From: an uncultured Pseudomonadota bacterium | Lineage (GTDB): Bacteria > CALINM01 | Length of the DNA: 64,000 nt | Direction: 5' to 3' | Assembly (NCBI GenBank): GCA_964540515.1 | Contig: CAZIMS010000010.1 | Location: forward strand, 6,395 to 70,394 | In this document: one piece after another, positions 1-64,000 of the stretch | Position numbering within the stretch: position 1 is the stretch's first letter | Layout of the letters: every line of letters begins with the position of its first letter | The notes under the pieces: generated by a model | Seen by the model: only the letters and a program-made list of their open reading frames with translations | What the model was told of the DNA's origin: nothing | Database searches by the model: none | Position numbers and translations under genes: made by a program

Positions 1-274
1 CTTTTTGGATTTCTGCAGGGTCTGGTTCACGGGAGACCATTCCTATATCTACCAGCCCAGCTATCGCATCGGATGCGCCTTTTCCTGCACCACCGGCTGA
101 TACATCTATCTTTACCTTTGGATATTTTTTCTGAAATGCCTCTGCCCATGCAACAGCAGTAGGATAAATTGCCCATGCACCTGATAATGTTATTGTGCCT
201 TTTAGCTCTTTTTCCTGAGCAAAGACAAAATTACTACTTAATAGCATTATTAGCAAAAATATTAACTTCTTCAT
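1..274 (-). CDS. PstS-family (PBP2 fold) ABC substrate-binding protein, 5' part only, runs off the window
   Basis: Not in the ORF track. My translation from ATG at 274 (SD AGGAGAGG): MKKLIFLLIMLLSSNFVFAQEKELKGTITLSGAWAIYPTAVAWAEAFQKKYPKVKIDVSAGGAGKGASDAIAGLVDIGMVSREPDPAEIQK. Signal peptide plus the typical 'GG.GKG...G.VDIGM.SR' segment. Confidence 0.8.
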   Translation of the reverse strand, partial: MKKLIFLLIMLLSSNFVFAQEKELKGTITLSGAWAIYPTAVAWAEAFQKKYPKVKIDVSAGGAGKGASDAIAGLVDIGMVSREPDPAEIQK

Positions 275-286
275 AATACCTCTCCT

Positions 287-970
287 TTATAAATTTGTGT
301 GCAATCCACATTCCTTTTTGGTTTTTCCTTTCCATCTACCGGAACGCTCATCTGTTGAATCGGGCAGATTGGTACAGGGTTCACAACCAATGCTTGTATA
401 ACCCTTCTCATAAAGGGGATGAAAGGGAATATTATTTTTTACCATATAATAATGAACATCTTTAGATGTCCAATCTAATATAGGATTAATCTTATATAAG
501 CCAGTTCTTGTGAGCTCTATCTTCTTTAGTTGTTGTCTATAATCTGTTTGACCTCTTCTAAGACCAGCAAACCATGCTTTTATTCCATTTTCTTTTAAGT
601 AATTAGCCAGTGGCTCTATCTTTCTAAGTTTGCAACATAAATCTGGATTTTCTTTTATAATGTCAAGACCATATTCCTTTAAAAAATCTTCCCTTGACTG
701 AGGAGATGAGATTTCAAGAAACTCCAAATTTTTGTAAAGATTTTTCAGAGTTTCAATGTAATTTAAGGTCTCTTTAAAAAGAAAGCCTGTGTTTATATAA
801 ACAATTTTTATGGGAAGATTTGTTTTTGCTATAAGATCAATGAGAACTCCTGAGTTTGCCCCAAAGGAAGAGGTGGCTATAATATCAGGTTTAAATATAT
901 CATAGGCTTCTTTAATTAAAGCTTCAGCTGGTAATGACTCAGATTTTTCAATAAGTTCATCTAATTTCAT
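287..970 (-). CDS. cysH: APS/PAPS reductase (Fe-S type)
   Basis: SSFG, CCKLRK, GLRR, SIGCEPCT and C-terminal ECGLH motifs. Confidence 0.93.
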   Translation of the reverse strand: MKLDELIEKSESLPAEALIKEAYDIFKPDIIATSSFGANSGVLIDLIAKTNLPIKIVYINTGFLFKETLNYIETLKNLYKNLEFLEISSPQSREDFLKEYGLDIIKENPDLCCKLRKIEPLANYLKENGIKAWFAGLRRGQTDYRQQLKKIELTRTGLYKINPILDWTSKDVHYYMVKNNIPFHPLYEKGYTSIGCEPCTNLPDSTDERSGRWKGKTKKECGLHTNL

Positions 971-1583
971 TGCTTTTAACTCCTATGTATCCCTTTTCTT
1001 TGAGGTAGTTAATTATTTTATCAACACTCTCATCTACCCCTTCTTTTCCGGTATCAAGAATTAGTTCTGGATTTTCAGGCTCTTCGTAGGGATCATCAAC
1101 ACCAGTAAACTCTTTTAACTCACCAGCACGAGCCTTTTTATAAAGCCCCTTTGGGTCTCTTTCCTCACAAATATCTATGGGACATCTAACATAAACTTCT
1201 ATAAAATCCCCTTCCTTCTGTATCTTCCGGGCATTTAATCTGTCTTCTATATAGGGAGATATAAAGGCAGTAATATTAATGACGCCAGCATCGGTAAAGA
1301 GTTTTGCTACTTCAGCTATTCTTCTAATATTCTCTTTTCTGGCTTCCCTTGAGAAACTGAGGTCTTTGTTTAATCCAAATCTGATATTGTCACCATCAAG
1401 GACATAGGTTTTGATACCTAACTCAAAAAGTTTCTCTTCAAGTTTATGGGCTACTGTTGATTTTCCAGACCCAGAAAGGCCTGTTAACCATATGGTACAA
1501 CCTCTATAACCCTGAACTCTTTCTCTGTCATCTCTTGTTATGCTTCCCTTGTGCCAGTAAATATTTCTTTTTTCGTCTATCAC
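957..1583 (-). CDS. cysC: adenylyl-sulfate kinase
   Basis: WLTGLSGSGKST P-loop, LDGDNIR, RDPKGLYKKARAG, FTGVDDPYE; GTG start. Confidence 0.96.
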   Translation of the reverse strand: MIDEKRNIYWHKGSITRDDRERVQGYRGCTIWLTGLSGSGKSTVAHKLEEKLFELGIKTYVLDGDNIRFGLNKDLSFSREARKENIRRIAEVAKLFTDAGVINITAFISPYIEDRLNARKIQKEGDFIEVYVRCPIDICEERDPKGLYKKARAGELKEFTGVDDPYEEPENPELILDTGKEGVDESVDKIINYLKEKGYIGVKSNEIR

Positions 1584-1612
1584 CTAAAGCCTCCTATAGA
1601 AAATTTTATTTT

Positions 1613-1843
1613 TTATCCTCTTTGAACCAGTACTTTGTATGAAAACTCGTCAAACTTTTCTACCTTTAAAACTTTATGTCCCTCTTCCTTTAAGCTTCTC
1701 GTAACATTTACCAGTGGGTCTCCTTCATCAAGGATAATCTCTACAATCTCACCAACTTCCACTTCTTCCAGAAATAATTTTGCCTTTACAAAATTCATTG
1801 GGCATATAACGCCTTTTAAGTCAAGAACCTTATTATTCTTCAT
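1613..1843 (-). CDS. TusA/SirA-family sulfurtransferase
   Basis: LDLKGVICPMNFVKAK (CPxP-like) motif, 76 aa. Confidence 0.88.
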   Translation of the reverse strand: MKNNKVLDLKGVICPMNFVKAKLFLEEVEVGEIVEIILDEGDPLVNVTRSLKEEGHKVLKVEKFDEFSYKVLVQRG

Positions 1844-2693
1844 TTAGTATCTCCTTTAATGCCTTTTCTAATCCATACCTATCAAGGCAATGTCCAAATC
1901 TTTCCTTTTTTCTCCCTTCTCTCTTGTAAAACTCAAAGGCTCTTTTTATAAACTTAAAAAGTTCTTCTTTACTCTCAATAAGGATTTTAGCCTTAGTTCC
2001 CAGTCTTGGTTTTTTTCCCATTGTTCCACCTAAAAAAAGCGTATATCCTGTTTTATCTACCTCCCATGCCTGAACAGGACAGTTGTTAATGCAAATGCCG
2101 CAGAGGATGCATTTATCAATCTCAAGTATATATTTATCATCTTTTTTCGTGATAGCCTCAGTTGGACAAACATTGATACATAATGAACAATCTATACATT
2201 TTTTCTCGTCCCATTTTGGAAGCACACCCCCCATAACCCCAACATCATTTTCAATAGGCTTTGAACAGTTATTGGGGCATCCAGAAACTGCTATCTTAAA
2301 TTTTCCAGGGGCTTCTTTTCTAAAATAAAGCTCATCCAGTTCTTTTGCCAGTAGCTTGGTTTCAATTATCCCATATTTACACGTTTTTGCTCCTGGACAA
2401 GCAACAATTCCCCTTCCTCTTGGGCCGCATGCACCAAGAACAATACCGCCTTCTTCAAGCTCTTTTTTAGCAGACATTACCTTATCTTTATAAACATTAT
2501 GAATCTCAAATCCCTGGCGGGTGGTCAGATGAACATTGCCATCTCCATATTTTTTTGATACCCTTGAGATAACCTCAAGCTCCTTAAATGAAAAATCTCC
2601 AGCGACAGATTTGATTCTTATTAAAAAATAATCCTTTTGCTTTTGCTGAATTATTCCTACTCTTTTTAACTCATCTAAGTTTACTAAATTCAT
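1833..2693 (-). CDS. single-module siroheme-[4Fe-4S] sulfite/nitrite reductase with inserted 2x[4Fe-4S] ferredoxin domain
   Basis: HLTTRQ, ACPGAKTC and SGCPNNC ligand motifs; two CxxCxxCxxxCP motifs; next to cysC/cysH. Confidence 0.85.
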   Translation of the reverse strand: MNLVNLDELKRVGIIQQKQKDYFLIRIKSVAGDFSFKELEVISRVSKKYGDGNVHLTTRQGFEIHNVYKDKVMSAKKELEEGGIVLGACGPRGRGIVACPGAKTCKYGIIETKLLAKELDELYFRKEAPGKFKIAVSGCPNNCSKPIENDVGVMGGVLPKWDEKKCIDCSLCINVCPTEAITKKDDKYILEIDKCILCGICINNCPVQAWEVDKTGYTLFLGGTMGKKPRLGTKAKILIESKEELFKFIKRAFEFYKREGRKKERFGHCLDRYGLEKALKEILNEE

Positions 2694-2730
2694 TGTAGAA
2701 TCTCCAAAGTTTCTTATTAATTTAATAGTA

Positions 2731-2759
2731 AATATAATTTATTATTGTAAAGTTGTCAA
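2731..2759 (-). promoter_or_regulatory. sigma70-type promoter of the sulfur-assimilation operon
   Basis: Minus strand TTGACA (2759-2754), 17 bp, TATATT (2736-2731). Confidence 0.6.
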
Positions 2760-2911
2760 GTAATATTTTTTTAAATGTAAACTACAAATAGAAATGTCTG
2801 CTTTTTACACATTTAGAAATGTCCTATTTTAGAAGAAGGTTTCTTTCTCCAAGGGTGGTCTTTTGGAGGAATATATTTCTTCTTTCCTTTAAAAGCTTTT
2901 TTGTTATGGGG

Positions 2912-3386
2912 TGGTCTCAGATGTCAATAGTGGACACGAATTGGGTCATACTAACATCTTTTTTTATAATATTTCTTTTCATAAGCAACTGGTGATAAAT
3001 ACTCAAGTTTTGCCTGTTTTCTTTGACGATTATAAAATATCTATAAATACTCTCTTATATCTTCCATCGCCTCTTTTTTTGCTTCTATATTTTCGGTGAT
3101 ATACAAGTTCCTTGCTTAAGGATCCCCCAAAAACTCTCCATAGGGGCATTGTCATAACAGTTACCTTTTATTCTCATTGATGCTCTTATCCCAAACTGTT
3201 CAAGTGGTATTATTTATTCATTAATAAATTTCTGGGAGTTGATGGATTCACAATCCTTCCCTCAATTATAAGTTTTACTGCTTACACCCAAAATCTTTTG
3301 TGTACTTGCCATAGGGTAATCTCTCCATTTGGAACCTACTTATTTGTATTATTACAATTAGTGTCGACTTTTCCAATAGTACGCTC
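2912..3386 (-). mobile_element. degenerate, internally deleted IS3-family element
   Basis: Minus strand gives an OrfA-like start (ATG 3328: MERLPYGKYTKDF / AVKLIIEG) joined to a frameshifted OrfB C-terminus (LEQFGIRASMRIKGNCYDNAPMESFWGILKQ / ELVYHRKYRSKKEAMEDIREY / YNRQRKQAKLEYLSPVAYEKKYY). Imperfect terminal IRs: TGTCAATAGTGGACAC at 2922-2937 vs GTGTCGACTTTTCCAA at 3361-3376 (11/16 complementary). Exact ends approximate. Confidence 0.8.
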
Positions 3387-3492
3387 TATGGCAGAAAATT
3401 CAGTTTGCTTTTTGACAATTTTTTGTTTTAGAACTTTTATTTGTGGCTTTTAGAAAGTTATTATTTGTGGATGACAAAAATTTATTCGAAGA

Positions 3493-3525
3493 AGAGGCCT
3501 CTGTCCGAAAGCTACAGAGGCCTTT
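3493..3525 (-). terminator. intrinsic terminator hairpin after the cus operon
   Basis: AGGCCTCTGT (3495-3504) / ACAGAGGCCT (3514-3523) perfect stem, 20 bp past the last operon gene, T-rich on both flanks. Confidence 0.7.
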
Positions 3526-3544
3526 ATTTTATTTTTTCTTCCTC

Positions 3545-4018
3545 TTAATTTTTAATCTTAAAATTAAAGATAGCCTCTTCTCCCTTTTCTGTTACTACTT
3601 TTAGTTCCGCACTGTAGGTTCCTTTATCTTTCAAAGAGATATCTGAGCCGTAATGACCTTGCATAAACATTAAGCTGTATTCCCTTGCCTCTTTTAAAGA
3701 GATTTTTAGGGTTGCCCCTTTAATTTTGCCAATTTTTTCATTACCTACAATTTTAAAGGAGATATGATGTGTAAGATTTGGATCCATCTTGCTCATATCT
3801 ATTTTGATGTTGCTATCTTTCATCATTGCCTTCATCGCACTCTCGATATCATTGAGCCATGCCTCTACCTTAACGCCTTTAACCTCTCCTTTAAAAATAC
3901 TTTTCCCTAAAGATGACGGACCATGGCCTCCCTTCTTACCTTTTTCATGGTCGTGTTGAGCAAAGCCTAAATTGCTAAACAGAAAAACAATTAAGAATAC
4001 AAAAAAAACCCTTTTCAT
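3545..4018 (-). CDS. exported His/Met-rich putative metal-binding protein
   Basis: Signal peptide then QHDHEK, GGHG, MKAMMK, MSKMDPNLTHH, MFMQGHYG; overlaps the cusA stop codon. Confidence 0.6.
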   Translation of the reverse strand: MKRVFFVFLIVFLFSNLGFAQHDHEKGKKGGHGPSSLGKSIFKGEVKGVKVEAWLNDIESAMKAMMKDSNIKIDMSKMDPNLTHHISFKIVGNEKIGKIKGATLKISLKEAREYSLMFMQGHYGSDISLKDKGTYSAELKVVTEKGEEAIFNFKIKN

Positions 4019-7000
4019 ATAACCTCCTTATGTTTATTTAATTCTCTTTTTCTCCAAAGAAGATAAATTGCTGGATATACTAAAAGCTCCATTAAAAATG
4101 AGGTAGTAAGACCTCCAACCATTGGTGCTGCAATTCTTTTCATCATATCTGCGCCTGTTCCTGTAGCCCACATTATTGGCATGAGACCTATCATAGAAGT
4201 AAAAACTGTCATTATTTTAGGTCTAACCCTTTTTACGGCTCCATTAATAATTGCAGTTTTTAACTCATCAAGAGTGTTTAATTTCCCCTTCTTTTTGGCA
4301 TCCTCATAGGCTAAATCTAAAAAGACAAGCATAAATACGCCCGTCTCGGCATCAAGCCCCATAAGGGCAATCATACCAACCCAAACCGCAATCGATATAT
4401 TGTAGTCAAGTAGATAAATAAGCAATATAGCTCCAACTAATGAAAAAGGCACCGCAAGAAGTACCATAAAGGTTTTAACAACGGAGCGAGTATTTAGATA
4501 GAGGATAAAAATTATCAACACAAAGGTAATGGGAAGTATTATCTTTAACCTTTCTTTTACCCTCAACATATTCTCATACTGACCGCTAAAAGAGAGTGTG
4601 TATCCCTGAGGCATCTTAAGCTTTTTTGAAAGCTCTTTTTTTGCCAAATTAACATATGTACCAATATCAACGTTCTCAATATCTACATAGACATAGCCTG
4701 AGATCATACCATTTTCATTTCTTATCATTGAAGGGCCATAGGCTAAAGTCAAATCAGCAAGCTCTCCTAAGGGGATTTGGGTACCCATCATAGTTGTTAC
4801 GAGAACCCTTTCTAATGCATCTATCCTATTTCTAAAATCTCTATCGTACCTTACATTTATAGAGTATCTCTCTCTACCTTCAATAGTAGTAATTATTCTT
4901 TCTCCGCCAATAGCCGTTGATATAACCATCTGTAAATCCGAAAGAGTAAGTCCATATTTAGCTAATGCTGCCCTTCGAGGAGTAAAATTTATATAGTAAC
5001 CACCTCCAACCCTTTCTGCAAATACACTTCTCGTCCCCTTTAAACCTTTTAGTATATGTTCTATATCAATACCTATCTTCTCGATAGTTTTTATGTCCTC
5101 TCCCATTATTTTTATACCAATGGGAGTTCTAACTCCTGTTGTAAGCATATCAATCCTACCTTTAATAGGCATTGTCCATGCATTTGTATTGCCAGGTATC
5201 TGAAGAGCCCTATCCATCTCAGATATAAGCTCTTCGTAAGATATCCTATCGTCCCAAATAGGACGAAATATCTTTTTTAAAATCTCTGGTGCCCAATCTG
5301 AGTACCATCTCTTCTTCTCTCGCCATTCATCTTTTGGCTTTAAGACAACTGTTGTCTCCATCATTGAAAATGGTGCAGGATCTGTTGAGGTATCTGCCCT
5401 CCCTGCCTTGCCAAAAACAGTTTCTACCTCAGGGAAGGATTTTAAGATTTTATCTTGAAGAACAAGTAGCTTCTTTGCTTCAGTAACTGATATACCAGGC
5501 AAGGTAGTGGGCATATAAAGTATTGTCCCTTCGTTTAAAGGGGGCATAAACTCTGAACCCAACTTAAGATAAAGGGGAATAACTGATAAAACTATGATAA
5601 GTGCTCCTAAAATTATCTTCTTTGGATGTTCTAAGACTAACTTACAAGCAGGCTCATAGATTTTGAAAAGAAATCTGCTTATAGGATGTTTCTCCTCTGA
5701 GTAATACTTACCAACAAAAAGAGAAGTTGCAAGATTTGCTAAAAATTTTGGTTTAAAGCTAAAGGGGTCAAGTCGAGTAAAAAACATCCTCACTGCAGGG
5801 TCTAAAGTAATGGCGAGGATAGATGCCAAAACCATTGTAAGGGTCTTTGTCCAGGCGAGGGGTTTAAAAAGCCTTCCTTCTTGATCTACGAGGGTAAAAA
5901 CTGGAAGAAAGGATACAGTGATTACAAGCAAAGAGAAGAATACAGAAGGTCCAACCTCCATTAGCGCTTCTAATCTAATCTTATGAAAGTCTCCCTTTCT
6001 ACCATCGGCAATCCAATGTTCTATCTTTTTATAGGCATTCTCAACCTCAACTATCGCACCATCAACAAGAACACCTATAGATATAGCAATTCCAGCAAGA
6101 CTCATAATGTTTGAAGTGATATTCATACCATATATGGGGATAAAGGCTAAAAGTACCGAGATAGGTATAGTAATAATGGGCACTAAGGCAGAGGGAAAAT
6201 GCCAAAGAAATATTAATATGACAAGACTAACAATTATTATCTCTTCAATGAGGCTATTTTTTAATGTATTTATAGCCTTCTCTATTAGGTCTGATCTGTC
6301 ATAGGTTGTTACAATCTCTATACCTTCTGGGAGACCTGGTTTAATCTCTTCTATCTTTTCCTTAACCCTTTTAATTATATTAAGGGCATTCTCTTTATGT
6401 CTCATTATAACTATACCACCAACTACCTCTCCTTCTCCATTTAACTCTGCAAGCCCTCTTCTTATCTCTGGGCCTGTAGTAACCGTAGCTAAATCACTTA
6501 AGTATACCGCTGTTCCTCTTACTGACTTTACGGCTACCTTTTTTAAAGCCTCAAGATTTTTAATGTAGCCCTCTGCAGTTACCATATACTCTTTACCAGT
6601 CCACTCTATAAGTCGACCACCCATCTCGTTGCTACTACTTTTGATTGCATTTACAACATCCATAATGGAGACGTTGTAAGCCTGTAAACGAGTAGGATTT
6701 ATTAATACTTGGTATTGTTTTTCAAAACCACCTATTGTGGCAACCTCAGCAACACCTGGTACGCTCTGAAGGGCATACTTAATATACCAATCCTGAAGAG
6801 TTCTTAGTTCTGATAAGTCATATTTCCCAGATTTATCAACAAGGGCATACTGAAAAACCCACCCAACTCCTGTAGCATCAGGACCTACCTCTGTCCTCGC
6901 GCCTTCTGGAAGTCTTCCTTGTATCTTTGAGAGATACTCTAATACTCTACTTCTTGCCCAGTAGATATCTGTTCTATCCTCAAAAATTATATATATATAG

Positions 7001-7269
7001 GAAAATCCATAATCGCTAAAGCCTCTAATTGCCTTTACTTTTGGTGCCCCAAGAAGGCTACTTACTATTGGGTAAGTAACCTGGTCCTCTATAATAGAAG
7101 GGCTTCTATCCCATTTTGTGTAAATGATTACTTGTGTATCGCTTAGGTCTGGAATGGCATCAAGGGGGGTATTTTTCATAGTATAAAAGGCATATACAGA
7201 AAGGGCTAAGGTAATTAGAATAACAAAGAGTTTGTTATTTGCCGAAAAGGCTATAATCTTTTTAATCAT
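4015..7269 (-). CDS. cusA: CusA/CzcA-family heavy-metal RND efflux permease
   Basis: LDAIPDLSDTQVII, GPDATGVGW, LFKPLAWTKT, EFMPPLNEG, GAVKRVRPKIMT, MKRIAAPMVGG. Confidence 0.93.
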   Translation of the reverse strand: MIKKIIAFSANNKLFVILITLALSVYAFYTMKNTPLDAIPDLSDTQVIIYTKWDRSPSIIEDQVTYPIVSSLLGAPKVKAIRGFSDYGFSYIYIIFEDRTDIYWARSRVLEYLSKIQGRLPEGARTEVGPDATGVGWVFQYALVDKSGKYDLSELRTLQDWYIKYALQSVPGVAEVATIGGFEKQYQVLINPTRLQAYNVSIMDVVNAIKSSSNEMGGRLIEWTGKEYMVTAEGYIKNLEALKKVAVKSVRGTAVYLSDLATVTTGPEIRRGLAELNGEGEVVGGIVIMRHKENALNIIKRVKEKIEEIKPGLPEGIEIVTTYDRSDLIEKAINTLKNSLIEEIIIVSLVILIFLWHFPSALVPIITIPISVLLAFIPIYGMNITSNIMSLAGIAISIGVLVDGAIVEVENAYKKIEHWIADGRKGDFHKIRLEALMEVGPSVFFSLLVITVSFLPVFTLVDQEGRLFKPLAWTKTLTMVLASILAITLDPAVRMFFTRLDPFSFKPKFLANLATSLFVGKYYSEEKHPISRFLFKIYEPACKLVLEHPKKIILGALIIVLSVIPLYLKLGSEFMPPLNEGTILYMPTTLPGISVTEAKKLLVLQDKILKSFPEVETVFGKAGRADTSTDPAPFSMMETTVVLKPKDEWREKKRWYSDWAPEILKKIFRPIWDDRISYEELISEMDRALQIPGNTNAWTMPIKGRIDMLTTGVRTPIGIKIMGEDIKTIEKIGIDIEHILKGLKGTRSVFAERVGGGYYINFTPRRAALAKYGLTLSDLQMVISTAIGGERIITTIEGRERYSINVRYDRDFRNRIDALERVLVTTMMGTQIPLGELADLTLAYGPSMIRNENGMISGYVYVDIENVDIGTYVNLAKKELSKKLKMPQGYTLSFSGQYENMLRVKERLKIILPITFVLIIFILYLNTRSVVKTFMVLLAVPFSLVGAILLIYLLDYNISIAVWVGMIALMGLDAETGVFMLVFLDLAYEDAKKKGKLNTLDELKTAIINGAVKRVRPKIMTVFTSMIGLMPIMWATGTGADMMKRIAAPMVGGLTTSFLMELLVYPAIYLLWRKRELNKHKEVI

Positions 7270-8536
7270 TCTTATCTTCCATAACCCTTTTGAAGGCAGC
7301 TTTAAGAGATGATTCTGAGTCTATTAAAAAGTTGGCAGAGCTAACTACCTCATCTCCCACTTTAAGTCCCTCTAATATTTCGTAATAACCATCACCGCTT
7401 AAAAGACCTGTTTTTACAAGCACTGGTTTGAGATGATTATCTTTGCTCTTAACAAAAACATACTCTCTTGTTCCAGTCCTAAATACAGCACTCTCTGATG
7501 CACTAATCTTTTTACCAATAGAGTATATTATTTTTGCCTCTCCATACATCTGTGGCTTAAGTTCGAGGTTTTTATTATTTATATCTAACCTCACTTTCAA
7601 TGTCCTTGTCTCATTGTTTACAGTTGGGTAGATAAAACTTACTTTCCCAAAGAATCTTTTATTTTTCCAGAAAGGAAGGGAAAGCTCAACAGGCGCCCCT
7701 ATATTTACATAGGGTATGTCAGGCTGATAGATATCTACCTCTGCCCAGACGGAGGTTAGGTCAGAAATATTCATTAGTATATCGTTCATCATAACTCTCT
7801 GACCTTCGAAGATATTCTTTTCTAAAACATAACCACTGGCAGGAGAGTAGTAGGTTACACTTTTTTCTGCCTTTCTTAATCTTTCAAGCTCTTTTATATC
7901 ATCTTCACTCATATCAAGTAGCTTGAGTCTTTCCTTAGCCGAATCTCTTAAAGTTTCTAAATTAGCCCTTAAATTTATATTATTAATCTTCTCAAGAGCT
8001 TTAATAACTGATAAATACTCTTCTTGGGCTGACAAAAGTTCCTGACTAAAAACCTTAAAAAGGGGATCTCCCTTTTTTACGTACTGTCCTGTTTGATTTA
8101 TGTATAACTTTTCAATCCAACCAGAAATTTTTGGGCTAACTTTATATACCCTACTTTCATCTGGCACTATAGTAGCATTTGCTATGACCTCTTTTTTTAT
8201 CTCCCTCCTTTCTACTCGCTCAAAGGTAACTCCTAAAAGTTTTGCCTCCTCATCAGAGATATATACCTCTGTTAAATCCTTGATCTCTTCTTCATCTTCT
8301 TTTCTTCGAGCCTTTTGTTCATCTCTTTTAAGAGGCACAAGGTCCATACCACAAATAGGGCAACTACCAGGCTTATCTGATATTATCTGAGGATGCATAG
8401 GACAGGTATAGAGCTGCTTTTTTTCATCTTCGTGGACATGCGCTTCTTTGGATTCCCTATGCTGAAAATAATAAATAGTTAAAGAAGAAAACAAGGTAAA
8501 AATAAGCAAAGTTATTAAAAGTTTTTTTCTTTTCAT
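7262..8536 (-). CDS. cusB: CusB-like RND periplasmic adaptor with N-terminal heavy-metal-binding domain
   Basis: YTCPMHPQI..KPGSCPICGMDL motif; GWIEKL, lipoyl-like and beta-barrel segments of the MFP family. Confidence 0.9.
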   Translation of the reverse strand: MKRKKLLITLLIFTLFSSLTIYYFQHRESKEAHVHEDEKKQLYTCPMHPQIISDKPGSCPICGMDLVPLKRDEQKARRKEDEEEIKDLTEVYISDEEAKLLGVTFERVERREIKKEVIANATIVPDESRVYKVSPKISGWIEKLYINQTGQYVKKGDPLFKVFSQELLSAQEEYLSVIKALEKINNINLRANLETLRDSAKERLKLLDMSEDDIKELERLRKAEKSVTYYSPASGYVLEKNIFEGQRVMMNDILMNISDLTSVWAEVDIYQPDIPYVNIGAPVELSLPFWKNKRFFGKVSFIYPTVNNETRTLKVRLDINNKNLELKPQMYGEAKIIYSIGKKISASESAVFRTGTREYVFVKSKDNHLKPVLVKTGLLSGDGYYEILEGLKVGDEVVSSANFLIDSESSLKAAFKRVMEDKND

Positions 8537-9783
8537 CTTAAAATTTCCACTCCCATAAGTGAGTTAAGTTGGGAGATAGCTGAAAGATATTCTTTATTTA
8601 TCATTACTAACTCCCTTTTATATTTAAGAAGTATTCTTAAGGTGTCTATAGCAGGCATAAAATCGCCAGAACCGCTTTTATATCTGGAAACTATAGTTTC
8701 TAATAGAAGCTCATTTTGTGGTATTAGCTCTTCTTTATAAAGTTTGTAAAGTTCCTTCCACTTTTTTAGCTGGCTTAAAATACTCTCAGCTTTAGATTTG
8801 AGCTCATTTCTTTTATCATTCAAAAGGGCATCGACCATACTCTTTTTCCTCTGCATCTCTGTAATCATAGGTATATTTTTTCCTTTGTACCACAAGGGGA
8901 TATTAAAAATAACCATGGCGCTAATCATATCAGGTCTTTTCATTCCCATAGGGGAGCTATCTCTTTGCATATAGGAGAAACTTAGCTCCATGTCAGGGTA
9001 GTACTCCCTCACTCTAAGTTCCACCTCCCCCTCACTAATCTCCTTCTCAATATTTAAAATTTTAATATCAGGATTGTTATTTAAAATATCATTTAGTACG
9101 TTCTCGGCATTTATCTCATTAAAATAAACAGAAGAAAAGTTTTGAAAGGCTATATCTACTTCTCTTCCCACTAAGTAATATATATTGTTGACAAGCTCTC
9201 GCTCTTTTTGATTTAGTGATATTATCTCTTCATCAATCATTGTCTTTTCGACATTTGCCTTGATTACGTTAGTTAGACTACCCATCCCTGTCTTGCTGCC
9301 AACTGTCTCTATATCAATTAGAAGGCTAATATATTCTTTCAAATCTTCAAGGATTTTATAAGATTCTCTTACATAATAAGTCTCATAAAGGCTCATCCTT
9401 AGCATGTGAAGCATCTCAACTCTCTCTTTTCTTAATCTCTCTAAGGCTCTATGGTATTCTTTTATGGCTACCTCTTCCTTAGTTTTTAGCTTACCTCCTA
9501 AAGGAAACATCTGAGAGATACCGATCTCTTTGGTTGTCATATCTTCATTTCTCAAAGAAAAATCATTGGTAGGAATATTGTTTAAAGCTATCTTTAGCTT
9601 AGGATCTTCTAAACTTTTCGTTGATAAGGCCCTTTTTTTAAGCATCTCTATCTCATAAACCATTGCTTTAAGTCTTGGATTTTCTGTTATTAAAATATTT
9701 TGTATTTCTGGTGAAGTTAGACCTGATGCCCATAAATTTGAATATACAAGCGAGAATAATATATATAAGATTAAAATCTTCAT
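8533..9783 (-). CDS. TolC/CusC-family outer-membrane efflux protein
   Basis: EDPKL, QMFPLGGKL, YYPDM, FNIPLW motifs. Start moved to ATG 9783 (MKILILY...) because the track start at 9834 lies inside the sigma54 promoter. Confidence 0.85.
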   Translation of the reverse strand: MKILILYILFSLVYSNLWASGLTSPEIQNILITENPRLKAMVYEIEMLKKRALSTKSLEDPKLKIALNNIPTNDFSLRNEDMTTKEIGISQMFPLGGKLKTKEEVAIKEYHRALERLRKERVEMLHMLRMSLYETYYVRESYKILEDLKEYISLLIDIETVGSKTGMGSLTNVIKANVEKTMIDEEIISLNQKERELVNNIYYLVGREVDIAFQNFSSVYFNEINAENVLNDILNNNPDIKILNIEKEISEGEVELRVREYYPDMELSFSYMQRDSSPMGMKRPDMISAMVIFNIPLWYKGKNIPMITEMQRKKSMVDALLNDKRNELKSKAESILSQLKKWKELYKLYKEELIPQNELLLETIVSRYKSGSGDFMPAIDTLRILLKYKRELVMINKEYLSAISQLNSLMGVEILR

Positions 9784-9823
9784 AACTCTAAATATAACTA
9801 AACGTCTTAACACGTCAAATAAA

Positions 9824-9838
9824 ACAAATATCATACCA
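9824..9838 (-). promoter_or_regulatory. sigma54 -24/-12 promoter of the cus operon
   Basis: Minus strand TGGTATGATATTTGT fits TGGCAC-N5-TTGC spacing, with a C>T change at -12. Confidence 0.6.
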
Positions 9839-9890
9839 ATGATGTAAATTACTGATTTTAATTATAAAAAATTCAAAGGAGAGGAAAACT

Positions 9891-9938
9891 TGGAGAATAT
9901 TCTACAAACTTTTTATCTATTTTGTAGAATATTCAACA
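9891..9938. promoter_or_regulatory. tandem enhancer (UAS) palindromes for an NtrC-family activator
   Basis: TGGAGAATATTCTACA (9891-9906) and TGTAGAATATTCAACA (9923-9938): each one mismatch from the palindrome TGTAGAATATTCTACA, 32 bp apart. Confidence 0.65.
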
Positions 9939-9954
9939 CTTGAGAGGGTTTATA

Positions 9955-11298
9955 TTATTCCAAACCATATTTTTCTAATCTATATAGTAGAACATGTCTT
10001 GGAAGGCCTAAGTATTCTGCTGTCTTAGATTTGTTACCCTTAAACTTTTTTAGAGATAAAAGTATTATATTTTTCTCTAAATCTTCTAAATTAAGTCCTT
10101 CTTCCGGAAGGCTAATATCAAAGCTTTTTCTATCTATATTGTTTATCTCCTGTGGAAGGTCAACAACATCTATAACTCTTGACCTTGCCATTACGCACAA
10201 TCTATAAACTATATTCTCAAGCTCTCTTACGTTACCATACCATTCATAATTAATAAGCTTAGCCATGGCCTTTTCGGTAATCTCTATATCCTTAAAGCCA
10301 TATTTTTTCATAAAATGCTTAATGAGGTAGGGTATATCCTCCTTTCTTTCTCTTAAGGGAGGTATATTGATAGGAAAGACATTGAGTCTATAAAATAAGT
10401 CTTCTCTAAACTTACCATCTTTTATCAGCTTCGGTAGATTTCTATTAGTTGCTGATAGTACTCTTACGTCTACTTTTATTGGTCTTGAGCTACCTAACTG
10501 CTCTATCTCGCCTTCCTGAAGAAATCTAAGGAGTTTAGCCTGAATATGATAGGGTATCTCTCCAATCTCATCAAGAAATATAGTGCCTCCATCGGCCATC
10601 TGAATCTTTCCTTTTTTATCGCTCTCTGCGCCCGTAAAGGCACCCCTTTTGTAGCCAAAAAGCTCACTCTCAAAGAGGTTTTCAGGTATGGCAGAACAGT
10701 TAATTGATAAAAAAGGTTTGTCAGACCTTTTGCTTCTTACATGTATCTCCCTGGCAAAGAGCTCTTTACCAACCCCACTTTCCCCCATAATAATAACAGT
10801 TCCATCGGTAGAAGCTATTTTATCTATAACCTTAAGTATATCTTTTATCTTCTCACTTACTCCTATTATTTCAGGTTTTACAGAGGATCTAACAAAATTT
10901 TTTAAACTTACATTCTCTATTCTTATCTTCCTAAAGTCTATCGCTTTTTTAACGGTCAACAAAAACTCATCATTATCAAAGGGCTTGGCAATGTAATCAA
11001 AGGCACCTGCTTTGATAGCTTTAACCGCATCAGGAATGTTTCCAAAGGCAGTAATTATAATAACTGGTACCTCTTCATTAATCTTTTTTATATTTTCAAA
11101 GACCTCATAGCCATTTAGGGAGGGCAATTTTATATCAGTGATTACAAGGTCATAGTCAGGATTTTTTTCGAAAAGCTTGACACCCCTTAGCCCATCATCA
11201 CAATGGTCAATCTCTATCCCCTCCCCTTCCATCATAATCTTTATAATGGAAGCAAGGGATAGATTATCTTCTATAAGCAATACCTTGACAGCATTCAT
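9955..11298 (-). CDS. sigma54-dependent response regulator (NtrC family)
   Basis: REC (LLIEDN, DLVITD), GESGVGKE, GAFTGA, FLDEIGE, WYGNVRELEN, C-terminal HTH. Confidence 0.93.
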   Translation of the reverse strand: MNAVKVLLIEDNLSLASIIKIMMEGEGIEIDHCDDGLRGVKLFEKNPDYDLVITDIKLPSLNGYEVFENIKKINEEVPVIIITAFGNIPDAVKAIKAGAFDYIAKPFDNDEFLLTVKKAIDFRKIRIENVSLKNFVRSSVKPEIIGVSEKIKDILKVIDKIASTDGTVIIMGESGVGKELFAREIHVRSKRSDKPFLSINCSAIPENLFESELFGYKRGAFTGAESDKKGKIQMADGGTIFLDEIGEIPYHIQAKLLRFLQEGEIEQLGSSRPIKVDVRVLSATNRNLPKLIKDGKFREDLFYRLNVFPINIPPLRERKEDIPYLIKHFMKKYGFKDIEITEKAMAKLINYEWYGNVRELENIVYRLCVMARSRVIDVVDLPQEINNIDRKSFDISLPEEGLNLEDLEKNIILLSLKKFKGNKSKTAEYLGLPRHVLLYRLEKYGLE

Positions 11299-11321
11299 AA
11301 TTTCAATCTCATAACTAATTA

Positions 11322-12455
11322 CTACAACTCATAGGTAGGCAGTTTTATTATAAACTTAGCTCCCCCATCATTTACAACAAAAATATCACCATTATGCTCT
11401 TTGATTATCTTATGAGCTATTGTAAGCCCCAACCCCGTACCTCTATCCTTTGTGGTAAAAAAGGGCTCGAAAATTTTCTCTCTGATAGACTCATCAATGC
11501 CATAGCCGTTATCGGAGATCTCAAAAAACAAGTGATTATCCCTATAATAACTCTCTATAGATACAATACCTTGATAATCTAAATCCTCACTACTCTCTAT
11601 ACAATTTAGAATTACATTAATTAGAGCCTGTTTGAGAGAGTCTTTATCACCCACTAAGTACATATCCTCATTAAGTGAAGAGGTACTTTTTATTAACACA
11701 TTCTTTTTATTCTTACAGGTTAGATTTACTAACTCGAGAATTTCTTCAAAAAACTCCTTTACCTTTATCTTAATCTCTTTACCCTTCTCTATCCTTGCAT
11801 ACTGCAAAAACCTCTCAACAAAATTATTCAACCTGTCTATCTCAGAGGTTACTACATTCAAAATTCTCTCATCTCTATTCCCAGATTTAATTAGATTTAC
11901 CCCCGACCTTATAGCAGCAAGGGGATTTCTAATTTCATGGGCAATCCCAGCTGTTAACTGACCTAATACCCTTAATCTATCTACCCTTGCCATCTCTTTT
12001 TCTAAACTTATTTTTTCATCGATACTTTTCTCTAACAAGATGAGAGAGTTTCTTAGTTCTTCTGTTAATTGCCTTAGTTTTTCTTTCTCAAGATAAAGTC
12101 TCTGAGAAAAAAGACCCGAAAAAATACCAATAGTATACATCATCACAATCTCTAAAAAAGGTCTTAGTAAGTCTAAATCTTTCACGCCCAGAAGAATTAG
12201 ATAACTTTTTGGGTTATAAATTAAAGACAGTAAGAAAGCAGAAAAGATGCCACCTAATAAACCAAATTTATGGGCTGAGTAAATAATAATTAGATAGAAA
12301 AGATAATAATGGAGAAAGTGAATTATATGGTGAAATGAGACATGACTTCGTAAATGAAAATAGCTAACCAAAAAGGTTGCAAATAAAGCAATATAAAAAT
12401 CCTTTTTAGTTCCTGGAATGTAATAGGTAAAAAGTCTTTTTTTGAGAGAACTCAT
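11322..12455 (-). CDS. membrane sensor histidine kinase with His-rich N-terminal membrane domain
   Basis: AHEIRNPL H-box, N/G1/F/G2 boxes (NVILNC, DNGYGI, FEPFFTTK, GTGLGL); N-terminal HFHLRSHVSFHHIIHFLHYY. Confidence 0.9.
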   Translation of the reverse strand: MSSLKKRLFTYYIPGTKKDFYIALFATFLVSYFHLRSHVSFHHIIHFLHYYLFYLIIIYSAHKFGLLGGIFSAFLLSLIYNPKSYLILLGVKDLDLLRPFLEIVMMYTIGIFSGLFSQRLYLEKEKLRQLTEELRNSLILLEKSIDEKISLEKEMARVDRLRVLGQLTAGIAHEIRNPLAAIRSGVNLIKSGNRDERILNVVTSEIDRLNNFVERFLQYARIEKGKEIKIKVKEFFEEILELVNLTCKNKKNVLIKSTSSLNEDMYLVGDKDSLKQALINVILNCIESSEDLDYQGIVSIESYYRDNHLFFEISDNGYGIDESIREKIFEPFFTTKDRGTGLGLTIAHKIIKEHNGDIFVVNDGGAKFIIKLPTYEL

Positions 12456-12552
12456 AAAAAAACTCTCTTTAAATATACAACAAATAAAAGATTTTAAATA
12501 AGTAGATTTTTTATAGAAGAGTGTCTATTGATTATTAAGAGAATATTAAAGA

Positions 12553-12582
12553 CCCATCCGAAGTTTTTTAACCTCGGATGGG
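12553..12582 (-). terminator. terminator hairpin after actP
   Basis: CCCATCCGA (12553-12561) / TCGGATGGG (12574-12582), 9 bp past the actP stop. Confidence 0.6.
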
Positions 12583-12591
12583 ATTAAGTAT

Positions 12592-14301
12592 TTATTCAGC
12601 TCCGACACCTAAGTAGGTACGCACCTTTTCTTCTTCGAACTTTTTCTGTGCTTCTTTATCTGGAACAGCAATCGAAAACAACCAGCCTACAAAGAATGAG
12701 ATTATTAAAGAAAAAACAGCAGGATTTTTCATTGGAAAGATGGCTTTAGGCATCTTAGACATGATATCTTCTTTCTGTTTAGTAAAAGCGTCTTCTAAGG
12801 CTTTTAGTTGAACCTCTAAATTTAACTTATTCTCTATAGAAGCAACGGCAACTTGACTTTTTAAAGCCTCTATTTGTGGTTTAACTCTTGATTCAAGTTC
12901 ACCAACCTCTTTGAGAACTGCTGCCTTTTCTTTTGCGTGAAAAACATCAACCCAAACAGTAGGGCTTAAAACAATTAAGGTTGTTGCTGTAAGAGAACCA
13001 ATTATTATTGAAGCAACTGCACCAGCAGTGGAAAACTTTTTCCAGAGAATTGAAAGAAGAAGTGCAGGGAAGTTACCACTGGCAGCTATAGCAAAGGCAA
13101 GGCCAACCATAAAGGCTACGTTTTGTCCTTTGAAAAGTATTCCGAGACCAATAGCTACAACACCAAATATTATTGTTGCTATTCTTGCAACCTTAACCTG
13201 CTCTGCCTCATCGGCATGACCCTGTTTGATTACATTTACATAAATATCATGAGCCATAGTGGAGGCTGCAGCTAAGGTAAGACCTGCAACAACAGCAAGA
13301 ATTGTAGCGAAGGCAACTGCTGCAATAAATCCCATAAAGGGTGCTCCGCCTAACTCACTTGCTAACTGAAGAGCTGCCATATTTCCACCTTTATCTATGC
13401 CTCTTATAACATCTTGCCCCGTAAGCCCATTTTTTGCCAACAAAACTGCTGCAGAAAAACCAACAATTGGGATAATTATATAAAAATAGCCAATGAAAGA
13501 GGTGGCGTATATAACTGACTTTCTTGCCTCTTTAGCATCTGGTACGGTATAAAATCTCATCAATATATGAGGAAGACCAAGCAAACCTAACATTAATGCA
13601 AGTCCGAGAGAGAAGGCATCGAGAGGATTTGTAACTAACCCACCTGGTTCTAACATCTTTGTTCCATAAAGGTTTTGTACCTCTGCGTATAAATTGGCTG
13701 GATTAAAACCAAACTTAGCTAAACTAAGAATTGTAAGTATTGTTACTCCACCTAAAAGAAGAACTGCTTTTATTATTTGAACCCAGGTCGTTGCAAGCAT
13801 ACCACCAAAAAGCACGTATACAAGCATAACAATACCAACGATTATTTCTGCTGTTTCATAGGGGATATTAAACATCATCTTAATTAGATTACCAGATCCA
13901 ACCATCTGAGCAATAGTATAGGCTAAAACGGTTAGAATGCTTCCTATGGCCGCAGCAACACGTATAGGTTTTTGCTTAAGCCTAAAGGCAACAACATCAG
14001 CAAATGTAAACTTACCTAAATTTCTTAAAGGTTCTGCAATAAGAAACATTAAAGCAGGCCAACCAACAAGCCAGCCTGTGGCATAAATCATCCCATCATA
14101 ACCACTTAAAGCAACCATTCCTGCTATCCCAAGGAATGATGCTGCAGACATATAGTCACCCGCTAGTGCTAAACCATTCTGAAAACCTGTAACACTTCTT
14201 CCCGCTGCATAAAATTCACTGGTTGTCTTTGTCTTTTTGGCAGCCCAGTAAGTAATAGCAAGGGTGAGAAAAATAAATATTAAGAAAAAGGTTATTGCCA
14301 T
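12592..14301 (-). CDS. actP: cation/acetate symporter (SSS family)
   Basis: QNGLALAGDYMSAASFLG, GGMLATTWVQIIKAVLL, GLPHILMRFYTV, AASGNFP; follows DUF485 as in yjcH-actP. Confidence 0.92.
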   Translation of the reverse strand: MAITFFLIFIFLTLAITYWAAKKTKTTSEFYAAGRSVTGFQNGLALAGDYMSAASFLGIAGMVALSGYDGMIYATGWLVGWPALMFLIAEPLRNLGKFTFADVVAFRLKQKPIRVAAAIGSILTVLAYTIAQMVGSGNLIKMMFNIPYETAEIIVGIVMLVYVLFGGMLATTWVQIIKAVLLLGGVTILTILSLAKFGFNPANLYAEVQNLYGTKMLEPGGLVTNPLDAFSLGLALMLGLLGLPHILMRFYTVPDAKEARKSVIYATSFIGYFYIIIPIVGFSAAVLLAKNGLTGQDVIRGIDKGGNMAALQLASELGGAPFMGFIAAVAFATILAVVAGLTLAAASTMAHDIYVNVIKQGHADEAEQVKVARIATIIFGVVAIGLGILFKGQNVAFMVGLAFAIAASGNFPALLLSILWKKFSTAGAVASIIIGSLTATTLIVLSPTVWVDVFHAKEKAAVLKEVGELESRVKPQIEALKSQVAVASIENKLNLEVQLKALEDAFTKQKEDIMSKMPKAIFPMKNPAVFSLIISFFVGWLFSIAVPDKEAQKKFEEEKVRTYLGVGAE

Positions 14302-14349
14302 ACTCCCCCCAGTTTATATTTTTTATAAAATCTTAAACATATTTTAAAC

Positions 14350-14649
14350 TTATACAAGCTCCTTCTTTAACTCAGCTACAGTCTTATCGTAGGAGTTGTT
14401 AGCCCACAATACATAAATCACCGTTAGTAACCATGAACCTATTATTACTCCAACCCCCATAATAATTCCAATATTAGTAGCAACACCTATCTTGACTTTT
14501 AAAACATCTTTTGCATAACCAATCATACCAATATAACCGTAATAAAATAAAAACAGAAAAAACGTTAATACAAAACTCACCATCCATCTCTTTGTTACGA
14601 GCTTCTTAAACTTTTCAGAGTTAACAATCTCTTCTGCAGATTTTGCCAT
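14350..14649 (-). CDS. DUF485 (YjcH-like) membrane protein
   Basis: Two TM helices, YVLWAN..YD motif, directly upstream of actP. Confidence 0.85.
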   Translation of the reverse strand: MAKSAEEIVNSEKFKKLVTKRWMVSFVLTFFLFLFYYGYIGMIGYAKDVLKVKIGVATNIGIIMGVGVIIGSWLLTVIYVLWANNSYDKTVAELKKELV

Positions 14650-14825
14650 ATTATCACCTCCTTTTTGTTTTGCTATAAATGTGTATTTAAAAAATAAAAC
14701 ATATTAAATACTGATTTATACAGTAAATTAATGTTTTATTTTTGTCAAGAATATTATTTTTAAAACAAAAAAATTTTAATCTTTATGATTGAAAATTCTA
14801 AATATATTAAAATGATGTATTTCTA

Positions 14826-16949
14826 TTAACCAACTTTAATGTATTGAAAATCTCTGTTGAAATAGACCTTTAGTATTTTCTTTATGAATTTTATATATTC
14901 TTGATTGGGAGACTTAAAATAGTTTTCCGTGTTTGTCTTCATCTTTTCGATAATATCTGTATCTTTTAATATATTTACAAACCTAAAGTCTGGCATACCC
15001 GACTGTCTAGTCCCCATTATCTCACCAGGACCTCTAAGCTGTAGATCAAACTCTGCCAATTTAAAGCCATCTAAGTTATCTCTAAAAAAAATTAATCTCT
15101 CTCTCCCCTCCTTGCTCAGCCTTTTAATATCTACAAGTACAATACAAAAAGATTGATCCCCACCACGACCAATTCTACCCCTTAATTGGTGTAACTGAGA
15201 AAGACCAAACCTCTCTCCGTGTTCTATTATCATCACTGTTGATTTTGGCACATCTACACCTACCTCTATTACAGTAGTTGACACAAGTATGTTTATCTTG
15301 CTCTTTTTAAAATTATCCATTATAGCTTCTTTTTCTTCCGTGCTAACTTTACCGTGAAGAAGAGCTACCTCATATTGTGAAAATCTTTCTTTAACCACTT
15401 CATACATCTCTTTAGCCGATTTTAAATCTAACTGATTTTCTTCTTCTATAACAGGATAAACTATATAGGATTGAAAACCTTTCTTTATCTCTTCTTCAAG
15501 CAGCTTGAAGGCTCTTTCTCGTTGATTTTCTGGATACAAGATTGTTTTGATGGGTTTTCTCCCTGGTGGTAACTCATCTATGGTCGACAAATCAAGATCT
15601 CCATATAAAGTCATAATGAGGGTCCTTGGAATGGGTGTAGCAGTCATGTATAAGATATGGGGATTATTCCCCTTCTTAATTAGTAGATTTCTCTGTTCAA
15701 CACCAAATCTGTGTTGTTCATCAATAATAGCAAGTCCAAGGTCATAAAAACTAACATTTTCTTGGATAAGTGAGTGGGTGCCTATAATGATATTAGTATC
15801 ACCTTTCTCCACAGTCTTAAGTATATCCTCCTTTTCCTTTTTCTTAAGGGAAGAGGTAATTAGATGGGTATTTATCTTAAAATCTTTTAGAAATCTTTTT
15901 ACATTTAAATAATGCTGCTCTGCTAGAATCTCTGTAGGAACCATAAAGGCTACCTGTTTACCTGCTTCAACTACCATCAAGGCAGAACACAAAGCAACAA
16001 GAGTTTTACCAGAACCTACATCACCCTGTAGCAACCTATGCATAGGCTTATCTTTTAATAAATCTGACCTTATCTCCTCAATGACCTTAATCTGTGCCTT
16101 TGTAAGAGAAAATCCTAAGGTCTCTATAAGCTTTTTTAAGAGATTTTCAGAAAATTCTAAAGGCTTAATCTTTACCCTTTCTATTTCTTTTCTCTTCTCT
16201 ATAAAAATAGAAAAAAATAGAAAAAGTTCTTCAAAAATTAAAGACTGATGATAAATATTTCTTCTATTCTCCCAACTATCCCTATCAAAATTATCTTGTG
16301 GGAAATGAACATTTAAAAGGGCTTCACCTGTATCAACTATAGAGAAAACTCTTTTTACCTCTTCAGGAAGTAAAGATTTTAAGATTTTTCTTCCCTCTAA
16401 TAGTACATTATAAATAATCTTCCTGTAGATCTTCTCACTAATGCTCTGAGGAAGTCCATAGTAACAGGGCAGAATCTTTATCTTCTCATTATCATTTGAT
16501 AACTCTTCTTTCTCGATTTCTGGATGGGGGATCTCTTTAAAACCTCTAAAGACTTTTACTTTGCCAAAAATATTTATCTGATTATCCTTATTGAGATTTT
16601 CCTTGACGAACTGTGGTGGGTCGTAAAACCATCTTAAGGTTAGATAACCTGTGCCATCTGTGACAAGAGCTGTATAACCTTTTTGCCTCTTGTTTAGAAA
16701 ACCCTTTGGTATCCAGATTCCACTGTTTAATGTTTTAACCTTAAGATAAGCATAATCACCATCTCTTAACTCTGATATCTTTTTGATTCTTCTTTTATCA
16801 ATCCATTGATAGGGGGTATTAAAGATTATATCTCTAACTAACTTAATACCTTTCTTTTCAAGGACTAAGGCCGTTTTCTCTCCAACTCCTTTAAAATTTC
16901 TGAGGGAGCTGTTAAGAAACTTCTCAATCCGATCCAAATCCTCCATCAT
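14826..16949 (-). CDS. recG: ATP-dependent DNA helicase RecG
   Basis: Wedge domain, LLQGDVGSGKT, IIDEQHRFGV, MTATPIPRTL, QLHQLRGRIGRG, DLQLRGPGE. Confidence 0.97.
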   Translation of the reverse strand: MMEDLDRIEKFLNSSLRNFKGVGEKTALVLEKKGIKLVRDIIFNTPYQWIDKRRIKKISELRDGDYAYLKVKTLNSGIWIPKGFLNKRQKGYTALVTDGTGYLTLRWFYDPPQFVKENLNKDNQINIFGKVKVFRGFKEIPHPEIEKEELSNDNEKIKILPCYYGLPQSISEKIYRKIIYNVLLEGRKILKSLLPEEVKRVFSIVDTGEALLNVHFPQDNFDRDSWENRRNIYHQSLIFEELFLFFSIFIEKRKEIERVKIKPLEFSENLLKKLIETLGFSLTKAQIKVIEEIRSDLLKDKPMHRLLQGDVGSGKTLVALCSALMVVEAGKQVAFMVPTEILAEQHYLNVKRFLKDFKINTHLITSSLKKKEKEDILKTVEKGDTNIIIGTHSLIQENVSFYDLGLAIIDEQHRFGVEQRNLLIKKGNNPHILYMTATPIPRTLIMTLYGDLDLSTIDELPPGRKPIKTILYPENQRERAFKLLEEEIKKGFQSYIVYPVIEEENQLDLKSAKEMYEVVKERFSQYEVALLHGKVSTEEKEAIMDNFKKSKINILVSTTVIEVGVDVPKSTVMIIEHGERFGLSQLHQLRGRIGRGGDQSFCIVLVDIKRLSKEGRERLIFFRDNLDGFKLAEFDLQLRGPGEIMGTRQSGMPDFRFVNILKDTDIIEKMKTNTENYFKSPNQEYIKFIKKILKVYFNRDFQYIKVG

Positions 16950-18388
16950 TTTCTTATATCAATTATTTTAAGGCTCACTCTACCTAAATATAGAGATATG
17001 TCCTCTGTGTTTTCTTCTTCAGTAAGTTTTATGTGAGTTGGATTTGCAGGGAACTCCCCAAAGGTAGCATCTATTGGTACAAAATAGCCATCAAGATACA
17101 CCTCATTCCAGGCATGGTAAAGAAAACTTTTATTTTCTGCAGAATAAACAATACCACCTACTAATTTTGCTGGTATATTAAGGCTTCTTAGCAAAGCAGC
17201 TGTTAGCATTGAATGGGCTTCACACTCTCCCTCTTTTGTCTTTAATACTTCAAGGGCAGACATCCTATCTTTTAGAGACTTTTTAATATTTTTATTCACC
17301 CACTCTACAACTTTTTTAACCTTTTCTCTGTCTGTTTTTAAACCTCCCACGATCTTTTTTGCTGTTTCTATAATATCTTTGTCATTACTTTGTATTTTTG
17401 GAGTTGCCTTAAGATACTTATCAATAGAAACCTTATCATCTTTTTTTACAAGGGGGTTAATAGATGTTTGAATTATAATTTTCTTCCCTTCTTTTTTCAC
17501 CTGCTGATATTGAGAGCTTGGCGGCAAAACAGCTTCTACCCCTGAGAGTTCAAAGATAATCTCTTTAATATCTTCAATCTTCTCATTAAGGACCGTGGGG
17601 ATAGAAATATAAGTAAGTATGTCATAAATAGATGTGGTATCCTCAATTTTAACAGCCTCTTCTTTAGACATTTTTTTCAAAGTAAACCCCTGCAGGGACT
17701 CTTCTTTATAAATACTTCCATCCTCATAGACATGGCTTGTTATATTTATATTTCCTAAGGTTTGTTTAAGGGGGTATATCTTGCTCTTTTTTTCTATAAT
17801 TGGTTTAGCAACTTCAACTTTTAAGTTTTCAACCTTTTGCATTGCCTCGACATATACCCTGAAGTTATAAATCTTTCCTTCTTTAATCCCTTCTTTCAAA
17901 ACTATGAAACCAGCTGCCGATAGAGGGATTGTGTCTGCTGATAGCTTCTCCTCTGTATATCTGCCTGCAGAAAAGGTTCTTAAGATTAAGTTATCTCCTT
18001 TCTTAACTCCCTTTATCTCCAGCTCTGACTCCCCTATCTTTTGAGTATAATGAAAATAGATAGGTTTGTATGATTGTGACAGCACTATCTCTTCTTTTAA
18101 GATTGTATATATCTTTTCCTGACCTAAATCTAACCTTATCAAACCTGTCCCTGATACAAAGTAGGCAAGCTCATTTTCTAATAAGATATCGCTTGCAGTC
18201 CCCTGAAAATAGCCTATTTTTTTATCATTAAAAAATAGACCTAAATACTCATCTTTTATAATCTTCTTAATCTCAAAGTTTGGTTTAACAAAGTCAGAAC
18301 TTTCCCCTTTATTGCAAGAAAGTAAAACAAGAAAAAGAAGTAATAGAAGCCTATAGACTTTAGGGCTTTTCAATAGATAGAACCTCAA
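16946..18388 (-). CDS. transglutaminase-like lipoprotein
   Basis: Lipobox LLSC; catalytic-triad motifs GECEAHS, YHAWNEV, PIDAT. Start codon uncertain. Confidence 0.8.
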
Positions 18389-18833
18389 ACTCCTTCACTC
18401 CAATGGGTACCTGAATCTTTACTACATCCCCCGCACTCTTACCTATTAATGCCTTACCAATAGGTGATGTATAAGAAATCTTACCTGCCTTTACATCGGA
18501 CTCATCCTCAGATACAATCTGATATGTAAACTCTTCATCGGTATTAAGATCAAGAACAGTAACTTTCAGTCCAAAGGCAACCTTATCAGTCTTTAGGGTA
18601 CTTGGGTCAATTATTACTGCCTTAGCAAGCTTACCCTCCAACTCGCTTATTTTTGCCTCTATGAGCCCCTGTCTATTCCTTGCGGCATCATATTCCGCAT
18701 TTTCGGATAAATCACCATGAGCCCTAGCCTCGGCAATATCTTTAATTACCTTGGGTCTCTCGACCTTTTTTAAATGTTCCAACTCATTCCTTAGCTTTTC
18801 ATAACACTCTTTGGTCATAGGGTATCTATCCAT
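18360..18833 (-). CDS. greA: transcription elongation factor GreA
   Basis: [28 protein letters not shown]. Confidence 0.97.
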
Positions 18834-21800
18834 TAATTGCCTCCATAAAGCTTATGATACTCTTGAAGTGAGGTAACATTTATCTTCGTTTTTAGTAGTT
18901 CTGGTATAGCATAGCAGGCAATCTTAGAGGCAGATAGAGTTGTGAAGTATGGAATAGCGTTTTCAAGAGCAGACCTTCTTATAAGATAAGAATCTTCTAT
19001 CTCCTTCTGTCCAAAGGTAGTATTTATAATAAAACTTATCTCCTTATTTTTTATTTTATCGACAATATTAGGTCTACCCTCAACTACTTTAAGAACTGTC
19101 TCATTTTCAATGCCTTTTTCTTTAAGATACCTTGAAGTACCGGCGGTACAAAGTAGTTTAAATCCATGATTTTTAAGAAGTCTTGCTATATCTAAGATAT
19201 GGGGCTTGTCCTCATCTTTAACACTTAAAAAAACTGTACCTCCAAGAGGTATGCTATTGCCTGCAGCGATTTGAGATTTTGCAAAGGCCAAATAGGGCGT
19301 ATTATCAATACCCATAACCTCACCAGTTGACTTCATCTCTGGACCAAGTATGGTATCAACACCAGGAAACTTTAAGAAAGGAAAGACTGCCTCTTTGGCA
19401 CTAAAAAATTTTGGCCTTATCTCCCTTGTAAAACCTAACTCTTTAAGTGATTTTCCTAACATACATTTTATAGCTAACTTTGCTAAAGGAACACCTATTG
19501 CCTTACTCACAAAGGGAACTGTTCTTGATGCTCTTGGATTAACCTCAAGAATATATATATCATCGTCTTTAATGGCAAACTGAATATTTATGAGTCCAAT
19601 AACATTTAGCTCCTTTGCAAGCAACTTTGTCTGTCTAATTAACTCTTCTATTATCTCTTCTTTAAGAGAATAGGGAGGGATAATACAGGCACTATCTCCT
19701 GAGTGAACACCTGCCTCCTCGATATGTTCCATAACACCACCCACAACTACTATCTCTCCATCAGATATGGCATCAACATCCACCTCGATAGCATCTTTAA
19801 GAAACTTATCAATTAAAACAGGATGTTCTTCTGAGGCTCTAACAGCCTCATTAATATATCTAATAAGGTTTTTTCTATCATATACAATCTCCATGGCACG
19901 TCCACCTAATACGTAAGAAGGTCTAACCATTACAGGATAACCAATCTTTTCGGCAATCATTATAGCCTCTTCCTCTGACCTTGCGGTACCGCTCTCGGCC
20001 TGCTTAAGCCCAAGGGTTAACAGGACTTCCCTAAACCTCTCTCTGTCTTCTGCCCTATCTATACTATCTGGTGATGTGCCAAGTATTCTAACACCTGCCT
20101 TTTCTAAAGGCACAGCAAGCTTAAGAGGAGTTTGTCCACCAAACTGAACGACTATGCCTCTTGGCTTCTCTCTTTCAACAATATTTAAAACATCCTCAAA
20201 GGTGAGCGGCTCAAAGTACAATCTATTAGAGGTATCATAGTCTGTACTTACTGTTTCTGGATTACAGTTTATCATAATGGCTTCTAATCCTTCTTCCTTA
20301 ATGGCAAAGGCAGCATGGACACAACAATAATCAAACTCTATTCCCTGTCCTATTCTATTAGGACCTCCACCGAGAATAATTATCTTCTCCTTATCTGTTG
20401 GTAAGGCCTCTTCTTCCTCTTCATAGGTAGAGTAAAGATATGGAGTTTTAGCCCTAAACTCAGCGGCACAGGTATCAACCATTTTATATACAGGTTTTAT
20501 CCCCTTTTCTTCCCTATAATTTCTTACTTTAATCTCATCTATACCTAATAGTTTTGCCAATCTTCTATCTGAGAAACCTAATTTTTTAAGCTCTTCTAAC
20601 AAATCTTTGTCTATCTTCGATAATTCAAAGTCCCTTTCTTTGCTGAAGTTCTTGATATATTCTTCAGCATCAATTATCTCCTTAATGTTTTTAAGAAACC
20701 ATCTATCTATTTTTGTAAGCTCGTAGATCCTATCTATTGAGTAGTTCATCCTTAGAGCTTCTCCGATATACCAAAGTCTCTCAGCATTGGGCATTCTTAA
20801 TTTTTCATTTATAATACCTTGTCTCTCCTCAAGAGTGCCTATTTTAATCTTTTCATCAAAACCGTAACTACTTATCTCAAGAGACCTCATAGCCTTCTGA
20901 AGGGATTCTTTAAAGGTCCTGCCTATGGCCATTGCCTCTCCAACTGACTTCATCTGCGTACCTAAGGTTGTATTAGTTTTTGGAAACTTCTCGAAGGTAA
21001 ATCTTGGTATCTTAACTACAACATAGTCAATAGCTGGTTCAAAGGAGGCAGGTGTCTCTTTTGTAATATCATTCTTTATCTCATCAAGAGTATACCCTAC
21101 GGCTAACTTAGCTGCTATCTTTGCAATTGGATATCCCGTTGCCTTTGATGCTAAGGCAGAGCTTCTTGAAACTCTTGGGTTCATCTCTATTACTACCATT
21201 CTGCCGTTATCGGGGTTTATAGCAAACTGAATATTTGAGCCGCCAGTATCAACTCCAATTTCTCGAATAATTTTAATTGCCGCATCTCTCATTATCTGAT
21301 ACTCTTTGTCTGTTAATGTCTGGGCAGGTGCAACTGTTATACTATCTCCTGTATGAACACCCATGGGGTCAAGGTTTTCTATGGAACAGATAATAACAAC
21401 GTTATCCATTCTATCTCTCATTACTTCTAACTCAAACTCTTTCCATCCAATTACAGATTCTTCTATGAGAACCTGAGATACTGGACTTAAATCAAGACCA
21501 TTTTTCACAATTCTTTCGTATTCTTCAATGTTATAGGCTATTCCGCCACCTGTCCCACCCAATGTAAAGGCTGGTCTGATTATGGCTGGAAAACCAATAT
21601 CTTTAATTACTTCAATGGCCTCATTAATATTTGTTGCTAATCCACTCTTAGGGACATCAAGTCCAATCTTCTCCATGGCCTTTTTAAAGAGTTCTCTGTC
21701 TTCTCCCTTCTTAATGGCATTAATATTTGCTCCTATGAGTTTTACATTATATTTATCTAAAACTCCTCTTTCATACAAAAACATAGTTAAATTTAGCCCT

Positions 21801-22081
21801 GTTTGACCACCTAAGGTTGGTAGTATAGCGTCAGGTCTTTCCTTCTCTATAATCTTCTCAAGATACTCTACCGTTAAAGGCTCAATATATGTAGCATCAG
21901 CAAGCTGGGGGTCTGTCATAATGGTTGCTGGATTAGAGTTAGTAAGTATAACTCTATAACCTTCTTCTTTTAAAGCCTTCACAGCCTGTGTACCAGAATA
22001 GTCAAACTCACAGGCTTGGCCAATTATAATTGGTCCAGAACCTATTACAAAGATGCTCTTAATATCTGTCCTTTTAGGCAT
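18833..22081 (-). CDS. carB: carbamoyl-phosphate synthase large subunit
   Basis: [47 protein letters not shown] domain. Confidence 0.99.
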
Positions 22082-22230
22082 ACCTCTATCTCCTCAAAAT
22101 TTAGCTTATATATTTTACCTTATTTTGCAGATATGTAAATTAGAATATCCATCTTTATTTTATAAATGTTGAAAAAATACATGTTCAATCGAATTTTAGA
22201 GCATAAGTAGAGAATCTTAAAATACATAAT

Positions 22231-23535
22231 TTATTTTTTCAATATTGCCATTGTCTCTATATGGAAGGTCTGAGGAAACATATCAAAGGGAACTACCTTC
22301 TCTACATTATAACCACTAAATGTTAGGGTCTGAATATCCCTTGCTAAAGTCGTAGGATTGCAAGAAAGATATATTATTATTTTTGGATTAAACTTTGGGA
22401 TGTAGGGTATTATCTCTTTAGCTCCTATTCTCGGTGGGTCAAGAAAGACTATATCAAAACTTCTCTTATTGTTAAACATCCTAATGACTTCATCTTTCAC
22501 ACTACCTCTAATGGGATGGATGTTTAAGATGTTGTTTTTTGCAATATTTTCTTCTAAAGCCCTAAAGGAGGAATTATTTCCTTCTACGGCAACAACATAT
22601 TTGCAAAGCTTACTGAACAAAAAGGTAAAGTTGCCAGACCCAGAAAAAAGCTCAAGCATGGTAGACGACTGATATTTATCACCCAAATAATCTGAAATAG
22701 TATTTAAAATGACCCTGTTAACCTCTGGATTTGCCTGTATAAAACCATCTGCATAGACTTTTAGTTTATAACTTAATCTGTCTAACTCTACTTGATAGAT
22801 TAAAAATGGATCTTTTATAGCATATAGGCGCCCTTTTTTTGTTTTTACAAAGCCTCCTTTAAAAAGCTTAGAGATATTTGATATGTTTGATGGATTAAAA
22901 CCATCATCTTTAGCCTTACCTGAAAAGACAAAATTATCTTCCCTATCAGAATAATACACTTCAAAATCAAGAATACCTTTCAACTCATTCTTAAATCTTC
23001 GAGTTTCTTTCAAGATATCTACTATCGGCTTTTTTAGTATGTAACAGTTATCAATATCTACCACTTTGTTACTACTATATATGTTAAAACCTAATGAGAC
23101 CTCATCTCTTTCTAAACCTACCTGAAATCTAACCCTTTGCCTGTAACCCCACTCATTACCAGCAATAGAAGTATCGTTAATCTCGGGACTTGCTATTTTT
23201 CCTATCCGTTCAAGTATATCCTTTGTTATATTTTTCTTTGCCAAAACTTGATAATTATAGTTTATGTGTTGCCATTGACAGCCACCACACTTGCCAAAAT
23301 AAGGACAGGGATAAATTCTTCTATAAGGAGAAGACTTTAATATCTCAAGCAACTTGCCATCAATATAGGTCTTTCTATCTCTCTCAATACTGAATTTTAC
23401 TATATCACCAGTCACAGTATAGGGGATAAAAGCTACCTTACCTCCAAACCTCGCTACTCCTGCAGAGCTATAGGAAAGATTAGTAATCTCTGCGATATAG
23501 TATTTGTCATCATAAACTTTGAGTGAATCAGTCAT
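22231..23535 (-). CDS. rlmD: 23S rRNA (uracil-C5)-methyltransferase, RlmD/TrmA family
   Basis: TRAM domain, CPYFGKCGGCQWQH Fe-S motif, LELFSGSGNF, LDPPR, YLSCNPTTLARD, DMFPQTFHIE. Confidence 0.88.
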   Translation of the reverse strand: MTDSLKVYDDKYYIAEITNLSYSSAGVARFGGKVAFIPYTVTGDIVKFSIERDRKTYIDGKLLEILKSSPYRRIYPCPYFGKCGGCQWQHINYNYQVLAKKNITKDILERIGKIASPEINDTSIAGNEWGYRQRVRFQVGLERDEVSLGFNIYSSNKVVDIDNCYILKKPIVDILKETRRFKNELKGILDFEVYYSDREDNFVFSGKAKDDGFNPSNISNISKLFKGGFVKTKKGRLYAIKDPFLIYQVELDRLSYKLKVYADGFIQANPEVNRVILNTISDYLGDKYQSSTMLELFSGSGNFTFLFSKLCKYVVAVEGNNSSFRALEENIAKNNILNIHPIRGSVKDEVIRMFNNKRSFDIVFLDPPRIGAKEIIPYIPKFNPKIIIYLSCNPTTLARDIQTLTFSGYNVEKVVPFDMFPQTFHIETMAILKK

Positions 23536-23560
23536 ATTAAATATTTACCTTATATTAGTT

Positions 23561-24361
23561 TCATTTACCAACAGTAACAACCGTAACCTTCTCTAAGTGT
23601 TTTCCAAGTATTGTTTTACCTACTTTTAAAAATCTTTCTGCTGCATCTGTCACATAATAATCAGGCTCAAGTATCTCTTTTCTATCGGATAAAAGATTAC
23701 TATCTTTTAAAAGATTAAGCACCAAATTAGAGGTTTCTCTAGCTGAATCAACTATATTTATGGAGTGATTGAAAAATTTAGCTATAGGTCTCTTTAACAT
23801 GGGATAATGGGTACAACCAAGAACAAGGGTATCTATATTCTTGCCCTTAAATATTTTTAGGTAATGGCTAATAACGTCATCTACTATAGCCCCTTTTAAA
23901 AGCCCCTCCTCTACAAGCGGTACAAATAATGGACAGGACTTTGAAAAAACAGATATCTTATTATTCAAGGATTTTATCTCTTCCTTGTAGGCAGAGCTTT
24001 TTATAGTAGCATCTGTTCCAATAATCCCTATTCTCTGATTCTTGGTAATCTCGACAGCTTTTTTGGCACCAGGCTCTATAACACCTACAATGGGAATCTT
24101 AAATATTTCTTTAAGAGTCTTTAAGCTGGTAGCGGTTGAGGTATTACAGGCAACTACGAGTAGCTTAATATCAAACTGCATCAAGAATTTTGTATTTTCG
24201 ATGGAATATCTAATAATAGTATCTTTTGATTTGTTCCCATAGGGAACTCTTGCTGTATCTCCTAAGTAAATAAGCTTCTCGGTGGGTAATTTTCTTTTAA
24301 TCTCTTTTAATACAGTAAGACCACCCACACCAGAATCGAAAATACCGATTGGATTATTCAA
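23561..24361 (-). CDS. murI: glutamate racemase
   Basis: IGIFDSGVGGLTV, VACNTST, LGCTHYP; TTG start at 24361 with SD GGAGG. Confidence 0.96.
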   Translation of the reverse strand: MNNPIGIFDSGVGGLTVLKEIKRKLPTEKLIYLGDTARVPYGNKSKDTIIRYSIENTKFLMQFDIKLLVVACNTSTATSLKTLKEIFKIPIVGVIEPGAKKAVEITKNQRIGIIGTDATIKSSAYKEEIKSLNNKISVFSKSCPLFVPLVEEGLLKGAIVDDVISHYLKIFKGKNIDTLVLGCTHYPMLKRPIAKFFNHSINIVDSARETSNLVLNLLKDSNLLSDRKEILEPDYYVTDAAERFLKVGKTILGKHLEKVTVVTVGK

Positions 24362-24380
24362 AGAACCTCCTAAAAACTTG

Positions 24381-25241
24381 TTATTGTACCACAGTAACCT
24401 GATAAATGAAAGTACCATCTATGTTAATTTTCTCGATGTCCCATTCTTTGGGAAAGGGTGCGAGGGGAGAAGCATCTCTCAATGCCTTCATTGCAGCGTC
24501 ATCAAGAAAGCTATAGCCAGAAGACTGAATTAGTACCTTATTTTCTATCTTACCATCCCTTGATATAGAAAAAGTTATCTTAAGCCTTCCCCCAATGCCC
24601 CTTTCTTTTGCTACTTCAGGATATCTCCATACCGCCTCAATCTTTCGTTTTATCTTCTCAAGATATGATAAATATTTATACTCTTTTGTATTGAGAATAA
24701 GCTCTTTTGAACCTTTTACATCTCCAGTATCAAGATTTATAGTCTCTTCCTTGGGAAGTTTTGACAACAGGTCCGTTGATTTAGGAATAAGATTTTTTAA
24801 GTTTGGTAAAGTTTTTTCTTCTCTTAGCCTTACTTGCTCTCTTGTCTTTTTATCTTCAGTCATACCTAAATTAGGAATTTTATCCTGTATTTTAGGTGGC
24901 TCTTCAGCTCTTTCCTCAACTTTATCCTGCATGCCTCCTTTCTCTTTAAAACTCTCCCTTTCTATCTCCTCCAAGATTTTTGGTATACTTTTACTTATCT
25001 CAGGAAGTTTGTTTTCTTGTCCTGTTATAATATCCTTTGCTCCAAAAGCCTTAAAATTATTTGATGGCTGGGTTTTAATGTCAGGAGGCGGATAATAGGG
25101 TATTATCTCTATTATCTCTTCTTTTTTCCTACCTGATTTTTTAGGCTCCCCTTCAAAGATATAGGAACTCAAAAATGCAAAAAAATGTATTAATAATGAT
25201 ATTGTTATAGCAACTAATAAGTATCTTTTTTTTATAGTCAC
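24381..25241 (-). CDS. TonB-family energy transducer
   Basis: N-terminal TM helix with SLLIH, low-complexity linker, C-terminal WRYPEVAKERGIGG..ISRDG..SSG..LDDAA. Confidence 0.85.
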   Translation of the reverse strand: MTIKKRYLLVAITISLLIHFFAFLSSYIFEGEPKKSGRKKEEIIEIIPYYPPPDIKTQPSNNFKAFGAKDIITGQENKLPEISKSIPKILEEIERESFKEKGGMQDKVEERAEEPPKIQDKIPNLGMTEDKKTREQVRLREEKTLPNLKNLIPKSTDLLSKLPKEETINLDTGDVKGSKELILNTKEYKYLSYLEKIKRKIEAVWRYPEVAKERGIGGRLKITFSISRDGKIENKVLIQSSGYSFLDDAAMKALRDASPLAPFPKEWDIEKINIDGTFIYQVTVVQ

Positions 25242-25250
25242 AAAAACCTT

Positions 25251-25658
25251 TTAAAGCGATTTTCTAAGTAAAGCAGCGTACTCTTGCAGCTCCCCCTCTT
25301 TATATTTGCTATGTTCCATGCCTATTTTTATACCATCCTCAGGTCTTCTGGGTATAAGATGAAAATGGGAATGGAATATTATCTGTCCTGCATCCTTTCC
25401 ATTATTCTGGATTAGATTAATTCCAGTCACGTTAAGAGCTTTTGTTAATAATCCACAGAGCTTCTTTAAAAGAACAGCAGTTTTTTTAAGTATCTCATCA
25501 TCCATATCCATTATATTAACACAGTGCCTTTTGGGAATAATCAATAAATGTCCTTTACTAATAGGATTTATGTCGAGAATGGCAATAAAATCCTCATCTT
25601 CATAAATCTTCTCGGAAGGTATTGAACCATTGACAATATTACAAAAAATACAGTTCAT
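25251..25658 (-). CDS. HIT-family nucleotide hydrolase
   Basis: MNCIFC start (ATG 25658, SD GGAGG); GQIIFHSHFHLIPR histidine triad. Confidence 0.9.
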   Translation of the reverse strand: MNCIFCNIVNGSIPSEKIYEDEDFIAILDINPISKGHLLIIPKRHCVNIMDMDDEILKKTAVLLKKLCGLLTKALNVTGINLIQNNGKDAGQIIFHSHFHLIPRRPEDGIKIGMEHSKYKEGELQEYAALLRKSL

Positions 25659-25792
25659 AAAAACCTCCTTTTGAAATATTATTATCTTATTAAACCCAAT
25701 CTTTTTCATATATTACTATAAAAGTTTTTTTTTAATAAATGCTTTTTTGACTTTTTTATACATTCTGCTATATTTAAAAAAAAGGAGGGACT

Positions 25793-26080
25793 ATGATAGA
25801 TAACATAAAAAAGATTTTATATGCAGGGTTAGGTATCTTTGCACTTTCTGAAGATAAGGCTAAAGAAATAATAGAAGAGCTTATTAAACAAGGAGAGATA
25901 ACTACACAGGAAGGAGAACAATTAATCTCTGATATCAAAAATAAGGCCTATACAAAAGGAAAAGAGTTTGAAGATAAGATAGCATTAAAAATAAAAGATT
26001 ATTTAAAAATTAATGAGTTAGAAGAACGGGTTAGCAAACTGGAAGAAGAGCTTAACAAAATAAGAGAAAAAATATCTTAA
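25793..26080 (+). CDS. phasin/PhaF-like small coiled-coil protein
   Basis: KILYAGLGIFAL..KAKEIIEELIKQGEIT..EG pattern; SD AGGAGG. Confidence 0.6.
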   Translation: MIDNIKKILYAGLGIFALSEDKAKEIIEELIKQGEITTQEGEQLISDIKNKAYTKGKEFEDKIALKIKDYLKINELEERVSKLEEELNKIREKIS

Positions 26081-26083
26081 TGC

Positions 26084-26119
26084 TTGACAAAAATTTTTTT
26101 TAAATTAGAATTATTATAA
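26084..26119 (+). promoter_or_regulatory. sigma70 promoter overlapped by a PerR-box-like site
   Basis: TTGACA 26084-26089, 16 bp, TAGAAT 26106-26111. TTAGAATTATTATAA (26105-26119) is one mismatch from the B. subtilis Per box TTATAATnATTATAA. Confidence 0.65.
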
Positions 26120-26120
26120 A

Positions 26121-26555
26121 ATGAAAGAAATCATAAAAAAGTTAAAAGACCACAAAGTAAAGGTTACGCCCCAAAGGGTTGCTATCATCGAATATCTTAT
26201 AAATACAAAAAGCCATCCCTCTGCAGAGGATATTTATAAAGAAATGTTAAAGATTTATCCTACCATGTCATATGCCACTGTTTACAACACTTTGATTACT
26301 CTAAAAAATTTAGGAGAGGTCGTTGAGCTTGCTATTGACCACGATAAAAAAAGGTTTGACATGGATACATCATTACATCACCATTTTTATTGTACAAGAT
26401 GTAAAGGTGTTTATGATTTGAGTAAAAATTTTATTATAGAAGCGATTACAAGTATAGATGGACATAAAGTAGAAAGAACATTTCTAAACTTTACAGGGAT
26501 ATGCAATAAATGCTTAAAGGAGGAACTAAATGAGCAAGACAGAAAAAAATCTTAA
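26121..26555 (+). CDS. perR: Fur-family peroxide regulator
   Basis: TPQR, HPSAEDIY, ATVYNTL, HHHFYCTRC, CNKC; first gene of an rbr-dfx-prx operon. Confidence 0.8.
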   Translation: MKEIIKKLKDHKVKVTPQRVAIIEYLINTKSHPSAEDIYKEMLKIYPTMSYATVYNTLITLKNLGEVVELAIDHDKKRFDMDTSLHHHFYCTRCKGVYDLSKNFIIEAITSIDGHKVERTFLNFTGICNKCLKEELNEQDRKKS

Positions 26556-27024
26556 GGAAGCCTTCGCCGGTGAATCTCAGGCAAACAGAAAATATTTGGC
26601 CTTTGCTAAAAAGGCTGAACAGGAAGGTTTAAAGGGAGTTGCAAAACTATTTAAAGCTGCCGCAGAAGCAGAGACAGTTCATGCACACAATCATTTGAGA
26701 GAGTTAAACGGTATTAAATCTACTCGTGAAAATTTACAAGAAGCCATTGATGGGGAGACCTATGAGTTTAAAAACATGTATCCTCAAATGATAGAGGAGG
26801 CCGAACAAGAAGGTAACGCTGGTGCAAAAAGAAGTTTTCATTATGCCAACGAAGTAGAAAAAGTACATGCAGGATTATTTAAAAAGGCCTTAGATGAGAT
26901 AGATAAAAATATGGACTATGAGATCTATGTATGCGAAGTCTGTGGAAATACCTTCATAGGTGAGGCGCCAGAGAAGTGTCCTGTCTGTAATGCATTAAAA
27001 AAGTTTTTTAAAAAAATAGAGTAG
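26530..27024 (+). CDS. rbr: rubrerythrin
   Basis: AFAGESQANRKY, AETVHA, ETYEFKNMYP, EKVHA, CEVCG..CPVC. Confidence 0.93.
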   Translation: MSKTEKNLKEAFAGESQANRKYLAFAKKAEQEGLKGVAKLFKAAAEAETVHAHNHLRELNGIKSTRENLQEAIDGETYEFKNMYPQMIEEAEQEGNAGAKRSFHYANEVEKVHAGLFKKALDEIDKNMDYEIYVCEVCGNTFIGEAPEKCPVCNALKKFFKKIE

Positions 27025-27033
27025 GAGGAAGTT

Positions 27034-27411
27034 ATGACTAATATAATGGAAATTTATAAATGCGAGATCTGTGGTAATATTGTTGAAGTTCAACACACAG
27101 GCGGTGGTACTTTAGTATGCTGCGGACAACCAATGAAACTTTTAAAAGAAAATACTGTAGACGCATCTAAAGAAAAACACGTACCCATTTACGAGATTAA
27201 CGGTAACAAAGTAACAGTAAAAGTAGGCTCAGTCCCCCATCCAATGGAGGAAAAACATTATATTGAATGGATACAAATTATTACCGACAAAAAATCTTAT
27301 AGACACTATTTAATCCCTGGTGAATCACCTGAAGCTACCTTCGAGGTTGAAGGTGAGATTAAAAAGGTAAGAGAATACTGCAATCTACACCTATTATGGG
27401 CAAATACTTGA
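27034..27411 (+). CDS. dfx: desulfoferrodoxin (superoxide reductase)
   Basis: [38 protein letters not shown]. Confidence 0.93.
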
Positions 27412-27425
27412 TTAGGAGGTTATAA

Positions 27426-28037
27426 ATGTGTAATACTTCAAGCTTCTGCATTACAGTTGGTCAACAGGTACCAAATTTTGAGATTGAGATTTATGATTCC
27501 AGCAAGCAAGATTTTGGCAAGTTATCCTTAGCTGATATAAAGGCAAAGAAAGAATGGTTAATTTTATTCTTCTACCCCGCAGATTTTACTTTTGTCTGCC
27601 CTACAGAACTAGATGATCTTGCAAAAATATACGATGAGCTAAAGAAGATGGGATGTGAGGTACTTTCTGTTAGCACCGATACTAAATTTACTCATTTAGC
27701 ATGGCATAGAGATGAGTTATTACTTAAAGGTGTAAAATATCCAATGGGAGCAGATACAACGGGTAATCTTTCAAGAATGTTTGGTGTATATGATGAAAAC
27801 ACAGGATTAGCCTTAAGAGGAACCTTTATCATCAATCCAGAAGGCAAACTGGTAGCCTCTGAAATTAATTATTATAATGTAGGTAGAAATGCTGAAGAAC
27901 TTTTAAGGAAGATGAAAGCTAATATTTACCTTGCTGTGCACCCTGATGAGGCTTGTCCCGCCAGATGGCAGGAAGGTGAGAAAACTTTAAAACCATCAGC
28001 AGAGTTAGTTGGGAACGTTTATAAGGCCTTAAGTTAA
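27426..28037 (+). CDS. peroxiredoxin (AhpC/Prx1 type)
   Basis: FYPADFTFVCPTE, RGTFIINPEG, EACPARW. Confidence 0.9.
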   Translation: MCNTSSFCITVGQQVPNFEIEIYDSSKQDFGKLSLADIKAKKEWLILFFYPADFTFVCPTELDDLAKIYDELKKMGCEVLSVSTDTKFTHLAWHRDELLLKGVKYPMGADTTGNLSRMFGVYDENTGLALRGTFIINPEGKLVASEINYYNVGRNAEELLRKMKANIYLAVHPDEACPARWQEGEKTLKPSAELVGNVYKALS

Positions 28038-28047
28038 AATTATTTTT

Positions 28048-28088
28048 AGGCGTGAAAGGTGTCTTAGTAGCCTTTCACGTCTTTTTTT
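28048..28088 (+). terminator. intrinsic terminator of the perR operon
   Basis: CGTGAAAGG (28051-28059) / CCTTTCACG (28071-28079) followed by a T7 run. Confidence 0.8.
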
Positions 28089-28146
28089 ATATCTAATTTA
28101 TCAAAAAACTTTTATCTATCCTTTTTTTTATATATAATCATATGCA

Positions 28147-29049
28147 ATGCAGTTTCCTGAAGGATTTTACAAGATATTGCTTGAAAACATAAACGAAGGT
28201 GTGTACTTTGTTGACATTAATCGTAAGATTCTTTACTGGAATAGGGGAGCAGAAGAGATAACAGGATTTAAGAGAGAGGAGGTAGTTGGTCACCATTGTC
28301 AAGACAATATTTTGAGACATATAGATGATACCGGTAAAGAGTTATGCTTATCAGACTGTCCTCTTCAATGGACTGTTAATACAAAAACACCCCATAAAGC
28401 AGAGGTTTATCTCCACCATAAAGATGGTCATAGAGTACCTGTATACGTATTTTGCTCTCCCATATTTAATACAAAAAATCAATTAGTAGGAGTTGTTGAG
28501 ATCTTCAGAGATAATAGTTATGTAAAGTCACTTAAAGAGAGAATAACTTACCTTGAAGAAGCAGCATTGCTGGACAACCTAACAAAGTTATCAAATAGAA
28601 GATTTTTAGAACTTACGTTACTTACAAAAATTTTGGAAACAAGAAGGTACAATCGTAATTACGGAGTAATATTCGTTGATGTTGATGACTTTAAGATGAT
28701 TAATGATACCTTTGGACACAATGTGGGTGACAGTATACTTATGATGGTTGCCTCAACATTACGAAGTAATGTTAGATTTTATGACGCTGTGGGCAGATGG
28801 GGTGGTGATGAGTTTGTTATTGTTATAGAACTCAAAGATAATGATGATCTAATAAATATTACCGAAAAAATACGCACTTTGGTGCAAAAATCTTATTTAA
28901 CAGTTGGAGATAAAAAAATTTCTACTACTCTATCCATAGGAGCAACAACAATTGCTGTTAGAGATACTATTGAATCAGTGATTTCCCGAGCTGATAAGCT
29001 AATGTACGAAAGTAAGAAGAAAGGAAAAAACAATATAACTATTGGGTAA
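28147..29049 (+). CDS. PAS-GGDEF diguanylate cyclase
   Basis: PAS ([11 protein letters not shown]), [27 protein letters not shown]. Confidence 0.92.
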
Positions 29050-29051
29050 AT

Positions 29052-29588
29052 ATGGTTACAGCAGAAAAAGGAATCAATAATAAGATTTTGAGATTATTCT
29101 ATGGAGATATAACAGAGCGAGAAGCTGATGCTATTGTCAACCCTGCTAACTCAGAGCTTCTACACGGGGGAGGTGTAGCAGGTACTATTGTAAGAAAAGG
29201 TGGCTACATCATTCAGGAAGAAAGCGATAAAATCGGTTATGTGCCAGTTGGTCATGCTGTAATAACATCAGCCGGTAGCTTAAAGGCAAAATTTGTAATT
29301 CATACAGTTGGTCCTATATTTGGTGAGGGAGACGAAGATAATAAATTAAAAAATGCCATAAGAAACACCTTAAGATTAGCATCAGAGAAAGGATTAAGGT
29401 CTGTATCGATACCTGCTATTAGTGCCGGCATCTTTGGTTTCCCCAAAGATAGATGTGCCAAAATACTTATAGAAGAAACAAAAAATTTTATAAAAGAACA
29501 TCCTAATAGCTCATTAGAAATTATAGAGTTTTGCATCTACAATGAAGATGTTCTCATTCATTTTAAGAAAGAATTTGAAAAGATTTAA
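29052..29588 (+). CDS. macrodomain ADP-ribose hydrolase (YmdB-like)
   Basis: [37 protein letters not shown]. Confidence 0.9.
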
Positions 29589-29593
29589 AAATT

Positions 29594-30739
29594 GTGATTT
29601 CTTACCCCTTTAGCTTCTCCAAAATAGATGGCATCTTTATCGAAAGGTTCAATAGATTTGTTATTTCCTGTTACGTTAATGGAACTAAGGAACTTGCCTA
29701 TCTACCAAATCCTGGTAGATTGTGGGAGTTATTATTAAAAGACACTCCTTTAATTCTAATTAAAAATAGAGAAAGACTTAAAATTCCATACACAGTGATG
29801 GCTTGTTATAAAGATAACCAACCTGTATTGCTACATACCCATCTTACAAACAAAATAGTAGAACACTTGATAAATGATAAAAAGATAAAAAGCTATCTTG
29901 AATACAAGATTGTTCAAAGAGAGGTGCCATATAAAAAGAGTAGATTTGACCTATTATTATCAAATGGCAAGAAAGAGCTATTTCTTGAGATAAAAACTTG
30001 TACCCTCTTTGGAAATTCTATTGCTATGTTTCCGGACGCAATAACTGAAAGAGGCTCTAAACATCTTCTTGATTTAAAAGAGATAACCGAAGATGGAAGA
30101 AAGGCAGGTATACTTTTTGTTATAATGGGTGAGAATGTAAAATACTTTCTTCCAGCCTACCACATAGATCTTAATTTTAGTAAAAATCTGCTATTGGTAA
30201 AAGACTACCTTGATATTAATGCCATCTCTTTATCTTGGGACAAGAATTTTAGCTACGTAAAAGGTGTAAATGATGTAAACATTCCATGGGATTTTATTGA
30301 GAAAGAGCTGGTAGATAAAGGTTCTTATCTTCTTATCTTACAACTTGAAAAAGATAATAAAATACAAGTAGGAGGGTTAGAGGAGATATATTTTAAAAAG
30401 GGGTATTATGTCTATATAGGTTCGGCTCTCAACTCTCTTTCAAAAAGAATATTAAGACACAAAAGAAAAAATAAAAAACTCCACTGGCATATAGATTATT
30501 TTATAGATAAAAGCAAATATATAAAAGATATACCCATCATAGCCAATGAAAACTTAGAATGTCAGATATCACAGAAGGTTTTTAAGATTGCTGATAACTA
30601 TGTTCCTGATTTTGGGTCTTCAGATTGCAAATGTATAAGTCACCTCTACTATTTTAAGGATAACCCCTTGGAAAACAGAGCTTTCCAGCAAATTATAACT
30701 TACTTAAGGATTGACAGACTTAATCTTTCTTTATATTAA
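29594..30739 (+). CDS. sfsA: SfsA nuclease fused to a DUF123 (GIY-YIG-like) domain
   Basis: N-terminal LPNPGRL, SRFDLLL, LEIKTCTL, FPDAITERG; C-terminal KGSYLL, YVYIGSA, HWHIDY, FGSSDCKC.SHL; GTG start. Confidence 0.8.
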   Translation: MISYPFSFSKIDGIFIERFNRFVISCYVNGTKELAYLPNPGRLWELLLKDTPLILIKNRERLKIPYTVMACYKDNQPVLLHTHLTNKIVEHLINDKKIKSYLEYKIVQREVPYKKSRFDLLLSNGKKELFLEIKTCTLFGNSIAMFPDAITERGSKHLLDLKEITEDGRKAGILFVIMGENVKYFLPAYHIDLNFSKNLLLVKDYLDINAISLSWDKNFSYVKGVNDVNIPWDFIEKELVDKGSYLLILQLEKDNKIQVGGLEEIYFKKGYYVYIGSALNSLSKRILRHKRKNKKLHWHIDYFIDKSKYIKDIPIIANENLECQISQKVFKIADNYVPDFGSSDCKCISHLYYFKDNPLENRAFQQIITYLRIDRLNLSLY

Positions 30740-30760
30740 TCTTAACTGCAAACACTTATT

Positions 30761-32500
30761 CTATACATTTGGATAGATAATCCTCGGCAATAACATCTGA
30801 TGATGAGGACAGAAGGTGTCTGGGTTTTGGTAACAGGCATTAGCAAAGGCAATTATATATTCTCTTAGTTTGCAAAAGTCTACTATCTCATCAACAAAGC
30901 CCATCTTGGCACAAAAATAAGGTCTTGATTTTTCATAGTATTCTTTAACAAGTTTATTCATCTTATCAATTGTTTCTTGCAAATCCTTACCTTCTTCCTT
31001 ATCTTTCACAAGCCTTCTTGCATAGGTAGCAACTGCAGCAGTCTCTCCATGCATTACGTATATCTCTGTAGTTGGGGTGCCTAAAGAAAAGGCATTATTA
31101 TTATTTGCCTGAGGACCAGCCATAACATAATGACTTGCAGCTGAACCTTTTCTTAAAACAACTGTCATCATTGGAAGTTTTGATGATTCTATAGAATAGA
31201 GCAATGACTGCCCCAATCCAAGTAGTTCTGCCTTTTCAGCCAGATCTCCTACATCTATACCTGTATTATCCTGAATCCACAATATAGGTACTCTATCTCT
31301 ACCGCAGAGGGTGACAAACTCGTTCATCTTAATTAAACCCTCTCTATATAGCTTTCCTCCAATACCGGGATAATTGGCATACTTGGGATAGCCTTCGCCT
31401 AAAAAGCCTTGTCTATTGGCTATTAATCCTACTAAAAAACCATCTATTTTTACCAAACCTGTATAAATTTCTGGTCCAAAATCTGGTTTAAACTCCATGT
31501 GTTCGCTTCCATCCACTAACCTACCTATTACCTGTTCAATCTCGTAGATCCTTTTTTGATTATAGGGAACAACATACTTTAACTCATCAGGGGAATATAG
31601 AGGAGCTTTTGGTTCATCTACCCTAAAATATGATTTATCATAGGCAGGCAGATTTGAAACACATTCCCTTATGGCATCTAAAACACCCTCCTCTGTGTTA
31701 AAAACTTTTCTTACAAAACCTGTTACCTCATAATGGACCTTCATACTTCCTGGTGGCTGCTCTTTGAACTTTTTTGTTAACTCTATCAACTGTTCTGCAC
31801 CTTCTTTATCAAAACTTCCCTTTGGACTCATTCCTGATACGATACCACCACCTCCAACAGCCATTGAAGCCTTCTCATGGGCAAAGATAATTGCAGGACT
31901 TATTGAGTGATAGCCCCCTCCTGCTGGATTTGTTCCAAAGATACCTACTATAACAGGGATCCCCTTTTGTGCAAGCTCGGAATGTCTAAAGAAGGAACGC
32001 CCTCCACATCTTCTACCAGCATAGACCTTCTCCTGCTCGGGAAGGCTAACGCCGCTACAGTTTAGTATCCAGACAAGAGGAATCCTTAGCCTTTCAGCTA
32101 TATCTTGTGCCCTAAAAACATTCTCTGCCTGTCCTGGTATCCATGCACCTGCTAATACTCTATTGTTACTGGCTATAATAGAACACCATTTACCACCTAT
32201 CTTTGCAAGACCATTAACTACACCTGTCGTACCATACTTGTTATTTTCAGGATTATAAAGTGTATTTAAAGGCAAAAAACTACCTTTGTCAACGAGGTAT
32301 TCAATTCTCTCCAACGCAGTCTTTTCGCCTCTTTTGTGGATAGCTTCTATAGGTAAACCCTGACTCTGAACATTATTAATTTGTTCTTGTAAGTTCTTTA
32401 ATTCTTCTTCTATTTGTTTTGCATTTTCCTGCATAGACTTAATATTTGATTCTAAAAGCTTTTTTCCTATTTTAGGCATATTGGAAAAATATCTTCTCAT
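30761..32500 (-). CDS. gcdA: glutaconyl-CoA decarboxylase alpha (carboxyltransferase) subunit
   Basis: RYFSNMPKIGK, LAGAWIPGQ, GTNPAGGGYHSISP, YVMHGETAA, PHHQMLLPR match the GcdA pattern rather than generic PccB. Confidence 0.82.
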   Translation of the reverse strand: MRRYFSNMPKIGKKLLESNIKSMQENAKQIEEELKNLQEQINNVQSQGLPIEAIHKRGEKTALERIEYLVDKGSFLPLNTLYNPENNKYGTTGVVNGLAKIGGKWCSIIASNNRVLAGAWIPGQAENVFRAQDIAERLRIPLVWILNCSGVSLPEQEKVYAGRRCGGRSFFRHSELAQKGIPVIVGIFGTNPAGGGYHSISPAIIFAHEKASMAVGGGGIVSGMSPKGSFDKEGAEQLIELTKKFKEQPPGSMKVHYEVTGFVRKVFNTEEGVLDAIRECVSNLPAYDKSYFRVDEPKAPLYSPDELKYVVPYNQKRIYEIEQVIGRLVDGSEHMEFKPDFGPEIYTGLVKIDGFLVGLIANRQGFLGEGYPKYANYPGIGGKLYREGLIKMNEFVTLCGRDRVPILWIQDNTGIDVGDLAEKAELLGLGQSLLYSIESSKLPMMTVVLRKGSAASHYVMAGPQANNNNAFSLGTPTTEIYVMHGETAAVATYARRLVKDKEEGKDLQETIDKMNKLVKEYYEKSRPYFCAKMGFVDEIVDFCKLREYIIAFANACYQNPDTFCPHHQMLLPRIIYPNV

Positions 32501-32572
32501 GTCTTACCTCTCATTTTAAAATAGTGTTATAAATAGATTTATCATTTCTACGGAAGTTTGTAAAGAAAAAAC

Positions 32573-32588
32573 TTTACGCTTACGTAAG
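32573..32588. promoter_or_regulatory. LiuR-like (MerR-family) operator candidate upstream of gcdA
   Basis: TTTACGCTTACGTAAG, 14/16 to TTTACGTwwACGTAAA (consensus recalled, not looked up). Confidence 0.45.
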
Positions 32589-32655
32589 GTGTAAAAATTT
32601 AAATGACAATCGTTAGATATCTATCTGATATATATGGAAGGTTTTTTTGAGGATA

Positions 32656-32685
32656 AAGAGACCCTATATTCAACAAGGGTCTCTT
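32656..32685 (-). terminator. terminator hairpin ending the cytochrome-T2SS operon
   Basis: AAGAGACCCT (32656-32665) / AGGGTCTCTT (32676-32685), 7 bp past the stop at 32693. Confidence 0.65.
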
Positions 32686-32692
32686 ATAATTA

Positions 32693-33544
32693 CTAATTTT
32701 GAAAAACTTTTTTAGGAATTCTTGCATTTATCTTATAGTTTTTAAAGTTTACCTCAATCTTTCTTTGTTCTTCTGGTATATCTACACCTTCAGTATATCT
32801 AATTTGTCGAGAGGGTAGATAATATTTTCCAACTTTTGTAAACTCTGTTTTAAAACTACTCTTTAAGGAACCGTCATTAGCTAAAAGATTTATCTCCTCT
32901 ATATATTTTTTGCCTTCCAGCTCAATATATCTAATAGAAAGATCAACAACAACTGAGTTTATTTGATCTTTTTCGTATATCAAGCTCATGCCCTCTAGTA
33001 ACGATTCTTTAGTATTAAACAATATCTCAATATTTTTTATATTTTTTGTTGGAAGTGGTAAGCCTGTTTTAAAAAAAAGTTGACCTATATCTTTTTTTTC
33101 TTTAAAAGAGATTTGAACCCTCTTTATATCTTTATCTTTTGATACAGAAATTTCTGCCTCTTTAAGCAAGGCTTCTCTCTCTTTCTTCATATCCATCGGT
33201 AGAAAAAAACATTTTAGTTCTAATGCAAACTGACTTGACATCCTTTTTGCTTGTTCTTTCATATAGGGGAAAACCTCCTTACCTTCAACCCTAATTACCA
33301 TACCCTTTTTTTTATGCCAATACTTTCTTAAGATAGGTTTTTTAGGTCTATCAAAATCTTCTGGCATTCCAGAGGTCATTTTTTTCATAATATTTTCAAA
33401 CTGCATGGTTTCTACATCACAAATATAACTTTTAATATCTCCTAAACATATATTAGTAGCTTTTTCTATATCAGATAAGGGGGAACCAAAGGAAATTGTA
33501 GTGTAAAACAGCAAGAATAGAGTAATAAGAGTAATTTTTCTCAT
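32693..33544 (-). CDS. exported hypothetical protein
   Basis: Likely start ATG 33544 (SD GGAGG) giving signal peptide MRKITLITLFLLFYTTISFG; beta-rich; no family recognised. Confidence 0.6.
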   Translation of the reverse strand: MRKITLITLFLLFYTTISFGSPLSDIEKATNICLGDIKSYICDVETMQFENIMKKMTSGMPEDFDRPKKPILRKYWHKKKGMVIRVEGKEVFPYMKEQAKRMSSQFALELKCFFLPMDMKKEREALLKEAEISVSKDKDIKRVQISFKEKKDIGQLFFKTGLPLPTKNIKNIEILFNTKESLLEGMSLIYEKDQINSVVVDLSIRYIELEGKKYIEEINLLANDGSLKSSFKTEFTKVGKYYLPSRQIRYTEGVDIPEEQRKIEVNFKNYKINARIPKKVFQN

Positions 33545-33611
33545 AAAAACCTCCTTGAGTCTTTTAATGAAAATATATCTTAGAACTTTAATTTTGTAAA
33601 GTAAGGGAAGG

Positions 33612-34988
33612 CTATTTATCTTTACTAAGAAAACCAAATTTTTTCATTCTATATCTCATAGCATCAACACCTATATTTAAAAGCCTTGCAGCCTTTGACT
33701 GATTACCTTTAGCCATTGCAAGGGCCTGTTTTAACAACTCTCTCTCAACCTCTTCAATATCAATACCAGTCTCTGGCAGCTTAATATCGGATCTGTCTGA
33801 TGGTTGACGAGATGAAGCAGATATTATCTCCAAAGGTAATCTTTCAACCATTATCTGGTCTCTATCTTCAAAAATCATTGCCCTTTCTATAGTATTTTTA
33901 AGCTCCCTTACATTACCAGGCCAATCATAAAGAAGAATCATCTTTTTGGCGATAGGGGAAAAACTTTTTATATTTTTTTTAAATTCTTTATTGAACTGAT
34001 TTATAAAAAACGTTGCGAGTTCTAATATATCATCCTTCCTCTCTCTGAGAGGTGGTACATAGATAGGTACTACTTTTATCCTATAGTATAAATCTTCTCT
34101 GAATTTTTCCTCTTTAACAAGTTTTTTTAAATTTTTATTGGTTGCTGCTATTAACTGAACATCTAATTTAATATCAACAAGCCCACCAAGCCTTCTTACC
34201 GTTCTATCCTCAAGGAATCTAAGAAGTTTAGCCTGAAGAGACATTGGCATATCACCAATCTCATCTAAAAATAATACACCACCGTCTGCAAACTCAATAA
34301 GACCTTCTTTGCTAGACTTTGCATCAGTAAAGGCTCCTTTCTCATAACCAAAAAGCTCAGACTCTAGTAAATTTTCGGGTAAAGATGCACAGTTTATGGC
34401 AATAAATGGTTTATTACTCCTTCGCCCTTCAGTGTGAATTGCCCTTGCAATCAATTCCTTACCTACACCACTTTCTCCTTCCACCAAAACTACCTTAACA
34501 TCAGCAGAAGAAACCCTTTTGATCATGGCTTTGACTTCATTTATCTCTTTACTTATTCCTACAATAGCATTTAACCCATAATTAAATTTATTCTCTTTTC
34601 TGTAATAGTTTAGCTCAGACTGATTTTTTGAAAATTCAATAGCTTTATTAACTATTATTAGAAATTCATCTGAAGAAAAAGGTTTTGTTAAATAATCATA
34701 GGCTCCTAATTTCATCGCCTTTACCGCTGTTTCTATACTACCGTAGGCTGTTATCACAATTACTGGTGTCTCTGGATGTCTCTCTTTTATCATCTGAAGC
34801 ATCTCTAACCCAGTGATATGTGGCATCATCAAATCTACTAATACAAGATCATACTTTGCTAACTCAAGTAGCTTTATTGCTTCCTTTGATGAGCTAGTTG
34901 CTGTTACTTTAAAACCTTGCTTCTCTAACTCAATTGTTATCATATCAAGTATTAGTTTCTCATCATCAACTACAAGTATATTAGCCAT
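33612..34988 (-). CDS. sigma54-dependent response regulator (NtrC family)
   Basis: ILVVDDE, DLVLVDLMMP, GESGVGKE, GAFTDA, WPGNVRELKN, HTH. Confidence 0.92.
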   Translation of the reverse strand: MANILVVDDEKLILDMITIELEKQGFKVTATSSSKEAIKLLELAKYDLVLVDLMMPHITGLEMLQMIKERHPETPVIVITAYGSIETAVKAMKLGAYDYLTKPFSSDEFLIIVNKAIEFSKNQSELNYYRKENKFNYGLNAIVGISKEINEVKAMIKRVSSADVKVVLVEGESGVGKELIARAIHTEGRRSNKPFIAINCASLPENLLESELFGYEKGAFTDAKSSKEGLIEFADGGVLFLDEIGDMPMSLQAKLLRFLEDRTVRRLGGLVDIKLDVQLIAATNKNLKKLVKEEKFREDLYYRIKVVPIYVPPLRERKDDILELATFFINQFNKEFKKNIKSFSPIAKKMILLYDWPGNVRELKNTIERAMIFEDRDQIMVERLPLEIISASSRQPSDRSDIKLPETGIDIEEVERELLKQALAMAKGNQSKAARLLNIGVDAMRYRMKKFGFLSKDK

Positions 34989-35002
34989 AAAATCTCCTAA
35001 CC

Positions 35003-35470
35003 TTACTGAGTTTTCTTAGGTATCGTAACAGTAAACTCCCATTCACTATACCTATTTTTATTCTCAAATTGCCTATATTTATAGGGAAAATTTTTTTTCT
35101 TTAAAGGCTCCCTATCGCTCTTACTTCTAACCCCCTTAATCCTTCCTGTCTCATCTCTAATTATATCCCATTCACCATCTTCTGTCATCGGGTCTTTATA
35201 AATTTTTCTAATATGCCTTTTTATACTTAAAAATCTGTTATCTTTCAATAAATCTTCAAGTCTTCTTGGTAAAAAATTAACACCACCATGCCCACTATTA
35301 TAATAACTTTCCAGTGCCCTAACTATCTGATCTCCCCTAAACAAAAGCTCCTCTTCCTTTTCCCTCTGAACCACTGTTTTCCAAACTTTTCCTGCAGACG
35401 CAAGAGAAATACCAATAAAAAACATGATAATAAGAACAAAAATATAGGTAAAACCTCTATTACCAATCAC
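35003..35470 (-). CDS. minor pseudopilin lacking Glu5 (GspK/PilX-like)
   Basis: Prepilin site RG|FTYIF, hydrophobic helix, KIYKDPMT. Confidence 0.75.
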   Translation of the reverse strand: MIGNRGFTYIFVLIIMFFIGISLASAGKVWKTVVQREKEEELLFRGDQIVRALESYYNSGHGGVNFLPRRLEDLLKDNRFLSIKRHIRKIYKDPMTEDGEWDIIRDETGRIKGVRSKSDREPLKKKNFPYKYRQFENKNRYSEWEFTVTIPKKTQ

Positions 35471-35849
35471 GATAAGGTGTTCCAGAAAGACTTATCTTGT
35501 TACTCCCACTCTTAACATCGTATATACCTTGTTCATCAGGTATTGGGGAGTTTACTAAAATCCAAGTAGTATTAGACTCAGTAAAGGGGTCTTTAGGAAT
35601 TGTCCTTAAATAGCCTTTAGTAACAAGGTCATCAAGTGTAGCTGGATATTTTTGATTATCAGCATAATACTGATCAATGGCGCTTCTTATAGCAAATAGG
35701 TTCTCCTTTAAAACTGTCTCTTTAGCTTTTATAACTGAGTTTTTATAGGTAGGCTGAGCAATAGTTAAAAGTATGCCTATAATAGACACAACTATTATTA
35801 ATTCAAGGATAGTAAAACCTTTTTTACCAATCTTTGTAGTAGGTACCAT
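35460..35849 (-). CDS. GspG/OxpG-like pseudopilin
   Basis: KG|FTILEL, AIDQYYAD..KYP, GYLRTIPKDPFT. Confidence 0.85.
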   Translation of the reverse strand: MVPTTKIGKKGFTILELIIVVSIIGILLTIAQPTYKNSVIKAKETVLKENLFAIRSAIDQYYADNQKYPATLDDLVTKGYLRTIPKDPFTESNTTWILVNSPIPDEQGIYDVKSGSNKISLSGTPYRDW

Positions 35850-36315
35850 CTATAGCCTTTTCCTCGCTTAAAGAATATACATCAAAGACATCATCGCCCT
35901 CTTTAGGATTATCTGGTTCACTATTATAACTTCTAATACCCCATGTCTCTTCAGGCTCTTTAGTATAATCTGTATTAAAGGGATCTCTCGGTATCTTTCT
36001 TAAAAAATAAATTTTCTTTCCAGGTACGGGTGATGAGATATCTTCAACCCCTTCAACAAGTGTTTTGAGATCCGGAGGATAACCAGAAGCTCCTAATTTT
36101 TGGAAAATCCTCTTTTCATCATAAGCTCTTTTATAATCATCAATCGCCTTTCTTATTATCCTCAAATTGTATCTTAACTCCATCTCTTTTGTTCTTTTAA
36201 TAGTCATCCTTGCAACAGGAAATACTGCCGATGCAAGGATAGCGAGCACCGCAACAGCAACAACAAGCTCTATTAAAGTAACTCCTTTCTTACCTCTAAC
36301 CTCCATAAAAATCAT
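35824..36315 (-). CDS. GspG-like pseudopilin
   Basis: KG|VTLIEL, RKAIDDYK, FLRKIPRDPF, DVYSLS. Confidence 0.85.
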   Translation of the reverse strand: MIFMEVRGKKGVTLIELVVAVAVLAILASAVFPVARMTIKRTKEMELRYNLRIIRKAIDDYKRAYDEKRIFQKLGASGYPPDLKTLVEGVEDISSPVPGKKIYFLRKIPRDPFNTDYTKEPEETWGIRSYNSEPDNPKEGDDVFDVYSLSEEKAIDGTYYKDW

Positions 36316-36379
36316 TTATTTATGCCTATAACTCATATTATTGGCAGTAATCATATTATTATCAATTTTTTGTTTATCA

Positions 36380-38668
36380 CTATCTAATATCTATTATAGC
36401 ACCACTACTTCTTAATGTGTAAACCTTACCATTCATTAGTCTTACCTTGACGCTGGAGAGGCTAACTGCTTCAATATTCAACCCTTTATTTCTACCTTTT
36501 AACAAAATTCTACCTACTGAGACATTAGGCGGTAGTTCATCGTCAAATCTACCGTATATCTTAAAGATACCACCCTTTTGATCAAAATTTACTTTATAAA
36601 TATCGTTATCACTTCTTTTTAAATCTTCTTCTAAAAACTTAGTGGCCTCTACAAAGGCCCCATTAAAAGTCCCTGAAATCTCAAACTCAACTATGTCATC
36701 TACACCAAAAATAATTAAGTCAACTCCAAACTCCTCACCTACTGCTGCTGATTCAGGACCAATTGCTATGGCGTAAGCATTCTCACCACTAATCTGTCCT
36801 TCTACCTTACCTGTTATTGTTTCTCTTCTCTGACTTGCCTCATCAATTTCCTGACTTTCTATAACAGATCTCAACATAGGTTTTGCAGAAAGTCTATCCT
36901 CTGTACCAGACCAGATATTGGTTAGGTCAGCCGTAGGATATATCACCCCTTTTGTAATTCTCGGAGTTATAGATACAAATATATCAGCCTGATCTATTTT
37001 ATTAGTGTAGCTTGTAAATAGTGAACCTATTATTGGTATATCGCTCAAGAAGGCTATACCTGACCTTGCCCTTTCCAATCTATTCTGAATTAACCCACCT
37101 AAAACTGTGGTCTCTCCATCTCTCACCCTTAAAGTAGTCTTTGCGTTTCTTGTGCCTATCCTATAGACTGTTGTTCCATTTAGTGTTTTTGACTCACTTA
37201 CAATGTTACTAACTTCTGCCTCTATCTTTAACTCAACCTCATCATTTGAGAGTATCTTTGGCTCTACATTAAACTTAACACCTACATCAACATATTGAAC
37301 ATTCTCTGACCTCTGGTCAGCGCCGCTAACAGTAACAGTTATAACAGGCACTCTGTCACCCACGAGAACTTGAGATTTGCCACCGTCAAGAGTTTTTATC
37401 TGAGGGTTTGCCAAAGTCTTAGTTACACCGTTCTGCTTAAGAAAATTTATAGTAATATAGGGCAACGTAAATAGTATGTTTCTATTTATCTTTGCTATCT
37501 CAAGGTCTCTTATAGTAAGAAGGGTATCGCCAGTTCTTACGGAAACATTAGAGTTTTCTACTATCGAACTTGGATTTCTCCCTTTTCCAAAGCCTGCTCC
37601 TATTGAGTAGGGGTTGAAATCCACTCCTAATCTCTCCAAATCATTTCTATTAACCTCAACAAACTCTAGATCAAGCAACACTTCAGCTTTAGCCATGTCG
37701 TTTGCTTGAATAATTTTCTCAGCAAGCTCAAGACTATCTAAGTCTGCCCTAACTATTATAGAGTTTGTGTCCTCATTAACAAAAATCTGCCTTGCTTCTA
37801 TCAAATTTCTCAATGTATTTATCACCTTCTTTGCATCGGCATACTTCAAAAAGAAGGTTCTAATATAATATTCTTCATACTCTTTTCTCTTTTGTTTGTT
37901 GTCAGGATAGACAATGGCATTTTTTTGATTTATCACCTTTAAAGCCAATTTGTTTGTAAAAAGTAATAGCTCCAAGGCTTGCACAAAGGATGCCTCTTCA
38001 ATAAATATTGTAACTTTATTATCTCTTATCTGTTCATCAAAAAGAAAGTTTACGCCTGATAGTTTAGAAAGTATCTCAAAGACGTCTTTAATAGGAGCGT
38101 CTTTAAATTTTAGCGTAACTGGCTTGGCTGATTTAATACTAAGTTCATACTCAAGAGGGCTTTTTATACTCTCTTTTAATAACTTATCGGCAAGATTTTT
38201 CGCCTCTATAAGCTCTGTATTTAGTGAATAGGCCCTTCTTGCTTCATCTATGGCTTCTTTTATCTTGTTTGAAGCATAAAATGTCTTTGCCTTTTCTAAA
38301 CTTAAAAGGGCTTCTTTTTTTATATTAATCTCCTGCAAAAATTCAAAGGCTCTCTTAAAAGTGGGGTCCAATACAAGAACCAGATTAAACTCTTTCTCTG
38401 CCTCGTCAAGATTGCCCTCAGCTATAAGTTTCTTACCTTTATCAAAGTGCATGCGCGCAGAAGCCTCTTTTGCTCTTGTAAGTTTTATAACATACTCAAT
38501 ATCACCAGGACTTTCCTGCAAAGCCTTATTGTAATATGTTATGGCTTCGTCATATTTACCTTGATTCATAAGGGTTTCTGCTGTTCTATAGGCCCTGTAG
38601 GATGAACAAGAAAAAATTATGAAAACAAAGACAAATAAAAATAAAAACTTAATCTTTTTTCTCATCAT
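36380..38668 (-). CDS. secretin (GspD/PilQ-like) lipoprotein with N-terminal TPRs and C-terminal cohesin-like domain
   Basis: Lipobox FSC; TPR helices; STN and N domains; LANPQI, YVDVGVKF, DGETTVLGGL, DIPIIGSLF; C-terminal beta-sandwich. Confidence 0.88.
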   Translation of the reverse strand: MMRKKIKFLFLFVFVFIIFSCSSYRAYRTAETLMNQGKYDEAITYYNKALQESPGDIEYVIKLTRAKEASARMHFDKGKKLIAEGNLDEAEKEFNLVLVLDPTFKRAFEFLQEINIKKEALLSLEKAKTFYASNKIKEAIDEARRAYSLNTELIEAKNLADKLLKESIKSPLEYELSIKSAKPVTLKFKDAPIKDVFEILSKLSGVNFLFDEQIRDNKVTIFIEEASFVQALELLLFTNKLALKVINQKNAIVYPDNKQKRKEYEEYYIRTFFLKYADAKKVINTLRNLIEARQIFVNEDTNSIIVRADLDSLELAEKIIQANDMAKAEVLLDLEFVEVNRNDLERLGVDFNPYSIGAGFGKGRNPSSIVENSNVSVRTGDTLLTIRDLEIAKINRNILFTLPYITINFLKQNGVTKTLANPQIKTLDGGKSQVLVGDRVPVITVTVSGADQRSENVQYVDVGVKFNVEPKILSNDEVELKIEAEVSNIVSESKTLNGTTVYRIGTRNAKTTLRVRDGETTVLGGLIQNRLERARSGIAFLSDIPIIGSLFTSYTNKIDQADIFVSITPRITKGVIYPTADLTNIWSGTEDRLSAKPMLRSVIESQEIDEASQRRETITGKVEGQISGENAYAIAIGPESAAVGEEFGVDLIIFGVDDIVEFEISGTFNGAFVEATKFLEEDLKRSDNDIYKVNFDQKGGIFKIYGRFDDELPPNVSVGRILLKGRNKGLNIEAVSLSSVKVRLMNGKVYTLRSSGAIIDIR

Positions 38669-39221
38669 GTCCCTCTTTTTCTAATCTAAATATTCTTTTA
38701 TCACCTTTTGCATCACTAAGTATGACCTCGGTCTTACTAATTCTTTCAATTACATAGTCGGTATCAAAAACCCTATCCATCTTTTTAAACGATTTTATAT
38801 CATTCCCCTTCTTAAGAAAAGCAAACCTTTTTTCCTTTTTATCCATAATACCTAACAAAACAATATCATTCAACTTGTCTATCTTTATTTCCTGTTTTTT
38901 TTCTTCAACTATTTCTGGCTCCGTTGGCAAAAGGGGCAATGGTGGTGCAGGGATTGGTTCTGGTTTTTTTTCTTTCTGAACTTTCTGAGATGCACTCGTA
39001 TCCTTTATCAAATCAGCAAAAATATCTCTTATAAATTTATATCCAGAAATTTCAGGATATTTAACAGTCTTTTCTTGGGTAACTTTATTATCAATATTTG
39101 TGGTTTTGTCATCAACAGGAACAGCAAGCTTAATCTCCTTCTCCCCTGTGAAAAACACTCTATATAGGATAAGTACTGCCCACAACAGGACTAAAGTTAT
39201 TGCTATATTTTTTTTTGTCAT
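38649..39221 (-). CDS. PilP/GspC-position protein (TM anchor, Pro-rich linker)
   Basis: N-terminal TM, RDIF, PEPIPAPPLPLLP, VLLGIM..FAFL; lies between the PilO-like gene and the secretin. Confidence 0.55.
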   Translation of the reverse strand: MTKKNIAITLVLLWAVLILYRVFFTGEKEIKLAVPVDDKTTNIDNKVTQEKTVKYPEISGYKFIRDIFADLIKDTSASQKVQKEKKPEPIPAPPLPLLPTEPEIVEEKKQEIKIDKLNDIVLLGIMDKKEKRFAFLKKGNDIKSFKKMDRVFDTDYVIERISKTEVILSDAKGDKRIFRLEKEGHDEKKD

Positions 39222-39222
39222 A

Positions 39223-39723
39223 TTAATTTATGCCCTTCAGAAAGGTAATAATAGTAATAGCCCCACTAAGTATATCATTACCTTTCTGAATTTTAAGACT
39301 ATCAATTATTATAAAATGAGAGCCACTTTCCAGCTCATACAAAAACTTTTTTATGCTCTCATACTTACCCTCAACAGTAATATTCAAAGCAAGCTTAGTA
39401 ACGTTTAACTCCTTTCTCTCTTCAAAGTTGTAACTTATGGTCTTTATATCTACATTGCCCATAAAGGATTTTTCGAAGATATAATTAATTATTTTAGTAA
39501 AGTCCTCTTTTGCCCTTAATCTTTTTTCGTAATCACCTATCTTATCTTTTATCTCGTAAATGTCTTGAAAGGAAAGAAGTCTCTCCTTAGCCTTCTTATC
39601 TCTTAGCATCTTATAATCAGAAAGAGATTTTGAGAGTACCTCATCCTTGTGGGGGATATAAAAAAACCATAGCATGATATTAGCAATTATAAGAAAAAAA
39701 AACAAAATTAATAACTTTTTCAA
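39223..39723 (-). CDS. PilO/GspM-like protein
   Basis: TM helix, coiled coil, VEGKYESIKKFLYELE ferredoxin-like fold motif. Confidence 0.7.
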   Translation of the reverse strand: MKKLLILFFFLIIANIMLWFFYIPHKDEVLSKSLSDYKMLRDKKAKERLLSFQDIYEIKDKIGDYEKRLRAKEDFTKIINYIFEKSFMGNVDIKTISYNFEERKELNVTKLALNITVEGKYESIKKFLYELESGSHFIIIDSLKIQKGNDILSGAITIITFLKGIN

Positions 39724-40274
39724 TATAAGTCTCCTCTTATCTCAAAATCATTAACAAGTATCTTTTTTTCACCAAAGCGCTGAAAAGTCTGCTTTGTTAT
39801 CTCTGCTTTCTTAATATAATTTATACCCTGTAGCCTCTTTGAGAAAGCTACAGCGCTCTCAGGATTTAGGCTTTCACCAACTAAGATAAAGTTTTTTCTA
39901 ACAATGTCAATGTCTAAGCTCTTTAATACGGTCGCACTAACCATAATACTTTCTAAGTCCGTTAGAAAAAGCGTCACAAAAAACCTTTTTTCATAAATAT
40001 CTTTATAAAATCTAACCTTCTCATTAAGGACCTTTATTTCTTCATCAGATATGAATCTTCTTCTCTCCTTAATATTTTTTTCTATCATCTCTTCTATGGA
40101 AGTTTTTTCAATTTTTATCCTTTCTATCTCAGAAGAGATACTACCTACCCTATTAATGCCTAATATAAAAATTATTGCTAAAAAAATTACAGATATACCG
40201 TAAGCAACTCTTAAAGCATAAATTTGTTTTCTCTTGACCTTATTGGCTGAAGAAAAATTTATGCTATATTTCAT
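39720..40274 (-). CDS. PilN-like protein
   Basis: MKYSINFS start overlapping the upstream TGA (ATGA), TM helix, coiled coil, C-terminal LVGES..AVAFSKRL. Confidence 0.65.
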   Translation of the reverse strand: MKYSINFSSANKVKRKQIYALRVAYGISVIFLAIIFILGINRVGSISSEIERIKIEKTSIEEMIEKNIKERRRFISDEEIKVLNEKVRFYKDIYEKRFFVTLFLTDLESIMVSATVLKSLDIDIVRKNFILVGESLNPESAVAFSKRLQGINYIKKAEITKQTFQRFGEKKILVNDFEIRGDLY

Positions 40275-41131
40275 GATTCCAGTACCCCAAAACCACAAAT
40301 AAAGGAGGAGGTTTTCTTTTCAGAAGTTTTGTTGACGATCTTATCTTTTATATCAAGGACTCTAATTTTTTCGTTAAAATAGCTTTCTATCCCAATTCTC
40401 TCTAACTCATCAAAAATTACCATCTCCTCGGGCTCAAAATCACCAAACCTCTCCCTTACATTTGCCAACATGCTCATTGTCTCAAAATCTATTCTTGATA
40501 ACTCCAAAGCCCTATCTACCTCTCTAATAGAAATTGGCATATTCTCCTTAATGATAATTTGAGAGAAATATTTTTCCCTTAACCAATAGACAATCCCATT
40601 TTTTGGAAGAGATTTCTCAAAGACGTTCATAAAAGAGAGGGTTGGGGTTGTTATTATTGCAGGTTCTATACCTTTTTCATTTAAAATAACTTCTATAGAC
40701 TTTAAAAATCCCTTAAATGTGGCAACCACCAAGAGCTTTGTCATCTCTTTCTCTTTTTTCAAAGATTGTATTCTTATCTCAACATAATCTTTAGGTATAG
40801 GCATTATTTTTTGTATCTTCCACATTACAAACTCTAAAGCCTCATTCTCGTTTTTAGGATAGGCTTCCACCTCAATAAAGTGATACCAAGAGAGGGCATG
40901 GGGTAAGATAACATTACAATTTTTTAGCTTACAATGAGATTTCTCATTTAACTCTTCTATAGACTCCTTTAATACTCCATAGTTAAGCAATACATCATTT
41001 TCTGTTCTTTCATAAATTTTACTATCCTTTATTTTTACCTTATGTACATCCGAGATAGTATATAACCCCTTCTTAGCCTCTAAACATAAATGTAATAAAT
41101 GCTCACTATCAATCATCATAATGCTATTCAT
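40271..41131 (-). CDS. PilM/GspL-like cytoplasmic actin-fold protein
   Basis: Position after the ATPase; CNVILP, FVMWKIQKIMP, LLVVA, GIEPAII pattern. Confidence 0.6.
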   Translation of the reverse strand: MNSIMMIDSEHLLHLCLEAKKGLYTISDVHKVKIKDSKIYERTENDVLLNYGVLKESIEELNEKSHCKLKNCNVILPHALSWYHFIEVEAYPKNENEALEFVMWKIQKIMPIPKDYVEIRIQSLKKEKEMTKLLVVATFKGFLKSIEVILNEKGIEPAIITTPTLSFMNVFEKSLPKNGIVYWLREKYFSQIIIKENMPISIREVDRALELSRIDFETMSMLANVRERFGDFEPEEMVIFDELERIGIESYFNEKIRVLDIKDKIVNKTSEKKTSSFICGFGVLES

Positions 41132-41134
41132 AAC

Positions 41135-42841
41135 TTATTCCACAAAGGTTACCCTGTTTATCTCTTTCATAGTTGTAACTCCTTCAAAGACCTTTTTTAA
41201 AGCTGCTTCTCTTAAAAAGACAGTCCCTAATTCTTTAGCTTTTTTCTTCAAAACTTGAATAGGGGCCTTCTCGATTATAAGCTCCTTTATCTCATCATTC
41301 AATACTAAAACCTCTCCAATGGCAATTCTACCTTTATACCCTGTATAGGAACACTCAGAGCAACCATAACCCTCATAAAAAACATAATCTTTATATCTAT
41401 CCTCATTCAGTCCTGAAAGTTTAAGAAAATCTGGAACATAGTTAACAGGTTTTTTACAGTTATGACAAAGTTCTCTTATAAGTCTCTGAGCCAAGACACA
41501 GTTTAGAGAGGATACAAAGTTATAAGGAGATATTCCCATATTGAGAAATCTTGCTATAACGTCGAAAATATTGTTGGCGTGGACTGTTGTAAAGACTAAA
41601 TGACCAGTAAGAGCAGACTGAATGGCAATCTGTGCAGTCTCTAAATCCCTAATCTCTCCAACCATAATCTTGTCAGGGTCATGTCTTAATATTGACCTCA
41701 AACCCCTTGCAAAGGTTAAACCCTTTTTCTCATTAACAGGTATCTGAACGACTCCCTTGAGCTGATATTCAACAGGATCTTCAATAGTTACTATCTTATC
41801 CTCTCCAGAGTTTATCTCACTAATGGCTGCATAAAGAGTTGTTGTCTTACCAGAACCAGTGGGGCCCGTAACAAGTATCATTCCATAGGGCTCTCTAATC
41901 TTTTTTCTTAGGGCTTCTACAACTTGATTATCAAATCCTAAATAATCAAGTCGCAAATTTTTCAGATCAATCATAATACTCTCTTTATCAAGCACCCTTA
42001 TTACCGCATCTTCTCCAAAAATCGTAGGTAATATAGATACCCTGAAATCAACGTACTTTGCCTTAATCTTAAGTTTGAATCTTCCGTCCTGAGGTATTCT
42101 CTGTTCGGATATATCAAGGTCAGACATAACCTTTATTCTTGATATAATATTACTTTGATATTTCAGATCAATAGGACCTAAGACCTTCTGAAGGATACCA
42201 TCAATCCTAAAACGGACATAAACACCCTCTTGAGAAGATTCTATATGTATATCGCTGGCTCTCTTGTGCAAGGCATCGTATATAGCCGTATCGATGAGTT
42301 TAACTACTGGACTTGTATCTTCCGTGAGCTTTTCTAAGGAAAGTACTTCTTCTCCCTGATCTGTCTCTTTTACCAATAAAACCTTAAAGTCTTCCGTTAC
42401 ATCTTCAAGAATCTTTGATGAGCTCTCAATCTTAGCTAAGGTCTTATCAATCTTGCTTTTTGGTGATACGATTATCTCAATAGGTTTACCTAAAATCAGG
42501 TTAAGCTCATCAATAGTCAAAACCTTAATTGGGTCAGAAAAGGCAAAATAATATTTTCCATTTTCTTCTTTTAGAAAGATTATCTGATACTTTCGCATTA
42601 AATCTATTGATACACCTGAAGGAAGTTTTTCCGGTAGGGTGTAGCGAGAGAGGTCATCATATGGCAATCTAAGCTGTTCCGCCAGTGACTTATACAAATC
42701 TTCTTCTGTTATAAAACCAAGGTTAATTAATATTGTACCTAACTTCTCTTTACTTTTTTTAGCCTCATCGAGTCCTCTCTTTATTTGTTCTTCCGTTAAT
42801 AAACCCTTTTCTAAGAGAATCTCGCCTATCTTTTTTCTCAA
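41135..42841 (-). CDS. gspE: GspE/PilB assembly ATPase
   Basis: KKIGEILLEKG, ASDIHIE, GPTGSGKTTTLY, TIEDPVEY, LRHDPDKIMVGEIRD, CxxC...CxxC. Confidence 0.92.
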   Translation of the reverse strand: MRKKIGEILLEKGLLTEEQIKRGLDEAKKSKEKLGTILINLGFITEEDLYKSLAEQLRLPYDDLSRYTLPEKLPSGVSIDLMRKYQIIFLKEENGKYYFAFSDPIKVLTIDELNLILGKPIEIIVSPKSKIDKTLAKIESSSKILEDVTEDFKVLLVKETDQGEEVLSLEKLTEDTSPVVKLIDTAIYDALHKRASDIHIESSQEGVYVRFRIDGILQKVLGPIDLKYQSNIISRIKVMSDLDISEQRIPQDGRFKLKIKAKYVDFRVSILPTIFGEDAVIRVLDKESIMIDLKNLRLDYLGFDNQVVEALRKKIREPYGMILVTGPTGSGKTTTLYAAISEINSGEDKIVTIEDPVEYQLKGVVQIPVNEKKGLTFARGLRSILRHDPDKIMVGEIRDLETAQIAIQSALTGHLVFTTVHANNIFDVIARFLNMGISPYNFVSSLNCVLAQRLIRELCHNCKKPVNYVPDFLKLSGLNEDRYKDYVFYEGYGCSECSYTGYKGRIAIGEVLVLNDEIKELIIEKAPIQVLKKKAKELGTVFLREAALKKVFEGVTTMKEINRVTFVE

Positions 42842-42843
42842 AA

Positions 42844-44046
42844 TTACCCTCCCACCGCTCCTGCAAGACTAAAAATTGGTAAATACATTGCTATAACAAT
42901 CACTCCAACTATAAATCCCATAATTATCATAAGAGCTGGCTCAACAAGAGTAGTTATCATCGTTAAGGAATCTACTACAAGATTATCATAATACTCTGCT
43001 ACCTCGTCAAGCATTTCCCAAAGAGAGCCTGTCCCTTCACCAGATTTTATTAGCCTAAGAGCGATAGAAGGAAAGAGGTTGGTATCCTCAAGGGCTAAAG
43101 AGAGGGAGTTACCTTCCTCCACAAGTTTGGTTGCCTTTTTTATCTTTTCAGAAAAACTGGTGTTAGTACCCACATTAGCAGTAATCTTTAAAGCACTAAC
43201 TAAAGGAATGCCTCCCTTTATAATTGCAGAAAGAGTTCTCGCAAAGTTTGAAACAAGATAATTTCTATAGATATTTGAAACGAAAGGAGTTTTAAGCTTT
43301 AGATCATCAAGAAAAAGTCTGCCCTTAAAGGTACTCTTGACTCTGCTTATGACAAAAATTAATAAGACGAGAGCTAAAACTAAAAAAGGTAGTATAACCT
43401 TAAAAATATTTGTCACTTTTAAAAGAATAATTGTTGCTAAAGGCAATTCTACATTTGATTCTAAATAAATTTTACTAAAATTAGGTATTACATAGGTGAA
43501 CAAAAATATTACTGCCGCCACTATAATACATAAAACCATTATGGGGTAAACAGAGGCTGAGACAATCTTTCTACGCATCTCCTCCGTCTTTTTCATAAAT
43601 ACTTGATATTCTTTAAGTCTTTCAACAAGATTACCACCCTTTTCTCCTGCCTTCACGTTTGAGATATAAAGAAGTGGAAAGTACTCAGGAAATTTTTCCA
43701 TTGCTTCTGATAAAGAATATCCCTGGGCAATATCTCTCTTTATACTCTCCAAAACTCTGTAAAAACTCTTTTTTTGTGGCACCTTTTCTATAATAATCTC
43801 TAAAGCTTTGACGAGAGGCTGACCTGCTTTGAGTAAGATATAAAGCTCCTGATTAAATGTTAGGAAATCTCTTATATTGAATCTTCTTTTAGATATAGTA
43901 GATACTGTATAAACTTCTGTGATGTCAAGGAGGAGATATCCATCTTTTGATACAAGATACTTTATCTCTTCGAGAGAATCGGCAAAATATTTTATATAAA
44001 AAACTTTACCAGATTCATCAGCAACCTTACAGTTATAGTATGGCAT
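42844..44046 (-). CDS. gspF: GspF/PilC inner-membrane platform protein
   Basis: LLKAGQPL, GEKGGNL, SASVYP, GEGTGSL, LVEPALMI, MYLPIF. Confidence 0.92.
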   Translation of the reverse strand: MPYYNCKVADESGKVFYIKYFADSLEEIKYLVSKDGYLLLDITEVYTVSTISKRRFNIRDFLTFNQELYILLKAGQPLVKALEIIIEKVPQKKSFYRVLESIKRDIAQGYSLSEAMEKFPEYFPLLYISNVKAGEKGGNLVERLKEYQVFMKKTEEMRRKIVSASVYPIMVLCIIVAAVIFLFTYVIPNFSKIYLESNVELPLATIILLKVTNIFKVILPFLVLALVLLIFVISRVKSTFKGRLFLDDLKLKTPFVSNIYRNYLVSNFARTLSAIIKGGIPLVSALKITANVGTNTSFSEKIKKATKLVEEGNSLSLALEDTNLFPSIALRLIKSGEGTGSLWEMLDEVAEYYDNLVVDSLTMITTLVEPALMIIMGFIVGVIVIAMYLPIFSLAGAVGG

Positions 44047-44048
44047 AT

Positions 44049-44429
44049 TTATTTATTATGACAGGAAAAACAGATTTTGTTTATATCCATCCTTAAAAGT
44101 CTTTTCTCAAAATCTTTATTGCCCTTAGGATGAACATTATGACAGGTATAAGCACAGGTAATCTTTCCTTCTTCATCAAGTGGTAGATTCTCCCTGTTTA
44201 ACCTTGTCTTTACCCCAACTTTATGGGAAGGATGCACATCAGGATGACAAGATTCACAGACCCTGTTAGGTCCATCTTTAAGAGCTTTAGGATTATTTAA
44301 ATCAAGATGACAGTTGTTACAATTGTCTTTTGAAAGATGAAAGTTCTCAGCTAAGGAAAGGCCAACAAAACTATAAAAAAATAAGAAAACCAATAAAGAT
44401 TTAAACACCTTATCCCTCTCACAAAACAA
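44049..44429 (-). CDS. small exported multiheme cytochrome c (3 CxxCH + 1 CX3CH)
   Basis: CNNCH, CESCH, CAYTCH, CFSCH; signal peptide; GTG at 44408 with SD GAGG may be the true start. Confidence 0.88.
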   Translation of the reverse strand: MFCERDKVFKSLLVFLFFYSFVGLSLAENFHLSKDNCNNCHLDLNNPKALKDGPNRVCESCHPDVHPSHKVGVKTRLNRENLPLDEEGKITCAYTCHNVHPKGNKDFEKRLLRMDINKICFSCHNK

Positions 44430-44456
44430 ACCAGTATATTTTACAGAATATTAATC

Positions 44457-45545
44457 TTACTTTGCATAGACCTTAGGACTATGTTCTACATCATGACATT
44501 TAAGATAACAACTACCTCTAAATATCCCCTCGGACTTAAACTCGATTTTATTTGTTGTTGTCTCTCTTTTCACATAATCAGGGTTAAACTCTATCAAAAA
44601 TTTATTCTTTTCAGAGCCGTGTGGGCTGTGACAGGTGCTACAAGAGGTGCCTTTCCAGTTTCTTACCTTGACACCTTCTATATGTTCTCTGTGATAGGGG
44701 AAGCTTTCATTACCCAAGATGCTCTCTTTCCTATGACAGCTATAACATAAATCGTAGTTAGGAATAAGTGTCTCTTCTTTTTTTGTATAGGGTAATATAA
44801 GGATATAATCATTGTTTGAGCCATGCACCCCTTCAACTCTTTTTCCACCCTTTGTATCACTACCATGACAACTACTACATTTAATCATAGTCTCATAGGT
44901 TATACCTTCTTTAAGACTCGGCAAATAATTGTTCTTTCCAACTGCCACAACAGGATGATATGAAGGGTTATTTGGATTAAACTCTCTTAGCTTATTTTTT
45001 TGATAAAAAGGCTTATTTGCGTCTGCTCCATGGCATTTAAAGCAGACTTCATACTCATAATAGGCCTTCTTGACAAACTTACCTTCTATATTAACACCAC
45101 TAACCCCCCAGTGAGGAACCTCTGGAATAGAATCATGAGGACTATGGCAATCAAGACACTCGCTATGTCTTGGCAAATCAGGGTTAGTTACAGGATAAAC
45201 TTCATTATATTTATGTAAACCCTTCCTTTCTACAGGATGTCTATAGGGTTTATCAAAATCGGCGGCCACATTTTTTGCATTTTTTATATTAAGCCTCATC
45301 TTTTCTAACTTTTTAGATGCCCTATGCTTAGGACCGTGACAGGTATAACATTGGACTTCTTCTTCGCTACCTGAGTATCTAATACCTGCGTGACAGGTTT
45401 TACAGCCTCCGGGGTTATTTTCCGATAAAAGATGGGTACCCTTTTTCGTTTGTACTAAAAATTCAATCTCTTCTCTAGTTAAAGAATAGGCATTTATTGC
45501 AAAGCTTAAGATAAATAGACCTGTAAAAAAAATTTTTATCATCAT
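44457..45545 (-). CDS. exported multiheme cytochrome c (7 CxxCH + 1 CX3CH)
   Basis: CKTCH, CYTCH, CLDCH, CFKCH, CSSCH, CYSCH, CSTCH, CYLKCH; signal peptide. Confidence 0.9.
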   Translation of the reverse strand: MMIKIFFTGLFILSFAINAYSLTREEIEFLVQTKKGTHLLSENNPGGCKTCHAGIRYSGSEEEVQCYTCHGPKHRASKKLEKMRLNIKNAKNVAADFDKPYRHPVERKGLHKYNEVYPVTNPDLPRHSECLDCHSPHDSIPEVPHWGVSGVNIEGKFVKKAYYEYEVCFKCHGADANKPFYQKNKLREFNPNNPSYHPVVAVGKNNYLPSLKEGITYETMIKCSSCHGSDTKGGKRVEGVHGSNNDYILILPYTKKEETLIPNYDLCYSCHRKESILGNESFPYHREHIEGVKVRNWKGTSCSTCHSPHGSEKNKFLIEFNPDYVKRETTTNKIEFKSEGIFRGSCYLKCHDVEHSPKVYAK

Positions 45546-45548
45546 TCT

Positions 45549-46403
45549 CTACCTATTGTGGCAATGATTACAAAAACCGTAGTTACTAGCGTTAAAGTGA
45601 GCACAGGACCAATTAGTAAAAGATATTCTCTCCCTCATAAATTTTCCATACTGATTATTATGTGGTTCATGACAAGTAGCGCATTGAATACCTGTGCCAT
45701 TAGGATTAGAACTGCCGTTATAACCTAAATAACCAGTAGGCCTTAAAGGATAAATGGGTTCTCCTGCAACACCATCTACACAATCTATGTTAGTACTTCC
45801 GGCAGTTAATCCATATTTTCCTGTTCCACATATATTATTAGTGCTATTTCTCAACTTCCAAACATCACCGTCGGCAATCTTTTTTGCTATTAAGGCATCT
45901 GTTACAGCTATTGATATAGGATGGGCTGGATGATTTCCTGTGGGATCATTAAAATCAGAACCAAAGTAAATATCAGCAGTGGGAAGAATCTTGCCTTGTA
46001 TATCAACATAGTTAGTGCCTACAACATGTATATTCCCTTTAATCATATCGCCTACTGATACGGTTCCATCATGGCAGGAAAGACAGAGTTTTGAGCCTTT
46101 ATCGGGTTGATTTCTAGGGCTTCTAAGTGTAGCAGAACTAAAGGTGCGATATGTTGCCGTTGATAACTTATGTCCCCATAAAGGTGTGTCTATAGCACCG
46201 TGAGGAACATGACAGAACTTACATATCTGATTTTCATCAACAGCTTTTACCTTAACAACAGGTCTGTCAGTAGAGGTAGTAGCCCAGCTTGCAAGATTAT
46301 GAGGGCTTTTAGAAATAGGAGCGTTCTTTATATCTACAGCCTTAATTGCGGTAGGTATAAGGAAAAGAAGTATCAAGATTGCATATATCAATATATTTCT
46401 CAA
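45549..46403 (-). CDS. OmcE-like exported tetraheme cytochrome c
   Basis: Signal peptide; SPHNL, QICKFCHVPH, PLW, SKLCLSCHDG, HPIS, CATCHEPH, FCNHCHNR in the order and spacing I recall for Geobacter OmcE. Confidence 0.8.
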   Translation of the reverse strand: MRNILIYAILILLFLIPTAIKAVDIKNAPISKSPHNLASWATTSTDRPVVKVKAVDENQICKFCHVPHGAIDTPLWGHKLSTATYRTFSSATLRSPRNQPDKGSKLCLSCHDGTVSVGDMIKGNIHVVGTNYVDIQGKILPTADIYFGSDFNDPTGNHPAHPISIAVTDALIAKKIADGDVWKLRNSTNNICGTGKYGLTAGSTNIDCVDGVAGEPIYPLRPTGYLGYNGSSNPNGTGIQCATCHEPHNNQYGKFMRERISFTNWSCAHFNASNYGFCNHCHNR

Positions 46404-47455
46404 CTATCTTCTCCAAGATATTTTATAATTTGAAGTCTTCTATTCAAACTATCTGTAACATATATATAGTTTTTGTTATCAATAAATATGCCCGAGGGCA
46501 AGTTAAACTGACCTGGAAAAACTCCCTCTTCCCCTAATACAGCAAGCAGTTTCCCCTCCTTACTAAAGACCTGTATAGAATCTTGGAGGCTATCAACTAC
46601 ATATATATTGCCATCTTTATCGGAGCATACACCTTTAGGTCTTTCTAAATTACCATCTCCTTTTCCCATCTGACCTATTGAACCCATGTATTTTCCATTT
46701 AAATCAAAGATTTGTATTCTAAAATTCATACTATCAGTTACATAAAGCTCTTCTTTATTATCATTTACGTAAATATGAGTGGGGTAATTAAACTCGACCT
46801 TTTCTTCACCTCTTGCCCCTATCACTTTAATAGTATCAAAATTTTTATTTAAAACTCTCACATTATGATTAATGGTATCTACTACATAAAATCTCTTTTT
46901 CTTCTCAGAATAGGATATACCACTGGGTCTCCAATTAGTCTCTTTTAATGTTTTACTATCTACAGGATAACCATTTTTATCGTAAATTACAATTCTCTTT
47001 TTTTCAGGATCTGCAACATAGATATAGCCTTCATCATCAACTACTACAGAGGTTGGATAAAATAGTTTATCGCCATCCTTAGTGTCTCTTAAAAAATCTA
47101 CAGTCCCCTTATTAAGATCAAAAACAATAACAGATAATACACCCTGATCAACCACATAAATCCTTTCATCTTTAGCAAAAACCGCATAGGGCTTAACAAA
47201 TTCTATAAAGGGGGATGTCTCTTCTCCTAAAAGCCATTTAAGAAACCTGTCAGTCTTGGTCTCCTTTATCAGATCTTTTTTAAAGTCATTGGCGGTATTT
47301 ATAATTTTTATTAACTCATATCTTGGCTTTGAAGGTGGCGCAGGCCATTTAAGCCCTATAGTGCTATTATAAAAAGATGAAGGGTCACTTACTCCTATAT
47401 GATAAGAACAACCCACTAAAAGTAGAAAGACTAAGAAAAACTTAAGCCTACTCAT
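46400..47455 (-). CDS. NHL-repeat (6-bladed beta-propeller) lipoprotein
   Basis: Lipobox LVGC; repeats FxxPxxIxV, IYVxDxxNxRIQIF. Confidence 0.9.
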   Translation of the reverse strand: MSRLKFFLVFLLLVGCSYHIGVSDPSSFYNSTIGLKWPAPPSKPRYELIKIINTANDFKKDLIKETKTDRFLKWLLGEETSPFIEFVKPYAVFAKDERIYVVDQGVLSVIVFDLNKGTVDFLRDTKDGDKLFYPTSVVVDDEGYIYVADPEKKRIVIYDKNGYPVDSKTLKETNWRPSGISYSEKKKRFYVVDTINHNVRVLNKNFDTIKVIGARGEEKVEFNYPTHIYVNDNKEELYVTDSMNFRIQIFDLNGKYMGSIGQMGKGDGNLERPKGVCSDKDGNIYVVDSLQDSIQVFSKEGKLLAVLGEEGVFPGQFNLPSGIFIDNKNYIYVTDSLNRRLQIIKYLGEDS

Positions 47456-47618
47456 TTGTTTGATATTATATCATAAAATTATTATCTTATAGAGAAAATT
47501 TAAGATTAGACTTTTTACTAATATTATATGTGAAAAGTTGTGCAATCTATTGAAAATACTTATTTTTTGAATTAATCTATGTCTTAAAGTAAAATTTAAC
47601 TTGGGGGTTAAATAAATA

Positions 47619-50600
47619 ATGGAAAAAGATTCCTGTGGCGTTGGTTTTATATCAAACCTAAAAAATATAAAATCCTATGACATATTAGCAAAAGGTATAG
47701 AAGCAGTTAAAAACTTAACCCATAGAGGCGCCATTGGTTCAGACGGTAAGACAGGCGATGGTTGTGGTATCCTCTTTGAAATACCTGAAAGATTTTTCAA
47801 AAATTATCTTATCGAGTCTAATTCTAATCTAGAAAATATGAAAAATATAGCTGTAGGTGTCTTTTTCTCGAAAAATGAGCTGATGTTAGAAAAATTAGAA
47901 CATTTTTTTTCTTCCTTCGGTTTTGAGAGTATTTTCAAAAGGAAGGTGCCTATAGAAATCTCAGCTTTAGGAGAGATCTCTAAGAAAACATTACCCTATA
48001 TTAACCAGATAATTATACCCCATAACTTTCCTAAAGATGCGGCAGAAAAAAAGCTTTTCTTAATAGAAAGACTTATAGAAAAGGCCTTTGATGACATAAA
48101 CGTTGTTTCTTTATCAACCTACTCTATCGTCTATAAGGGTATGTTAATAGCGCCTTATTTAGATATTTTCTACCCTGACCTTAAAAATACAGATTTTGAG
48201 ACATCTTACTGTGTCTTTCATCAGAGATATTCTACAAACACAATCCCAAGATGGGAGCTGGCTCAACCTTTTGGGTCTTTAGCACATAACGGTGAGATAA
48301 ACACTATAAAGGCTAATAGGATCAAGTTCTCTTCCCATGAAGAAAAGATCACTATAAAAGACTTCCCTGAACATTATGAAAAAATTAAACCTTTGCTTAC
48401 AAATCAAGAAAGTGATTCGGCATCTCTTGATAAAGTCTTTAGACTTCTCATATTAAACGGCTACTCTCCAGAGTTAGCAATCAATCTGCTAATCCCCCCT
48501 GCTTGGGAAAATCTGCCTTTTATTGATAAAAAGTTACAATCCTTCTTTCAATATAATGAGTTAATTTGTGAGCCCTGGGATGGTCCCTCAGCCATCGTAT
48601 TTTGCGATGGCAAGACAATCGGTGTCCACTTAGACAGAAATGGTCTTAGACCACTAAGATACTCTCTATCTGATGATGGCATAATCATCGTAGGTTCTGA
48701 GGCAGGGATGGTTAATTTTGACACGAAGATTATAAAAGAGGGTAAGCTAAACTCTGGTGGCTCCCTATCTCTTAAGATAGATAAAGGAGTTGTAAGAGTT
48801 AATACAGAAATACTAAGAGAGTTATCCATAAAGAAGAATTTTGAAAAAACTCTATCAAAAGGCTTCAAAAGTATAGATTTAATAAATGATTTTTTTGATG
48901 ATTTAGATGAAGAAAGTCTAAAAAAACTATCAGTGGCATTTGGCTACACTAAAGAAGAGATTAATGAGATACTTCCTTTCGCTGGCGAAAAAGGTATGGA
49001 GTTTACCTACTCAATGGGAGATGATACTCCATTACCACCATTGGCAAAAAATCCTCCTCTAATATTTCGTTATTTTAAACAAAAGTTCGCCCAAGTTACA
49101 AACCCACCAATAGACCCAATTCGTGAAAAACCAGTTATGTCCCTGACTGTGTATATTGGTGAAAGAGGAGATATGCTAAACTATAATGACCCTATCCACA
49201 AAGATAAGTTAGCCATAAAAACTCCAATATTATCAACAGGGGAGCTTAGGGAGATAAAAAAACATTTCAAAGGTAGAACAAAAGAGATATCTACCTTATA
49301 TGAAGATGATAAAGATATAAAATCTGCCATAAAAGATTTGCAGAAGAAGGTAAAAGAGGCCCTCTTAGAAAACAACATAGTGATAATCCTTACAGATAAA
49401 GGATTAAAAAAGGGATTCTATTACATCCCAGCTTTAATTGCTCTATCAACTGCTGTTAAAGAGTCAAAGAGATTAAAATTAAGCCATAAGGTTAACTATA
49501 TTGTTGAGTCAGGAGAGATAAGAGACTCCCACCACATAAGCTGTATCTTAGCCTATGGTGCAAAGGCACTATACCCTTATCTTGCCTACGAATTGGTCAA
49601 GCAAAAAGGCAAAAAACCAGAATTTTTAAGGTTTGCCTTTAACCATGGTTTACAGAAAATCATGTCAAAAATGGGGATATCTTGCGTAAGCTCTTACATA
49701 GATAGCAAACTCTTTGATATAGTTTGTCTTGATAAACATCTGGTTGAAGAATTTTTTGAAGATACTGACTACTCGTTAAGTGGGTCTAACATTGAAGACA
49801 TATCTGAAAACTATAAATTTTATCTTGAGAGAGCCTTCAAAGAAAATAGCGAGAATACTATAGGTGGAGACTTAAGATTTACAAAAGATGGCGAGTGGCA
49901 TGGATGGTCTCCAATGATAATCTCCTCTCTAAATCGTTACTTTAAATCCAAAGATTGGAATGATTACATTAAATATACCAATGAGGCCACCTCTTTATAC
50001 CCCACATATATTAGAGATTTATTGGATATAAAAGAGGGCAAACCAATAGATATAGAAAATACAGAGCCAGAAGAAAAGATATTTAAGAGATTCTCAATCG
50101 CAGGTATGTCTATTGGTGCTCTATCGCCAGAAGCCCACAGCACCATAATGAGATCTGCAAATATGCTTGGTATTAAATGCAACAGTGGTGAGGGGGGGGA
50201 AGATCAATCTAAGTATTGGACTAATGATGGTTCCAAGATAAGGCAGGTTGCCTCTGGTAGATTTGGTGTTACGCCAGATTTTCTTGCTTCAGCAGAAGAG
50301 ATAGAGATTAAGATAGCACAAGGTGCAAAACCTGGAGAAGGTGGACAGCTACCGGGCAACAAGGTAAGTGCCTATATCGCTAAACTAAGACACTCTCAAG
50401 AAGGTATAACATTAATCTCACCACCACCCCATCACGACATTTACTCAATTGAAGACCTTGCTCAGCTAATAAATGATCTAAAAAATATAAACCCTTACGC
50501 AAAAATAGGTGTAAAGCTTGTATCAGAAAAAGGCATAGGACATATAGCCTGCGGAGTAGCAAAGGCTAAAGCAGATTTTATTCAAATCAGTGCAGTAGAT

Positions 50601-51893
50601 GGTGGAACTGGTGCATCCCCCTATGTCTCAATAAAAAATGCTGGCAGTTATCTTGAGCTTGCCATTGCTGAAGTTCATTTAAGTCTTATTGAGATGGGAT
50701 TGCGTGAAAATGTAGCATTAAGAGTCGATGGCGGGTTAAAATGTGGCAGAGATATAATTATTTGTGCCCTACTTGGAGCAGAAGAGTTTGCCTTTGGGAC
50801 CCTTGCTATGATTGCCTTAGGCTGTATTATGGATAGAAAATGTCATCTAAATAACTGTTCCGTAGGTATAGCTACACAAGAGCCAGAGCTAAGAAAACGT
50901 TTTCGTGGTTCTCAGGAAAACTTCTGTCTTCTCTTTAAATCCATAGCAAGAGAAGTTAGAGAGTGGCTTGCCAAGATGGGATTTAGCAGTATTGAGGATA
51001 TTATAGGTAAAGCATACCTATTAAGCAAAAAGGACTGGGAAGACAATAAAAAGACAAAAAAGATTGAGATAGAAAATATTTTAGAAAAATATAACAAAAA
51101 TACTCACAAGTTTTGCAAAACTACAATAAACATCCCATCAGGTAATGACTTAAATATAAAAATATGTGAAGATTTAGAACAAAAAATAGAGAAACACCAA
51201 GAAATAATAAGATTTTACTCTATAAAAAACACCGACAGAAGTATACCTGTACGCTTAAGCTACCTTTTATCAAAGTACTACAAAGGCAATCCTATCCCTG
51301 AAGATCTCATTAAGATTAGGTTTGAAGGTACAGCAGGACAGAGCTTTGGTGCCTTTTGCCAGAGAGGGTTGTACCTTGAGCTTATTGGTATAGCCAACGA
51401 CTATGTTGGTAAGGGCATGGCAGGTGGTAAAATTATTATCAGGTCAAAAGATCTTTCCGAGACCAGCAAAAACTATTTAGCAGGCAATGCAATCCTCTAT
51501 GGAGCAACAGGAGGACACCTCTTCATTGCTGGAAGAGTAGGAGAAAGATTTGCTGTGAGAAATAGTGGTGCCAATGCAGTGATAGAGGGAGCTGGTCATC
51601 ACCTTTGTGAATATATGACAGGAGGCATTGTTTGTCTTCTTGGTAACACAGGACTTAATGTGGGAGCTGGGATGACAGGTGGTATAATCTACATCCTTGA
51701 TGAGCTAAACAATATAGAAAGTAGAATAAACAAAGACTACGTAAAAGTAGAAAAAATACCTGAAGAAAAACTTGCTATTCTCTTTGATTTAATAACCCAA
51801 CATTACTTCTACACTGAAAGCCCCAAAGCCTATTACATAATTAAAAATTGGGATTCCTACAAGGAAAAATTTAAGGTCATAATGCCTATGTAG
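47619..51893 (+). CDS. gltB: glutamate synthase large subunit
   Basis: DSCGVGF, HQRYSTNT, HNGEINT, WDGP, QVTNPPIDPIRE, QVASGRFGV, AQGAKPGEGGQLPG, GCIMDRKCHLNNC, GXGXG domain. Confidence 0.97.
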   Translation: MEKDSCGVGFISNLKNIKSYDILAKGIEAVKNLTHRGAIGSDGKTGDGCGILFEIPERFFKNYLIESNSNLENMKNIAVGVFFSKNELMLEKLEHFFSSFGFESIFKRKVPIEISALGEISKKTLPYINQIIIPHNFPKDAAEKKLFLIERLIEKAFDDINVVSLSTYSIVYKGMLIAPYLDIFYPDLKNTDFETSYCVFHQRYSTNTIPRWELAQPFGSLAHNGEINTIKANRIKFSSHEEKITIKDFPEHYEKIKPLLTNQESDSASLDKVFRLLILNGYSPELAINLLIPPAWENLPFIDKKLQSFFQYNELICEPWDGPSAIVFCDGKTIGVHLDRNGLRPLRYSLSDDGIIIVGSEAGMVNFDTKIIKEGKLNSGGSLSLKIDKGVVRVNTEILRELSIKKNFEKTLSKGFKSIDLINDFFDDLDEESLKKLSVAFGYTKEEINEILPFAGEKGMEFTYSMGDDTPLPPLAKNPPLIFRYFKQKFAQVTNPPIDPIREKPVMSLTVYIGERGDMLNYNDPIHKDKLAIKTPILSTGELREIKKHFKGRTKEISTLYEDDKDIKSAIKDLQKKVKEALLENNIVIILTDKGLKKGFYYIPALIALSTAVKESKRLKLSHKVNYIVESGEIRDSHHISCILAYGAKALYPYLAYELVKQKGKKPEFLRFAFNHGLQKIMSKMGISCVSSYIDSKLFDIVCLDKHLVEEFFEDTDYSLSGSNIEDISENYKFYLERAFKENSENTIGGDLRFTKDGEWHGWSPMIISSLNRYFKSKDWNDYIKYTNEATSLYPTYIRDLLDIKEGKPIDIENTEPEEKIFKRFSIAGMSIGALSPEAHSTIMRSANMLGIKCNSGEGGEDQSKYWTNDGSKIRQVASGRFGVTPDFLASAEEIEIKIAQGAKPGEGGQLPGNKVSAYIAKLRHSQEGITLISPPPHHDIYSIEDLAQLINDLKNINPYAKIGVKLVSEKGIGHIACGVAKAKADFIQISAVDGGTGASPYVSIKNAGSYLELAIAEVHLSLIEMGLRENVALRVDGGLKCGRDIIICALLGAEEFAFGTLAMIALGCIMDRKCHLNNCSVGIATQEPELRKRFRGSQENFCLLFKSIAREVREWLAKMGFSSIEDIIGKAYLLSKKDWEDNKKTKKIEIENILEKYNKNTHKFCKTTINIPSGNDLNIKICEDLEQKIEKHQEIIRFYSIKNTDRSIPVRLSYLLSKYYKGNPIPEDLIKIRFEGTAGQSFGAFCQRGLYLELIGIANDYVGKGMAGGKIIIRSKDLSETSKNYLAGNAILYGATGGHLFIAGRVGERFAVRNSGANAVIEGAGHHLCEYMTGGIVCLLGNTGLNVGAGMTGGIIYILDELNNIESRINKDYVKVEKIPEEKLAILFDLITQHYFYTESPKAYYIIKNWDSYKEKFKVIMPM

Positions 51894-52287
51894 AAATAAA
51901 AAAATAGCCAGAACCAATGTTGAATTATAAAAAAAGAAAAATTCTTGAAAAAACAACCTTGATTTGGGTTGACTTAGGCTGGGAAAACAAAAGAATAAAG
52001 TAGGTGAGCTTATTTTTTTGATTATCTATATTAAACAAAATATCATAAATTATCTTTGTTGTTTTTAAAACTAACTGATTTTTTCAAACTTATTTTTATC
52101 CCTCTTTAAACATATTCAGAAGTTTAAAAAAGTTTACTTAATGTTACAGATATATAGGGGGAAGAAGACTAAGTTTTTTTTACAAGCAATATAACACAAC
52201 ATCTTTCCTAATATCAAAAAAGATATTGATTTTATAGTAATTTTGATATAGATTAAAATAAGTCAAATTTTGTCTTACTCATATTAT

Positions 52288-52302
52288 TGGTATGCTTATT
52301 GC
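52288..52302 (+). promoter_or_regulatory. sigma54 -24/-12 promoter of the DUF11 operon
   Basis: TGGTATGCTTATTGC with exact GG-N10-GC spacing, 17 bp before ATG 52320. Confidence 0.75.
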
Positions 52303-52319
52303 GGAACATATAAAAAAGA

Positions 52320-55300
52320 ATGATAGCTGTTAAGATTAAAAAAACGATACTATTTTTTATATTAATTTTAAACATTTCTACTACGTCATATGCCTTAACA
52401 ATAACGCCAAATACCTGGAATATTATAGGTCTTGATAGCAATTCCCCAGCAACAGGTCCAAACCAATTTCCAGTCGGAGCAAAAATTTGTGGAGGTACTC
52501 CCAATACCAATCAAGTAGTTACCTTTAACTGGGATACAGGTGGCACAGACAACGGTACATACATCTATCTGAGACCAGGTTCTCAAAACCCAATTACAAT
52601 CACATATGGCCCAGATGGATGTGCAGATGCCTTTTTTGAAGTAGAGGTTGCAAAAACATCTTTGGCCTTTGACAAAACAAGAAGGTATTACATCTCAGCA
52701 GGAAGTTATATTTCTCCAAGACCAAGAGAGCTTTATGTAGAACGTCTTGTTTCTCAAGGTAGAAACTATATTACCGATATTAGATTAAATGGGGTCTCTA
52801 TACCTGCAGGTGGCACTATGAACCTAATGGAAGGCAAAACCTATACAATCCAATTATATGGGGGTACTGCTACTCAAGGATATAATCAGTTTCAGATGTT
52901 TATTAACTTTTCTAATACTATATTTCAAATACTTTCTGTCTCAATTAACTATTCAGCGAATAACTCCCCCTATGTTTCTACTACTGGACATAAATATCTC
53001 TATGCCAATGCTTGTAAATGGGAAAATGACCCCAATAGTCCTAATTATCTTTCCTGCTTAGAAGACTGGAAATCTGGGGGAAGTAATGTAGTTACTACCT
53101 ATGTAGTTAAAATATTGAGCGGAGCAGGAAGCGCTGAGACACTAAGAACTCTACTTCAAGACTTTTCAGGTAGTAGTTTCCACTACAACTCCGATTACTC
53201 TACAAGCGCAAGAATTGCAAATATTCTTGGACCTGCATCTATAACAATTAATAAAAGCTTTACTCCTAAAACAATCATGCCTTATGATACATCAACTCTT
53301 ACTTTTACAATTAACAACCCAACCCCGGAAACTGTTTCAGGTGTTAATTTTTCAGATAGCTTTCCATCAGGCCTAACTGTTGCAGCCCCCCTAATGTAAC
53401 TTATAACGGATGTGGTGCTGGTAGCTTTTCACCTTCACTCAACGGTGGAGAAACATCCCTATACTTTTCTAATGGAACAATTAATGCAAATAGTTCTTGT
53501 GTAATAACATTAAATGTTACATCTTCTTCTGAGGGAACTTATAATAACACCACTAACAACCTATATATTGATAATACTGTAAACACTGGAAATACCGGCA
53601 ATGACTCACTAATAGTAAGTACAATCCCCCCTCCTCCTTCTTCATGTGGTACACGACAGACAATGGCTACATGGACAATGCCTACAACCGGGCAAGGAAG
53701 CGGAGGTCCACCACCACCTTATACAACAAAGGCTCCTGATGTTGCAACCGCTACTGCCTCAAGCACTGGAGGAACTTCTATAATAAGTACAACACAAGGT
53801 AATCCTGTGAACTCATGGGGTCTTAATAACTGGCCATCATCAGGAACCTTAACACCACCAGCAAATCCTACTACTTACTACGAGTTTACTGTAGATTCAA
53901 GTAATTATGGTGGTGTTCAGATATCATTTAGTTATTTTCTGCCAGGTGGTGACTGGGCAAATCCCGGAGATAACTATGTGTATGTTTATTCAAAAGCAGA
54001 TAATGGGCCTTATAATTCAGGTAGTGGATTTTCTGCTACAAAAGGAAGTTGGACAACCCAAACTTATACCGCTACTACCACAGGTACAAGCACCACTACC
54101 TTTAGAATAAGCTTTGCAGGCTCAAGGAATGCCACAGTCTATGCTTACTTAGACAATATAACCATCTCAGGTTGCCAACGACCAAATCCACCAAACATTT
54201 CCAAGTTATTCTCACCAAATATCATTCAATTAAATGGCACTTCAACTCTTACCTTTACCATTACAAATCCTAATCCTGCTGCCTCACTTAGTGGGATCTC
54301 TTTTACAGACATCTTGCCATCGGGGCTCCACATTGGTAACTCAACCACAACCGTATGTAATGGTGGAACTTTAACTACAAACTCCTCTACAAAGACAATA
54401 TCATTAAGTAACGCATCTTTAGCAGGAGGATCAAGTTGTAATTTTAGTGTTACTGTTACCGGAACTACCGCAGGTCAACATACAAATATAAGTACAAATG
54501 TTACGGCAACCCAAAGCGGTCCTAATAATGGAGGCCCAAACATTGGTTATGCCTATGCTGTTTTGACAGTCTTAGCACCACCTGATTTTTCGAAGGCTTT
54601 TTCTCCAACATCAATATACACTGGTAATACCTCAACCCTTACTTTTACTATAAATAACCCAAATCTATATAACTCCTTTACGAATATTGCCTTTACTGAT
54701 ACCTTACCAGCTGGACTTTCAGTTGGAAACGGAACCTATTCTGTTTGCGGTGGCACAAATAACCTTACCACTAATGCTGCCACAAGGCAAATTACCTTAA
54801 CAGGGGGAACTCTTGCCGCTAACAGCGGATGTAATTTTAGTGTTATAATTATAGGTTCAACAGCTGGTAGTTACACTAATACCTCTGGCAATATTACTGC
54901 CACATCAGGATCAGTTAATCTTACAGGAGGAAATGCTGTAGCAAGTATTACGGTTATTAACAGGGTTTCATCTCTTGACTTAAAAAAACAAGTATCGTCA
55001 AACCCAACAGGACCATGGACAAGTTATACACCAGTCGCTCCAGGGGGTAATGTTTATTACAGATTTAAAGTTTATAACAGTGGAGATACAGAATTATATG
55101 ACATTTGGATTACTGAAGTTTCAGGCTCTATAAATCCAACCTGTTCATTTCCAAACCCTTTACTGCCCGGCGATGATGCATATTGTTATTCCTCTGCTGT
55201 AACAGCCATTACTGGTATCCATACAAATACTGCCTATGCAAGTGGTAGATATCCAAGCGGTGGTACAATCTATAACTCTGCAAACTCTTCAGCTACCTAT

Positions 55301-56719
55301 GCAACTACAGGACTTACTCTTACAAAAAATGCCGATGAAACTAATTATAAAGTAATTGGTGAGACTATCCATTACAACTACACAGTTACTAACTCGGGTT
55401 ATGCAGTTCTTTCTGGTTATGTGTCTGTAACTGACAATAAAACATCTGTATCCTGTCCAGCAATAAATACTATTGGAGATTTAGATAACTATTTTGACCC
55501 CGGTGAATCTATTATCTGCGGTGCTACCTACAACATAACAAATGCTGATATCCTTGCAAAATCTTTAACAAATACAGCTCAAGCAAGTATAGGCGTAACT
55601 ACATCTAATAATGCGTCAAAGACCATAACCTTGGCTCCTGCGGACCTAACAGCAATAAAGAAAAATAATACAAACAATCAAGTAGTTGCAGGACATGCCT
55701 TTGACTGGACAATAATTGTTGCTAATGATACAAACGAAGGTTCTGCTCCTTTTTTAAACTCAGAAATTATCCTTTTAGACAATCTTCCCAATACAAATGT
55801 AAGCTATACCTTAGGCACTGTGAAAAAATCTGGAATTATTGGTAACATTAACTGTTCTCTTTCAACTGATACAATCACTTGCAGTGCCGATGGAAATGTG
55901 ATTATACCATCAAGATTACAAGGCACCATTGCTGTAACAAACAACAGCCCAAATATTGTAGGTACAGGGACAGCTTTTACCGCTGATTTATCAGTAGGCA
56001 GTATAATATTAATAAACAATGTTCCCTATACAGTCTTATCTATTGCAAATGACACCAATCTCACTCTATCATCAAACTATACCGGAGTTACGGCAAGTGG
56101 CATTATAATACCTGCCTCCTTTATTATTAACGTAACCACATCTGTTACACTACAGGCAATAGGTTCCCTAACCAATCCTAAAAGTGGAGGTGTCTGTAAG
56201 GTAGATCCAGATAGCCTTCTTTTGGAAACTAACGAAAGTAATAACGATTGTTATGATGCTGTTTCTGTAATAGTTATGCCAAGTATAACAGTTCTAAAAT
56301 CGGTTCAACCTTTTTCTGACCCTATAAATGGCATTACCAATCCCAAAACAATACCTGGTGGTGAGGTAATATATACCATATTAGTAATTAACTCTGGAGC
56401 TGGCTCTGTGGATAACGACAGCATAAATATGGAAGATCCAATACCAACAAATACTATTATGTGTGTATCAAACACTTGTTACAACCCACCTATCAGCTTT
56501 AGTTGTAGCACTACCCCTCCCTGCGGCCTTATCTTTAATCTTAGTAGCGACGTCACTTATTATGATGCAGGCAATAATGTTTACATACCTACACCTGACG
56601 CTGAAGGTTATGATCCTCTTGTAAGAAAGATAAAAATTAATCCAAAAGGAGTGTTAAATGGTTCTACTGGTCCCCCTCATCCTAATTTTAGCATAACCTT
56701 TAAGGTTAAGATACAATGA
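52320..56719 (+). pseudogene. large exported DUF11-repeat adhesin split by a 1-nt frameshift (1466 aa if restored)
   Basis: Track ORFs 52320-53399 and 53663-56719 join if the C6 run at 53386-53391 is C7 (VAAP-PNVTYNGCGAG...). The intervening frame is open. Repeated K-F.P..TSTLTFTI.NP...F.D.LP.GL Ig-like units. Confidence 0.8.
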
Positions 56720-57705
56720 GAAAGTCATTTTTTATTGTAATTTTTTTATTTTTAGTCTTTACAAACTCGGCTTACAGCGCCGGTACACCTGCTGGTACTG
56801 TTATTAATAATAGTGTAAAACTCGTTTTTAATTATGGAGATCAAAAGGGATTAGAGGCTATAGCTCAAACATCTATCACCGTTGACAATAAGGTTAATGT
56901 TATAGTTACAAATCTTGGCAATACTAATGTTATCCCCGGTGAGAAGGAAAAGCCTCTCATTTTTACATTAACTAATGCAGGAAATTCTTCACAAAGATAT
57001 AGATTAGAAGTTGGTCCTGTCTATGCACCAAACAATGTAGAGTTAACAAACATAAAAATTTTTTGGGACAAAGATAACAGTAGCACAGTAACCCCAGAAG
57101 ATACCCTTTATGTAGATCCAGAAAGCTTTGGCAACATATTACCTGACCAAACCATAAAAATTTTGGTTATCGCAGACATACCTGATAATTTAGAAAATGG
57201 CCAATTCTCTCAATACTATCTTATGGCTACAACTGTTGATGCAGATACTAAAAATGATACCCTTCCATCACAGGGTTCAAACACAAGCGGAGTTGATATA
57301 GTATTTGCAGATACAGATGGTGTGGTTGATATTAATAAAGACGGTAAACACTCTGCCTTAGGTCTTTTTCTTGTTAAAACAGCTATTGTTAAGATAGAAA
57401 AATCGATGGAGGTAATATCAGACCCCTATGGAGAAAATAAACCATATAAAAACTCAATAATTCGTTACTCATTAATTGTTACTGTAGAGGGAGAGGCAAA
57501 AGCAGAAAAGGTGGTAATTATAGACAACATACCAGAAGGCACATGGTATGTAGCCAACTCAATAAAGTTAAATGGTAACCCTCTAACGGACAGCAATGAC
57601 GGAGACAATGGCTATATATCAGATAATACTATTTATGTAAAACTTGGAGATTTGACCCAAAAGACACCCAAACAGATAATAACCTTTGATGTGAAAATAA
57701 AATGA
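56716..57705 (+). CDS. exported DUF11 protein, putative minor subunit
   Basis: Signal peptide; AGTPAGTVINN, TVDNKVNV, FTLTNAGN, DNIPEGTWYV; ATGA overlap with the adhesin. Confidence 0.75.
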   Translation: MRKSFFIVIFLFLVFTNSAYSAGTPAGTVINNSVKLVFNYGDQKGLEAIAQTSITVDNKVNVIVTNLGNTNVIPGEKEKPLIFTLTNAGNSSQRYRLEVGPVYAPNNVELTNIKIFWDKDNSSTVTPEDTLYVDPESFGNILPDQTIKILVIADIPDNLENGQFSQYYLMATTVDADTKNDTLPSQGSNTSGVDIVFADTDGVVDINKDGKHSALGLFLVKTAIVKIEKSMEVISDPYGENKPYKNSIIRYSLIVTVEGEAKAEKVVIIDNIPEGTWYVANSIKLNGNPLTDSNDGDNGYISDNTIYVKLGDLTQKTPKQIITFDVKIK

Positions 57706-57779
57706 GCTTTAGAGCTAAGAAATTTTAGATAAGAGTATTTTTAAAAAAAACACAGCTTATAAAAAAAGGAGGTGATTTC

Positions 57780-58265
57780 ATGTTAAAAAAGTTTTTTTTA
57801 TTCTTTCTTCTTGTCTTTGCTCTTGTAGCAAATGCCTATGCCAGTAGTGTGGAGATTACGTCTAAATCTGAGGTAGAGATTACTGTAAAGAAGCCCGATG
57901 AAACGATTGAGAAAAAAAGAGTTCCTGCAAACCAAGTAAATGTAGGTCCTGGAGATGTTGTGTTTTTTTCTAATACCTGTCTCAATAGGGGAGATAAACC
58001 AGCAGAGAATGTGATAATTACAAACCCAATACCTAATCACACTGTCTATGTAGCTGGTTCTGCCTATGGTGAGAATAGCAAGATAGAGTTTTCTATAGAT
58101 GGAGGAAAAACCTATGGCATTCCAGAAGCACTAAAGGTTAAAGACAAAGATGGCAAAACAAGACTTGCAAGACCAGAAGAGTACACCCACATAAGATGGT
58201 TGTTATTAAAACCATTGGAACCAGGTAGCCAAATTGTTGTTACTTTCCAAGCAAAAATAAAATAA
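57780..58265 (+). CDS. small exported DUF11 protein, putative chaperone-like component
   Basis: Signal peptide; PGDVV, ENVIITNPIP.HTVYV, FSIDGGKTYG, YTHIRW; strong SD AGGAGG. Confidence 0.75.
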   Translation: MLKKFFLFFLLVFALVANAYASSVEITSKSEVEITVKKPDETIEKKRVPANQVNVGPGDVVFFSNTCLNRGDKPAENVIITNPIPNHTVYVAGSAYGENSKIEFSIDGGKTYGIPEALKVKDKDGKTRLARPEEYTHIRWLLLKPLEPGSQIVVTFQAKIK

Positions 58266-58277
58266 AAGGAGAAAAAA

Positions 58278-59426
58278 ATGAAAACTCGCGGAAGTACATT
58301 ATTTTGTGTAAGTATTTTATTTCTTCTGACAATCTATGTCAAAGAAGCACTGTCAGCAACACCTGCCTGTACAGTAATATCTAACCAAGCAACTGTAAGT
58401 TATTCTGTAGGTGGTGTTGCACAGCCAAATGTTAGCAGTGCAGCTAATCAGGCTGATTTTACGGTTGGTGCCAAGATTAATGTTACTGTCACAAATAATG
58501 ACGGTGCAAATGTAACAGTAACACCTGGCGGAAAGGCAGCATTAAAATTTACAGTCACTAATGATGGTAATGTTACTAATGATGTAGATTTAAGTTATGT
58601 TGCTGCTTCTTCGGGTACTGCTAGCCCCTATGGTGGTGGAAACGATTCTTTTGATGGAACAACTATAGGAATCTATGAAGATACTAATAGTAACGGAACT
58701 TATGACGATGGGGTTGATCAAGCTGCAAATACTATAAATGACTTAGCTCCTGGTAATTCAAAGGTATTCTTCATAGTATATAATGCCAATGATTTAGCTC
58801 AACCAGCTGGAAGCATAGCCGTTTATTATCTTGTAGCTCAAGCTAAATGGGCTAATAATACTTCCATTTCAGAAGGCGACCCAATTAGTGTCACTTCAGC
58901 TATGACTGGCATTTTGGCTTGTGGTGGTGGAACAAACATAGCGGTAGTTTTTGCTGATGCTAATGGTCCTGCCCCTGATACCTATGATGATACAAGAGAT
59001 GGCAAAAATTCTGATGACGGTGCCTATATAGTTCAAAATGCCACTATTTCTGTAACTAAAACATCTGCAATTTATTCAGACCCTGTAAATGGCACTACTT
59101 CTCCTAAGGCTATACCTGGTGCAGTAATAACATACACAATTACTATCAGTAATACAGGTAATGCTGACGCTACAATAACACTATCCGATAGTTTGGCAAC
59201 TCAGATAGGCAACGGATATATAGCATTTAAGACTCAATTTGTCGATGGTTCTCACAGTTGTAGTTCAGGAGAAGGTATAGTCGTTGATGGCGTATGTAAA
59301 ACAAATGCAAACGATGGAGATAATGCCGACTGGAATGCTACGGCTGCAAACACTGTCACAGTGACAAATTTATCGGTACCACAGAGTCAATCAAAAGTAG
59401 TTAAGTTTCAAGTAATAATACAGTAA
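58278..59426 (+). CDS. exported DUF11 protein, putative major subunit
   Basis: Signal peptide; ATPACTVISNQATVSYSVGG, FTVGAKINV, FTVTNDGN, KAIPGAVITYTITISN; paralogue of 56716-57705; followed by a hairpin. Confidence 0.75.
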   Translation: MKTRGSTLFCVSILFLLTIYVKEALSATPACTVISNQATVSYSVGGVAQPNVSSAANQADFTVGAKINVTVTNNDGANVTVTPGGKAALKFTVTNDGNVTNDVDLSYVAASSGTASPYGGGNDSFDGTTIGIYEDTNSNGTYDDGVDQAANTINDLAPGNSKVFFIVYNANDLAQPAGSIAVYYLVAQAKWANNTSISEGDPISVTSAMTGILACGGGTNIAVVFADANGPAPDTYDDTRDGKNSDDGAYIVQNATISVTKTSAIYSDPVNGTTSPKAIPGAVITYTITISNTGNADATITLSDSLATQIGNGYIAFKTQFVDGSHSCSSGEGIVVDGVCKTNANDGDNADWNATAANTVTVTNLSVPQSQSKVVKFQVIIQ

Positions 59427-59436
59427 AAACTGAACT

Positions 59437-59480
59437 TTTAGAGGCTGTGGATTTTAAACTCACAGCCTCTAAATTAATTT
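59437..59480 (+). terminator. intercistronic 13-bp stem-loop after the putative major subunit
   Basis: TTTAGAGGCTGTG (59437-59449) / CACAGCCTCTAAA (59461-59473), then TTAATTT. Confidence 0.7.
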
Positions 59481-61206
59481 TAATGAGAGAACGAAGAGAT
59501 AAAATTTTTTATAAAGCCTTTAAAATAACCCTTGCTATATGGATAGGGATTTTTACAACCCTTTTTGTATCCTCAAAGGCCTTTTCTATTACATTAATTA
59601 ATAACAATGCCACAGCAGAATATACTGTGGGAGGACTTACTAAAACTACCCTTTCTAATTTAGTAAAAAGTAAAGTTTGTGAAAGAGCTGATTTAGAGTT
59701 ACTTAGGTACGCACCAACCTCAATTAAGGCAAAAAAGCATATTTTTAGAAAAACCCTTTATATCACTGCTAACGGCACAGAAGTTGAGCTTTCAAATCCT
59801 AAAGACTTTATCTCCAATAATGAAATACCTTCGGGGATTGAAGTACCATTATCTATAGCAGATATATTTCATGCTGGCGAACCTGCCTTTTTAAAAGTTA
59901 TTGACGGTGACCATAATATTGATAATACAAAAATTGATGAGATTACGGTAAGCATACTTGTATATAACGAAAAAAAAGGTGAAATCTACGACGAAGAGAA
60001 ATTAAAAATTTTTGAAACTGATGTTGATACAGGAGTATTTATAGGCTTTATAGAGTCCTCAAGAAAATCTGCCATAAAAAACGACGGTCTTTTAAGCGTA
60101 AAAGAGAATTTTAAAATAATTCTCTCCTAAGCTGATAATTGTGGTCCTGACGATACCTCTACCAATGTTAAAATAATTAAGTCATCCAGTCTTGTTGACC
60201 CCTTTGGTATAATCTTTGATAGTTCCAATGGTAAACCTTTAAATGGTGTAAAAATTACTTTACTTAATGCAAGCACAAACCTGCCTGCAACTGTCTATGG
60301 TGATGACGGTGTGAGTACCTTCCCATCGACTGTCATAACTGGTAGCACAGTAACTGATAGCTCAGGCGTAGTCTATGTATTTAGTGAAGGTGAGTATAGA
60401 TTCCCTCTAATACCTGCTGGTGATTATATACTCAAAGTTGAACCTCCTAATGGATACAAATGGCCTTCTTTAGTGTCTGATGAAAACTTAAATAAGCTTA
60501 ATAATGGTGCTTTTATAATAACAATTGGCTCAAGGGGAGAGACCTTTAATGTTCCCCATGACTCACTACCTATTAAAATAGATATTCCTTTAGACCCTGT
60601 AAATTTAACTGCTCTTTACCTCACAAAAGAAGCTGCTAAAGAAACAATATCTTTAGGAGAGTTTTTGAGATATAAATTAACTTTGGAAAACATAAGCCTC
60701 TATAACATAAATAATGTTGTGGTTAAAGATAATCTGCCCCTTGGTTTTAAATATAAATCTGGTTCTACAAAGGTTAATGGCACTCAAATTCAAGACCCTA
60801 TAATATCAGCCGATGGTAGAACCTTAGAGTATTTCTTAGGCAATTTAGCCACTAATTCAAAGATTGTAATAACCTATGTAGTAGAGATTGCAGCAGGAGC
60901 TAAGTTTGGTAATTCACAAAATGTTGCATTCGCTATTGGAGATGGTGGAATGAATTCTAACACTGCTAAGGCAGAAGTTCTCGTTAAAGATGACCTATTT
61001 CAGACAAAAAGCTTTATAATTGGAAAAGTAGCAATAGGCTGTAAAAATGTAGAACAGGACACTAAACCTGAAATAAAGATTGAAAAAGAGATAGAATATA
61101 TAAAAAAAGAAGAAAAGGGGAGTTTATCTGCTCAGTTATTTAGTTCTATTTCTGAGAAGGATAGTATCTATAATTTTATAAATAGGATTAATCTAAGAAA
61201 TTCCGA

Positions 61207-61915
61207 TTTAGGTGTCAGTAATGTTCGTGTAATCATTAAAGTACCAGACGGTATGAGATATCAGAGTGGTAGCAGTAGTTTTGGAGACAAGCCTATAGAG
61301 CCTCAAATAATACAAGGTAGTGAGCTTACTTATAAATTAGGAGACTTACCTGCTGGATTTAATGGCGACCTAACCTTTTTAACAATGCTACCAAAAACAC
61401 AAAAAGATACTGAGTTAACAACAAAGGCATCAGTAATATTTGATACTGAAAACGAAAAAGATCTAATTATAGATGGTTTAGATACAGTATATAAACTTAC
61501 AAGAAAGAGTGAAGCAACAACAGTTCCACCTATAGTAATAAGACCTAATTTTAGTTCTGGCAGTGCCATACTTACGGAGGAAGACAAGCTTAGGTTAGAT
61601 GACCTAATATCTCGACTAAAGGATTACAAGATAAAAAGTATAGAAGTTATAGGACACACAGATAATCAAAAAATGGGACAAAGGCTAAAGAGCACTTATC
61701 CTGATAACTATGCCCTCTCAAAGGCAAGGGCAGAAAGTGTTATCAGTTATCTAATGAGATTTTTAGACTTATCACCTGCTACATTAAGGACAGTAGGTAA
61801 AGGAGAAGATGAACCAGTAGTACCAAACACAAATGAGTATAATATGTCTATCAACAGAAGAGTTGAGATTAATATCATCGCAGAAAAAGTTAACAATTTT
61901 TATCAAGTTTTGCCA
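61207..61915 (+). repeat. 709-bp direct repeat, copy 1
   Basis: Identical by eye to 62446-63154 (offset 1239 bp = 413 codons). The ORF track shows identical shadow ORFs at 61330 and 62569, same offset. Confidence 0.92.
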
Positions 61916-62445
61916 CTTGTAGAAAAAAGTAAAATCAAAAATAAAGAGTTTGTTACTACAAAAATAGAGAAGAGAGAGACGATAAAAGAGGTTCAGAATA
62001 AAAAGAAGGAAGAAAAGGTAGACAACTTTGGGGAAGGTGTACCAGGCATTCGCATATACATGGAAGATGGAACTTATGTAATTACCGATAAAAACGGGAT
62101 GTATCACTTTGAAGGCATAAAACCTGGTGCTCATGTGCTACAGCTTGACAAAAAGACCATACCAGAAGGCTATGAAGCAGTACTATATGAGGATAACACA
62201 AGATTCGCTGGAACGCCTTACTCAAGATTTGTTGATATTCAAGGTGGCACTGTGTGGAGAGCCGACTTTTACCTTTGTAAAAAACCAAAAGAAGAAAAAA
62301 AACCTTTAGAAGTTACGACAGACAAGTTAGTAGAGAAAACAACAGTCGTAAAGAAGGGTACCTTAAAAACAAGCCTTATTAGCTCTTTAGTAGATAATCT
62401 CAATGAAAAAAATATTCGCTATAAACTACCTTTAAACGTAGAAGC

Positions 62446-63154
62446 TTTAGGTGTCAGTAATGTTCGTGTAATCATTAAAGTACCAGACGGTATGAGATAT
62501 CAGAGTGGTAGCAGTAGTTTTGGAGACAAGCCTATAGAGCCTCAAATAATACAAGGTAGTGAGCTTACTTATAAATTAGGAGACTTACCTGCTGGATTTA
62601 ATGGCGACCTAACCTTTTTAACAATGCTACCAAAAACACAAAAAGATACTGAGTTAACAACAAAGGCATCAGTAATATTTGATACTGAAAACGAAAAAGA
62701 TCTAATTATAGATGGTTTAGATACAGTATATAAACTTACAAGAAAGAGTGAAGCAACAACAGTTCCACCTATAGTAATAAGACCTAATTTTAGTTCTGGC
62801 AGTGCCATACTTACGGAGGAAGACAAGCTTAGGTTAGATGACCTAATATCTCGACTAAAGGATTACAAGATAAAAAGTATAGAAGTTATAGGACACACAG
62901 ATAATCAAAAAATGGGACAAAGGCTAAAGAGCACTTATCCTGATAACTATGCCCTCTCAAAGGCAAGGGCAGAAAGTGTTATCAGTTATCTAATGAGATT
63001 TTTAGACTTATCACCTGCTACATTAAGGACAGTAGGTAAAGGAGAAGATGAACCAGTAGTACCAAACACAAATGAGTATAATATGTCTATCAACAGAAGA
63101 GTTGAGATTAATATCATCGCAGAAAAAGTTAACAATTTTTATCAAGTTTTGCCA
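62446..63154 (+). repeat. 709-bp direct repeat, copy 2
   Basis: Runs TTTAGGTGTCAGTAA...CAAGTTTTGCCA exactly as copy 1; flanking bases differ. Confidence 0.92.
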
Positions 63155-64000
63155 ATAAAGGAGAAAAACGAAGATAAATATCTGAAATTCATAAAAACTG
63201 AGACTGTAAAAGAAGAGGTTACCAAGCTTGAAAAAAAGACAAGTCAAACTGAAAAGAATGAACAATCCAATAAAAGAGAGATAAAATCTATTAGTGATCT
63301 TACACAAGAATGGATTGAGAGAGAAAGACCAGGTTTTGAGTTTGTTTTACCAAAAGACGGATATTATCCACCTTTACCGTACTTGGATATTGCTATAAAG
63401 TATGACCCCAGCTCAAAATTAAGATTATTTATCAATGGCAAAGAAGTGGAAGACATTTTCGTTGATTCAACGAGAAAAAATAGCATGCTTCTAACAGGAT
63501 TAAAAATTTGGTCTGGTGTAAACCTAACAGAGGGAGACAATGTATTAGAAGCTATTGAGTATGATGCTAAAGGTAAGGAATCGAGAAGAATCAAAAAAAT
63601 AGTCCATTACTCAGGACCACCCGTAACACTTAAACTTGTTCCCGAAAAATCTAGGCTTATCGCCGATGGCAAAAATCCACCTGTTATTGCTGTTAAACTA
63701 CTTGATAAAGACGGACATCCTGCAAGGGAAAATGTTGTTGGCGAATACACAATCTTGCCACCCTATATGCCATTTAATGTATTGAAGGACTTACAGGCTG
63801 ACCCATTAACTAAATCAACTAAAGCCTATAGTAATTACATTGTTAAAGAAGAAGGAATAACCTACATTGAGCTTGCACCCACATCTCAAACAGGTGAGGT
63901 AACGATTAAGTTTAACCTCATAAGCGGTGAAAAAGAACTAAAAGTATGGCTAAAACCTGAAAAAAGAGATTGGATATTAGTTGGACTTGCCGAAGGCACA

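What the first reader, a model, noticed from the sequence alone, without database searches (positions are those of the whole stretch)
32693..47455. Multiheme-cytochrome (nanowire-like) module transcriptionally fused to a dedicated T2SS
Seen: NHL lipoprotein > OmcE-like tetraheme > 8-heme > 4-heme > gspF > gspE > pilM/N/O/P-like > secretin > 3 pseudopilins > sigma54 regulator > exported protein. All are on the minus strand, mostly overlapping or separated by 2-27 bp (largest gaps about 65 bp), with one terminator at the end. Known: Geobacter OmcE polymerises into conductive filaments, and its oxpG T2SS is needed for Fe(III)-oxide reduction. From memory (unverified), G. sulfurreducens has a similar NHL-cytochrome-pul/oxp arrangement whose cytochromes are not functionally assigned. 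Inference: a self-contained cassette that makes, exports and anchors an extracellular electron-transfer filament, here in an AT-rich lineage not obviously Geobacter.
Basis: partly seen in the sequence, partly recalled or inferred. Interest (0 to 1): 0.9.

Follow-up and report, generated by a model that had tools for sequence, protein, structure and literature searches.

The report
Pul-type secretion operon with multiheme cytochromes
This is a tightly packed operon that joins a lipoprotein and three multiheme cytochromes to a Geobacter-type "Pul/Oxp" type II secretion system; the same arrangement already exists, unstudied, in Geobacter, so it is a new member of a known layout that bears on how electron-carrying cytochromes leave the cell.

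Summary
All 16 genes lie on the minus strand, with gaps of -28 to +27 nt and one of 64 nt. The tetraheme is a full-length OmcE homologue.

- The secretion system is the Pul/Oxp type II system (T2SS) of Desulfuromonadia. Geobacter metallireducens carries the same gene order, component for component.
- Seven of ten related Pul loci carry the NHL-cytochrome block directly upstream of pulF. Three lack it. In Geobacter this T2SS is reported to export the multicopper protein OmpB. It is therefore not a dedicated system.
- NHL > OmcE-like tetraheme > octaheme occurs in many phyla without any T2SS: 1 of 60 informative loci had a GspE/F gene nearby.
- The window's tetraheme groups with the NHL-preceded paralogues, which are often fused to the octaheme. 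It does not group with the filament-forming OmcE clade.
- There is no beta-barrel and no second propeller, unlike canonical omcE clusters.

Best reading: a Pul-type T2SS operon with a co-transcribed cytochrome module that probably reaches the cell surface through it. Polymerisation into a nanowire is possible but unshown.

The host is an uncultured, AT-rich, deltaproteobacteria-like lineage.

Novelty: new member of a known kind. Interest: moderate.

The parts
46400..47455 (-). NHL-repeat six-bladed beta-propeller lipoprotein (signal peptide plus LVGC lipobox). First gene of the operon.
   Evidence: Pfam NHL 3.6e-26 and DUF5128 8.5e-18. N-terminus read. Homologues directly precede the tetraheme in L001, L002, L084, L085, L087 and L088, and in 62 of 80 genome loci.
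45549..46403 (-). OmcE-family tetraheme c-type cytochrome with a Sec signal. It has 4 CxxCH sites and 4 invariant distal His (H35, H68, H161, H248). It belongs to the NHL-preceded paralogue subfamily. Its start overlaps the NHL stop by 4 nt.
   Evidence: 7tfs_A E = 5.9e-15. Profile E = 3.3e-44 over the full length. Invariant columns. Subfamily placement.
44457..45545 (-). Octaheme cytochrome (7 CxxCH plus 1 CX3CH) with a Sec signal. It has no relative of solved structure. Among the cytochromes, it gives the strongest match to the Geobacter cluster.
   Evidence: Pfam Paired_CXXCH_1 2.2e-17 and MtrC/MtrF domain II/IV 9.1e-15. Heme sites. 4e-74 to the L084 protein. Best PDB profile hit only E = 9e-4.
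44049..44429 (-). Small tetraheme cytochrome (3 CxxCH plus 1 CX3CH). The true start is probably GTG 44408. Its stop lies 2 nt before the gspF ATG. It is a variable member: present in L002 and L084, absent from L001, L085 and L087.
42844..44046 (-). GspF/PulF inner-membrane platform protein.
   Evidence: Pfam T2SSF 1.2e-52. 1e-90 to G. metallireducens PulF.
41135..42841 (-). GspE/PulE secretion ATPase. It has an MshEN N-domain, two tandem MshEN-like 24-residue motifs, a Walker A motif and a tetra-Cys motif.
   Evidence: Pfam T2SSE 7.4e-132 and MshEN 2.8e-15. Motifs. 2e-213 to the L084 protein.
38649..41131 (-). Four assembly-platform genes in PilM/N/O/P-like positions: 40271-41131, 39720-40298, 39223-39723 and 38649-39221.
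   Evidence: Only the third hits T2SSM_b/PilO. The first gives a weak TIGR pilM match, 3e-4. Genes at the matching positions in L084-L090 hit PilM_2, PilN and PilO. Direct homology to the window's genes is weak and patchy.
36380..38668 (-). PulQ-type secretin lipoprotein: lipobox IFSC, N-terminal TPR repeats, N0/STN-like domain, secretin core, and a C-terminal extension of about 180 aa.
   Evidence: Pfam Secretin 4.8e-40 plus TPR families. Outside its own clade, its nearest relatives are TPR-secretin-cohesin proteins of Geobacter, Desulfuromonas and Geoalkalibacter at 35-43% identity. The C-terminus matches the cohesin region of P0178 only weakly, 4e-4.
35003..36315 (-). Three pseudopilins at the PulG, OxpG and TklG positions: 35824-36315, 35460-35849 and 35003-35470. 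All have a G|(F/V)T prepilin cleavage site. The third lacks Glu5.
   Evidence: Pfam N_methyl and T2SSG. Cleavage sites. Homologues in L084-L088. Names from PMC3543383.
33612..34988 (-). NtrC-type sigma54-dependent response regulator with no adjacent histidine kinase. It is a conserved terminal gene of the cassette in L085, L088 and L089.
   Evidence: Pfam Sigma54_activat 5.6e-69, Response_reg and HTH_8..
32693..33544 (-). Exported protein of unknown function. It probably has its own ribosome-binding site and promoter, and is followed by the terminator hairpin. It is probably not a core cassette member.
   Evidence: No Pfam or NCBIfam hit. Start and ribosome-binding site. Promoter-like site at 33600-33572. 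Homologue 3 kb outside the cassette in L089. Hairpin.

Best explanation
**What it is.** This is an orthologue of the Pul/Oxp 'atypical' type II secretion operon of Geobacter and other Desulfuromonadia. It comprises PulF, PulE, a PilMNOP-like platform, the TPR-lipoprotein secretin PulQ, and the pseudopilins PulG, OxpG and TklG. At its 5' end it carries the same optional module that most Geobacter-type Pul clusters carry: an outer-membrane NHL beta-propeller lipoprotein, an OmcE-family tetraheme, an uncharacterised octaheme and a small tetraheme.

**How it most likely works (inferred).**
- The cytochromes are exported to the periplasm by Sec and loaded with heme there.
- One or more of them, most plausibly the OmcE-like tetraheme and/or the octaheme, is then pushed through the PulQ secretin as a folded holoprotein by the pseudopilus. 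Shewanella MtrC and OmcA take this route through their T2SS (my own knowledge, not checked here).
- The NHL lipoprotein acts as an outer-membrane scaffold or chaperone for them.
- The small tetraheme acts as a periplasmic relay.

**Operon and control.** In this lineage the cytochrome block and the secretion genes are translationally coupled into one transcription unit, with a 2-nt gap. Expression may be controlled by the cassette's sigma54 response regulator. ATPase activity may respond to c-di-GMP through the MshEN domain.

**Open point.** Whether the tetraheme polymerises outside the cell is left open.
For: **Shown**
- Gene content and tight packing.
- Homology of most components, and the same gene order, with G. 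metallireducens RCH3. The PilN- and PilP-position genes match by position only. E-values: NHL 6e-53, tetraheme 3e-14, octaheme 4e-74, small cytochrome 4e-18, F 1e-90, E 2e-213, secretin 2e-127, pseudopilins 1e-44 and 9e-39.
- The same layout in L001/L089, L002, L085, L087, L088 and L090.
- In the window's clade the whole unit sits in three different genomic neighbourhoods: gltB/carboxyltransferase, his/AFOR and pst/phoU. It therefore moves as one block.
- All three cytochromes have signal peptides, and the NHL protein and the secretin have lipoboxes.
- The tetraheme keeps all 4 CxxCH sites and 4 distal His of OmcE.

**From the literature**
- Deleting T2SS-adjacent pseudopilin genes in D. ferrophilus removes short, straight filaments earlier reported as conductive.
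Against: - Pul-type T2SS loci exist without any NHL or cytochrome genes: L086, L091 and L092.
- The triad exists without a T2SS in nearly all other genomes sampled: 1 of 60 informative loci had GspE/F, and that one was in a pilB/pilT/pilC-like set 6 kb away. Neither part strictly needs the other.
- In Desulfuromonadia-type loci the cytochrome block and pulF are 101-197 nt apart. In G. sulfurreducens, pulF has its own promoter region bound by the GSU1771 regulator.
- A survey of Desulfuromonadia cytochromes lists the GSU1786 group among periplasmic cytochromes.
- No sigma54 promoter was found in the leader.
- The cassette holds no prepilin peptidase.
- Nothing here shows localisation.
Confidence: 0.5

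Rival explanations
1. The tetraheme is a true nanowire subunit. The T2SS exports it, it polymerises head-to-tail through His-to-heme ligation between subunits as OmcE does, and the NHL lipoprotein anchors the filament. The cassette would then be a self-contained nanowire factory.
For: - Full-length OmcE homology, with all eight heme-ligating His conserved, including the N-terminal His35.
- OmcE filaments use a His from the adjacent subunit.
- Beta-propeller lipoproteins are typical of omcE clusters.
- Pili have been proposed to act as T2SS-like pistons for secreting nanowire cytochromes.
Against: - The tetraheme groups with NHL-preceded paralogues (median 84-87 bits). OmcE itself scores 56.9 bits and ranks 98th of 134.
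- In most phyla this domain is fused to an octaheme in a single protein, and it sits in clusters that also hold a separate solo OmcE-like gene. That suggests an accessory role.
- The canonical beta-barrel and second propeller are missing (one search compared).
- The conserved His residues do not discriminate, because they are invariant across the whole family.
- The AlphaFold2 model was unusable, at pLDDT 47.8.
Confidence: 0.2
2. Neighbours by co-regulation only. The Pul T2SS is a general secretion system whose cargo includes multicopper oxidases. The NHL protein and the cytochromes form a periplasmic or inner-leaflet electron-transfer complex that never passes through the secretin. The two sets sit together because both serve growth on insoluble electron acceptors.
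For: - T2SS without the cytochrome block in 3 of 10 loci.
- The triad without a T2SS in most phyla.
- Separate pulF promoter in Geobacter.
- The GSU1786 group is listed among periplasmic cytochromes.
- OmpB is the only reported Pul substrate.
Against: - The block is inserted at exactly the same place, directly upstream of pulF, in lineages whose secretins are only 35-43% identical.
- In the window's clade it is translationally coupled to gspF, and the unit moves as one block between genomic contexts.
- Elsewhere the triad accompanies outer-membrane export or anchor proteins in nanowire clusters.
Confidence: 0.25
3. The pseudopilins themselves, OxpG-like in particular, form an aromatic-rich conductive fibre, and the cytochromes charge it.
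For: - G. sulfurreducens OxpG met sequence thresholds for putative e-pilins in one survey.
- Mature pseudopilins here contain 10.2-13.4% F/Y/W.
- Pseudopilin deletions remove short, straight filaments in D. ferrophilus.
Against: - These are ordinary-length pseudopilins (118-152 aa mature), not truncated e-pilins.
- In that same survey, OxpG fell on the branch with the outgroup, away from the known e-pilins.
- There is no evidence that T2SS pseudopili extend beyond the secretin under native expression (general knowledge).
Confidence: 0.05

Closest known systems
Geobacter Pul/Oxp atypical type II secretion cluster (G. sulfurreducens pulF-pulE-...-pulQ-pulG-oxpG with the adjacent cytochromes GSU1785 and GSU1786; seen directly here in G. 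metallireducens RCH3, locus L084)
   Same: Same gene order. Most components are homologous; the PilN- and PilP-position genes match by position only: NHL-like lipoprotein, tetraheme, octaheme, small cytochrome, PulF, PulE, PilMNOP-like platform, TPR-lipoprotein secretin and pseudopilins.
   Different: - The host is an uncultured AT-rich lineage. Its CarB is 68-70% identical to the nearest named taxa shown.
- The cytochrome block is fused to gspF with a 2-nt gap, against about 100-200 nt in Desulfuromonadia-type loci.
- The upstream GT2 and 61-aa membrane protein pair is missing.
- There is no ftsEX/envC/ctpA neighbourhood.
- A sigma54 regulator is attached.
- Pfam does not detect a cohesin domain in the secretin's C-terminus.
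Canonical omcE nanowire gene cluster (Desulfuromonadia and other phyla): two multiheme cytochromes, two beta-propeller lipoproteins, OmcE and a large beta-barrel (bioRxiv 10.1101/2025.10.22.684050)
   Same: Both have an OmcE-family tetraheme next to a beta-propeller lipoprotein and further multiheme cytochromes. The NHL > OmcE-like > octaheme triad appears to match one half of such clusters, as in L013.
   Different: - No beta-barrel, and only one propeller.
- No solo tetraheme of the OmcE clade.
- A T2SS sits in the position where those clusters would carry the proposed porin-type export or anchor protein.
- The tetraheme is a paralogue, not an OmcE orthologue.
osc (omcS-companion) cluster for OmcS nanowires (Shen et al. 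2025, as summarised in PMC13194489)
   Same: The concept is shared: a filament-type cytochrome encoded beside its own folding and secretion helpers, plus paralogous cytochromes.
   Different: - The cytochrome family differs (OmcS, hexaheme).
- Secretion there is assigned to OscE, OscF and OscG, described as porin-like, not to a T2SS.
- No homology was tested here.
Shewanella T2SS-dependent surface display of MtrC and OmcA (my own knowledge, not checked here)
   Same: It is a precedent for folded multiheme cytochromes crossing the outer membrane through a T2SS. The octaheme here gives a Pfam match to MtrC/MtrF domain II/IV.
   Different: - The Shewanella gsp genes are canonical (GspC to GspN) and are not fused to the cytochrome genes.
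- That system has no NHL lipoprotein and no OmcE-family member.

Membership tests
OmcE-family tetraheme cytochromes | Four CxxCH heme-binding motifs in a protein of about 220-290 aa | tested here: met
   CxxCH at residues 61, 107, 241 and 278 of 284.
OmcE-family tetraheme cytochromes | Four additional conserved heme-ligating His, including one near the mature N-terminus | tested here: met
   H35, H68, H161 and H248 are invariant in 36 homologues and align with OmcE residues in the profile alignment. Which of them ligates the neighbouring subunit was not established here.
OmcE-family tetraheme cytochromes | Full-length sequence homology to the solved OmcE filament subunit | tested here: met
   7tfs_A E = 5.9e-15. 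Profile E = 3.3e-44 covering residues 11-231 of 232. 9yuq_N E = 7.2e-27.
OmcE nanowire subunit (orthologue of the filament-forming clade) | Groups with OmcE itself rather than with paralogues | tested here: not met
   In a neighbour-joining tree and in phmmer ranks, the window protein sits with the NHL-preceded solo or fused forms. OmcE ranks 98th of 134 at 56.9 bits, against a median of 84-87 bits for those forms. Caveats: the tree has no bootstrap support, and the loci were chosen by similarity to the query.
OmcE nanowire subunit (orthologue of the filament-forming clade) | Cluster context of a large outer-membrane beta-barrel plus two beta-propeller lipoproteins | tested here: not met
   There is one NHL gene and no beta-barrel candidate in the cassette. 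A T2SS is present instead.
OmcE nanowire subunit (orthologue of the filament-forming clade) | Polymerises into an extracellular filament | not testable with these tools
   The AlphaFold2 monomer model was unusable at pLDDT 47.8. No heme-aware or multimer prediction was available.
Geobacter-type Pul/Oxp type II secretion system | PulE ATPase and PulF platform protein | tested here: met
   Pfam T2SSE 7.4e-132 and T2SSF 1.2e-52. 2e-213 and 1e-90 to the G. metallireducens proteins.
Geobacter-type Pul/Oxp type II secretion system | PilM/N/O/P-like assembly proteins in place of GspC/L/M | tested here: inconclusive
   Positions and sizes match. Only the PilO-like gene hits Pfam directly. The PilM-like gene matches weakly, at 3e-4. 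Genes at the same positions in Geobacter-type loci hit PilM_2, PilN and PilO, and direct matches to the window genes are weak and partial.
Geobacter-type Pul/Oxp type II secretion system | TPR-bearing secretin lipoprotein (PulQ type), usually with a C-terminal cohesin domain | tested here: met
   The lipobox, TPR repeats and secretin core are present. The nearest outgroup relatives are Desulfuromonadia TPR-secretin-cohesin proteins. The cohesin part itself is inconclusive: a pairwise match of only 4e-4 and no Pfam hit.
Geobacter-type Pul/Oxp type II secretion system | Two or three pseudopilins (PulG, OxpG, TklG) directly after the secretin | tested here: met
   Three genes with prepilin cleavage sites. 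They are homologous to the corresponding genes of L084-L088. Names.
Geobacter-type Pul/Oxp type II secretion system | [quoted passage not shown] | not testable with these tools
   This is reported for G. sulfurreducens in the literature only.
Canonical Gsp type II secretion system | GspC and GspL, the minor pseudopilins GspH/I/J/K, and the GspO peptidase in the cluster | tested here: not met
   No such families were detected among the cassette proteins. Whether a prepilin peptidase lies elsewhere in the genome was not tested.

The most novel reading that the evidence does not exclude
The NHL lipoprotein + OmcE-like tetraheme + octaheme triad may be an ancient, portable extracellular electron-transfer 'cargo' module. 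Different lineages would have plugged it into alternative outer-membrane machines: a porin-like beta-barrel in most phyla, and a Pul-type T2SS in Desulfuromonadia and in this AT-rich lineage. In this lineage the two are welded into one transcript. If so, the OmcE-like paralogue would be a T2SS-secreted cytochrome, possibly a new filament type or a filament base or adaptor. The cassette would then give a direct genetic handle on the unresolved question of how cytochrome nanowires cross the outer membrane.
Probability: 0.25. Interest if true: 0.8.

Novelty: new member of a known kind. Interest (0 to 1): 0.5.

Why it matters
How multiheme 'nanowire' cytochromes get out of the cell is unsettled. 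One proposal is a pilus or T2SS-like piston. Another is a porin-type pathway.

This cassette, together with its Geobacter counterpart, shows that an OmcE-family cytochrome module is repeatedly placed directly in front of a specific T2SS. In one lineage it is translationally coupled to that T2SS. Elsewhere the same module sits in clusters described as carrying beta-barrel proteins. I found no paper in the held library that discusses this link.

The same cluster exists in genetically tractable Geobacter species, so the idea can be tested at once.

It does not define a new kind of system. The layout has been visible in annotated Geobacter genomes for years.

Tried and rejected
- **AlphaFold2 on the tetraheme.** A run with a 36-sequence alignment gave pLDDT 47.8 and pTM 0.42. 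That is too poor for a fold search, so none was run.
- **Rfam.** A scan of the whole window found nothing.
- **Sigma54 promoter.** A -24/-12 scan found no site in the operon leader. The sigma70 and terminator consensus scans were at or below chance level: 63 sites against 59 expected, and 5 against 8.5 expected.
- **Curated families.** NCBIfam gave no hit above its curated cut-off for the cytochromes, the platform proteins, the third pseudopilin or the last gene.
- **Octaheme structure.** A profile search of the octaheme against the PDB found no real relative; the best hit was E = 9e-4 over about 26 residues.
- **Genome scan.** Close relatives came instead from exact-protein look-ups.
- **Missing look-ups.** Desulfuromonas sp. 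DDH964 could not be looked up. The OmcE structure paper is not held.
- **Taxonomy.** A CarB search gave only uncultured genomes labelled 'Proteobacteria bacterium' (the named one at 91%). Identity to the nearest named taxa shown is 68-70%, so no precise placement was possible.
- **Rejected reading.** I considered a type IV pilus or competence system. There is no PilT-like ATPase, the nearest secretin relatives are Desulfuromonadia PulQ-type proteins, and the gene order matches the Pul cluster.

Full report
**Observation**

The region 32693-47455 holds sixteen consecutive minus-strand ORFs. Pfam assigns them as follows:
- an NHL six-bladed beta-propeller;
- three c-type cytochromes;
- T2SSF;
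- T2SSE with an MshEN domain;
- a PilO/T2SSM_b-like protein flanked by three small ORFs with no family match;
- a secretin with N-terminal TPR repeats;
- three N-methyl (prepilin-type) proteins;
- an NtrC-type sigma54 response regulator;
- a protein with no family match.

The flanking genes are housekeeping genes: a carboxyltransferase downstream and a divergently oriented glutamate synthase upstream.

Gaps range from -28 to +27 nt, apart from 64 nt between the secretin and the first pseudopilin. The small cytochrome's stop lies 2 nt before the gspF ATG.

A strong hairpin follows the last stop codon: -15.2 kcal/mol, z = -3.96. Internal terminator-like sites are fewer than chance would give.

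Heme sites number 4 in the tetraheme, 7 plus one CX3CH in the octaheme, and 3 plus one CX3CH in the small cytochrome. The NHL protein and the secretin carry lipoboxes, and the cytochromes carry Sec signal peptides. The likely true starts are 33544 for the last gene and 44408 for the small cytochrome.

**The tetraheme**

It matches the OmcE filament subunit 7tfs_A at E = 5.9e-15. A 36-member family profile matches OmcE over its whole length at E = 3.3e-44. The same profile matches a second chain, 9yuq_N (16 chains in one entry), at 7.2e-27. All four CxxCH motifs and four further His residues (H35, H68, H161, H248) are invariant. This fits the eight heme-ligating His described for OmcE homologues. 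It also fits the fact that a His from the adjacent subunit ligates a heme in OmcE filaments. Membership of the OmcE family is therefore met.

**The secretion system**

Outside the window's own clade, the secretin's closest relatives are TPR-secretin-cohesin proteins at 35-43% identity. They come from Geobacter metallireducens, Desulfuromonas, Geoalkalibacter and Trichloromonadaceae.

The G. metallireducens RCH3 locus reads GT2 > 61-aa protein > NHL-like > tetraheme > octaheme > small cytochrome > T2SSF > T2SSE > PilM > PilN > PilO > PilP-like > secretin > pseudopilins. Every window component except the PilN- and PilP-like genes finds its counterpart there.

Published work supports the naming:
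- PulE is GSU1783.
- GSU1785 and GSU1786 are cytochromes.
- The pulGPQF genes encode the T2SS linked to OmpB secretion.
- The Pul pseudopilins are named PulG, OxpG and TklG.

The system is the Pul/Oxp T2SS, not a canonical Gsp system.

**How firm the link is**

I examined ten related Pul-type loci.
- Seven carry the NHL-cytochrome block immediately upstream of pulF: L001/L089, L002, L084, L085, L087, L088 and L090.
- Three lack the block: L086, L091 and L092.

In Desulfuromonadia-type loci the block lies 101-197 nt from pulF. G. sulfurreducens pulF has its own promoter region, bound by the GSU1771 regulator. In the window's clade the gap is 2-36 nt.

In that clade the whole unit sits in three unrelated neighbourhoods. 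This argues that it moves, and is selected, as one block.

Conversely, I scanned one genome per species with the tetraheme profile, which returned 80 loci from many phyla.
- An NHL gene directly precedes the OmcE-like gene in 62 of them.
- Only 1 of the 60 loci with enough downstream sequence has any GspE/F gene, and that one is in a pilB/pilT/pilC-like set 6 kb away.

The T2SS is therefore not dedicated to the cytochromes, and the cytochrome triad does not depend on a T2SS encoded next to it. The association is nonetheless recurrent and position-specific.

**Which OmcE-like protein this is**

I extracted 133 OmcE-like domains from all loci and added OmcE. A neighbour-joining tree and phmmer scores separate two broad groups.
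- Solo tetrahemes that are usually followed by an NHL gene. This group includes OmcE.
- Tetrahemes that follow an NHL gene. These are either solo and followed by an octaheme, or fused to it in one protein.

The window protein, like all the T2SS-linked ones, belongs to the second group. OmcE scores 56.9 bits and ranks 98th of 134, against medians of 84-87 bits for the second group.

Clusters such as L013 contain both types, together with further cytochromes and two unknown proteins. That pattern resembles the canonical omcE cluster described in the literature: two multiheme cytochromes, two propellers, OmcE and a beta-barrel. The window module thus looks like the accessory half of a nanowire cluster, joined here to a T2SS in place of a beta-barrel.

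Three caveats apply. The tree has no support values. The loci were selected by similarity to the query. The Geobacter-type T2SS-linked tetrahemes are themselves very divergent from the window's, at 44-70 bits.

**Mechanism**

The best-supported reading is a Pul-type T2SS operon with a co-transcribed cytochrome module. One or more members of that module reach the cell surface through the secretin as folded holoproteins. The NHL lipoprotein would act as an outer-membrane scaffold.

The steps that are shown are gene identity, orthology with the Geobacter cluster, packing, and export signals. The steps that are inferred are T2SS dependence, surface localisation, the scaffold role, and regulation. 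Confidence is 0.5.

The nanowire version (0.2) is weakened by the paralogue placement and by the missing beta-barrel and second propeller. The co-regulation-only version (0.25) is supported by the facultative nature of the link. It is weakened by the identical insertion point across deep divergence and by the translational coupling here. A conductive pseudopilus (0.05) is unlikely.

**Host**

Proteins at 90% identity or more come from an uncultured genome labelled 'Proteobacteria bacterium'. CarB is 68-70% identical to the nearest named relatives shown, mostly deltaproteobacterial or Thermodesulfobacteriota genomes plus Geomonas. GC content is 32-38%. 'Not Geobacter' is right, but the affinity is with the same broad group.

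**Novelty and interest**

The layout is present in annotated Geobacter genomes, so this is a new member of a known kind. I found no paper in the held library that discusses the NHL-cytochrome-Pul link. The link bears on the open question of how nanowire cytochromes are secreted, and it can be tested in Geobacter. Interest: 0.5.

Noticed in passing
window 41135-42841 (-), N-terminal residues 4-56 of GspE/PulE: Two 24-residue MshEN-like motifs lie 5 residues apart: KIGEILLEKGLLTEEQIKRGLDEA and KLGTILINLGFITEEDLYKSLAEQ. From my own knowledge, this is the arrangement reported for c-di-GMP-binding MshEN domains. The secretion ATPase may therefore be gated by c-di-GMP.
   Followed up: partly
L001/L089, L084-L087, L090 (upstream of the NHL gene); absent from window 1-64000: A family-2 glycosyltransferase and a 61-aa two-helix membrane protein precede the cassette in most relatives. 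They are present even in L086, which has no cytochromes. No homologue exists anywhere in the window.
   Followed up: partly
L004-L083, e.g. L013:10001-11653, L005:9404-12535: In many of the sampled phyla (for example Planctomycetota, Verrucomicrobiota and Beta/Gammaproteobacteria), the OmcE-like tetraheme domain is fused to the octaheme-like domain in one long ORF right after the NHL gene. Here and in Nitrospirota they are separate genes.
   Followed up: partly
window 47456-47618 (leader of the NHL gene): An extended -10 element (TGATATAAT) ends only about 12 nt before the NHL ATG, and there is no Shine-Dalgarno sequence. This suggests a very short or absent leader. No sigma54 -24/-12 match is present, even though the cassette carries a sigma54 activator.
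   Followed up: partly
window 32693-33544 (-) and L089:18300-19274: The exported protein that ends the string has its own strong ribosome-binding site and a promoter-like site. It matches no known family. In a relative its homologue (1e-66) lies 3 kb beyond the cassette, across an opposite-strand ABC transporter.
   Followed up: partly
window 36380-36949 (-), last ~180 residues of the secretin: This C-terminal extension has no Pfam hit. It aligns weakly (E = 4e-4) with the start of the cohesin domain carried by Geobacter-type PulQ secretins. A cohesin on a secretin is itself unexplained.
   Followed up: partly
window 53663-56719 (+): A 1018-aa protein with two DUF7933 domains and one DUF7507 domain.
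   Followed up: no
window 29594-30739 (+): SfsA (OB plus nuclease domain) is fused to a DUF123 domain in one 381-aa ORF.
   Followed up: no
window 4015-12455 (-): A CusCBA-like RND efflux operon (outer-membrane factor, HlyD-type adaptor with a heavy-metal-binding domain, AcrB-type pump) sits next to a histidine kinase and a second sigma54 response regulator. That kinase is the only one found in the window so far. The cassette's own regulator has no adjacent kinase.
   Followed up: no

Follow-up and report, generated by a model that had tools for sequence, protein, structure and literature searches.

The gene at positions 45549-46403 of the window (the whole 64-kb stretch of DNA that was analysed) lies within a cassette of ~14.8 kb that consists of 15-16 genes arranged head to tail, with neighboring genes separated by at most 64 nt or overlapping (Table 1). 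The cassette encodes an NHL-repeat lipoprotein, an OmcE-like cytochrome, two further cytochromes with eight and four hemes, respectively, a GspF homolog, an MshE-type GspE ATPase, PilM/N/O-like proteins, a secretin with a TPR domain, three pseudopilins and a σ54 regulator. The interval assigned to the OmcE-like gene in the original prediction is real and matches exactly one open reading frame (ORF), stop codon included; that prediction mentioned neither the strand (minus) nor the conserved set of secretion genes, from which more can be learned than from any other feature of the locus. The ORF starts with a TTG codon preceded by a GGAG-type Shine-Dalgarno sequence, and the start overlaps the stop codon of the NHL gene by 4 nt (TTGA). 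The signal peptide of the predicted product, as read from the sequence, lacks a lipobox cysteine.

Table 1. Genes of the cassette and sequence features of the OmcE-like protein, by position in the window
Feature	Coordinates	Strand	Basis
NHL-repeat six-bladed β-propeller lipoprotein, 351 aa, lipobox LLVGC; first cassette gene	46400..47455	minus	Pfam NHL, 90 bits
OmcE-family tetraheme c-type cytochrome, 284 aa	45549..46403	minus	ORF including stop codon
Sec signal peptide, residues 1-22, predicted cleavage AIKA/VD	46338..46403	minus	sequence reading; AF2 helix at residues 2-21
H35 (mature-protein residue 13), S-x-H-N-L motif, distal His	46299..46301	minus	invariant, 116/116
Heme motif 1, CKFCH, residues 61-65	46209..46223	minus	motif scan
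H68 (VPH), distal His after heme motif 1	46200-46202	minus	invariant, 116/116
Heme motif 2, CLSCH, residues 107-111, in invariant block CLSCHDGT	46071..46085	minus	motif scan
H161 (HPIS), distal His	45921..45923	minus	invariant, 116/116
Lineage-variable insertion, ~residues 186-216, with C192 (45828-45830) and C208 (45780-45782)	45756..45848	minus	inserted relative to OmcE
Heme motif 3, CATCH, residues 241-245	45669..45683	minus	motif scan
H248 (EPH), distal His after heme motif 3	45660-45662	minus	invariant, 116/116
Clade-specific insertion, residues 261-277, F-x-N-[WYF]-S-C motif, with C267 (45603-45605)	45573..45623	minus	alignment of relatives
Heme motif 4, CNHCH, residues 278-282, two residues before the C-terminus	45558..45572	minus	motif scan
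Multiheme cytochrome, 362 aa, 7 CxxCH + 1 CxxxCH, signal peptide	44457..45545	minus	Pfam Paired_CXXCH_1, MtrC/MtrF II-IV domain
Small tetraheme cytochrome, 126 aa, 3 CxxCH + 1 CxxxCH, signal peptide or membrane anchor	44049..44429	minus	motif count
GspF/PilC-type inner-membrane platform protein, 400 aa	42844..44046	minus	Pfam T2SSF, 178 bits
GspE/PilB/MshE-type assembly ATPase, 568 aa, N-terminal MshEN motif	41135..42841	minus	Pfam T2SSE, 440 bits; MshEN, 56.5 bits
Three assembly-platform genes: 286 aa, 192 aa (PilN-like), 166 aa (PilO/GspM-like)	39223..41131	minus	Pfam and position
190-aa protein: N-terminal TM helix, Pro-rich linker, small C-terminal β domain	38649..39221	minus	layout
Outer-membrane secretin, 762 aa, N-terminal lipobox and TPR domain	36380..38668	minus	Pfam Secretin, 137 bits; Secretin_N, N0/STN, TPR
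Three prepilin-type genes, 163, 129 and 155 aa	35003..36315	minus	TIGR02532 N-methylation domain
NtrC-type σ54-dependent response regulator, 458 aa	33612..34988	minus	Pfam Response_reg, Sigma54_activat, HTH_8
Secreted protein without assigned function, 314 aa	32693..33637	minus	overlaps regulator gene by 26 nt

A six-frame scan of the window detected only three ORFs with at least two CxxCH motifs, and these are adjacent to one another; because, in addition, 1936 relatives of the OmcE-like protein are found in the database at E<=1e-3, this multiheme ORF is not a product of chance. In an alignment of 116 relatives, all eight cysteines and all four histidines of the heme motifs are invariant, and the only other invariant histidines are H35, H68, H161 and H248, precisely those that had been proposed as distal ligands from their sequence contexts (SPHNL, VPH, HPIS and EPH). 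Four such histidines are described as conserved across phyla by Petersen et al. (2025). In OmcE, according to the literature, the subunits share histidine-heme ligation across their interface, and H35, which aligns with the TKHDLS segment of OmcE, is by analogy a candidate ligand donated to the heme of the adjacent subunit.

By sequence and by predicted fold, this protein is a homolog of OmcE, as originally proposed, and all eight heme-ligating histidines are conserved. The best sequence match in the PDB is the OmcE filament of Geobacter sulfurreducens (7TFS), with an E-value of 5.9e-15 in a single-sequence search, and the OmcE filament of Desulfuromonas soudanensis (9YUQ) is found at 1.2e-5; with a family profile, both matches extend over the full length, with E-values of 7.6e-43 and 9.8e-30, respectively. 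Comparison of an AF2 model with the PDB likewise points to a related fold: 7TFS is the sole PDB fold match in Foldseek (E 8.9e-8, probability 1.0), with TM-scores of 0.47 and 0.62 when normalized to the query and the target, respectively, although the model, which does not include the hemes, is itself of moderate quality (mean pLDDT 70.9, pTM 0.69).

The suggestion that the OmcE-like protein polymerizes into a nanowire comes solely from homology to these two filament structures. Elsewhere, the OmcE-like domain is fused to a 7-heme domain similar to the 362-aa cytochrome (11 CxxCH motifs; Planctomycetota, Betaproteobacteria and a Syntrophothermus MAG), and OmcE-like cytochromes are also found in clusters of the porin-cytochrome type in Verrucomicrobiota and Acidobacteriota, so that membership in the OmcE family does not guarantee a filament. 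A rather doubtful alternative is that the protein is a non-polymerizing tetraheme carrier, soluble or located on the cell surface, which is secreted by the T2SS-like machine, much as MtrC and OmcA reach the surface of Shewanella via its T2SS, and works together with the 8-heme partner. Substrates of T2SS normally are folded monomers or small complexes, and the fusion with a homolog of the neighboring cytochrome, seen in several phyla, suggests a heteromeric module; the porin-cytochrome style clusters are compatible with such a role as well. Moreover, only a subset of the OmcE homologs are counted as likely nanowire formers by Petersen et al. Against a carrier, both structurally characterized members of the family are filaments, all four distal histidines, including the N-terminal one, are invariant along with the C-terminal heme motif, the N-terminal segment that leads from the cleavage site to H35 shows strong conservation across the clade described here, and the protein is unfused and OmcE-sized.

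Apart from the heme motifs, the OmcE-like protein contains three cysteines, C192 (NNICGTG), C208 (NIDCVDG) and C267 (WSCAH), and these indeed reside in insertions: compared to OmcE, there are ~25 extra residues between positions 189 and 235 of the query (counterpart 174-195 in OmcE), and another 8-10 residues are inserted ahead of the last CxxCH. The pLDDT of the AF2 model is low in both of these cysteine-bearing insertions and falls below 50 at residues 194-203. An extra cysteine pair as such does not stand out as special, pairs of additional cysteines being common in the family (2, 4, 6 or 8 extra cysteines in 39 of the 116 relatives). In the variable insertion, the subgroups of the clade possess either two cysteines, in three different placements, or none, and never one; given that cysteines in this region occur only as pairs, C192 and C208 likely form an intraloop disulfide on a surface loop.

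The third cysteine behaves in a different manner. C267 is present in all 13 members of the clade and in none of the 103 other relatives, it is located 11 residues (in one case, 12) upstream of the last CxxCH, and in relatives P0004-P0007 it is the sole non-heme cysteine; the number of extra cysteines is 1 or 3 in the clade versus mostly even elsewhere. C267 is an invariant, unpaired signature of the clade, so the odd cysteine noticed originally is unpaired indeed but is not a peculiarity of one protein. The accompanying suggestion that it links subunits fails for a homotypic disulfide, because a head-to-tail homopolymer would require a second conserved cysteine, and there is none. Participation of C267 in an alternative heme-binding motif was rejected as well: no histidine directly follows it, and there is no CXnCH arrangement that would spare the canonical motif. 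Conceivably, the role of C267 is not structural but that of a redox-active or ligating residue: it could be an axial His/Cys heme ligand, attach covalently to a partner protein, or carry a persulfide or another modification, with the C192/C208 pair unrelated to stability. We consider this view less likely than not. The invariance of C267, the lack of a pairing partner, the fixed distance from heme motif 4 and the conserved F-x-N-x-S-C context argue in its favor, as does the perfect co-occurrence of C267 with the T2SS-like cassette at all loci for which the neighboring genes are known. However, the four invariant distal histidines already provide bis-His ligation to all four hemes, so C267 is not needed as a ligand; the nearby H269, separated from C267 by a single residue, is replaced by Asn in two clade members; the second cysteine for a homotypic inter-subunit bond is missing; and, with pLDDT below 50 in this region, the model allows no structural statement.

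The OmcE-like gene is flanked by one NHL propeller gene upstream and by the genes for the 8-heme and 4-heme cytochromes downstream. An NHL homolog is encoded directly upstream of the OmcE-like gene in 67 of the 79 loci of the broader family and in all clade loci; the matches of this protein are generic NHL propellers only. A homolog of the 362-aa cytochrome is found within 3 kb downstream in 50 of the 79 broader loci, and the 126-aa tetraheme cytochrome is absent from some clade loci (L001, L085). Neither of these partner cytochromes has sequence relatives in the PDB.

Immediately beyond the cytochromes, a secretin, a GspE-type ATPase, a GspF platform protein and prepilin-type pseudopilins are encoded together. 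The GspF homolog scores 294 bits with the NCBIfam GspF model, under the equivalog cut-off of 424. The ATPase reaches 594 bits with PilB and 536 bits with GspE (cut-off 630), both below the equivalog cut-offs, and its N-terminus is, judging from a match to NF053729 over residues 4-56 (63.8 bits versus a cut-off of 38), a predicted c-di-GMP-binding MshEN domain. Among the platform proteins, whose gene order is kept in all clade loci, the 166-aa protein matches T2SSM_b (34 bits) and PilO (22.9 bits), the 192-aa protein gives a marginal match to PilN (14.9 bits), and the 286-aa protein, which has no Pfam match, is PilM/GspL-like by position only. Similarly, the 190-aa protein has no Pfam match, and its layout suggests a PilP/GspC-like protein; it is conserved at the same position in the clade loci with 30-38% identity. 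The secretin scores 179 bits with GspD (NCBIfam; cut-off 351) and 146 bits with PilQ, in both cases below the cut-off. The TIGR02532 prepilin motif was detected in two genes. Two of the three prepilin-type proteins are GspG-like pseudopilins with a G/FT(L/I)xE motif, whereas the third lacks Glu5; these proteins are 65-82% identical among the clade loci, and the best match of the 129-aa protein is GspG (56 bits, under the cut-off of 88.85). Thus, none of GspD, E, F and G has an equivalog-level NCBIfam match, and GspH-K and a prepilin peptidase were not recognized in the cassette with NCBIfam and Pfam. The machine, with its apparently PilM/N/O-like platform, is best called T2SS-like and left unclassified.

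Good support for membership in the cassette extends as far as the σ54 response regulator, which follows the pseudopilins, with 68-71% identity in L086, L090 and L094. The 314-aa protein encoded next to it is possibly part of the cassette; it has no significant Pfam match, and a homolog (44% identity) was found at the same position in L090 only. A search for the σ54 promoter consensus gave 32 matches versus 18.7 expected, but the 163 nt preceding the NHL gene contain no match; the scan for σ70 promoters and terminators yielded 63 matches versus 59 expected, which is at background level and carries no information in this AT-rich DNA, and an Rfam scan of the window produced no matches. RecG matched only entries labeled "MAG: Proteobacteria bacterium", with 75% and 56% identity, and no named genus with more than 46%; the organism is uncultured and labeled delta/Proteobacteria-like. 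The GC content is 34.9%. With regard to the thermostability that had been suggested for the loops, the amino acid composition, with an IVYWREL fraction of 0.414-0.434 (~53-72 °C) and an (E+K)/(Q+H) ratio of 5.2, both biased by low GC, is no more than compatible with a thermophile.

The association of the cytochromes with the secretion genes is conserved in both directions. The cassette is present in every long locus related to this one, with the same gene order in L001, L002, L004, L084 and L085, and in none of the 79 broader OmcE-like loci, in which no T2SS components were detected (1.27 Mb searched; 61 loci with at least 6 kb downstream); the clade group P0008/P0009/P0011, represented by contigs of less than 3 kb only, stands outside these gene-context counts. 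The reverse search, starting from GspF, recovered the same cassette: wherever GspF is at least 61% identical and the contig reaches upstream, the cytochromes are present in the metagenome locus (8 loci), whereas GspF relatives at 30-37% identity have no cytochromes nearby. Because the linkage holds both ways and no two of the loci share their upstream flank, we rejected the possibility that the secretion genes are adjacent by chance. Across the cassette, identity is 74-76% for the ATPase, 58-65% for the 8-heme partner and 44-52% for the OmcE-like protein, which makes the latter the fastest-evolving core gene; this rapid evolution fits a surface-exposed product.

A pilus-forming system is another possible identity of the machine, considering that the ATPase scores higher with PilB than with GspE. 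It could be argued, accordingly, that the secretion-like genes build an adhesive type IV pilus or an "e-pilus", which shares only its regulation with periplasmic or surface cytochromes, and that the OmcE-like protein does not serve as its cargo. In addition to the ATPase score and the PilM/N/O-like platform, the same gene order occurs in distant relatives of the machine without cytochromes. Nevertheless, we consider this reading quite improbable: the pilin-like proteins with the highest conservation, of only 129 and 163 aa, have their best match in the T2SS major pseudopilin GspG, a retraction ATPase is absent from the cassette, the machine and the cytochrome module are strictly linked in both directions, the cytochrome and GspF genes being translationally coupled over a 2-nt gap, and none of the examined clade loci contains the canonical porin partner.

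Indeed, there is no large unassigned β-barrel candidate among the genes at 32693-47455, and the same holds for L001, L002, L084 and L085, a statement that applies to the loci as distinct from the rest of each genome; the occurrence of porins in the wider OmcE family is taken from Petersen et al. A tblastn search for the canonical OmcE porin with two unannotated proteins, of 642 and 588 aa, encoded upstream of the Nitrospirae loci yielded matches in 3-4 loci only, the queries being too divergent. The clade of OmcE-like proteins, which is small and apparently undescribed, is marked by the variable insertion, usually with a cysteine pair, by the C267 insertion, and by the T2SS-like cassette that replaces the porin of the published OmcE clusters. 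The published survey of OmcE homologs (Petersen et al.) demanded a nearby porin and, therefore, would have filtered out this clade.

Taken together, these observations make it reasonably probable that the protein described here is a Sec-exported tetraheme cytochrome of the OmcE family, from an undescribed clade, that is exported by its own T2SS-like machine. The signal peptide, heme motifs and ligands are evident in the sequence; the subunit would cross the inner membrane by the Sec route and acquire four bis-His hemes in the periplasm. The translationally coupled NHL lipoprotein, with its near-universal synteny, could be an assembly or chaperone factor. The two-way gene linkage suggests that the MshE-type ATPase, which presumably binds c-di-GMP, drives a GspG-type pseudopilus built on the GspF/PilMNO platform, and that this pseudopilus forces either single subunits or the growing filament out through the TPR-secretin. 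Outside the cell, the subunits would stack head to tail as in OmcE, with one conserved histidine completing the coordination of the neighbor's heme, whereas the 8-heme and 4-heme partners may supply electrons from the periplasm, and the σ54 regulator is likely to govern expression. A more specific and unlikely version has Cys267 serving, within such a self-contained nanowire export cassette that replaces the porin route, as a removable intramolecular cap, that is, a transient His/Cys ligand on the C-terminal heme; if true, this would keep the periplasmic subunits monomeric until secretion and would explain why the cysteine and the cassette co-occur. The physiological role of the Geobacter cytochrome filaments themselves is disputed.

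How nanowires cross the outer membrane and are assembled is a matter of debate: in one model, a pilus or pseudopilus acts as a "piston", and in the other, the filament is mounted on a porin. In the clade described here, an OmcE-family subunit is strictly linked, at the operon level, with a complete T2SS-like machine, and a porin is absent at the loci; in the literature searched, we found no description of such a linkage. This provides independent comparative evidence that the pseudopilus route can serve the OmcE family. The ~14.8-kb cassette holds the subunit, a helper, electron feeders, an export machine and a regulator, and this compactness makes it tractable for heterologous reconstruction and for the engineering of secreted conductive filaments. 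For mutagenesis, the invariant unpaired cysteine beside the C-terminal heme offers a well-defined target.

A parallel for the secretion of cytochromes is the T2SS of Shewanella, which places the heme-loaded decahemes MtrC and OmcA across the outer membrane, on the cell surface. It is, however, a general housekeeping system that is not encoded together with its cargo, and MtrC and OmcA, being decaheme lipoproteins docked to a porin-cytochrome complex, do not belong to the OmcE family. Within the family, OmcE of G. sulfurreducens (GSU0618, 7TFS) shares with the present protein four hemes, the order of the CxxCH motifs, the four distal histidines, the Sec signal peptide and a fold made up largely of coil, and is encoded in a cluster with a β-propeller lipoprotein and two multiheme cytochromes as well. 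The identity between the two proteins is ~26% in the Foldseek alignment, H78 is replaced by Asn in OmcE, and the length is 284 aa versus 232 aa, because of the two insertions that carry C192/C208 and C267. In the published OmcE clusters, OmcE is normally accompanied by a large β-barrel protein and by two each of multiheme cytochromes and β-propeller lipoproteins. By comparison, the present locus has one β-propeller gene instead of two, the T2SS-like set in place of the β-barrel gene and, unlike that of G. sulfurreducens OmcE, no nearby glycosyltransferase genes. D. soudanensis WTL encodes a homologous tetraheme subunit (DSOUD_2954, 9YUQ), which forms bundled antiparallel filaments (bioRxiv 10.1101/2025.10.22.684050); it is similar in having a cluster of the minimal, glycosylation-free type and lineage-specific, non-conserved surface loops, but that cluster lacks a T2SS and encodes a porin along with two β-propellers, and the protein has no equivalent of C267.

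Two other systems of G. sulfurreducens and its relatives are relevant. The OmcS/osc (OmcS-companion) cluster of G. sulfurreducens (Shen et al. 2025, as summarized in PMC13194489) similarly brings together a nanowire subunit, companion cytochromes and helpers dedicated to folding and secretion; however, OmcS is a hexaheme protein without clear sequence homology to ours (profile E-value 1.4e-4, one motif only), and the proposed secretion components OscE/F/G fit a porin-type model, not a T2SS. The PilA-N/PilA-C pseudopilus model for Geobacter (Gu et al. 2021) is similar in that a type IV filament or T2SS-like pseudopilus is proposed to move the nanowire subunits, but the Geobacter pil genes are unlinked to omcE, omcS and omcZ, and the model is based on mutant phenotypes. 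In the OmcE-like clade, by contrast, the subunit belongs to a conserved operon that possesses its own secretin, ATPase and GspG-like pseudopilins.

The open reading frame predicted to carry four CxxCH motifs and three further cysteines was recovered on the minus strand at exactly the predicted coordinates, with the heme motifs at residues 61, 107, 241 and 278 and the non-heme cysteines at positions 192, 208 and 267. GGAGAAG lies ahead of the start codon, which overlaps within TTGA with the stop codon of the NHL gene upstream. At the N-terminus of the protein is a typical Sec signal peptide, as read from the sequence (MRNILIYAILILLFLIPTAIKA, followed by VD). A six-frame scan of the 64-kb window detected only three open reading frames with at least two CxxCH motifs, all of them adjoining. 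In an alignment of 116 relatives, the four heme motifs are invariant, and so are H35, H68, H161 and H248, precisely the four histidines originally proposed as distal ligands; H78, conserved in 91% of the relatives, is no ligand, given that Geobacter OmcE has asparagine there.

The proposed assignment of this protein to the OmcE-like tetraheme cytochromes is well supported, both by this ligand conservation and by sequence, profile and fold comparisons with the PDB. The best sequence match was the filament subunit OmcE of G. sulfurreducens (7TFS, E 5.9e-15), followed by 9YUQ (E 1.2e-5), a 218-aa "putative multiheme cytochrome c" with 16 chains that we take to be the bundle of D. soudanensis OmcE reported by Petersen et al. 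The profile built from the 116 relatives matched both over the full length (7.6e-43 and 9.8e-30, respectively), and nothing else in the PDB scored better than 1e-4. Structural comparison likewise led to OmcE: the AlphaFold2 model derived from the same alignment (mean pLDDT 70.9, pTM 0.69) had the OmcE nanowire as its sole PDB fold match (E 8.9e-8, probability 1.0, target-normalised TM 0.62). The closest relatives form a separate group, with 42-84% identity and at least 186 bits, the broader family scoring at most 117 bits; among GTDB species representatives, this clade accounts for one MAG (L004) of at least 568 OmcE-like matches. Amino-acid composition hints at a thermophile, at roughly 53-72 °C (IVYWREL relation), an estimate that is biased by low GC.

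Compared with OmcE, the protein contains two insertions (approximately residues 186-216 and 261-277), and the non-heme cysteines indeed reside in these, C192 and C208 in the first and C267 in the second. The first insertion is the region most variable among the close relatives: of the 13 clade members, P0001-P0003 carry two cysteines in it, P0008, P0009 and P0011 two at other positions, P0010, P0012 and P0013 two at a third set of positions, and P0004-P0007 none, with a single cysteine seen in none of the 13. A disulfide within the loop would be expected to give such a two-or-none pattern, and a C192-C208 disulfide appears plausible; in the model, the loop has pLDDT below 50. The predicted disulfide-stapled loops are thus plausible for two of the three cysteines, whereas C267 is unpaired. 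Additional cysteine pairs are ordinary and unremarkable in the family, to judge from the counts among the 116 relatives: extra cysteines are absent from 59, number 2, 4, 6 or 8 in 39, and are odd in number in the remainder. C267 lies within a conserved F-x-N-[WYF]-S-C motif, 11 residues (12 in one case) ahead of the last CxxCH. In P0004-P0007, it is the sole non-heme cysteine and hence is unpaired within the subunit, so that the suggested joining of subunits by a homotypic disulfide lacks a partner cysteine. C267 could alternatively be a functional ligand or linker; it is not required as a heme ligand, and its presence in 13 of 13 close relatives versus 0 of 103 others marks it as the signature of the clade rather than a quirk of one gene.

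The OmcE-like gene is the second in a dense co-directional array. All Gsp/Pil equivalog scores of the secretion machine encoded there are under the NCBIfam cut-offs, so we denote it T2SS-like, unclassified. Each of the five close relatives whose contigs are long (L001, L002, L004, L084 and L085) has an identical gene order through the pseudopilins, and the upstream flanks all differ (histidine biosynthesis, phosphate transport, α-amylase, ABC transporter, and glutamate synthase in the window). Of 79 loci of the broader family in GTDB species representatives (1.27 Mb), 67 have the NHL gene directly upstream, 50 encode a 362-aa cytochrome homolog a short way downstream, and none has any T2SS component. 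In the reverse test, which used a cassette GspF alignment to search metagenome contigs, cytochrome genes were present in every locus with GspF identity of at least 61% and a contig reaching upstream (L086-L090, L092, L094 and L103); in three of the loci at this GspF identity, the σ54 regulator follows the pseudopilins (68-71% identity). The cassette is a conserved unit, in which cytochrome module and secretion machine are paired in both directions. Type IV pilus genes, merely co-regulated with the cytochromes, are a less likely reading of the secretion-like genes, as the porin is missing, the linkage is strict and the pseudopilins are short and GspG-like. Distant relatives of the T2SS-like machine (L093, L096 and L101; GspF 30-37%, ATPase 56-57%) keep the F-E-platform-TPR-secretin order and have no cytochrome genes, so the cytochrome module seems to have been added onto a pre-existing machine type.

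Features of the cytochrome cassette, of related fusion loci and of the rest of the window
Feature	Coordinates	Strand	Remarks
Co-directional array	47455 down to ~32693		genes 1-6 and those following, in order
1, NHL β-propeller lipoprotein
2, OmcE-like cytochrome	45549-46403	-	284 aa, TTG start
3, 362-aa cytochrome			7 CxxCH + 1 CxxxCH
4, 126-aa cytochrome			3 CxxCH + 1 CxxxCH
5, GspF-type platform protein
6, GspE/PilB-type ATPase			predicted N-terminal MshEN c-di-GMP-binding motif
Next three, platform			PilO/GspM-like; weakly PilN-like; without assignment
190-aa protein			TM, Pro-rich, β-domain
Secretin			lipoprotein, TPR-bearing
Three prepilin-type proteins			two GspG-like
σ54-dependent response regulator
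314-aa secreted protein			last gene
Fusion, Phycisphaerales MAG	L015:10001-11653		550 aa, 11 CxxCH
Fusion, Syntrophothermus MAG	L035:9950-11794		614 aa, 11 CxxCH
Fusion, Betaproteobacteria MAG	L007:9998-12544		848 aa, 11 CxxCH
PAS-GGDEF diguanylate cyclase	28147-29049	+	~3.6 kb past far end of cassette
RND efflux pump, AcrB-family size	4015-9834	-	1084 aa, Pfam basis; two upstream partner genes
Second σ54 response regulator, histidine kinase	9955-12455		follow the partner genes of this pump
RND efflux pump, AcrB-family size	18833-22081	-	1082 aa
SfsA-DUF123 fusion	29594-30739	+	381 aa
Large secreted repeat proteins	52320-64000	+	at least 7 genes; DUF11, DUF7933, DUF7507, DUF7927
Identical 16-mers	61513 and 62752		suggestive of internal repeats

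Comparison of window positions 44457-46403 with L001, L002, L004 and L084-L094 gave identities of 44-52% for the OmcE-like protein, 58-65% for the 8-heme (362-aa) partner, 74-76% for the ATPase and 65-82% for the two GspG-like pseudopilins. The OmcE-like protein is thus the fastest-evolving core cassette gene product, which fits an exposed extracellular product. In the most likely mechanism, the subunit would be loaded with heme in the periplasm and handled by the NHL lipoprotein, and subunits or filament would be exported via the secretin, driven by the GspG-type pseudopilus and the c-di-GMP-responsive ATPase; head-to-tail polymerisation would involve inter-subunit histidine ligation, as in OmcE, and the two partner cytochromes would supply the electrons. 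It is possible that the nearby diguanylate cyclase is functionally linked to the MshEN-bearing ATPase. A rival possibility is a non-polymerising secreted or surface cytochrome, in favor of which are the reports of OmcE-like cytochromes from porin-cytochrome style clusters and the broad-family proteins in which an OmcE-like domain is fused, in one open reading frame, to a 7-heme domain homologous to the 362-aa partner. These fusions imply physical contact between the two proteins during their function and raise doubt as to whether all OmcE-like proteins polymerise.

Elsewhere in the window, the run of repeat proteins resembles an adhesin or other cell-surface locus and bears no sequence relation to the cytochrome cassette; its last open reading frame (at least 1229 aa, DUF11 and two OmpA domains) continues past the window edge. 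The SfsA protein (OB and nuclease-like domain) is unusual in its fusion to a C-terminal DUF123 (GIY-YIG-like). No Rfam family reached the gathering score anywhere in positions 1-64000.

The T2SS-like cassette is, above all, the feature of interest here, followed by the invariant, unpaired C267. Full-text literature searches returned no description of an OmcE-family gene within a T2SS cassette. The homolog survey of Petersen et al. was limited to genes with a porin nearby (bioRxiv 10.1101/2025.10.22.684050), so the present clade would have been left out. The route of nanowire secretion and assembly is considered unsettled both there and in a 2025 review, the competing models being the porin model of Shen et al. 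(2025) and the T4P/T2SS-like pseudopilus model of Gu et al. (2021). In the minimal cluster published by Petersen et al., OmcE is accompanied by a large β-barrel protein, a pair of β-propeller lipoproteins and a pair of multiheme cytochromes; by contrast, the cassette described here has a T2SS-like machine in place of the porin, a replacement that bears directly on the question of nanowire secretion.

Follow-up and report, generated by a model that had tools for sequence, protein, structure and literature searches.

The isopeptide chemistry of CLIPPER domains is established (PMC12617251). The domain families concerned belong to the CnaA-like class and not to the CnaB-like one (PMC12617251), and in the known CLIPPER/DUF11 fibrillar adhesins (PMC12617251; PDB 9IFR) the Lys-Asp-Asn triad lies in one chain. 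In BsaA, a TasA family protein of Clostridium perfringens, the N-terminal strand of a subunit enters its neighbour and an Asn-Glu/Asp-Lys triad then forms a bond, i.e., a covalent donor-strand 'exchange and lock' (10.1101/2024.11.04.621531). The Sulfolobus 'thread' (PMC9715654) and the haloarchaeal tafi (PMC11821415) are stacks of donor-strand-complemented Ig-like subunits. For threads, an inter-subunit isopeptide from the N-terminal amine to the Asn of subunit n+2 was proposed, and the tafi model has a tip-adaptor-major-anchor order. In chaperone-usher pili (type 1, P, and archaic CU), Sec-exported Ig-like subunits have an incomplete C-terminal fold, and the following subunit supplies the N-terminal strand that completes it. 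The tip adhesin has no donor strand; an adaptor and the major subunit come next, and a final subunit terminates the fibre. The sortase-assembled pili of Gram-positive bacteria show isopeptide-bearing Ig-like domains of the CnaA/CnaB type, covalent subunit links and a tip-shaft-base order.

The window, i.e., the whole stretch of 64,000 nucleotides that was analysed, contains an operon of five co-directional genes (g1 to g5, Table 1), located as in the initial annotation. Signal peptides of the signal-peptidase-I type were read from the translations of all five proteins, and a lipobox was found in none of the five. LPXTG and prepilin motifs were also absent from all five proteins, and no sortase is encoded in the operon, as had been noted. 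These ordinary cleavable signal peptides differ from the class III signal peptide (prepilin motif) of type IV pili and from the protease-processed lipoprotein precursors of type V (Bacteroidota) pili. In Pfam search, four DUF7933 domains, one of them straddling a frameshift, and DUF7507 were found in the adhesin. The 329-, 161- and 382-aa proteins gave weak DUF11 matches, and the giant protein gave DUF11 and two OmpA domains. Rfam and tRNA scans of the window returned no matches, and literature searches found no publication describing the operon.

Table 1. Features of the five-gene operon, with positions counted from the first base of the window.
Feature	Position	Strand	Remark
Sigma-54-like -24/-12 element	52288-52302	+	TGGTATGCTTATTGC
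g1, tip adhesin	52320-56719	+	~1466 aa with the frameshift corrected
First adhesin ORF	52320-53399		
C6 run in g1	53386-53391		-1 frameshift; C7 needed to join the two ORFs
Second adhesin ORF	53360-56719		different frame from the first
g2, adaptor or minor subunit	56716-57705	+	329 aa; donor strand, middle Ig-like domain, truncated CLIPPER acceptor
g3	57780-58265	+	161 aa; single CLIPPER-like domain
g4, candidate major subunit	58278-59426	+	382 aa
g4 donor Asn36	58383-58385		codon
g4 acceptor Lys261	59058-59060		codon
g4 acceptor Asp304	59187-59189		codon
Stable hairpin	59437-59473	+	14-bp stem, between g4 and the giant gene
g5, giant gene	59483-64000	+	reading frame open at the window end
g5 donor Asn41	59603-59605		codon
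In-frame TAA in g5	60128-60130		
g5 complete CLIPPER domain	60614-60979	+	among Ig-like domains
g5 OmpA domain, first	61550-61876	+	PF00691
g5 OmpA domain, second	62783-63130	+	PF00691

The adhesin, g2, g3 and g4 proteins all end at the same point of a CLIPPER (DUF11) domain, after the seventh-strand region and before the isopeptide Asn strand. Their C-terminal domains match positions 8-84 of the 114 positions of Pfam DUF11, and then the protein ends. The missing strand (GT..GT.I.N.A..Y) lies directly after the signal peptide of other proteins of the operon. The strand shared by the 329- and 382-aa proteins had been pointed out before; it was confirmed, and the giant protein also carries it. 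The donor strands are AGTPAGTVINNSV in g2 (Asn32), ATPACTVISNQATVSY in g4 (Asn36) and ITLINNNATAEY in the giant protein (Asn41). Among homologues, the donor motif was found in 55/62 g2, 77/80 g4 and 61/62 giant proteins, but only in 6/78 g3 and 2/47 tip proteins, and every sequence that bears the motif has the donor Asn. The acceptor Lys and Asp are each conserved in 62/62 g2, 80/80 g4 and 47/48 tip proteins. The terminus.F.V.I. is seen in g2, g3, g4 and tip proteins and not in the giant. In the window, the chain ends with ITFDVKIK in g2 and VVKFQVIIQ in g4, and the truncated domain of the adhesin reads SITVLK, MEDPIP and, at its end, FSITFKVKIQ. In some Nitrospirota g2 proteins, Ser replaces the donor Asn.

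The tip protein is therefore acceptor only, the adaptor and major subunit are donor and acceptor, and the giant protein is donor only. This is the polarity that the donor-strand fibre of the initial annotation would be expected to show, as judged from the sequences. The Lys/Asp/Asn triads of the annotation are present with the spacing published for these domains; only the CnaB-type label given to them does not fit the CnaA-like class. A complete triad in one chain was found in the internal domain of the giant protein (K, D and N in 63/63 complete CLIPPER domains of giants) and in the DUF7933 and DUF7507 domains of the adhesin, as in the known fibrillar adhesins of this domain family. In contrast, the C-terminal domains of tip, g2 and g4 proteins carry Lys and Asp and their chains stop at 84/114, so that the triad is incomplete. 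Four proteins of the operon have a terminal domain without the Asn strand, and this strand is encoded on the N-terminus of others.

When the N-terminal strand was appended to the C-terminal domain, the DUF11 match was extended to positions 106-109. The gain was small, +1 to +5 bits; reversed controls changed the score by -1 to +1 bits. In profile comparison with the complete CLIPPER domain of giant proteins, the C-domain plus donor strand scored 74.2 over 102 columns; the score was 65.4 (83 columns) when the donor was left out and 68.5 (84 columns) when it was reversed. The alignment runs through the junction, and the N.A of the donor falls on the canonical N.A. A PDB profile search with the permuted C-domain plus donor alignment, and with the CLIPPER domain of the giant, returned no matches.

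The donor strand of g4 could also complete the domain of its own chain. The AF2 monomer of g4 (pLDDT 94, pTM 0.83) docks the donor segment (residues 31-60) in cis with pLDDT ~95, so a closed monomer is possible according to the model. Covariation links Cys31 of the donor to Cys215 of the middle domain; this pair is compatible with both cis and trans and always satisfiable in cis. On this ground, g2 and g4 might be closed two-domain periplasmic or surface proteins, i.e., circularly permuted CLIPPER domains with an inserted domain that form no fibre and sit as separate Ig-like proteins on a large outer-membrane protein. We consider this unlikely. AF2 is known to fold the donor back when strand-exchange pilins are modelled as monomers, as in the 'closed' TafA (PMC11821415). 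Moreover, the tip and g3 proteins have a truncated domain without a donor and the giant has a donor without a truncated domain, so some complementation in trans is required. The conserved set of tip, adaptor, major and anchor proteins is also hard to account for without assembly. A fold search with the g4 model gave generic tandem Ig matches only (integrin, complement, and AgI/II), with TM <=0.29.

A covalent link between subunits, which had been suggested as possible, is plausible because the donor strand bears the isopeptide Asn. A donor-strand fibre might also be assembled by strand complementation like that of chaperone-usher pili and without such a bond, with Lys, Asp and Asn serving for packing only, or with a bond at some junctions. 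The Ser at the donor Asn of some g2 proteins, the fold kept by g3 without Lys and Asp, and the BsaA oligomers, which are SDS-stable even without the bond (10.1101/2024.11.04.621531), would agree with this. It appears improbable, however, given that N36, K261 and D304 show no variation among 82 diverse g4 homologues, that the residues are near-invariant in g2, tip and giant proteins, and that the triad of the complete domain of the giant is never broken. It is specifically g3 that has lost the reactive residues, and this suggests that reactivity matters in the other proteins.

If the junctions of the operon fibre are covalent, several known systems resemble it in mechanism. BsaA is the precedent for exchange followed by locking; it has a TasA/camelysin-like fold where CLIPPER domains are found here, it is a Gram-positive protein dependent on SipW and type IV pilus genes, and it has neither an outer-membrane barrel nor a tip/adaptor/anchor set. 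No Pfam matches to the TasA/camelysin-like fold or to SipW-type signal peptidase were found in the five proteins, and the likeness is mechanistic only. Archaeal threads are a precedent for donor-strand complementation with a proposed isopeptide (PMC9715654); threads and tafi differ in being archaeal, without an outer membrane, and of unrelated families. Sortase pili share the tip-to-base order, but the operon has no sortase, LPXTG or pilin motif, its hosts have two membranes, and its link would be an autocatalytic Lys-Asn bond in a two-chain domain, not a transpeptidation. The SpyTag/SpyCatcher pair is likewise a split isopeptide domain, in which the reactive residue of the last strand is parted from the Lys and the catalytic acid and joining restores the bond. 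That pair was engineered from CnaB2; it has the CnaB fold, its bond joins Lys to Asp, and it does not form polymers.

The g3 protein lacks a donor strand and a conserved Lys, and it has Asn at the Asp position (ITNPIP), as do 70/78 members of the family. It was found in 78/84 loci, and many orthologues are ~165 aa long. Some proteins carry two g3 modules in tandem and have no Asn strand between them, so this truncated domain may be stable alone. The initial annotation had taken the 161-aa protein for a strand-donating chaperone; instead, it is an acceptor domain of CLIPPER-like type that lacks the reactive Lys and Asp. From these residues, g3 is probably a non-covalent acceptor, i.e., a chaperone, decoy or cap. 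A candidate chaperone that accepts a strand instead of donating one is unlike that of chaperone-usher pili.

The giant protein of the window ends at RDWILVGLAEG, the start of a conserved barrel region, and a C-terminal barrel of ~800 aa is expected beyond base 64000. The C-terminal ~780 aa of the giant show 41-46% identity between phyla. The C-terminal beta-barrel that had been expected is predicted in full-length homologues, i.e., in the homologue P0121 the AF2 model of this region is all-beta with ~32-39 long strands (pLDDT 75.7, a moderate confidence), and the predicted barrel holds an inserted plug-like domain. SprA, LptD, SlpA and TonB-dependent receptors were the top fold matches of the region, with TM-scores <=0.3. 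No Pfam family matched it, and a PDB search with the barrel profile gave one chance-level match (E = 0.072).

The two PF00691 stretches of the window's giant scored 109.5 bits against a gathering cut-off of 27.2. OmpA domains are present in 21/62 homologous giant proteins and absent in 41/62, and they are therefore accessory. Anchoring by OmpA, as claimed earlier, was rejected as a core feature of the system. These domains, together with the SlpA structures 8agd, 8ae1 and 7zgx among the top fold matches, could suggest that the giant acts chiefly as an envelope tether or an anchor of the S-layer type, comparable to Deinococcus SlpA with its peptidoglycan-binding domain and 30-strand barrel, and that the small proteins decorate it and are not exported through it. 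This reading is very unlikely in our judgment: most giants lack OmpA domains, nearly all carry the N-terminal donor motif, the barrel has the plug-like insertion, and the tip proteins are variable, adhesin-like multi-domain stalks. The giant would be at least an anchor or terminator, and in addition a candidate pore.

The chaperone-usher layout proposed in the initial annotation holds for the polarity of tip, adaptor, major subunit and terminator, but no part of the operon is homologous to chaperone-usher components. PapD-like chaperone domains (PF00345/PF02753) had no Pfam or NCBIfam match in any of the five proteins. The usher family PF00577 (24-strand barrel and plug) had no Pfam match, and the usher fold matches were weak, i.e., PapC and FimD ranked 33 and 37 in the barrel fold search with TM ~0.22. 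Both systems would export their fibres through a large outer-membrane barrel that contains a plug-like insert, and in both a hairpin follows the major-subunit gene. The operon differs in its two-domain subunits of CLIPPER type, in the reactive Asn of the donated segment, and in the predicted barrel of ~32-39 strands, against 24, fused to the terminating subunit.

The co-occurrence of the genes, which the initial annotation had left to a survey, was confirmed across phyla. The g2-g3-g4-giant cassette is contiguous and in the same order in 60/84 loci, with proteins of ~330 aa, ~160 aa, ~380 aa and 1600-2350 aa besides the tip adhesin. A large tip-like protein is encoded upstream or downstream in 47 loci. 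The loci come from Nitrospirota, Alpha-, Beta-, Gamma- and Deltaproteobacteria, Verrucomicrobiota, Eiseniibacteriota and Pedobacter, and cultured bacteria are among the carriers. The g4 relatives were found in 479 species genomes of several phyla. The closest relatives are Nitrospirota metagenome-assembled genomes, at ~41% identity.

The sigma-54-like element upstream of g1 has the correct GG-N10-GC spacing, and the pattern occurs twice in the window against 0.33 expected. It is a plausible candidate promoter, but it matches the consensus at only 8/11 positions and lies 17 nt upstream of the ATG. In the relative L003, TGGCATGAAAAATGCA lies ~125 nt upstream and an NtrC-type activator gene is adjacent. 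A strong -24/-12 site was found in only 5/74 loci and an activator gene in the flanks of only 6/83. Sigma-54 control, which had been claimed for this operon, was rejected as a general feature of the system and seems lineage-specific, with a weak site here. The hairpin after g4 was confirmed (dG -23.2 kcal/mol, z -5.75) and is probably an attenuator or mRNA stabiliser; L003 has a different hairpin at the same place. The giant gene more likely starts at the ATG at 59483 than at a GTG within the hairpin.

The 1466-aa adhesin had been placed correctly, but it is encoded by two ORFs in different frames and needs the repair of +1 C. In L003, the adhesin gene is intact (1463 aa). The giant gene has an in-frame TAA, where L003 and the ~99% identical strain L089 (codon TAC) have Tyr. 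Reassignment of TAA as a sense codon was rejected, because neighbouring genes end in TAA and the 99% identical strain has TAC. Both lesions recur in two other assemblies. With a frameshifted tip gene and a nonsense codon in the giant gene, the system of this strain is probably off or decaying.

On balance we favour, with some reserve, a donor-strand fibre on the cell surface that is probably locked by isopeptides between subunits and is exported through and anchored by the giant protein. After Sec export, the g2 strand would occupy the groove of the tip adhesin, the g4 strand would next fill g2, and more g4 subunits would join head to tail until the last is completed by the strand of the giant protein. 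Every junction would rebuild a full Lys-Asp-Asn site, and an autocatalytic intermolecular isopeptide would probably lock it. The giant could be the exit pore and also the covalent anchor of the fibre. The g3 protein, whose groove is without the reactive Lys and Asp, may be a chaperone or primer that binds donor strands reversibly, or else a cap. Whether this amounts to a distinct and widespread Gram-negative pilus is evenly balanced in our view. In such a pilus, a CLIPPER domain would be split between consecutive subunits so that polymerisation and locking are one autocatalytic step, the fibre would be secreted through and tethered to a giant with a barrel of >30 strands, g3 would be a 'dead' acceptor that blocks premature reaction, and the machinery would have no homology to chaperone-usher, type IV, type V, curli or sortase systems.

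If this is true, covalently linked pili would also exist outside Gram-positive bacteria, and sortase would not be needed for them. The giant would have one of the largest single-chain outer-membrane barrels and be a candidate translocon for folded proteins. The tip-g2, g2-g4, g4-g4 and g4-giant junctions would be natural orthogonal tag/catcher pairs for protein ligation. Bacteria with two membranes would have a further way of assembling surface fibres. It would occur in soil, freshwater and marine Sphingomonadaceae, Caulobacter, Geobacter, Nitrospirota and others, and may be the basis of their adhesion and aggregation.

The five genes predicted downstream of gltB were assigned as a tip adhesin (g1), an adaptor or minor subunit (g2), a small protein (g3), a candidate major subunit (g4), and a giant protein (g5). 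The initial annotation had described them as one operon with a 1466-aa adhesin. The genes are real, but two lesions were found, i.e., a frameshift in g1 and an in-frame TAA in g5, so the adhesin is not one intact ORF. In g1, frame 0 ends at a stop and another frame resumes from 53360; for repair, the C6 run must be read as C7 (VAAPPNVTYNGCGAG). The equivalent gene of L003, a related locus of 78% identity, is intact (1463 aa) and has no homopolymer at this position. Phase variation through slippage, decay, or a shared sequencing error could explain the frameshift, which sits in a C homopolymer of a genome with 35% G+C. The g5 TAA is a nonsense change, because the locus of a strain approximately 99% identical (L089) reads TAC at this position and L003 likewise codes for Tyr; recoding was rejected on the same grounds. 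Both lesions recur in two further assemblies (L001 and L002), and the operon copy in this strain is probably inactive. L002 (NCBI GCA_900096875.1), from this strain or one nearly identical to it, also carries a 1-nt deletion in g2, equivalent to window position ~56786. It falls within the donor-strand codons, i.e., the N-terminal segment considered below, and the split gene gives an ORF of 160-180 aa.

The best g5 start is the ATG at 59483, from which the product reads MRERRDK, continues through the signal peptide and then enters ITLINNNATAEY. A GTG at 59447, the less likely start, lies inside a strong hairpin. A hairpin of different sequence also follows g4 in L003, and this placement fits a higher expression of the major subunit. 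Ordinary cleavable signal peptides were found on all five products, and lipobox, LPXTG, and prepilin motifs were absent from all five, which bears out the earlier reading of signal peptides without prepilin motif or LPXTG.

Coordinates of the operon, its lesions, and other features in the window
Feature	Position	Strand	Remark
NtrC-type sigma-54 activator	9958-11298
NtrC-type sigma-54 activator	33615-34988		within the type IV pilus / type II secretion-like cluster
Type IV pilus / type II secretion-like cluster	33615-47455	-
Secretin with TPR repeats	36383-38668		same cluster
T2SSE/MshE-type ATPase	41138-42841		same cluster
gltB	47619-51893	+	upstream of the five-gene operon
Sigma-54-like site	52288-52302		TGGTATGCTTATTGC, GG-N10-GC spacing
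g1 (adhesin)	52320-56719	+	reading frame broken
C6 run in g1	53386-53391
Frame 0 stop in g1	53399
g2	56716-57705	+	329 aa
g3	57780-58265	+	161 aa
g4	58278-59426	+	382 aa
g4 Cys31 codon	58368-58370
g4 Cys215 codon	58920-58922
Hairpin between g4 and g5	59437-59473		-23.2 kcal/mol, z -5.75
g5 (giant)	start near 59483, open at base 64000	+
In-frame TAA in g5	60128-60130

In Pfam searches, the adhesin showed four DUF7933 domains (one spanning the frameshift) and DUF7507, and g5 showed CarboxypepD_reg, a full DUF11 domain, two OmpA domains, and SdrD_B. The g2, g3, and g4 proteins matched DUF11 or DUF7927 below threshold. DUF11 was renamed CLIPPER in 2025, with DUF7507, DUF7927, and DUF7933 as sister families, and its crystal structure (PDB 9IFR) is CnaA-like with an autocatalytic Lys-Asp-Asn isopeptide bond (PMC12617251). 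The Lys, Asp, and Asn positions pointed out in the initial annotation were therefore seen correctly, but the fold class is CnaA-like and not CnaB (PMC12617251). The N-terminal domain of g5 (59483-60127, residues ~135-209) gave a faint NCBIfam match to the anammox Kustd1514 S-layer glycoprotein (E = 0.007, far below cut-off), which probably reflects merely a shared Ig-like repeat.

The adhesin, g2, g3, and g4 end at a common point, (I/V)xFx(V/A)x(I/V)x followed by the stop. In family members without a large insertion in the C-terminal domain, this domain matches positions 8-84 of the 114 in the DUF11 profile, and then the chain ends. The g2, g4, and g5 proteins open right after the signal peptide with (A/G)T..(G/C)T.I.N.A..(Y/F), and this Asn strand belongs to the part of DUF11 that is missing from the truncated domains. 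When the N-terminal segment was joined to the C-terminal domain, the Pfam match extended to positions 98-109 and the score rose by 1-5 bits, against a shift of -1 to +1 bits with reversed donors; for one of four family members examined, the addition lowered the score. The g4 C-terminal domain plus donor strand was also compared, profile to profile, with the complete CLIPPER domain within giants. The alignment was continuous across the junction, aligning the donor N-x-A with its canonical counterpart and matching Asp to Asp, and scored 74.2 over 102 columns, compared with 65.4 over 83 columns without the donor and 68.5 over 84 columns with the donor reversed. The canonical domain of giants, with Lys, Asp, and Asn in all 63 sequences, served as the positive control for this triad. 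T28, N36, K261, D268, and D304 were invariant in 82 diverse g4 members.

The protein collection contains at least 604 proteins of the g4 family, and relatives were found in 479 genomes by scanning one genome per species, from which 80 loci were fetched. These came from Nitrospirota, Sphingomonadaceae, Erythrobacter, Caulobacter, Burkholderiales, several Gammaproteobacteria, Deltaproteobacteria including Geobacter, Verrucomicrobiota, Eiseniibacteriota, and Pedobacter. Carriers in culture include Novosphingobium arvoryzae KCTC 32422, Sphingomonas oligophenolica JCM 12082, Erythrobacter litoralis SNB-035, and Caulobacter sp. RHG1. By purpose-built HMMs, the contiguous order g2-g3-g4-giant was found in 60 of 84 loci, so the proposed genes do co-occur elsewhere; the remainder were mostly cut contigs or variants without g2. 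A large variable protein with the same C-terminal domain was encoded upstream or downstream in 47 loci.

Donor and acceptor features in the homologous proteins
Protein	Donor motif	Truncated-domain end	Lys	Asp
Tip	2/47	yes	47/48	47/48
g2	55/62	yes	62/62	62/62
g3	6/78	yes	not conserved	Asn at this position in 70/78
g4	77/80	yes	80/80	80/80
Giant	61/62	no	n/a	n/a

Judged from these motifs, an acceptor-only tip, subunits that are both donor and acceptor, and a donor-only base make the pattern expected of a polar fibre. Both reactive residues were lost specifically in g3, suggesting that the reactivity matters in the other proteins. In several Nitrospirota (loci L006, L015, L083, L009, and L017), the expected Asn of the g2 donor strand is replaced by Ser, Gly, or Thr, and the tip-adaptor junction may be non-covalent in these lineages. 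Among P0284, P0327, and P0319, modules of g3 occurred in head-to-tail tandem in proteins of ~320 aa, and the existence of such g3-g3 proteins is a weak point for the model. In the same set, one ORF joined a response-regulator receiver domain to g3, which may be a merged gene call.

In the AF2 model of the g4 monomer (pLDDT 94.2, pTM 0.83), the donor segment was placed at ~95 pLDDT, and the strand is therefore predicted to dock in cis, i.e., in its own chain. The cis form may represent a closed state for transport, or it may arise artefactually when a monomer is modelled, as happens with other strand-exchange pilins; it could also mean that no polymer is formed. The case for docking in trans, in the neighbouring subunit, rests on the acceptor-only and donor-only proteins. 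Across the 82 g4 homologues, Cys31 of the donor and Cys215 of the middle domain were both present in 25, both absent in 48, and Cys31 stood alone in nine; Cys215 never did. This covariation places the N-terminal end of the donor near the junction of the middle and C-terminal domains of the accepting chain, and it is compatible with cis and trans alike. Cys328 and Cys340 were likewise gained and lost together. Each pair probably forms a disulfide, and the one between Cys31 and Cys215 would staple the donor strand.

In alignment, the portion of g5 in the window spans residues 237-1001 of a homologue of 1801 aa (locus L005). The window ends with RDWILVGLAEG, the exact start of a conserved C-terminal region of ~780 aa with at least 406 homologues and 41-46% identity between phyla. 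This region matched no Pfam family, and against PDB sequences only one chance-level match (E = 0.072) was obtained. For a 799-aa homologue, AF2 with a 38-sequence alignment gave an all-beta model (pLDDT 75.7) of ~7 strands, a small inserted beta domain (residues 149-200), and ~32 long antiparallel strands. The best fold matches, every one with TM 0.3 or lower, were SprA of the type IX system, LptD, Deinococcus SlpA, and then TonB-dependent receptors. Since the model is all-beta and most closely resembles the largest outer-membrane barrels, the region is predicted to form a very large barrel. The barrel anticipated in the initial annotation thus gains a predicted counterpart, but it is not an usher homologue; PapC and FimD stood far lower in the list. 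The N-terminal region and barrel were both present in 62 of 65 long giant ORFs, whereas OmpA domains were found in only 21 of 62 giants. In the gammaproteobacterial locus L008, an IS66-family transposase (13584-15035) divides the giant gene into ORFs of 775 and 1300 aa, and in L006 the gene is split into ORFs of 1159 and 799 aa with no insertion sequence.

The sigma-54 pattern matched twice in the window, against 0.33 expected. The promoter proposed for the operon does have the right spacing, but it is weak, agreeing with only eight of 11 consensus positions and leaving a leader of ~6 nt. In L003, TGGCATGAAAAATGCA lies ~125 nt upstream, and a histidine kinase, an Hpt protein, and an NtrC-type activator adjoin the operon; an activator adjoins it in L008 too. 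Because an activator was flanking in only six of 83 loci and a strong upstream site was present in only five of 74, sigma-54 control is at best lineage-specific. The organism itself uses sigma-54, since the window carries two NtrC-type activators. GC and AT skew flip sign exactly where genes turn to the forward strand (26000-30700 and 47600-64000), an effect of the coding strand that gives no evidence for a replication origin.

By their defining tests, the operon falls outside chaperone-usher, sortase, type IV, and type V pili, and the chaperone-usher labels are analogies only. Nor do its terminal domains qualify as intramolecular isopeptide domains, since their Asn comes from elsewhere in the proteome. 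By mechanism, it resembles chaperone-usher pili (donor-strand complementation, polarity, and outer-membrane pore), the 'exchange and lock' fibres of BsaA, archaeal threads and tafi, and SpyTag/SpyCatcher. Literature searches returned no description of the operon, and its members are named in databases as 'TIGR01451 repeat protein', 'hypothetical', or 'OmpA family protein'.

The fibre reading is substantially supported by computation, and we infer a sharper form of it, i.e., a fibre of split CLIPPER domains with the giant barrel as anchor and probable pore. The proteins would be exported by Sec. The groove of the tip adhesin would take the g2 strand, g2 would take the g4 strand, and g4 would then insert into g4 repeatedly. 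A full CLIPPER core would be rebuilt at each junction, with Lys, Asp, and Asn positioned for autocatalytic amide formation. The g3 protein may be a reversible holder of donor strands, a primer, or a cap. The chain would exit via the giant barrel, and the last g4 would be capped by the N-terminal strand of the giant, which would link the fibre to a protein that sits in the outer membrane and that in some lineages also binds peptidoglycan.
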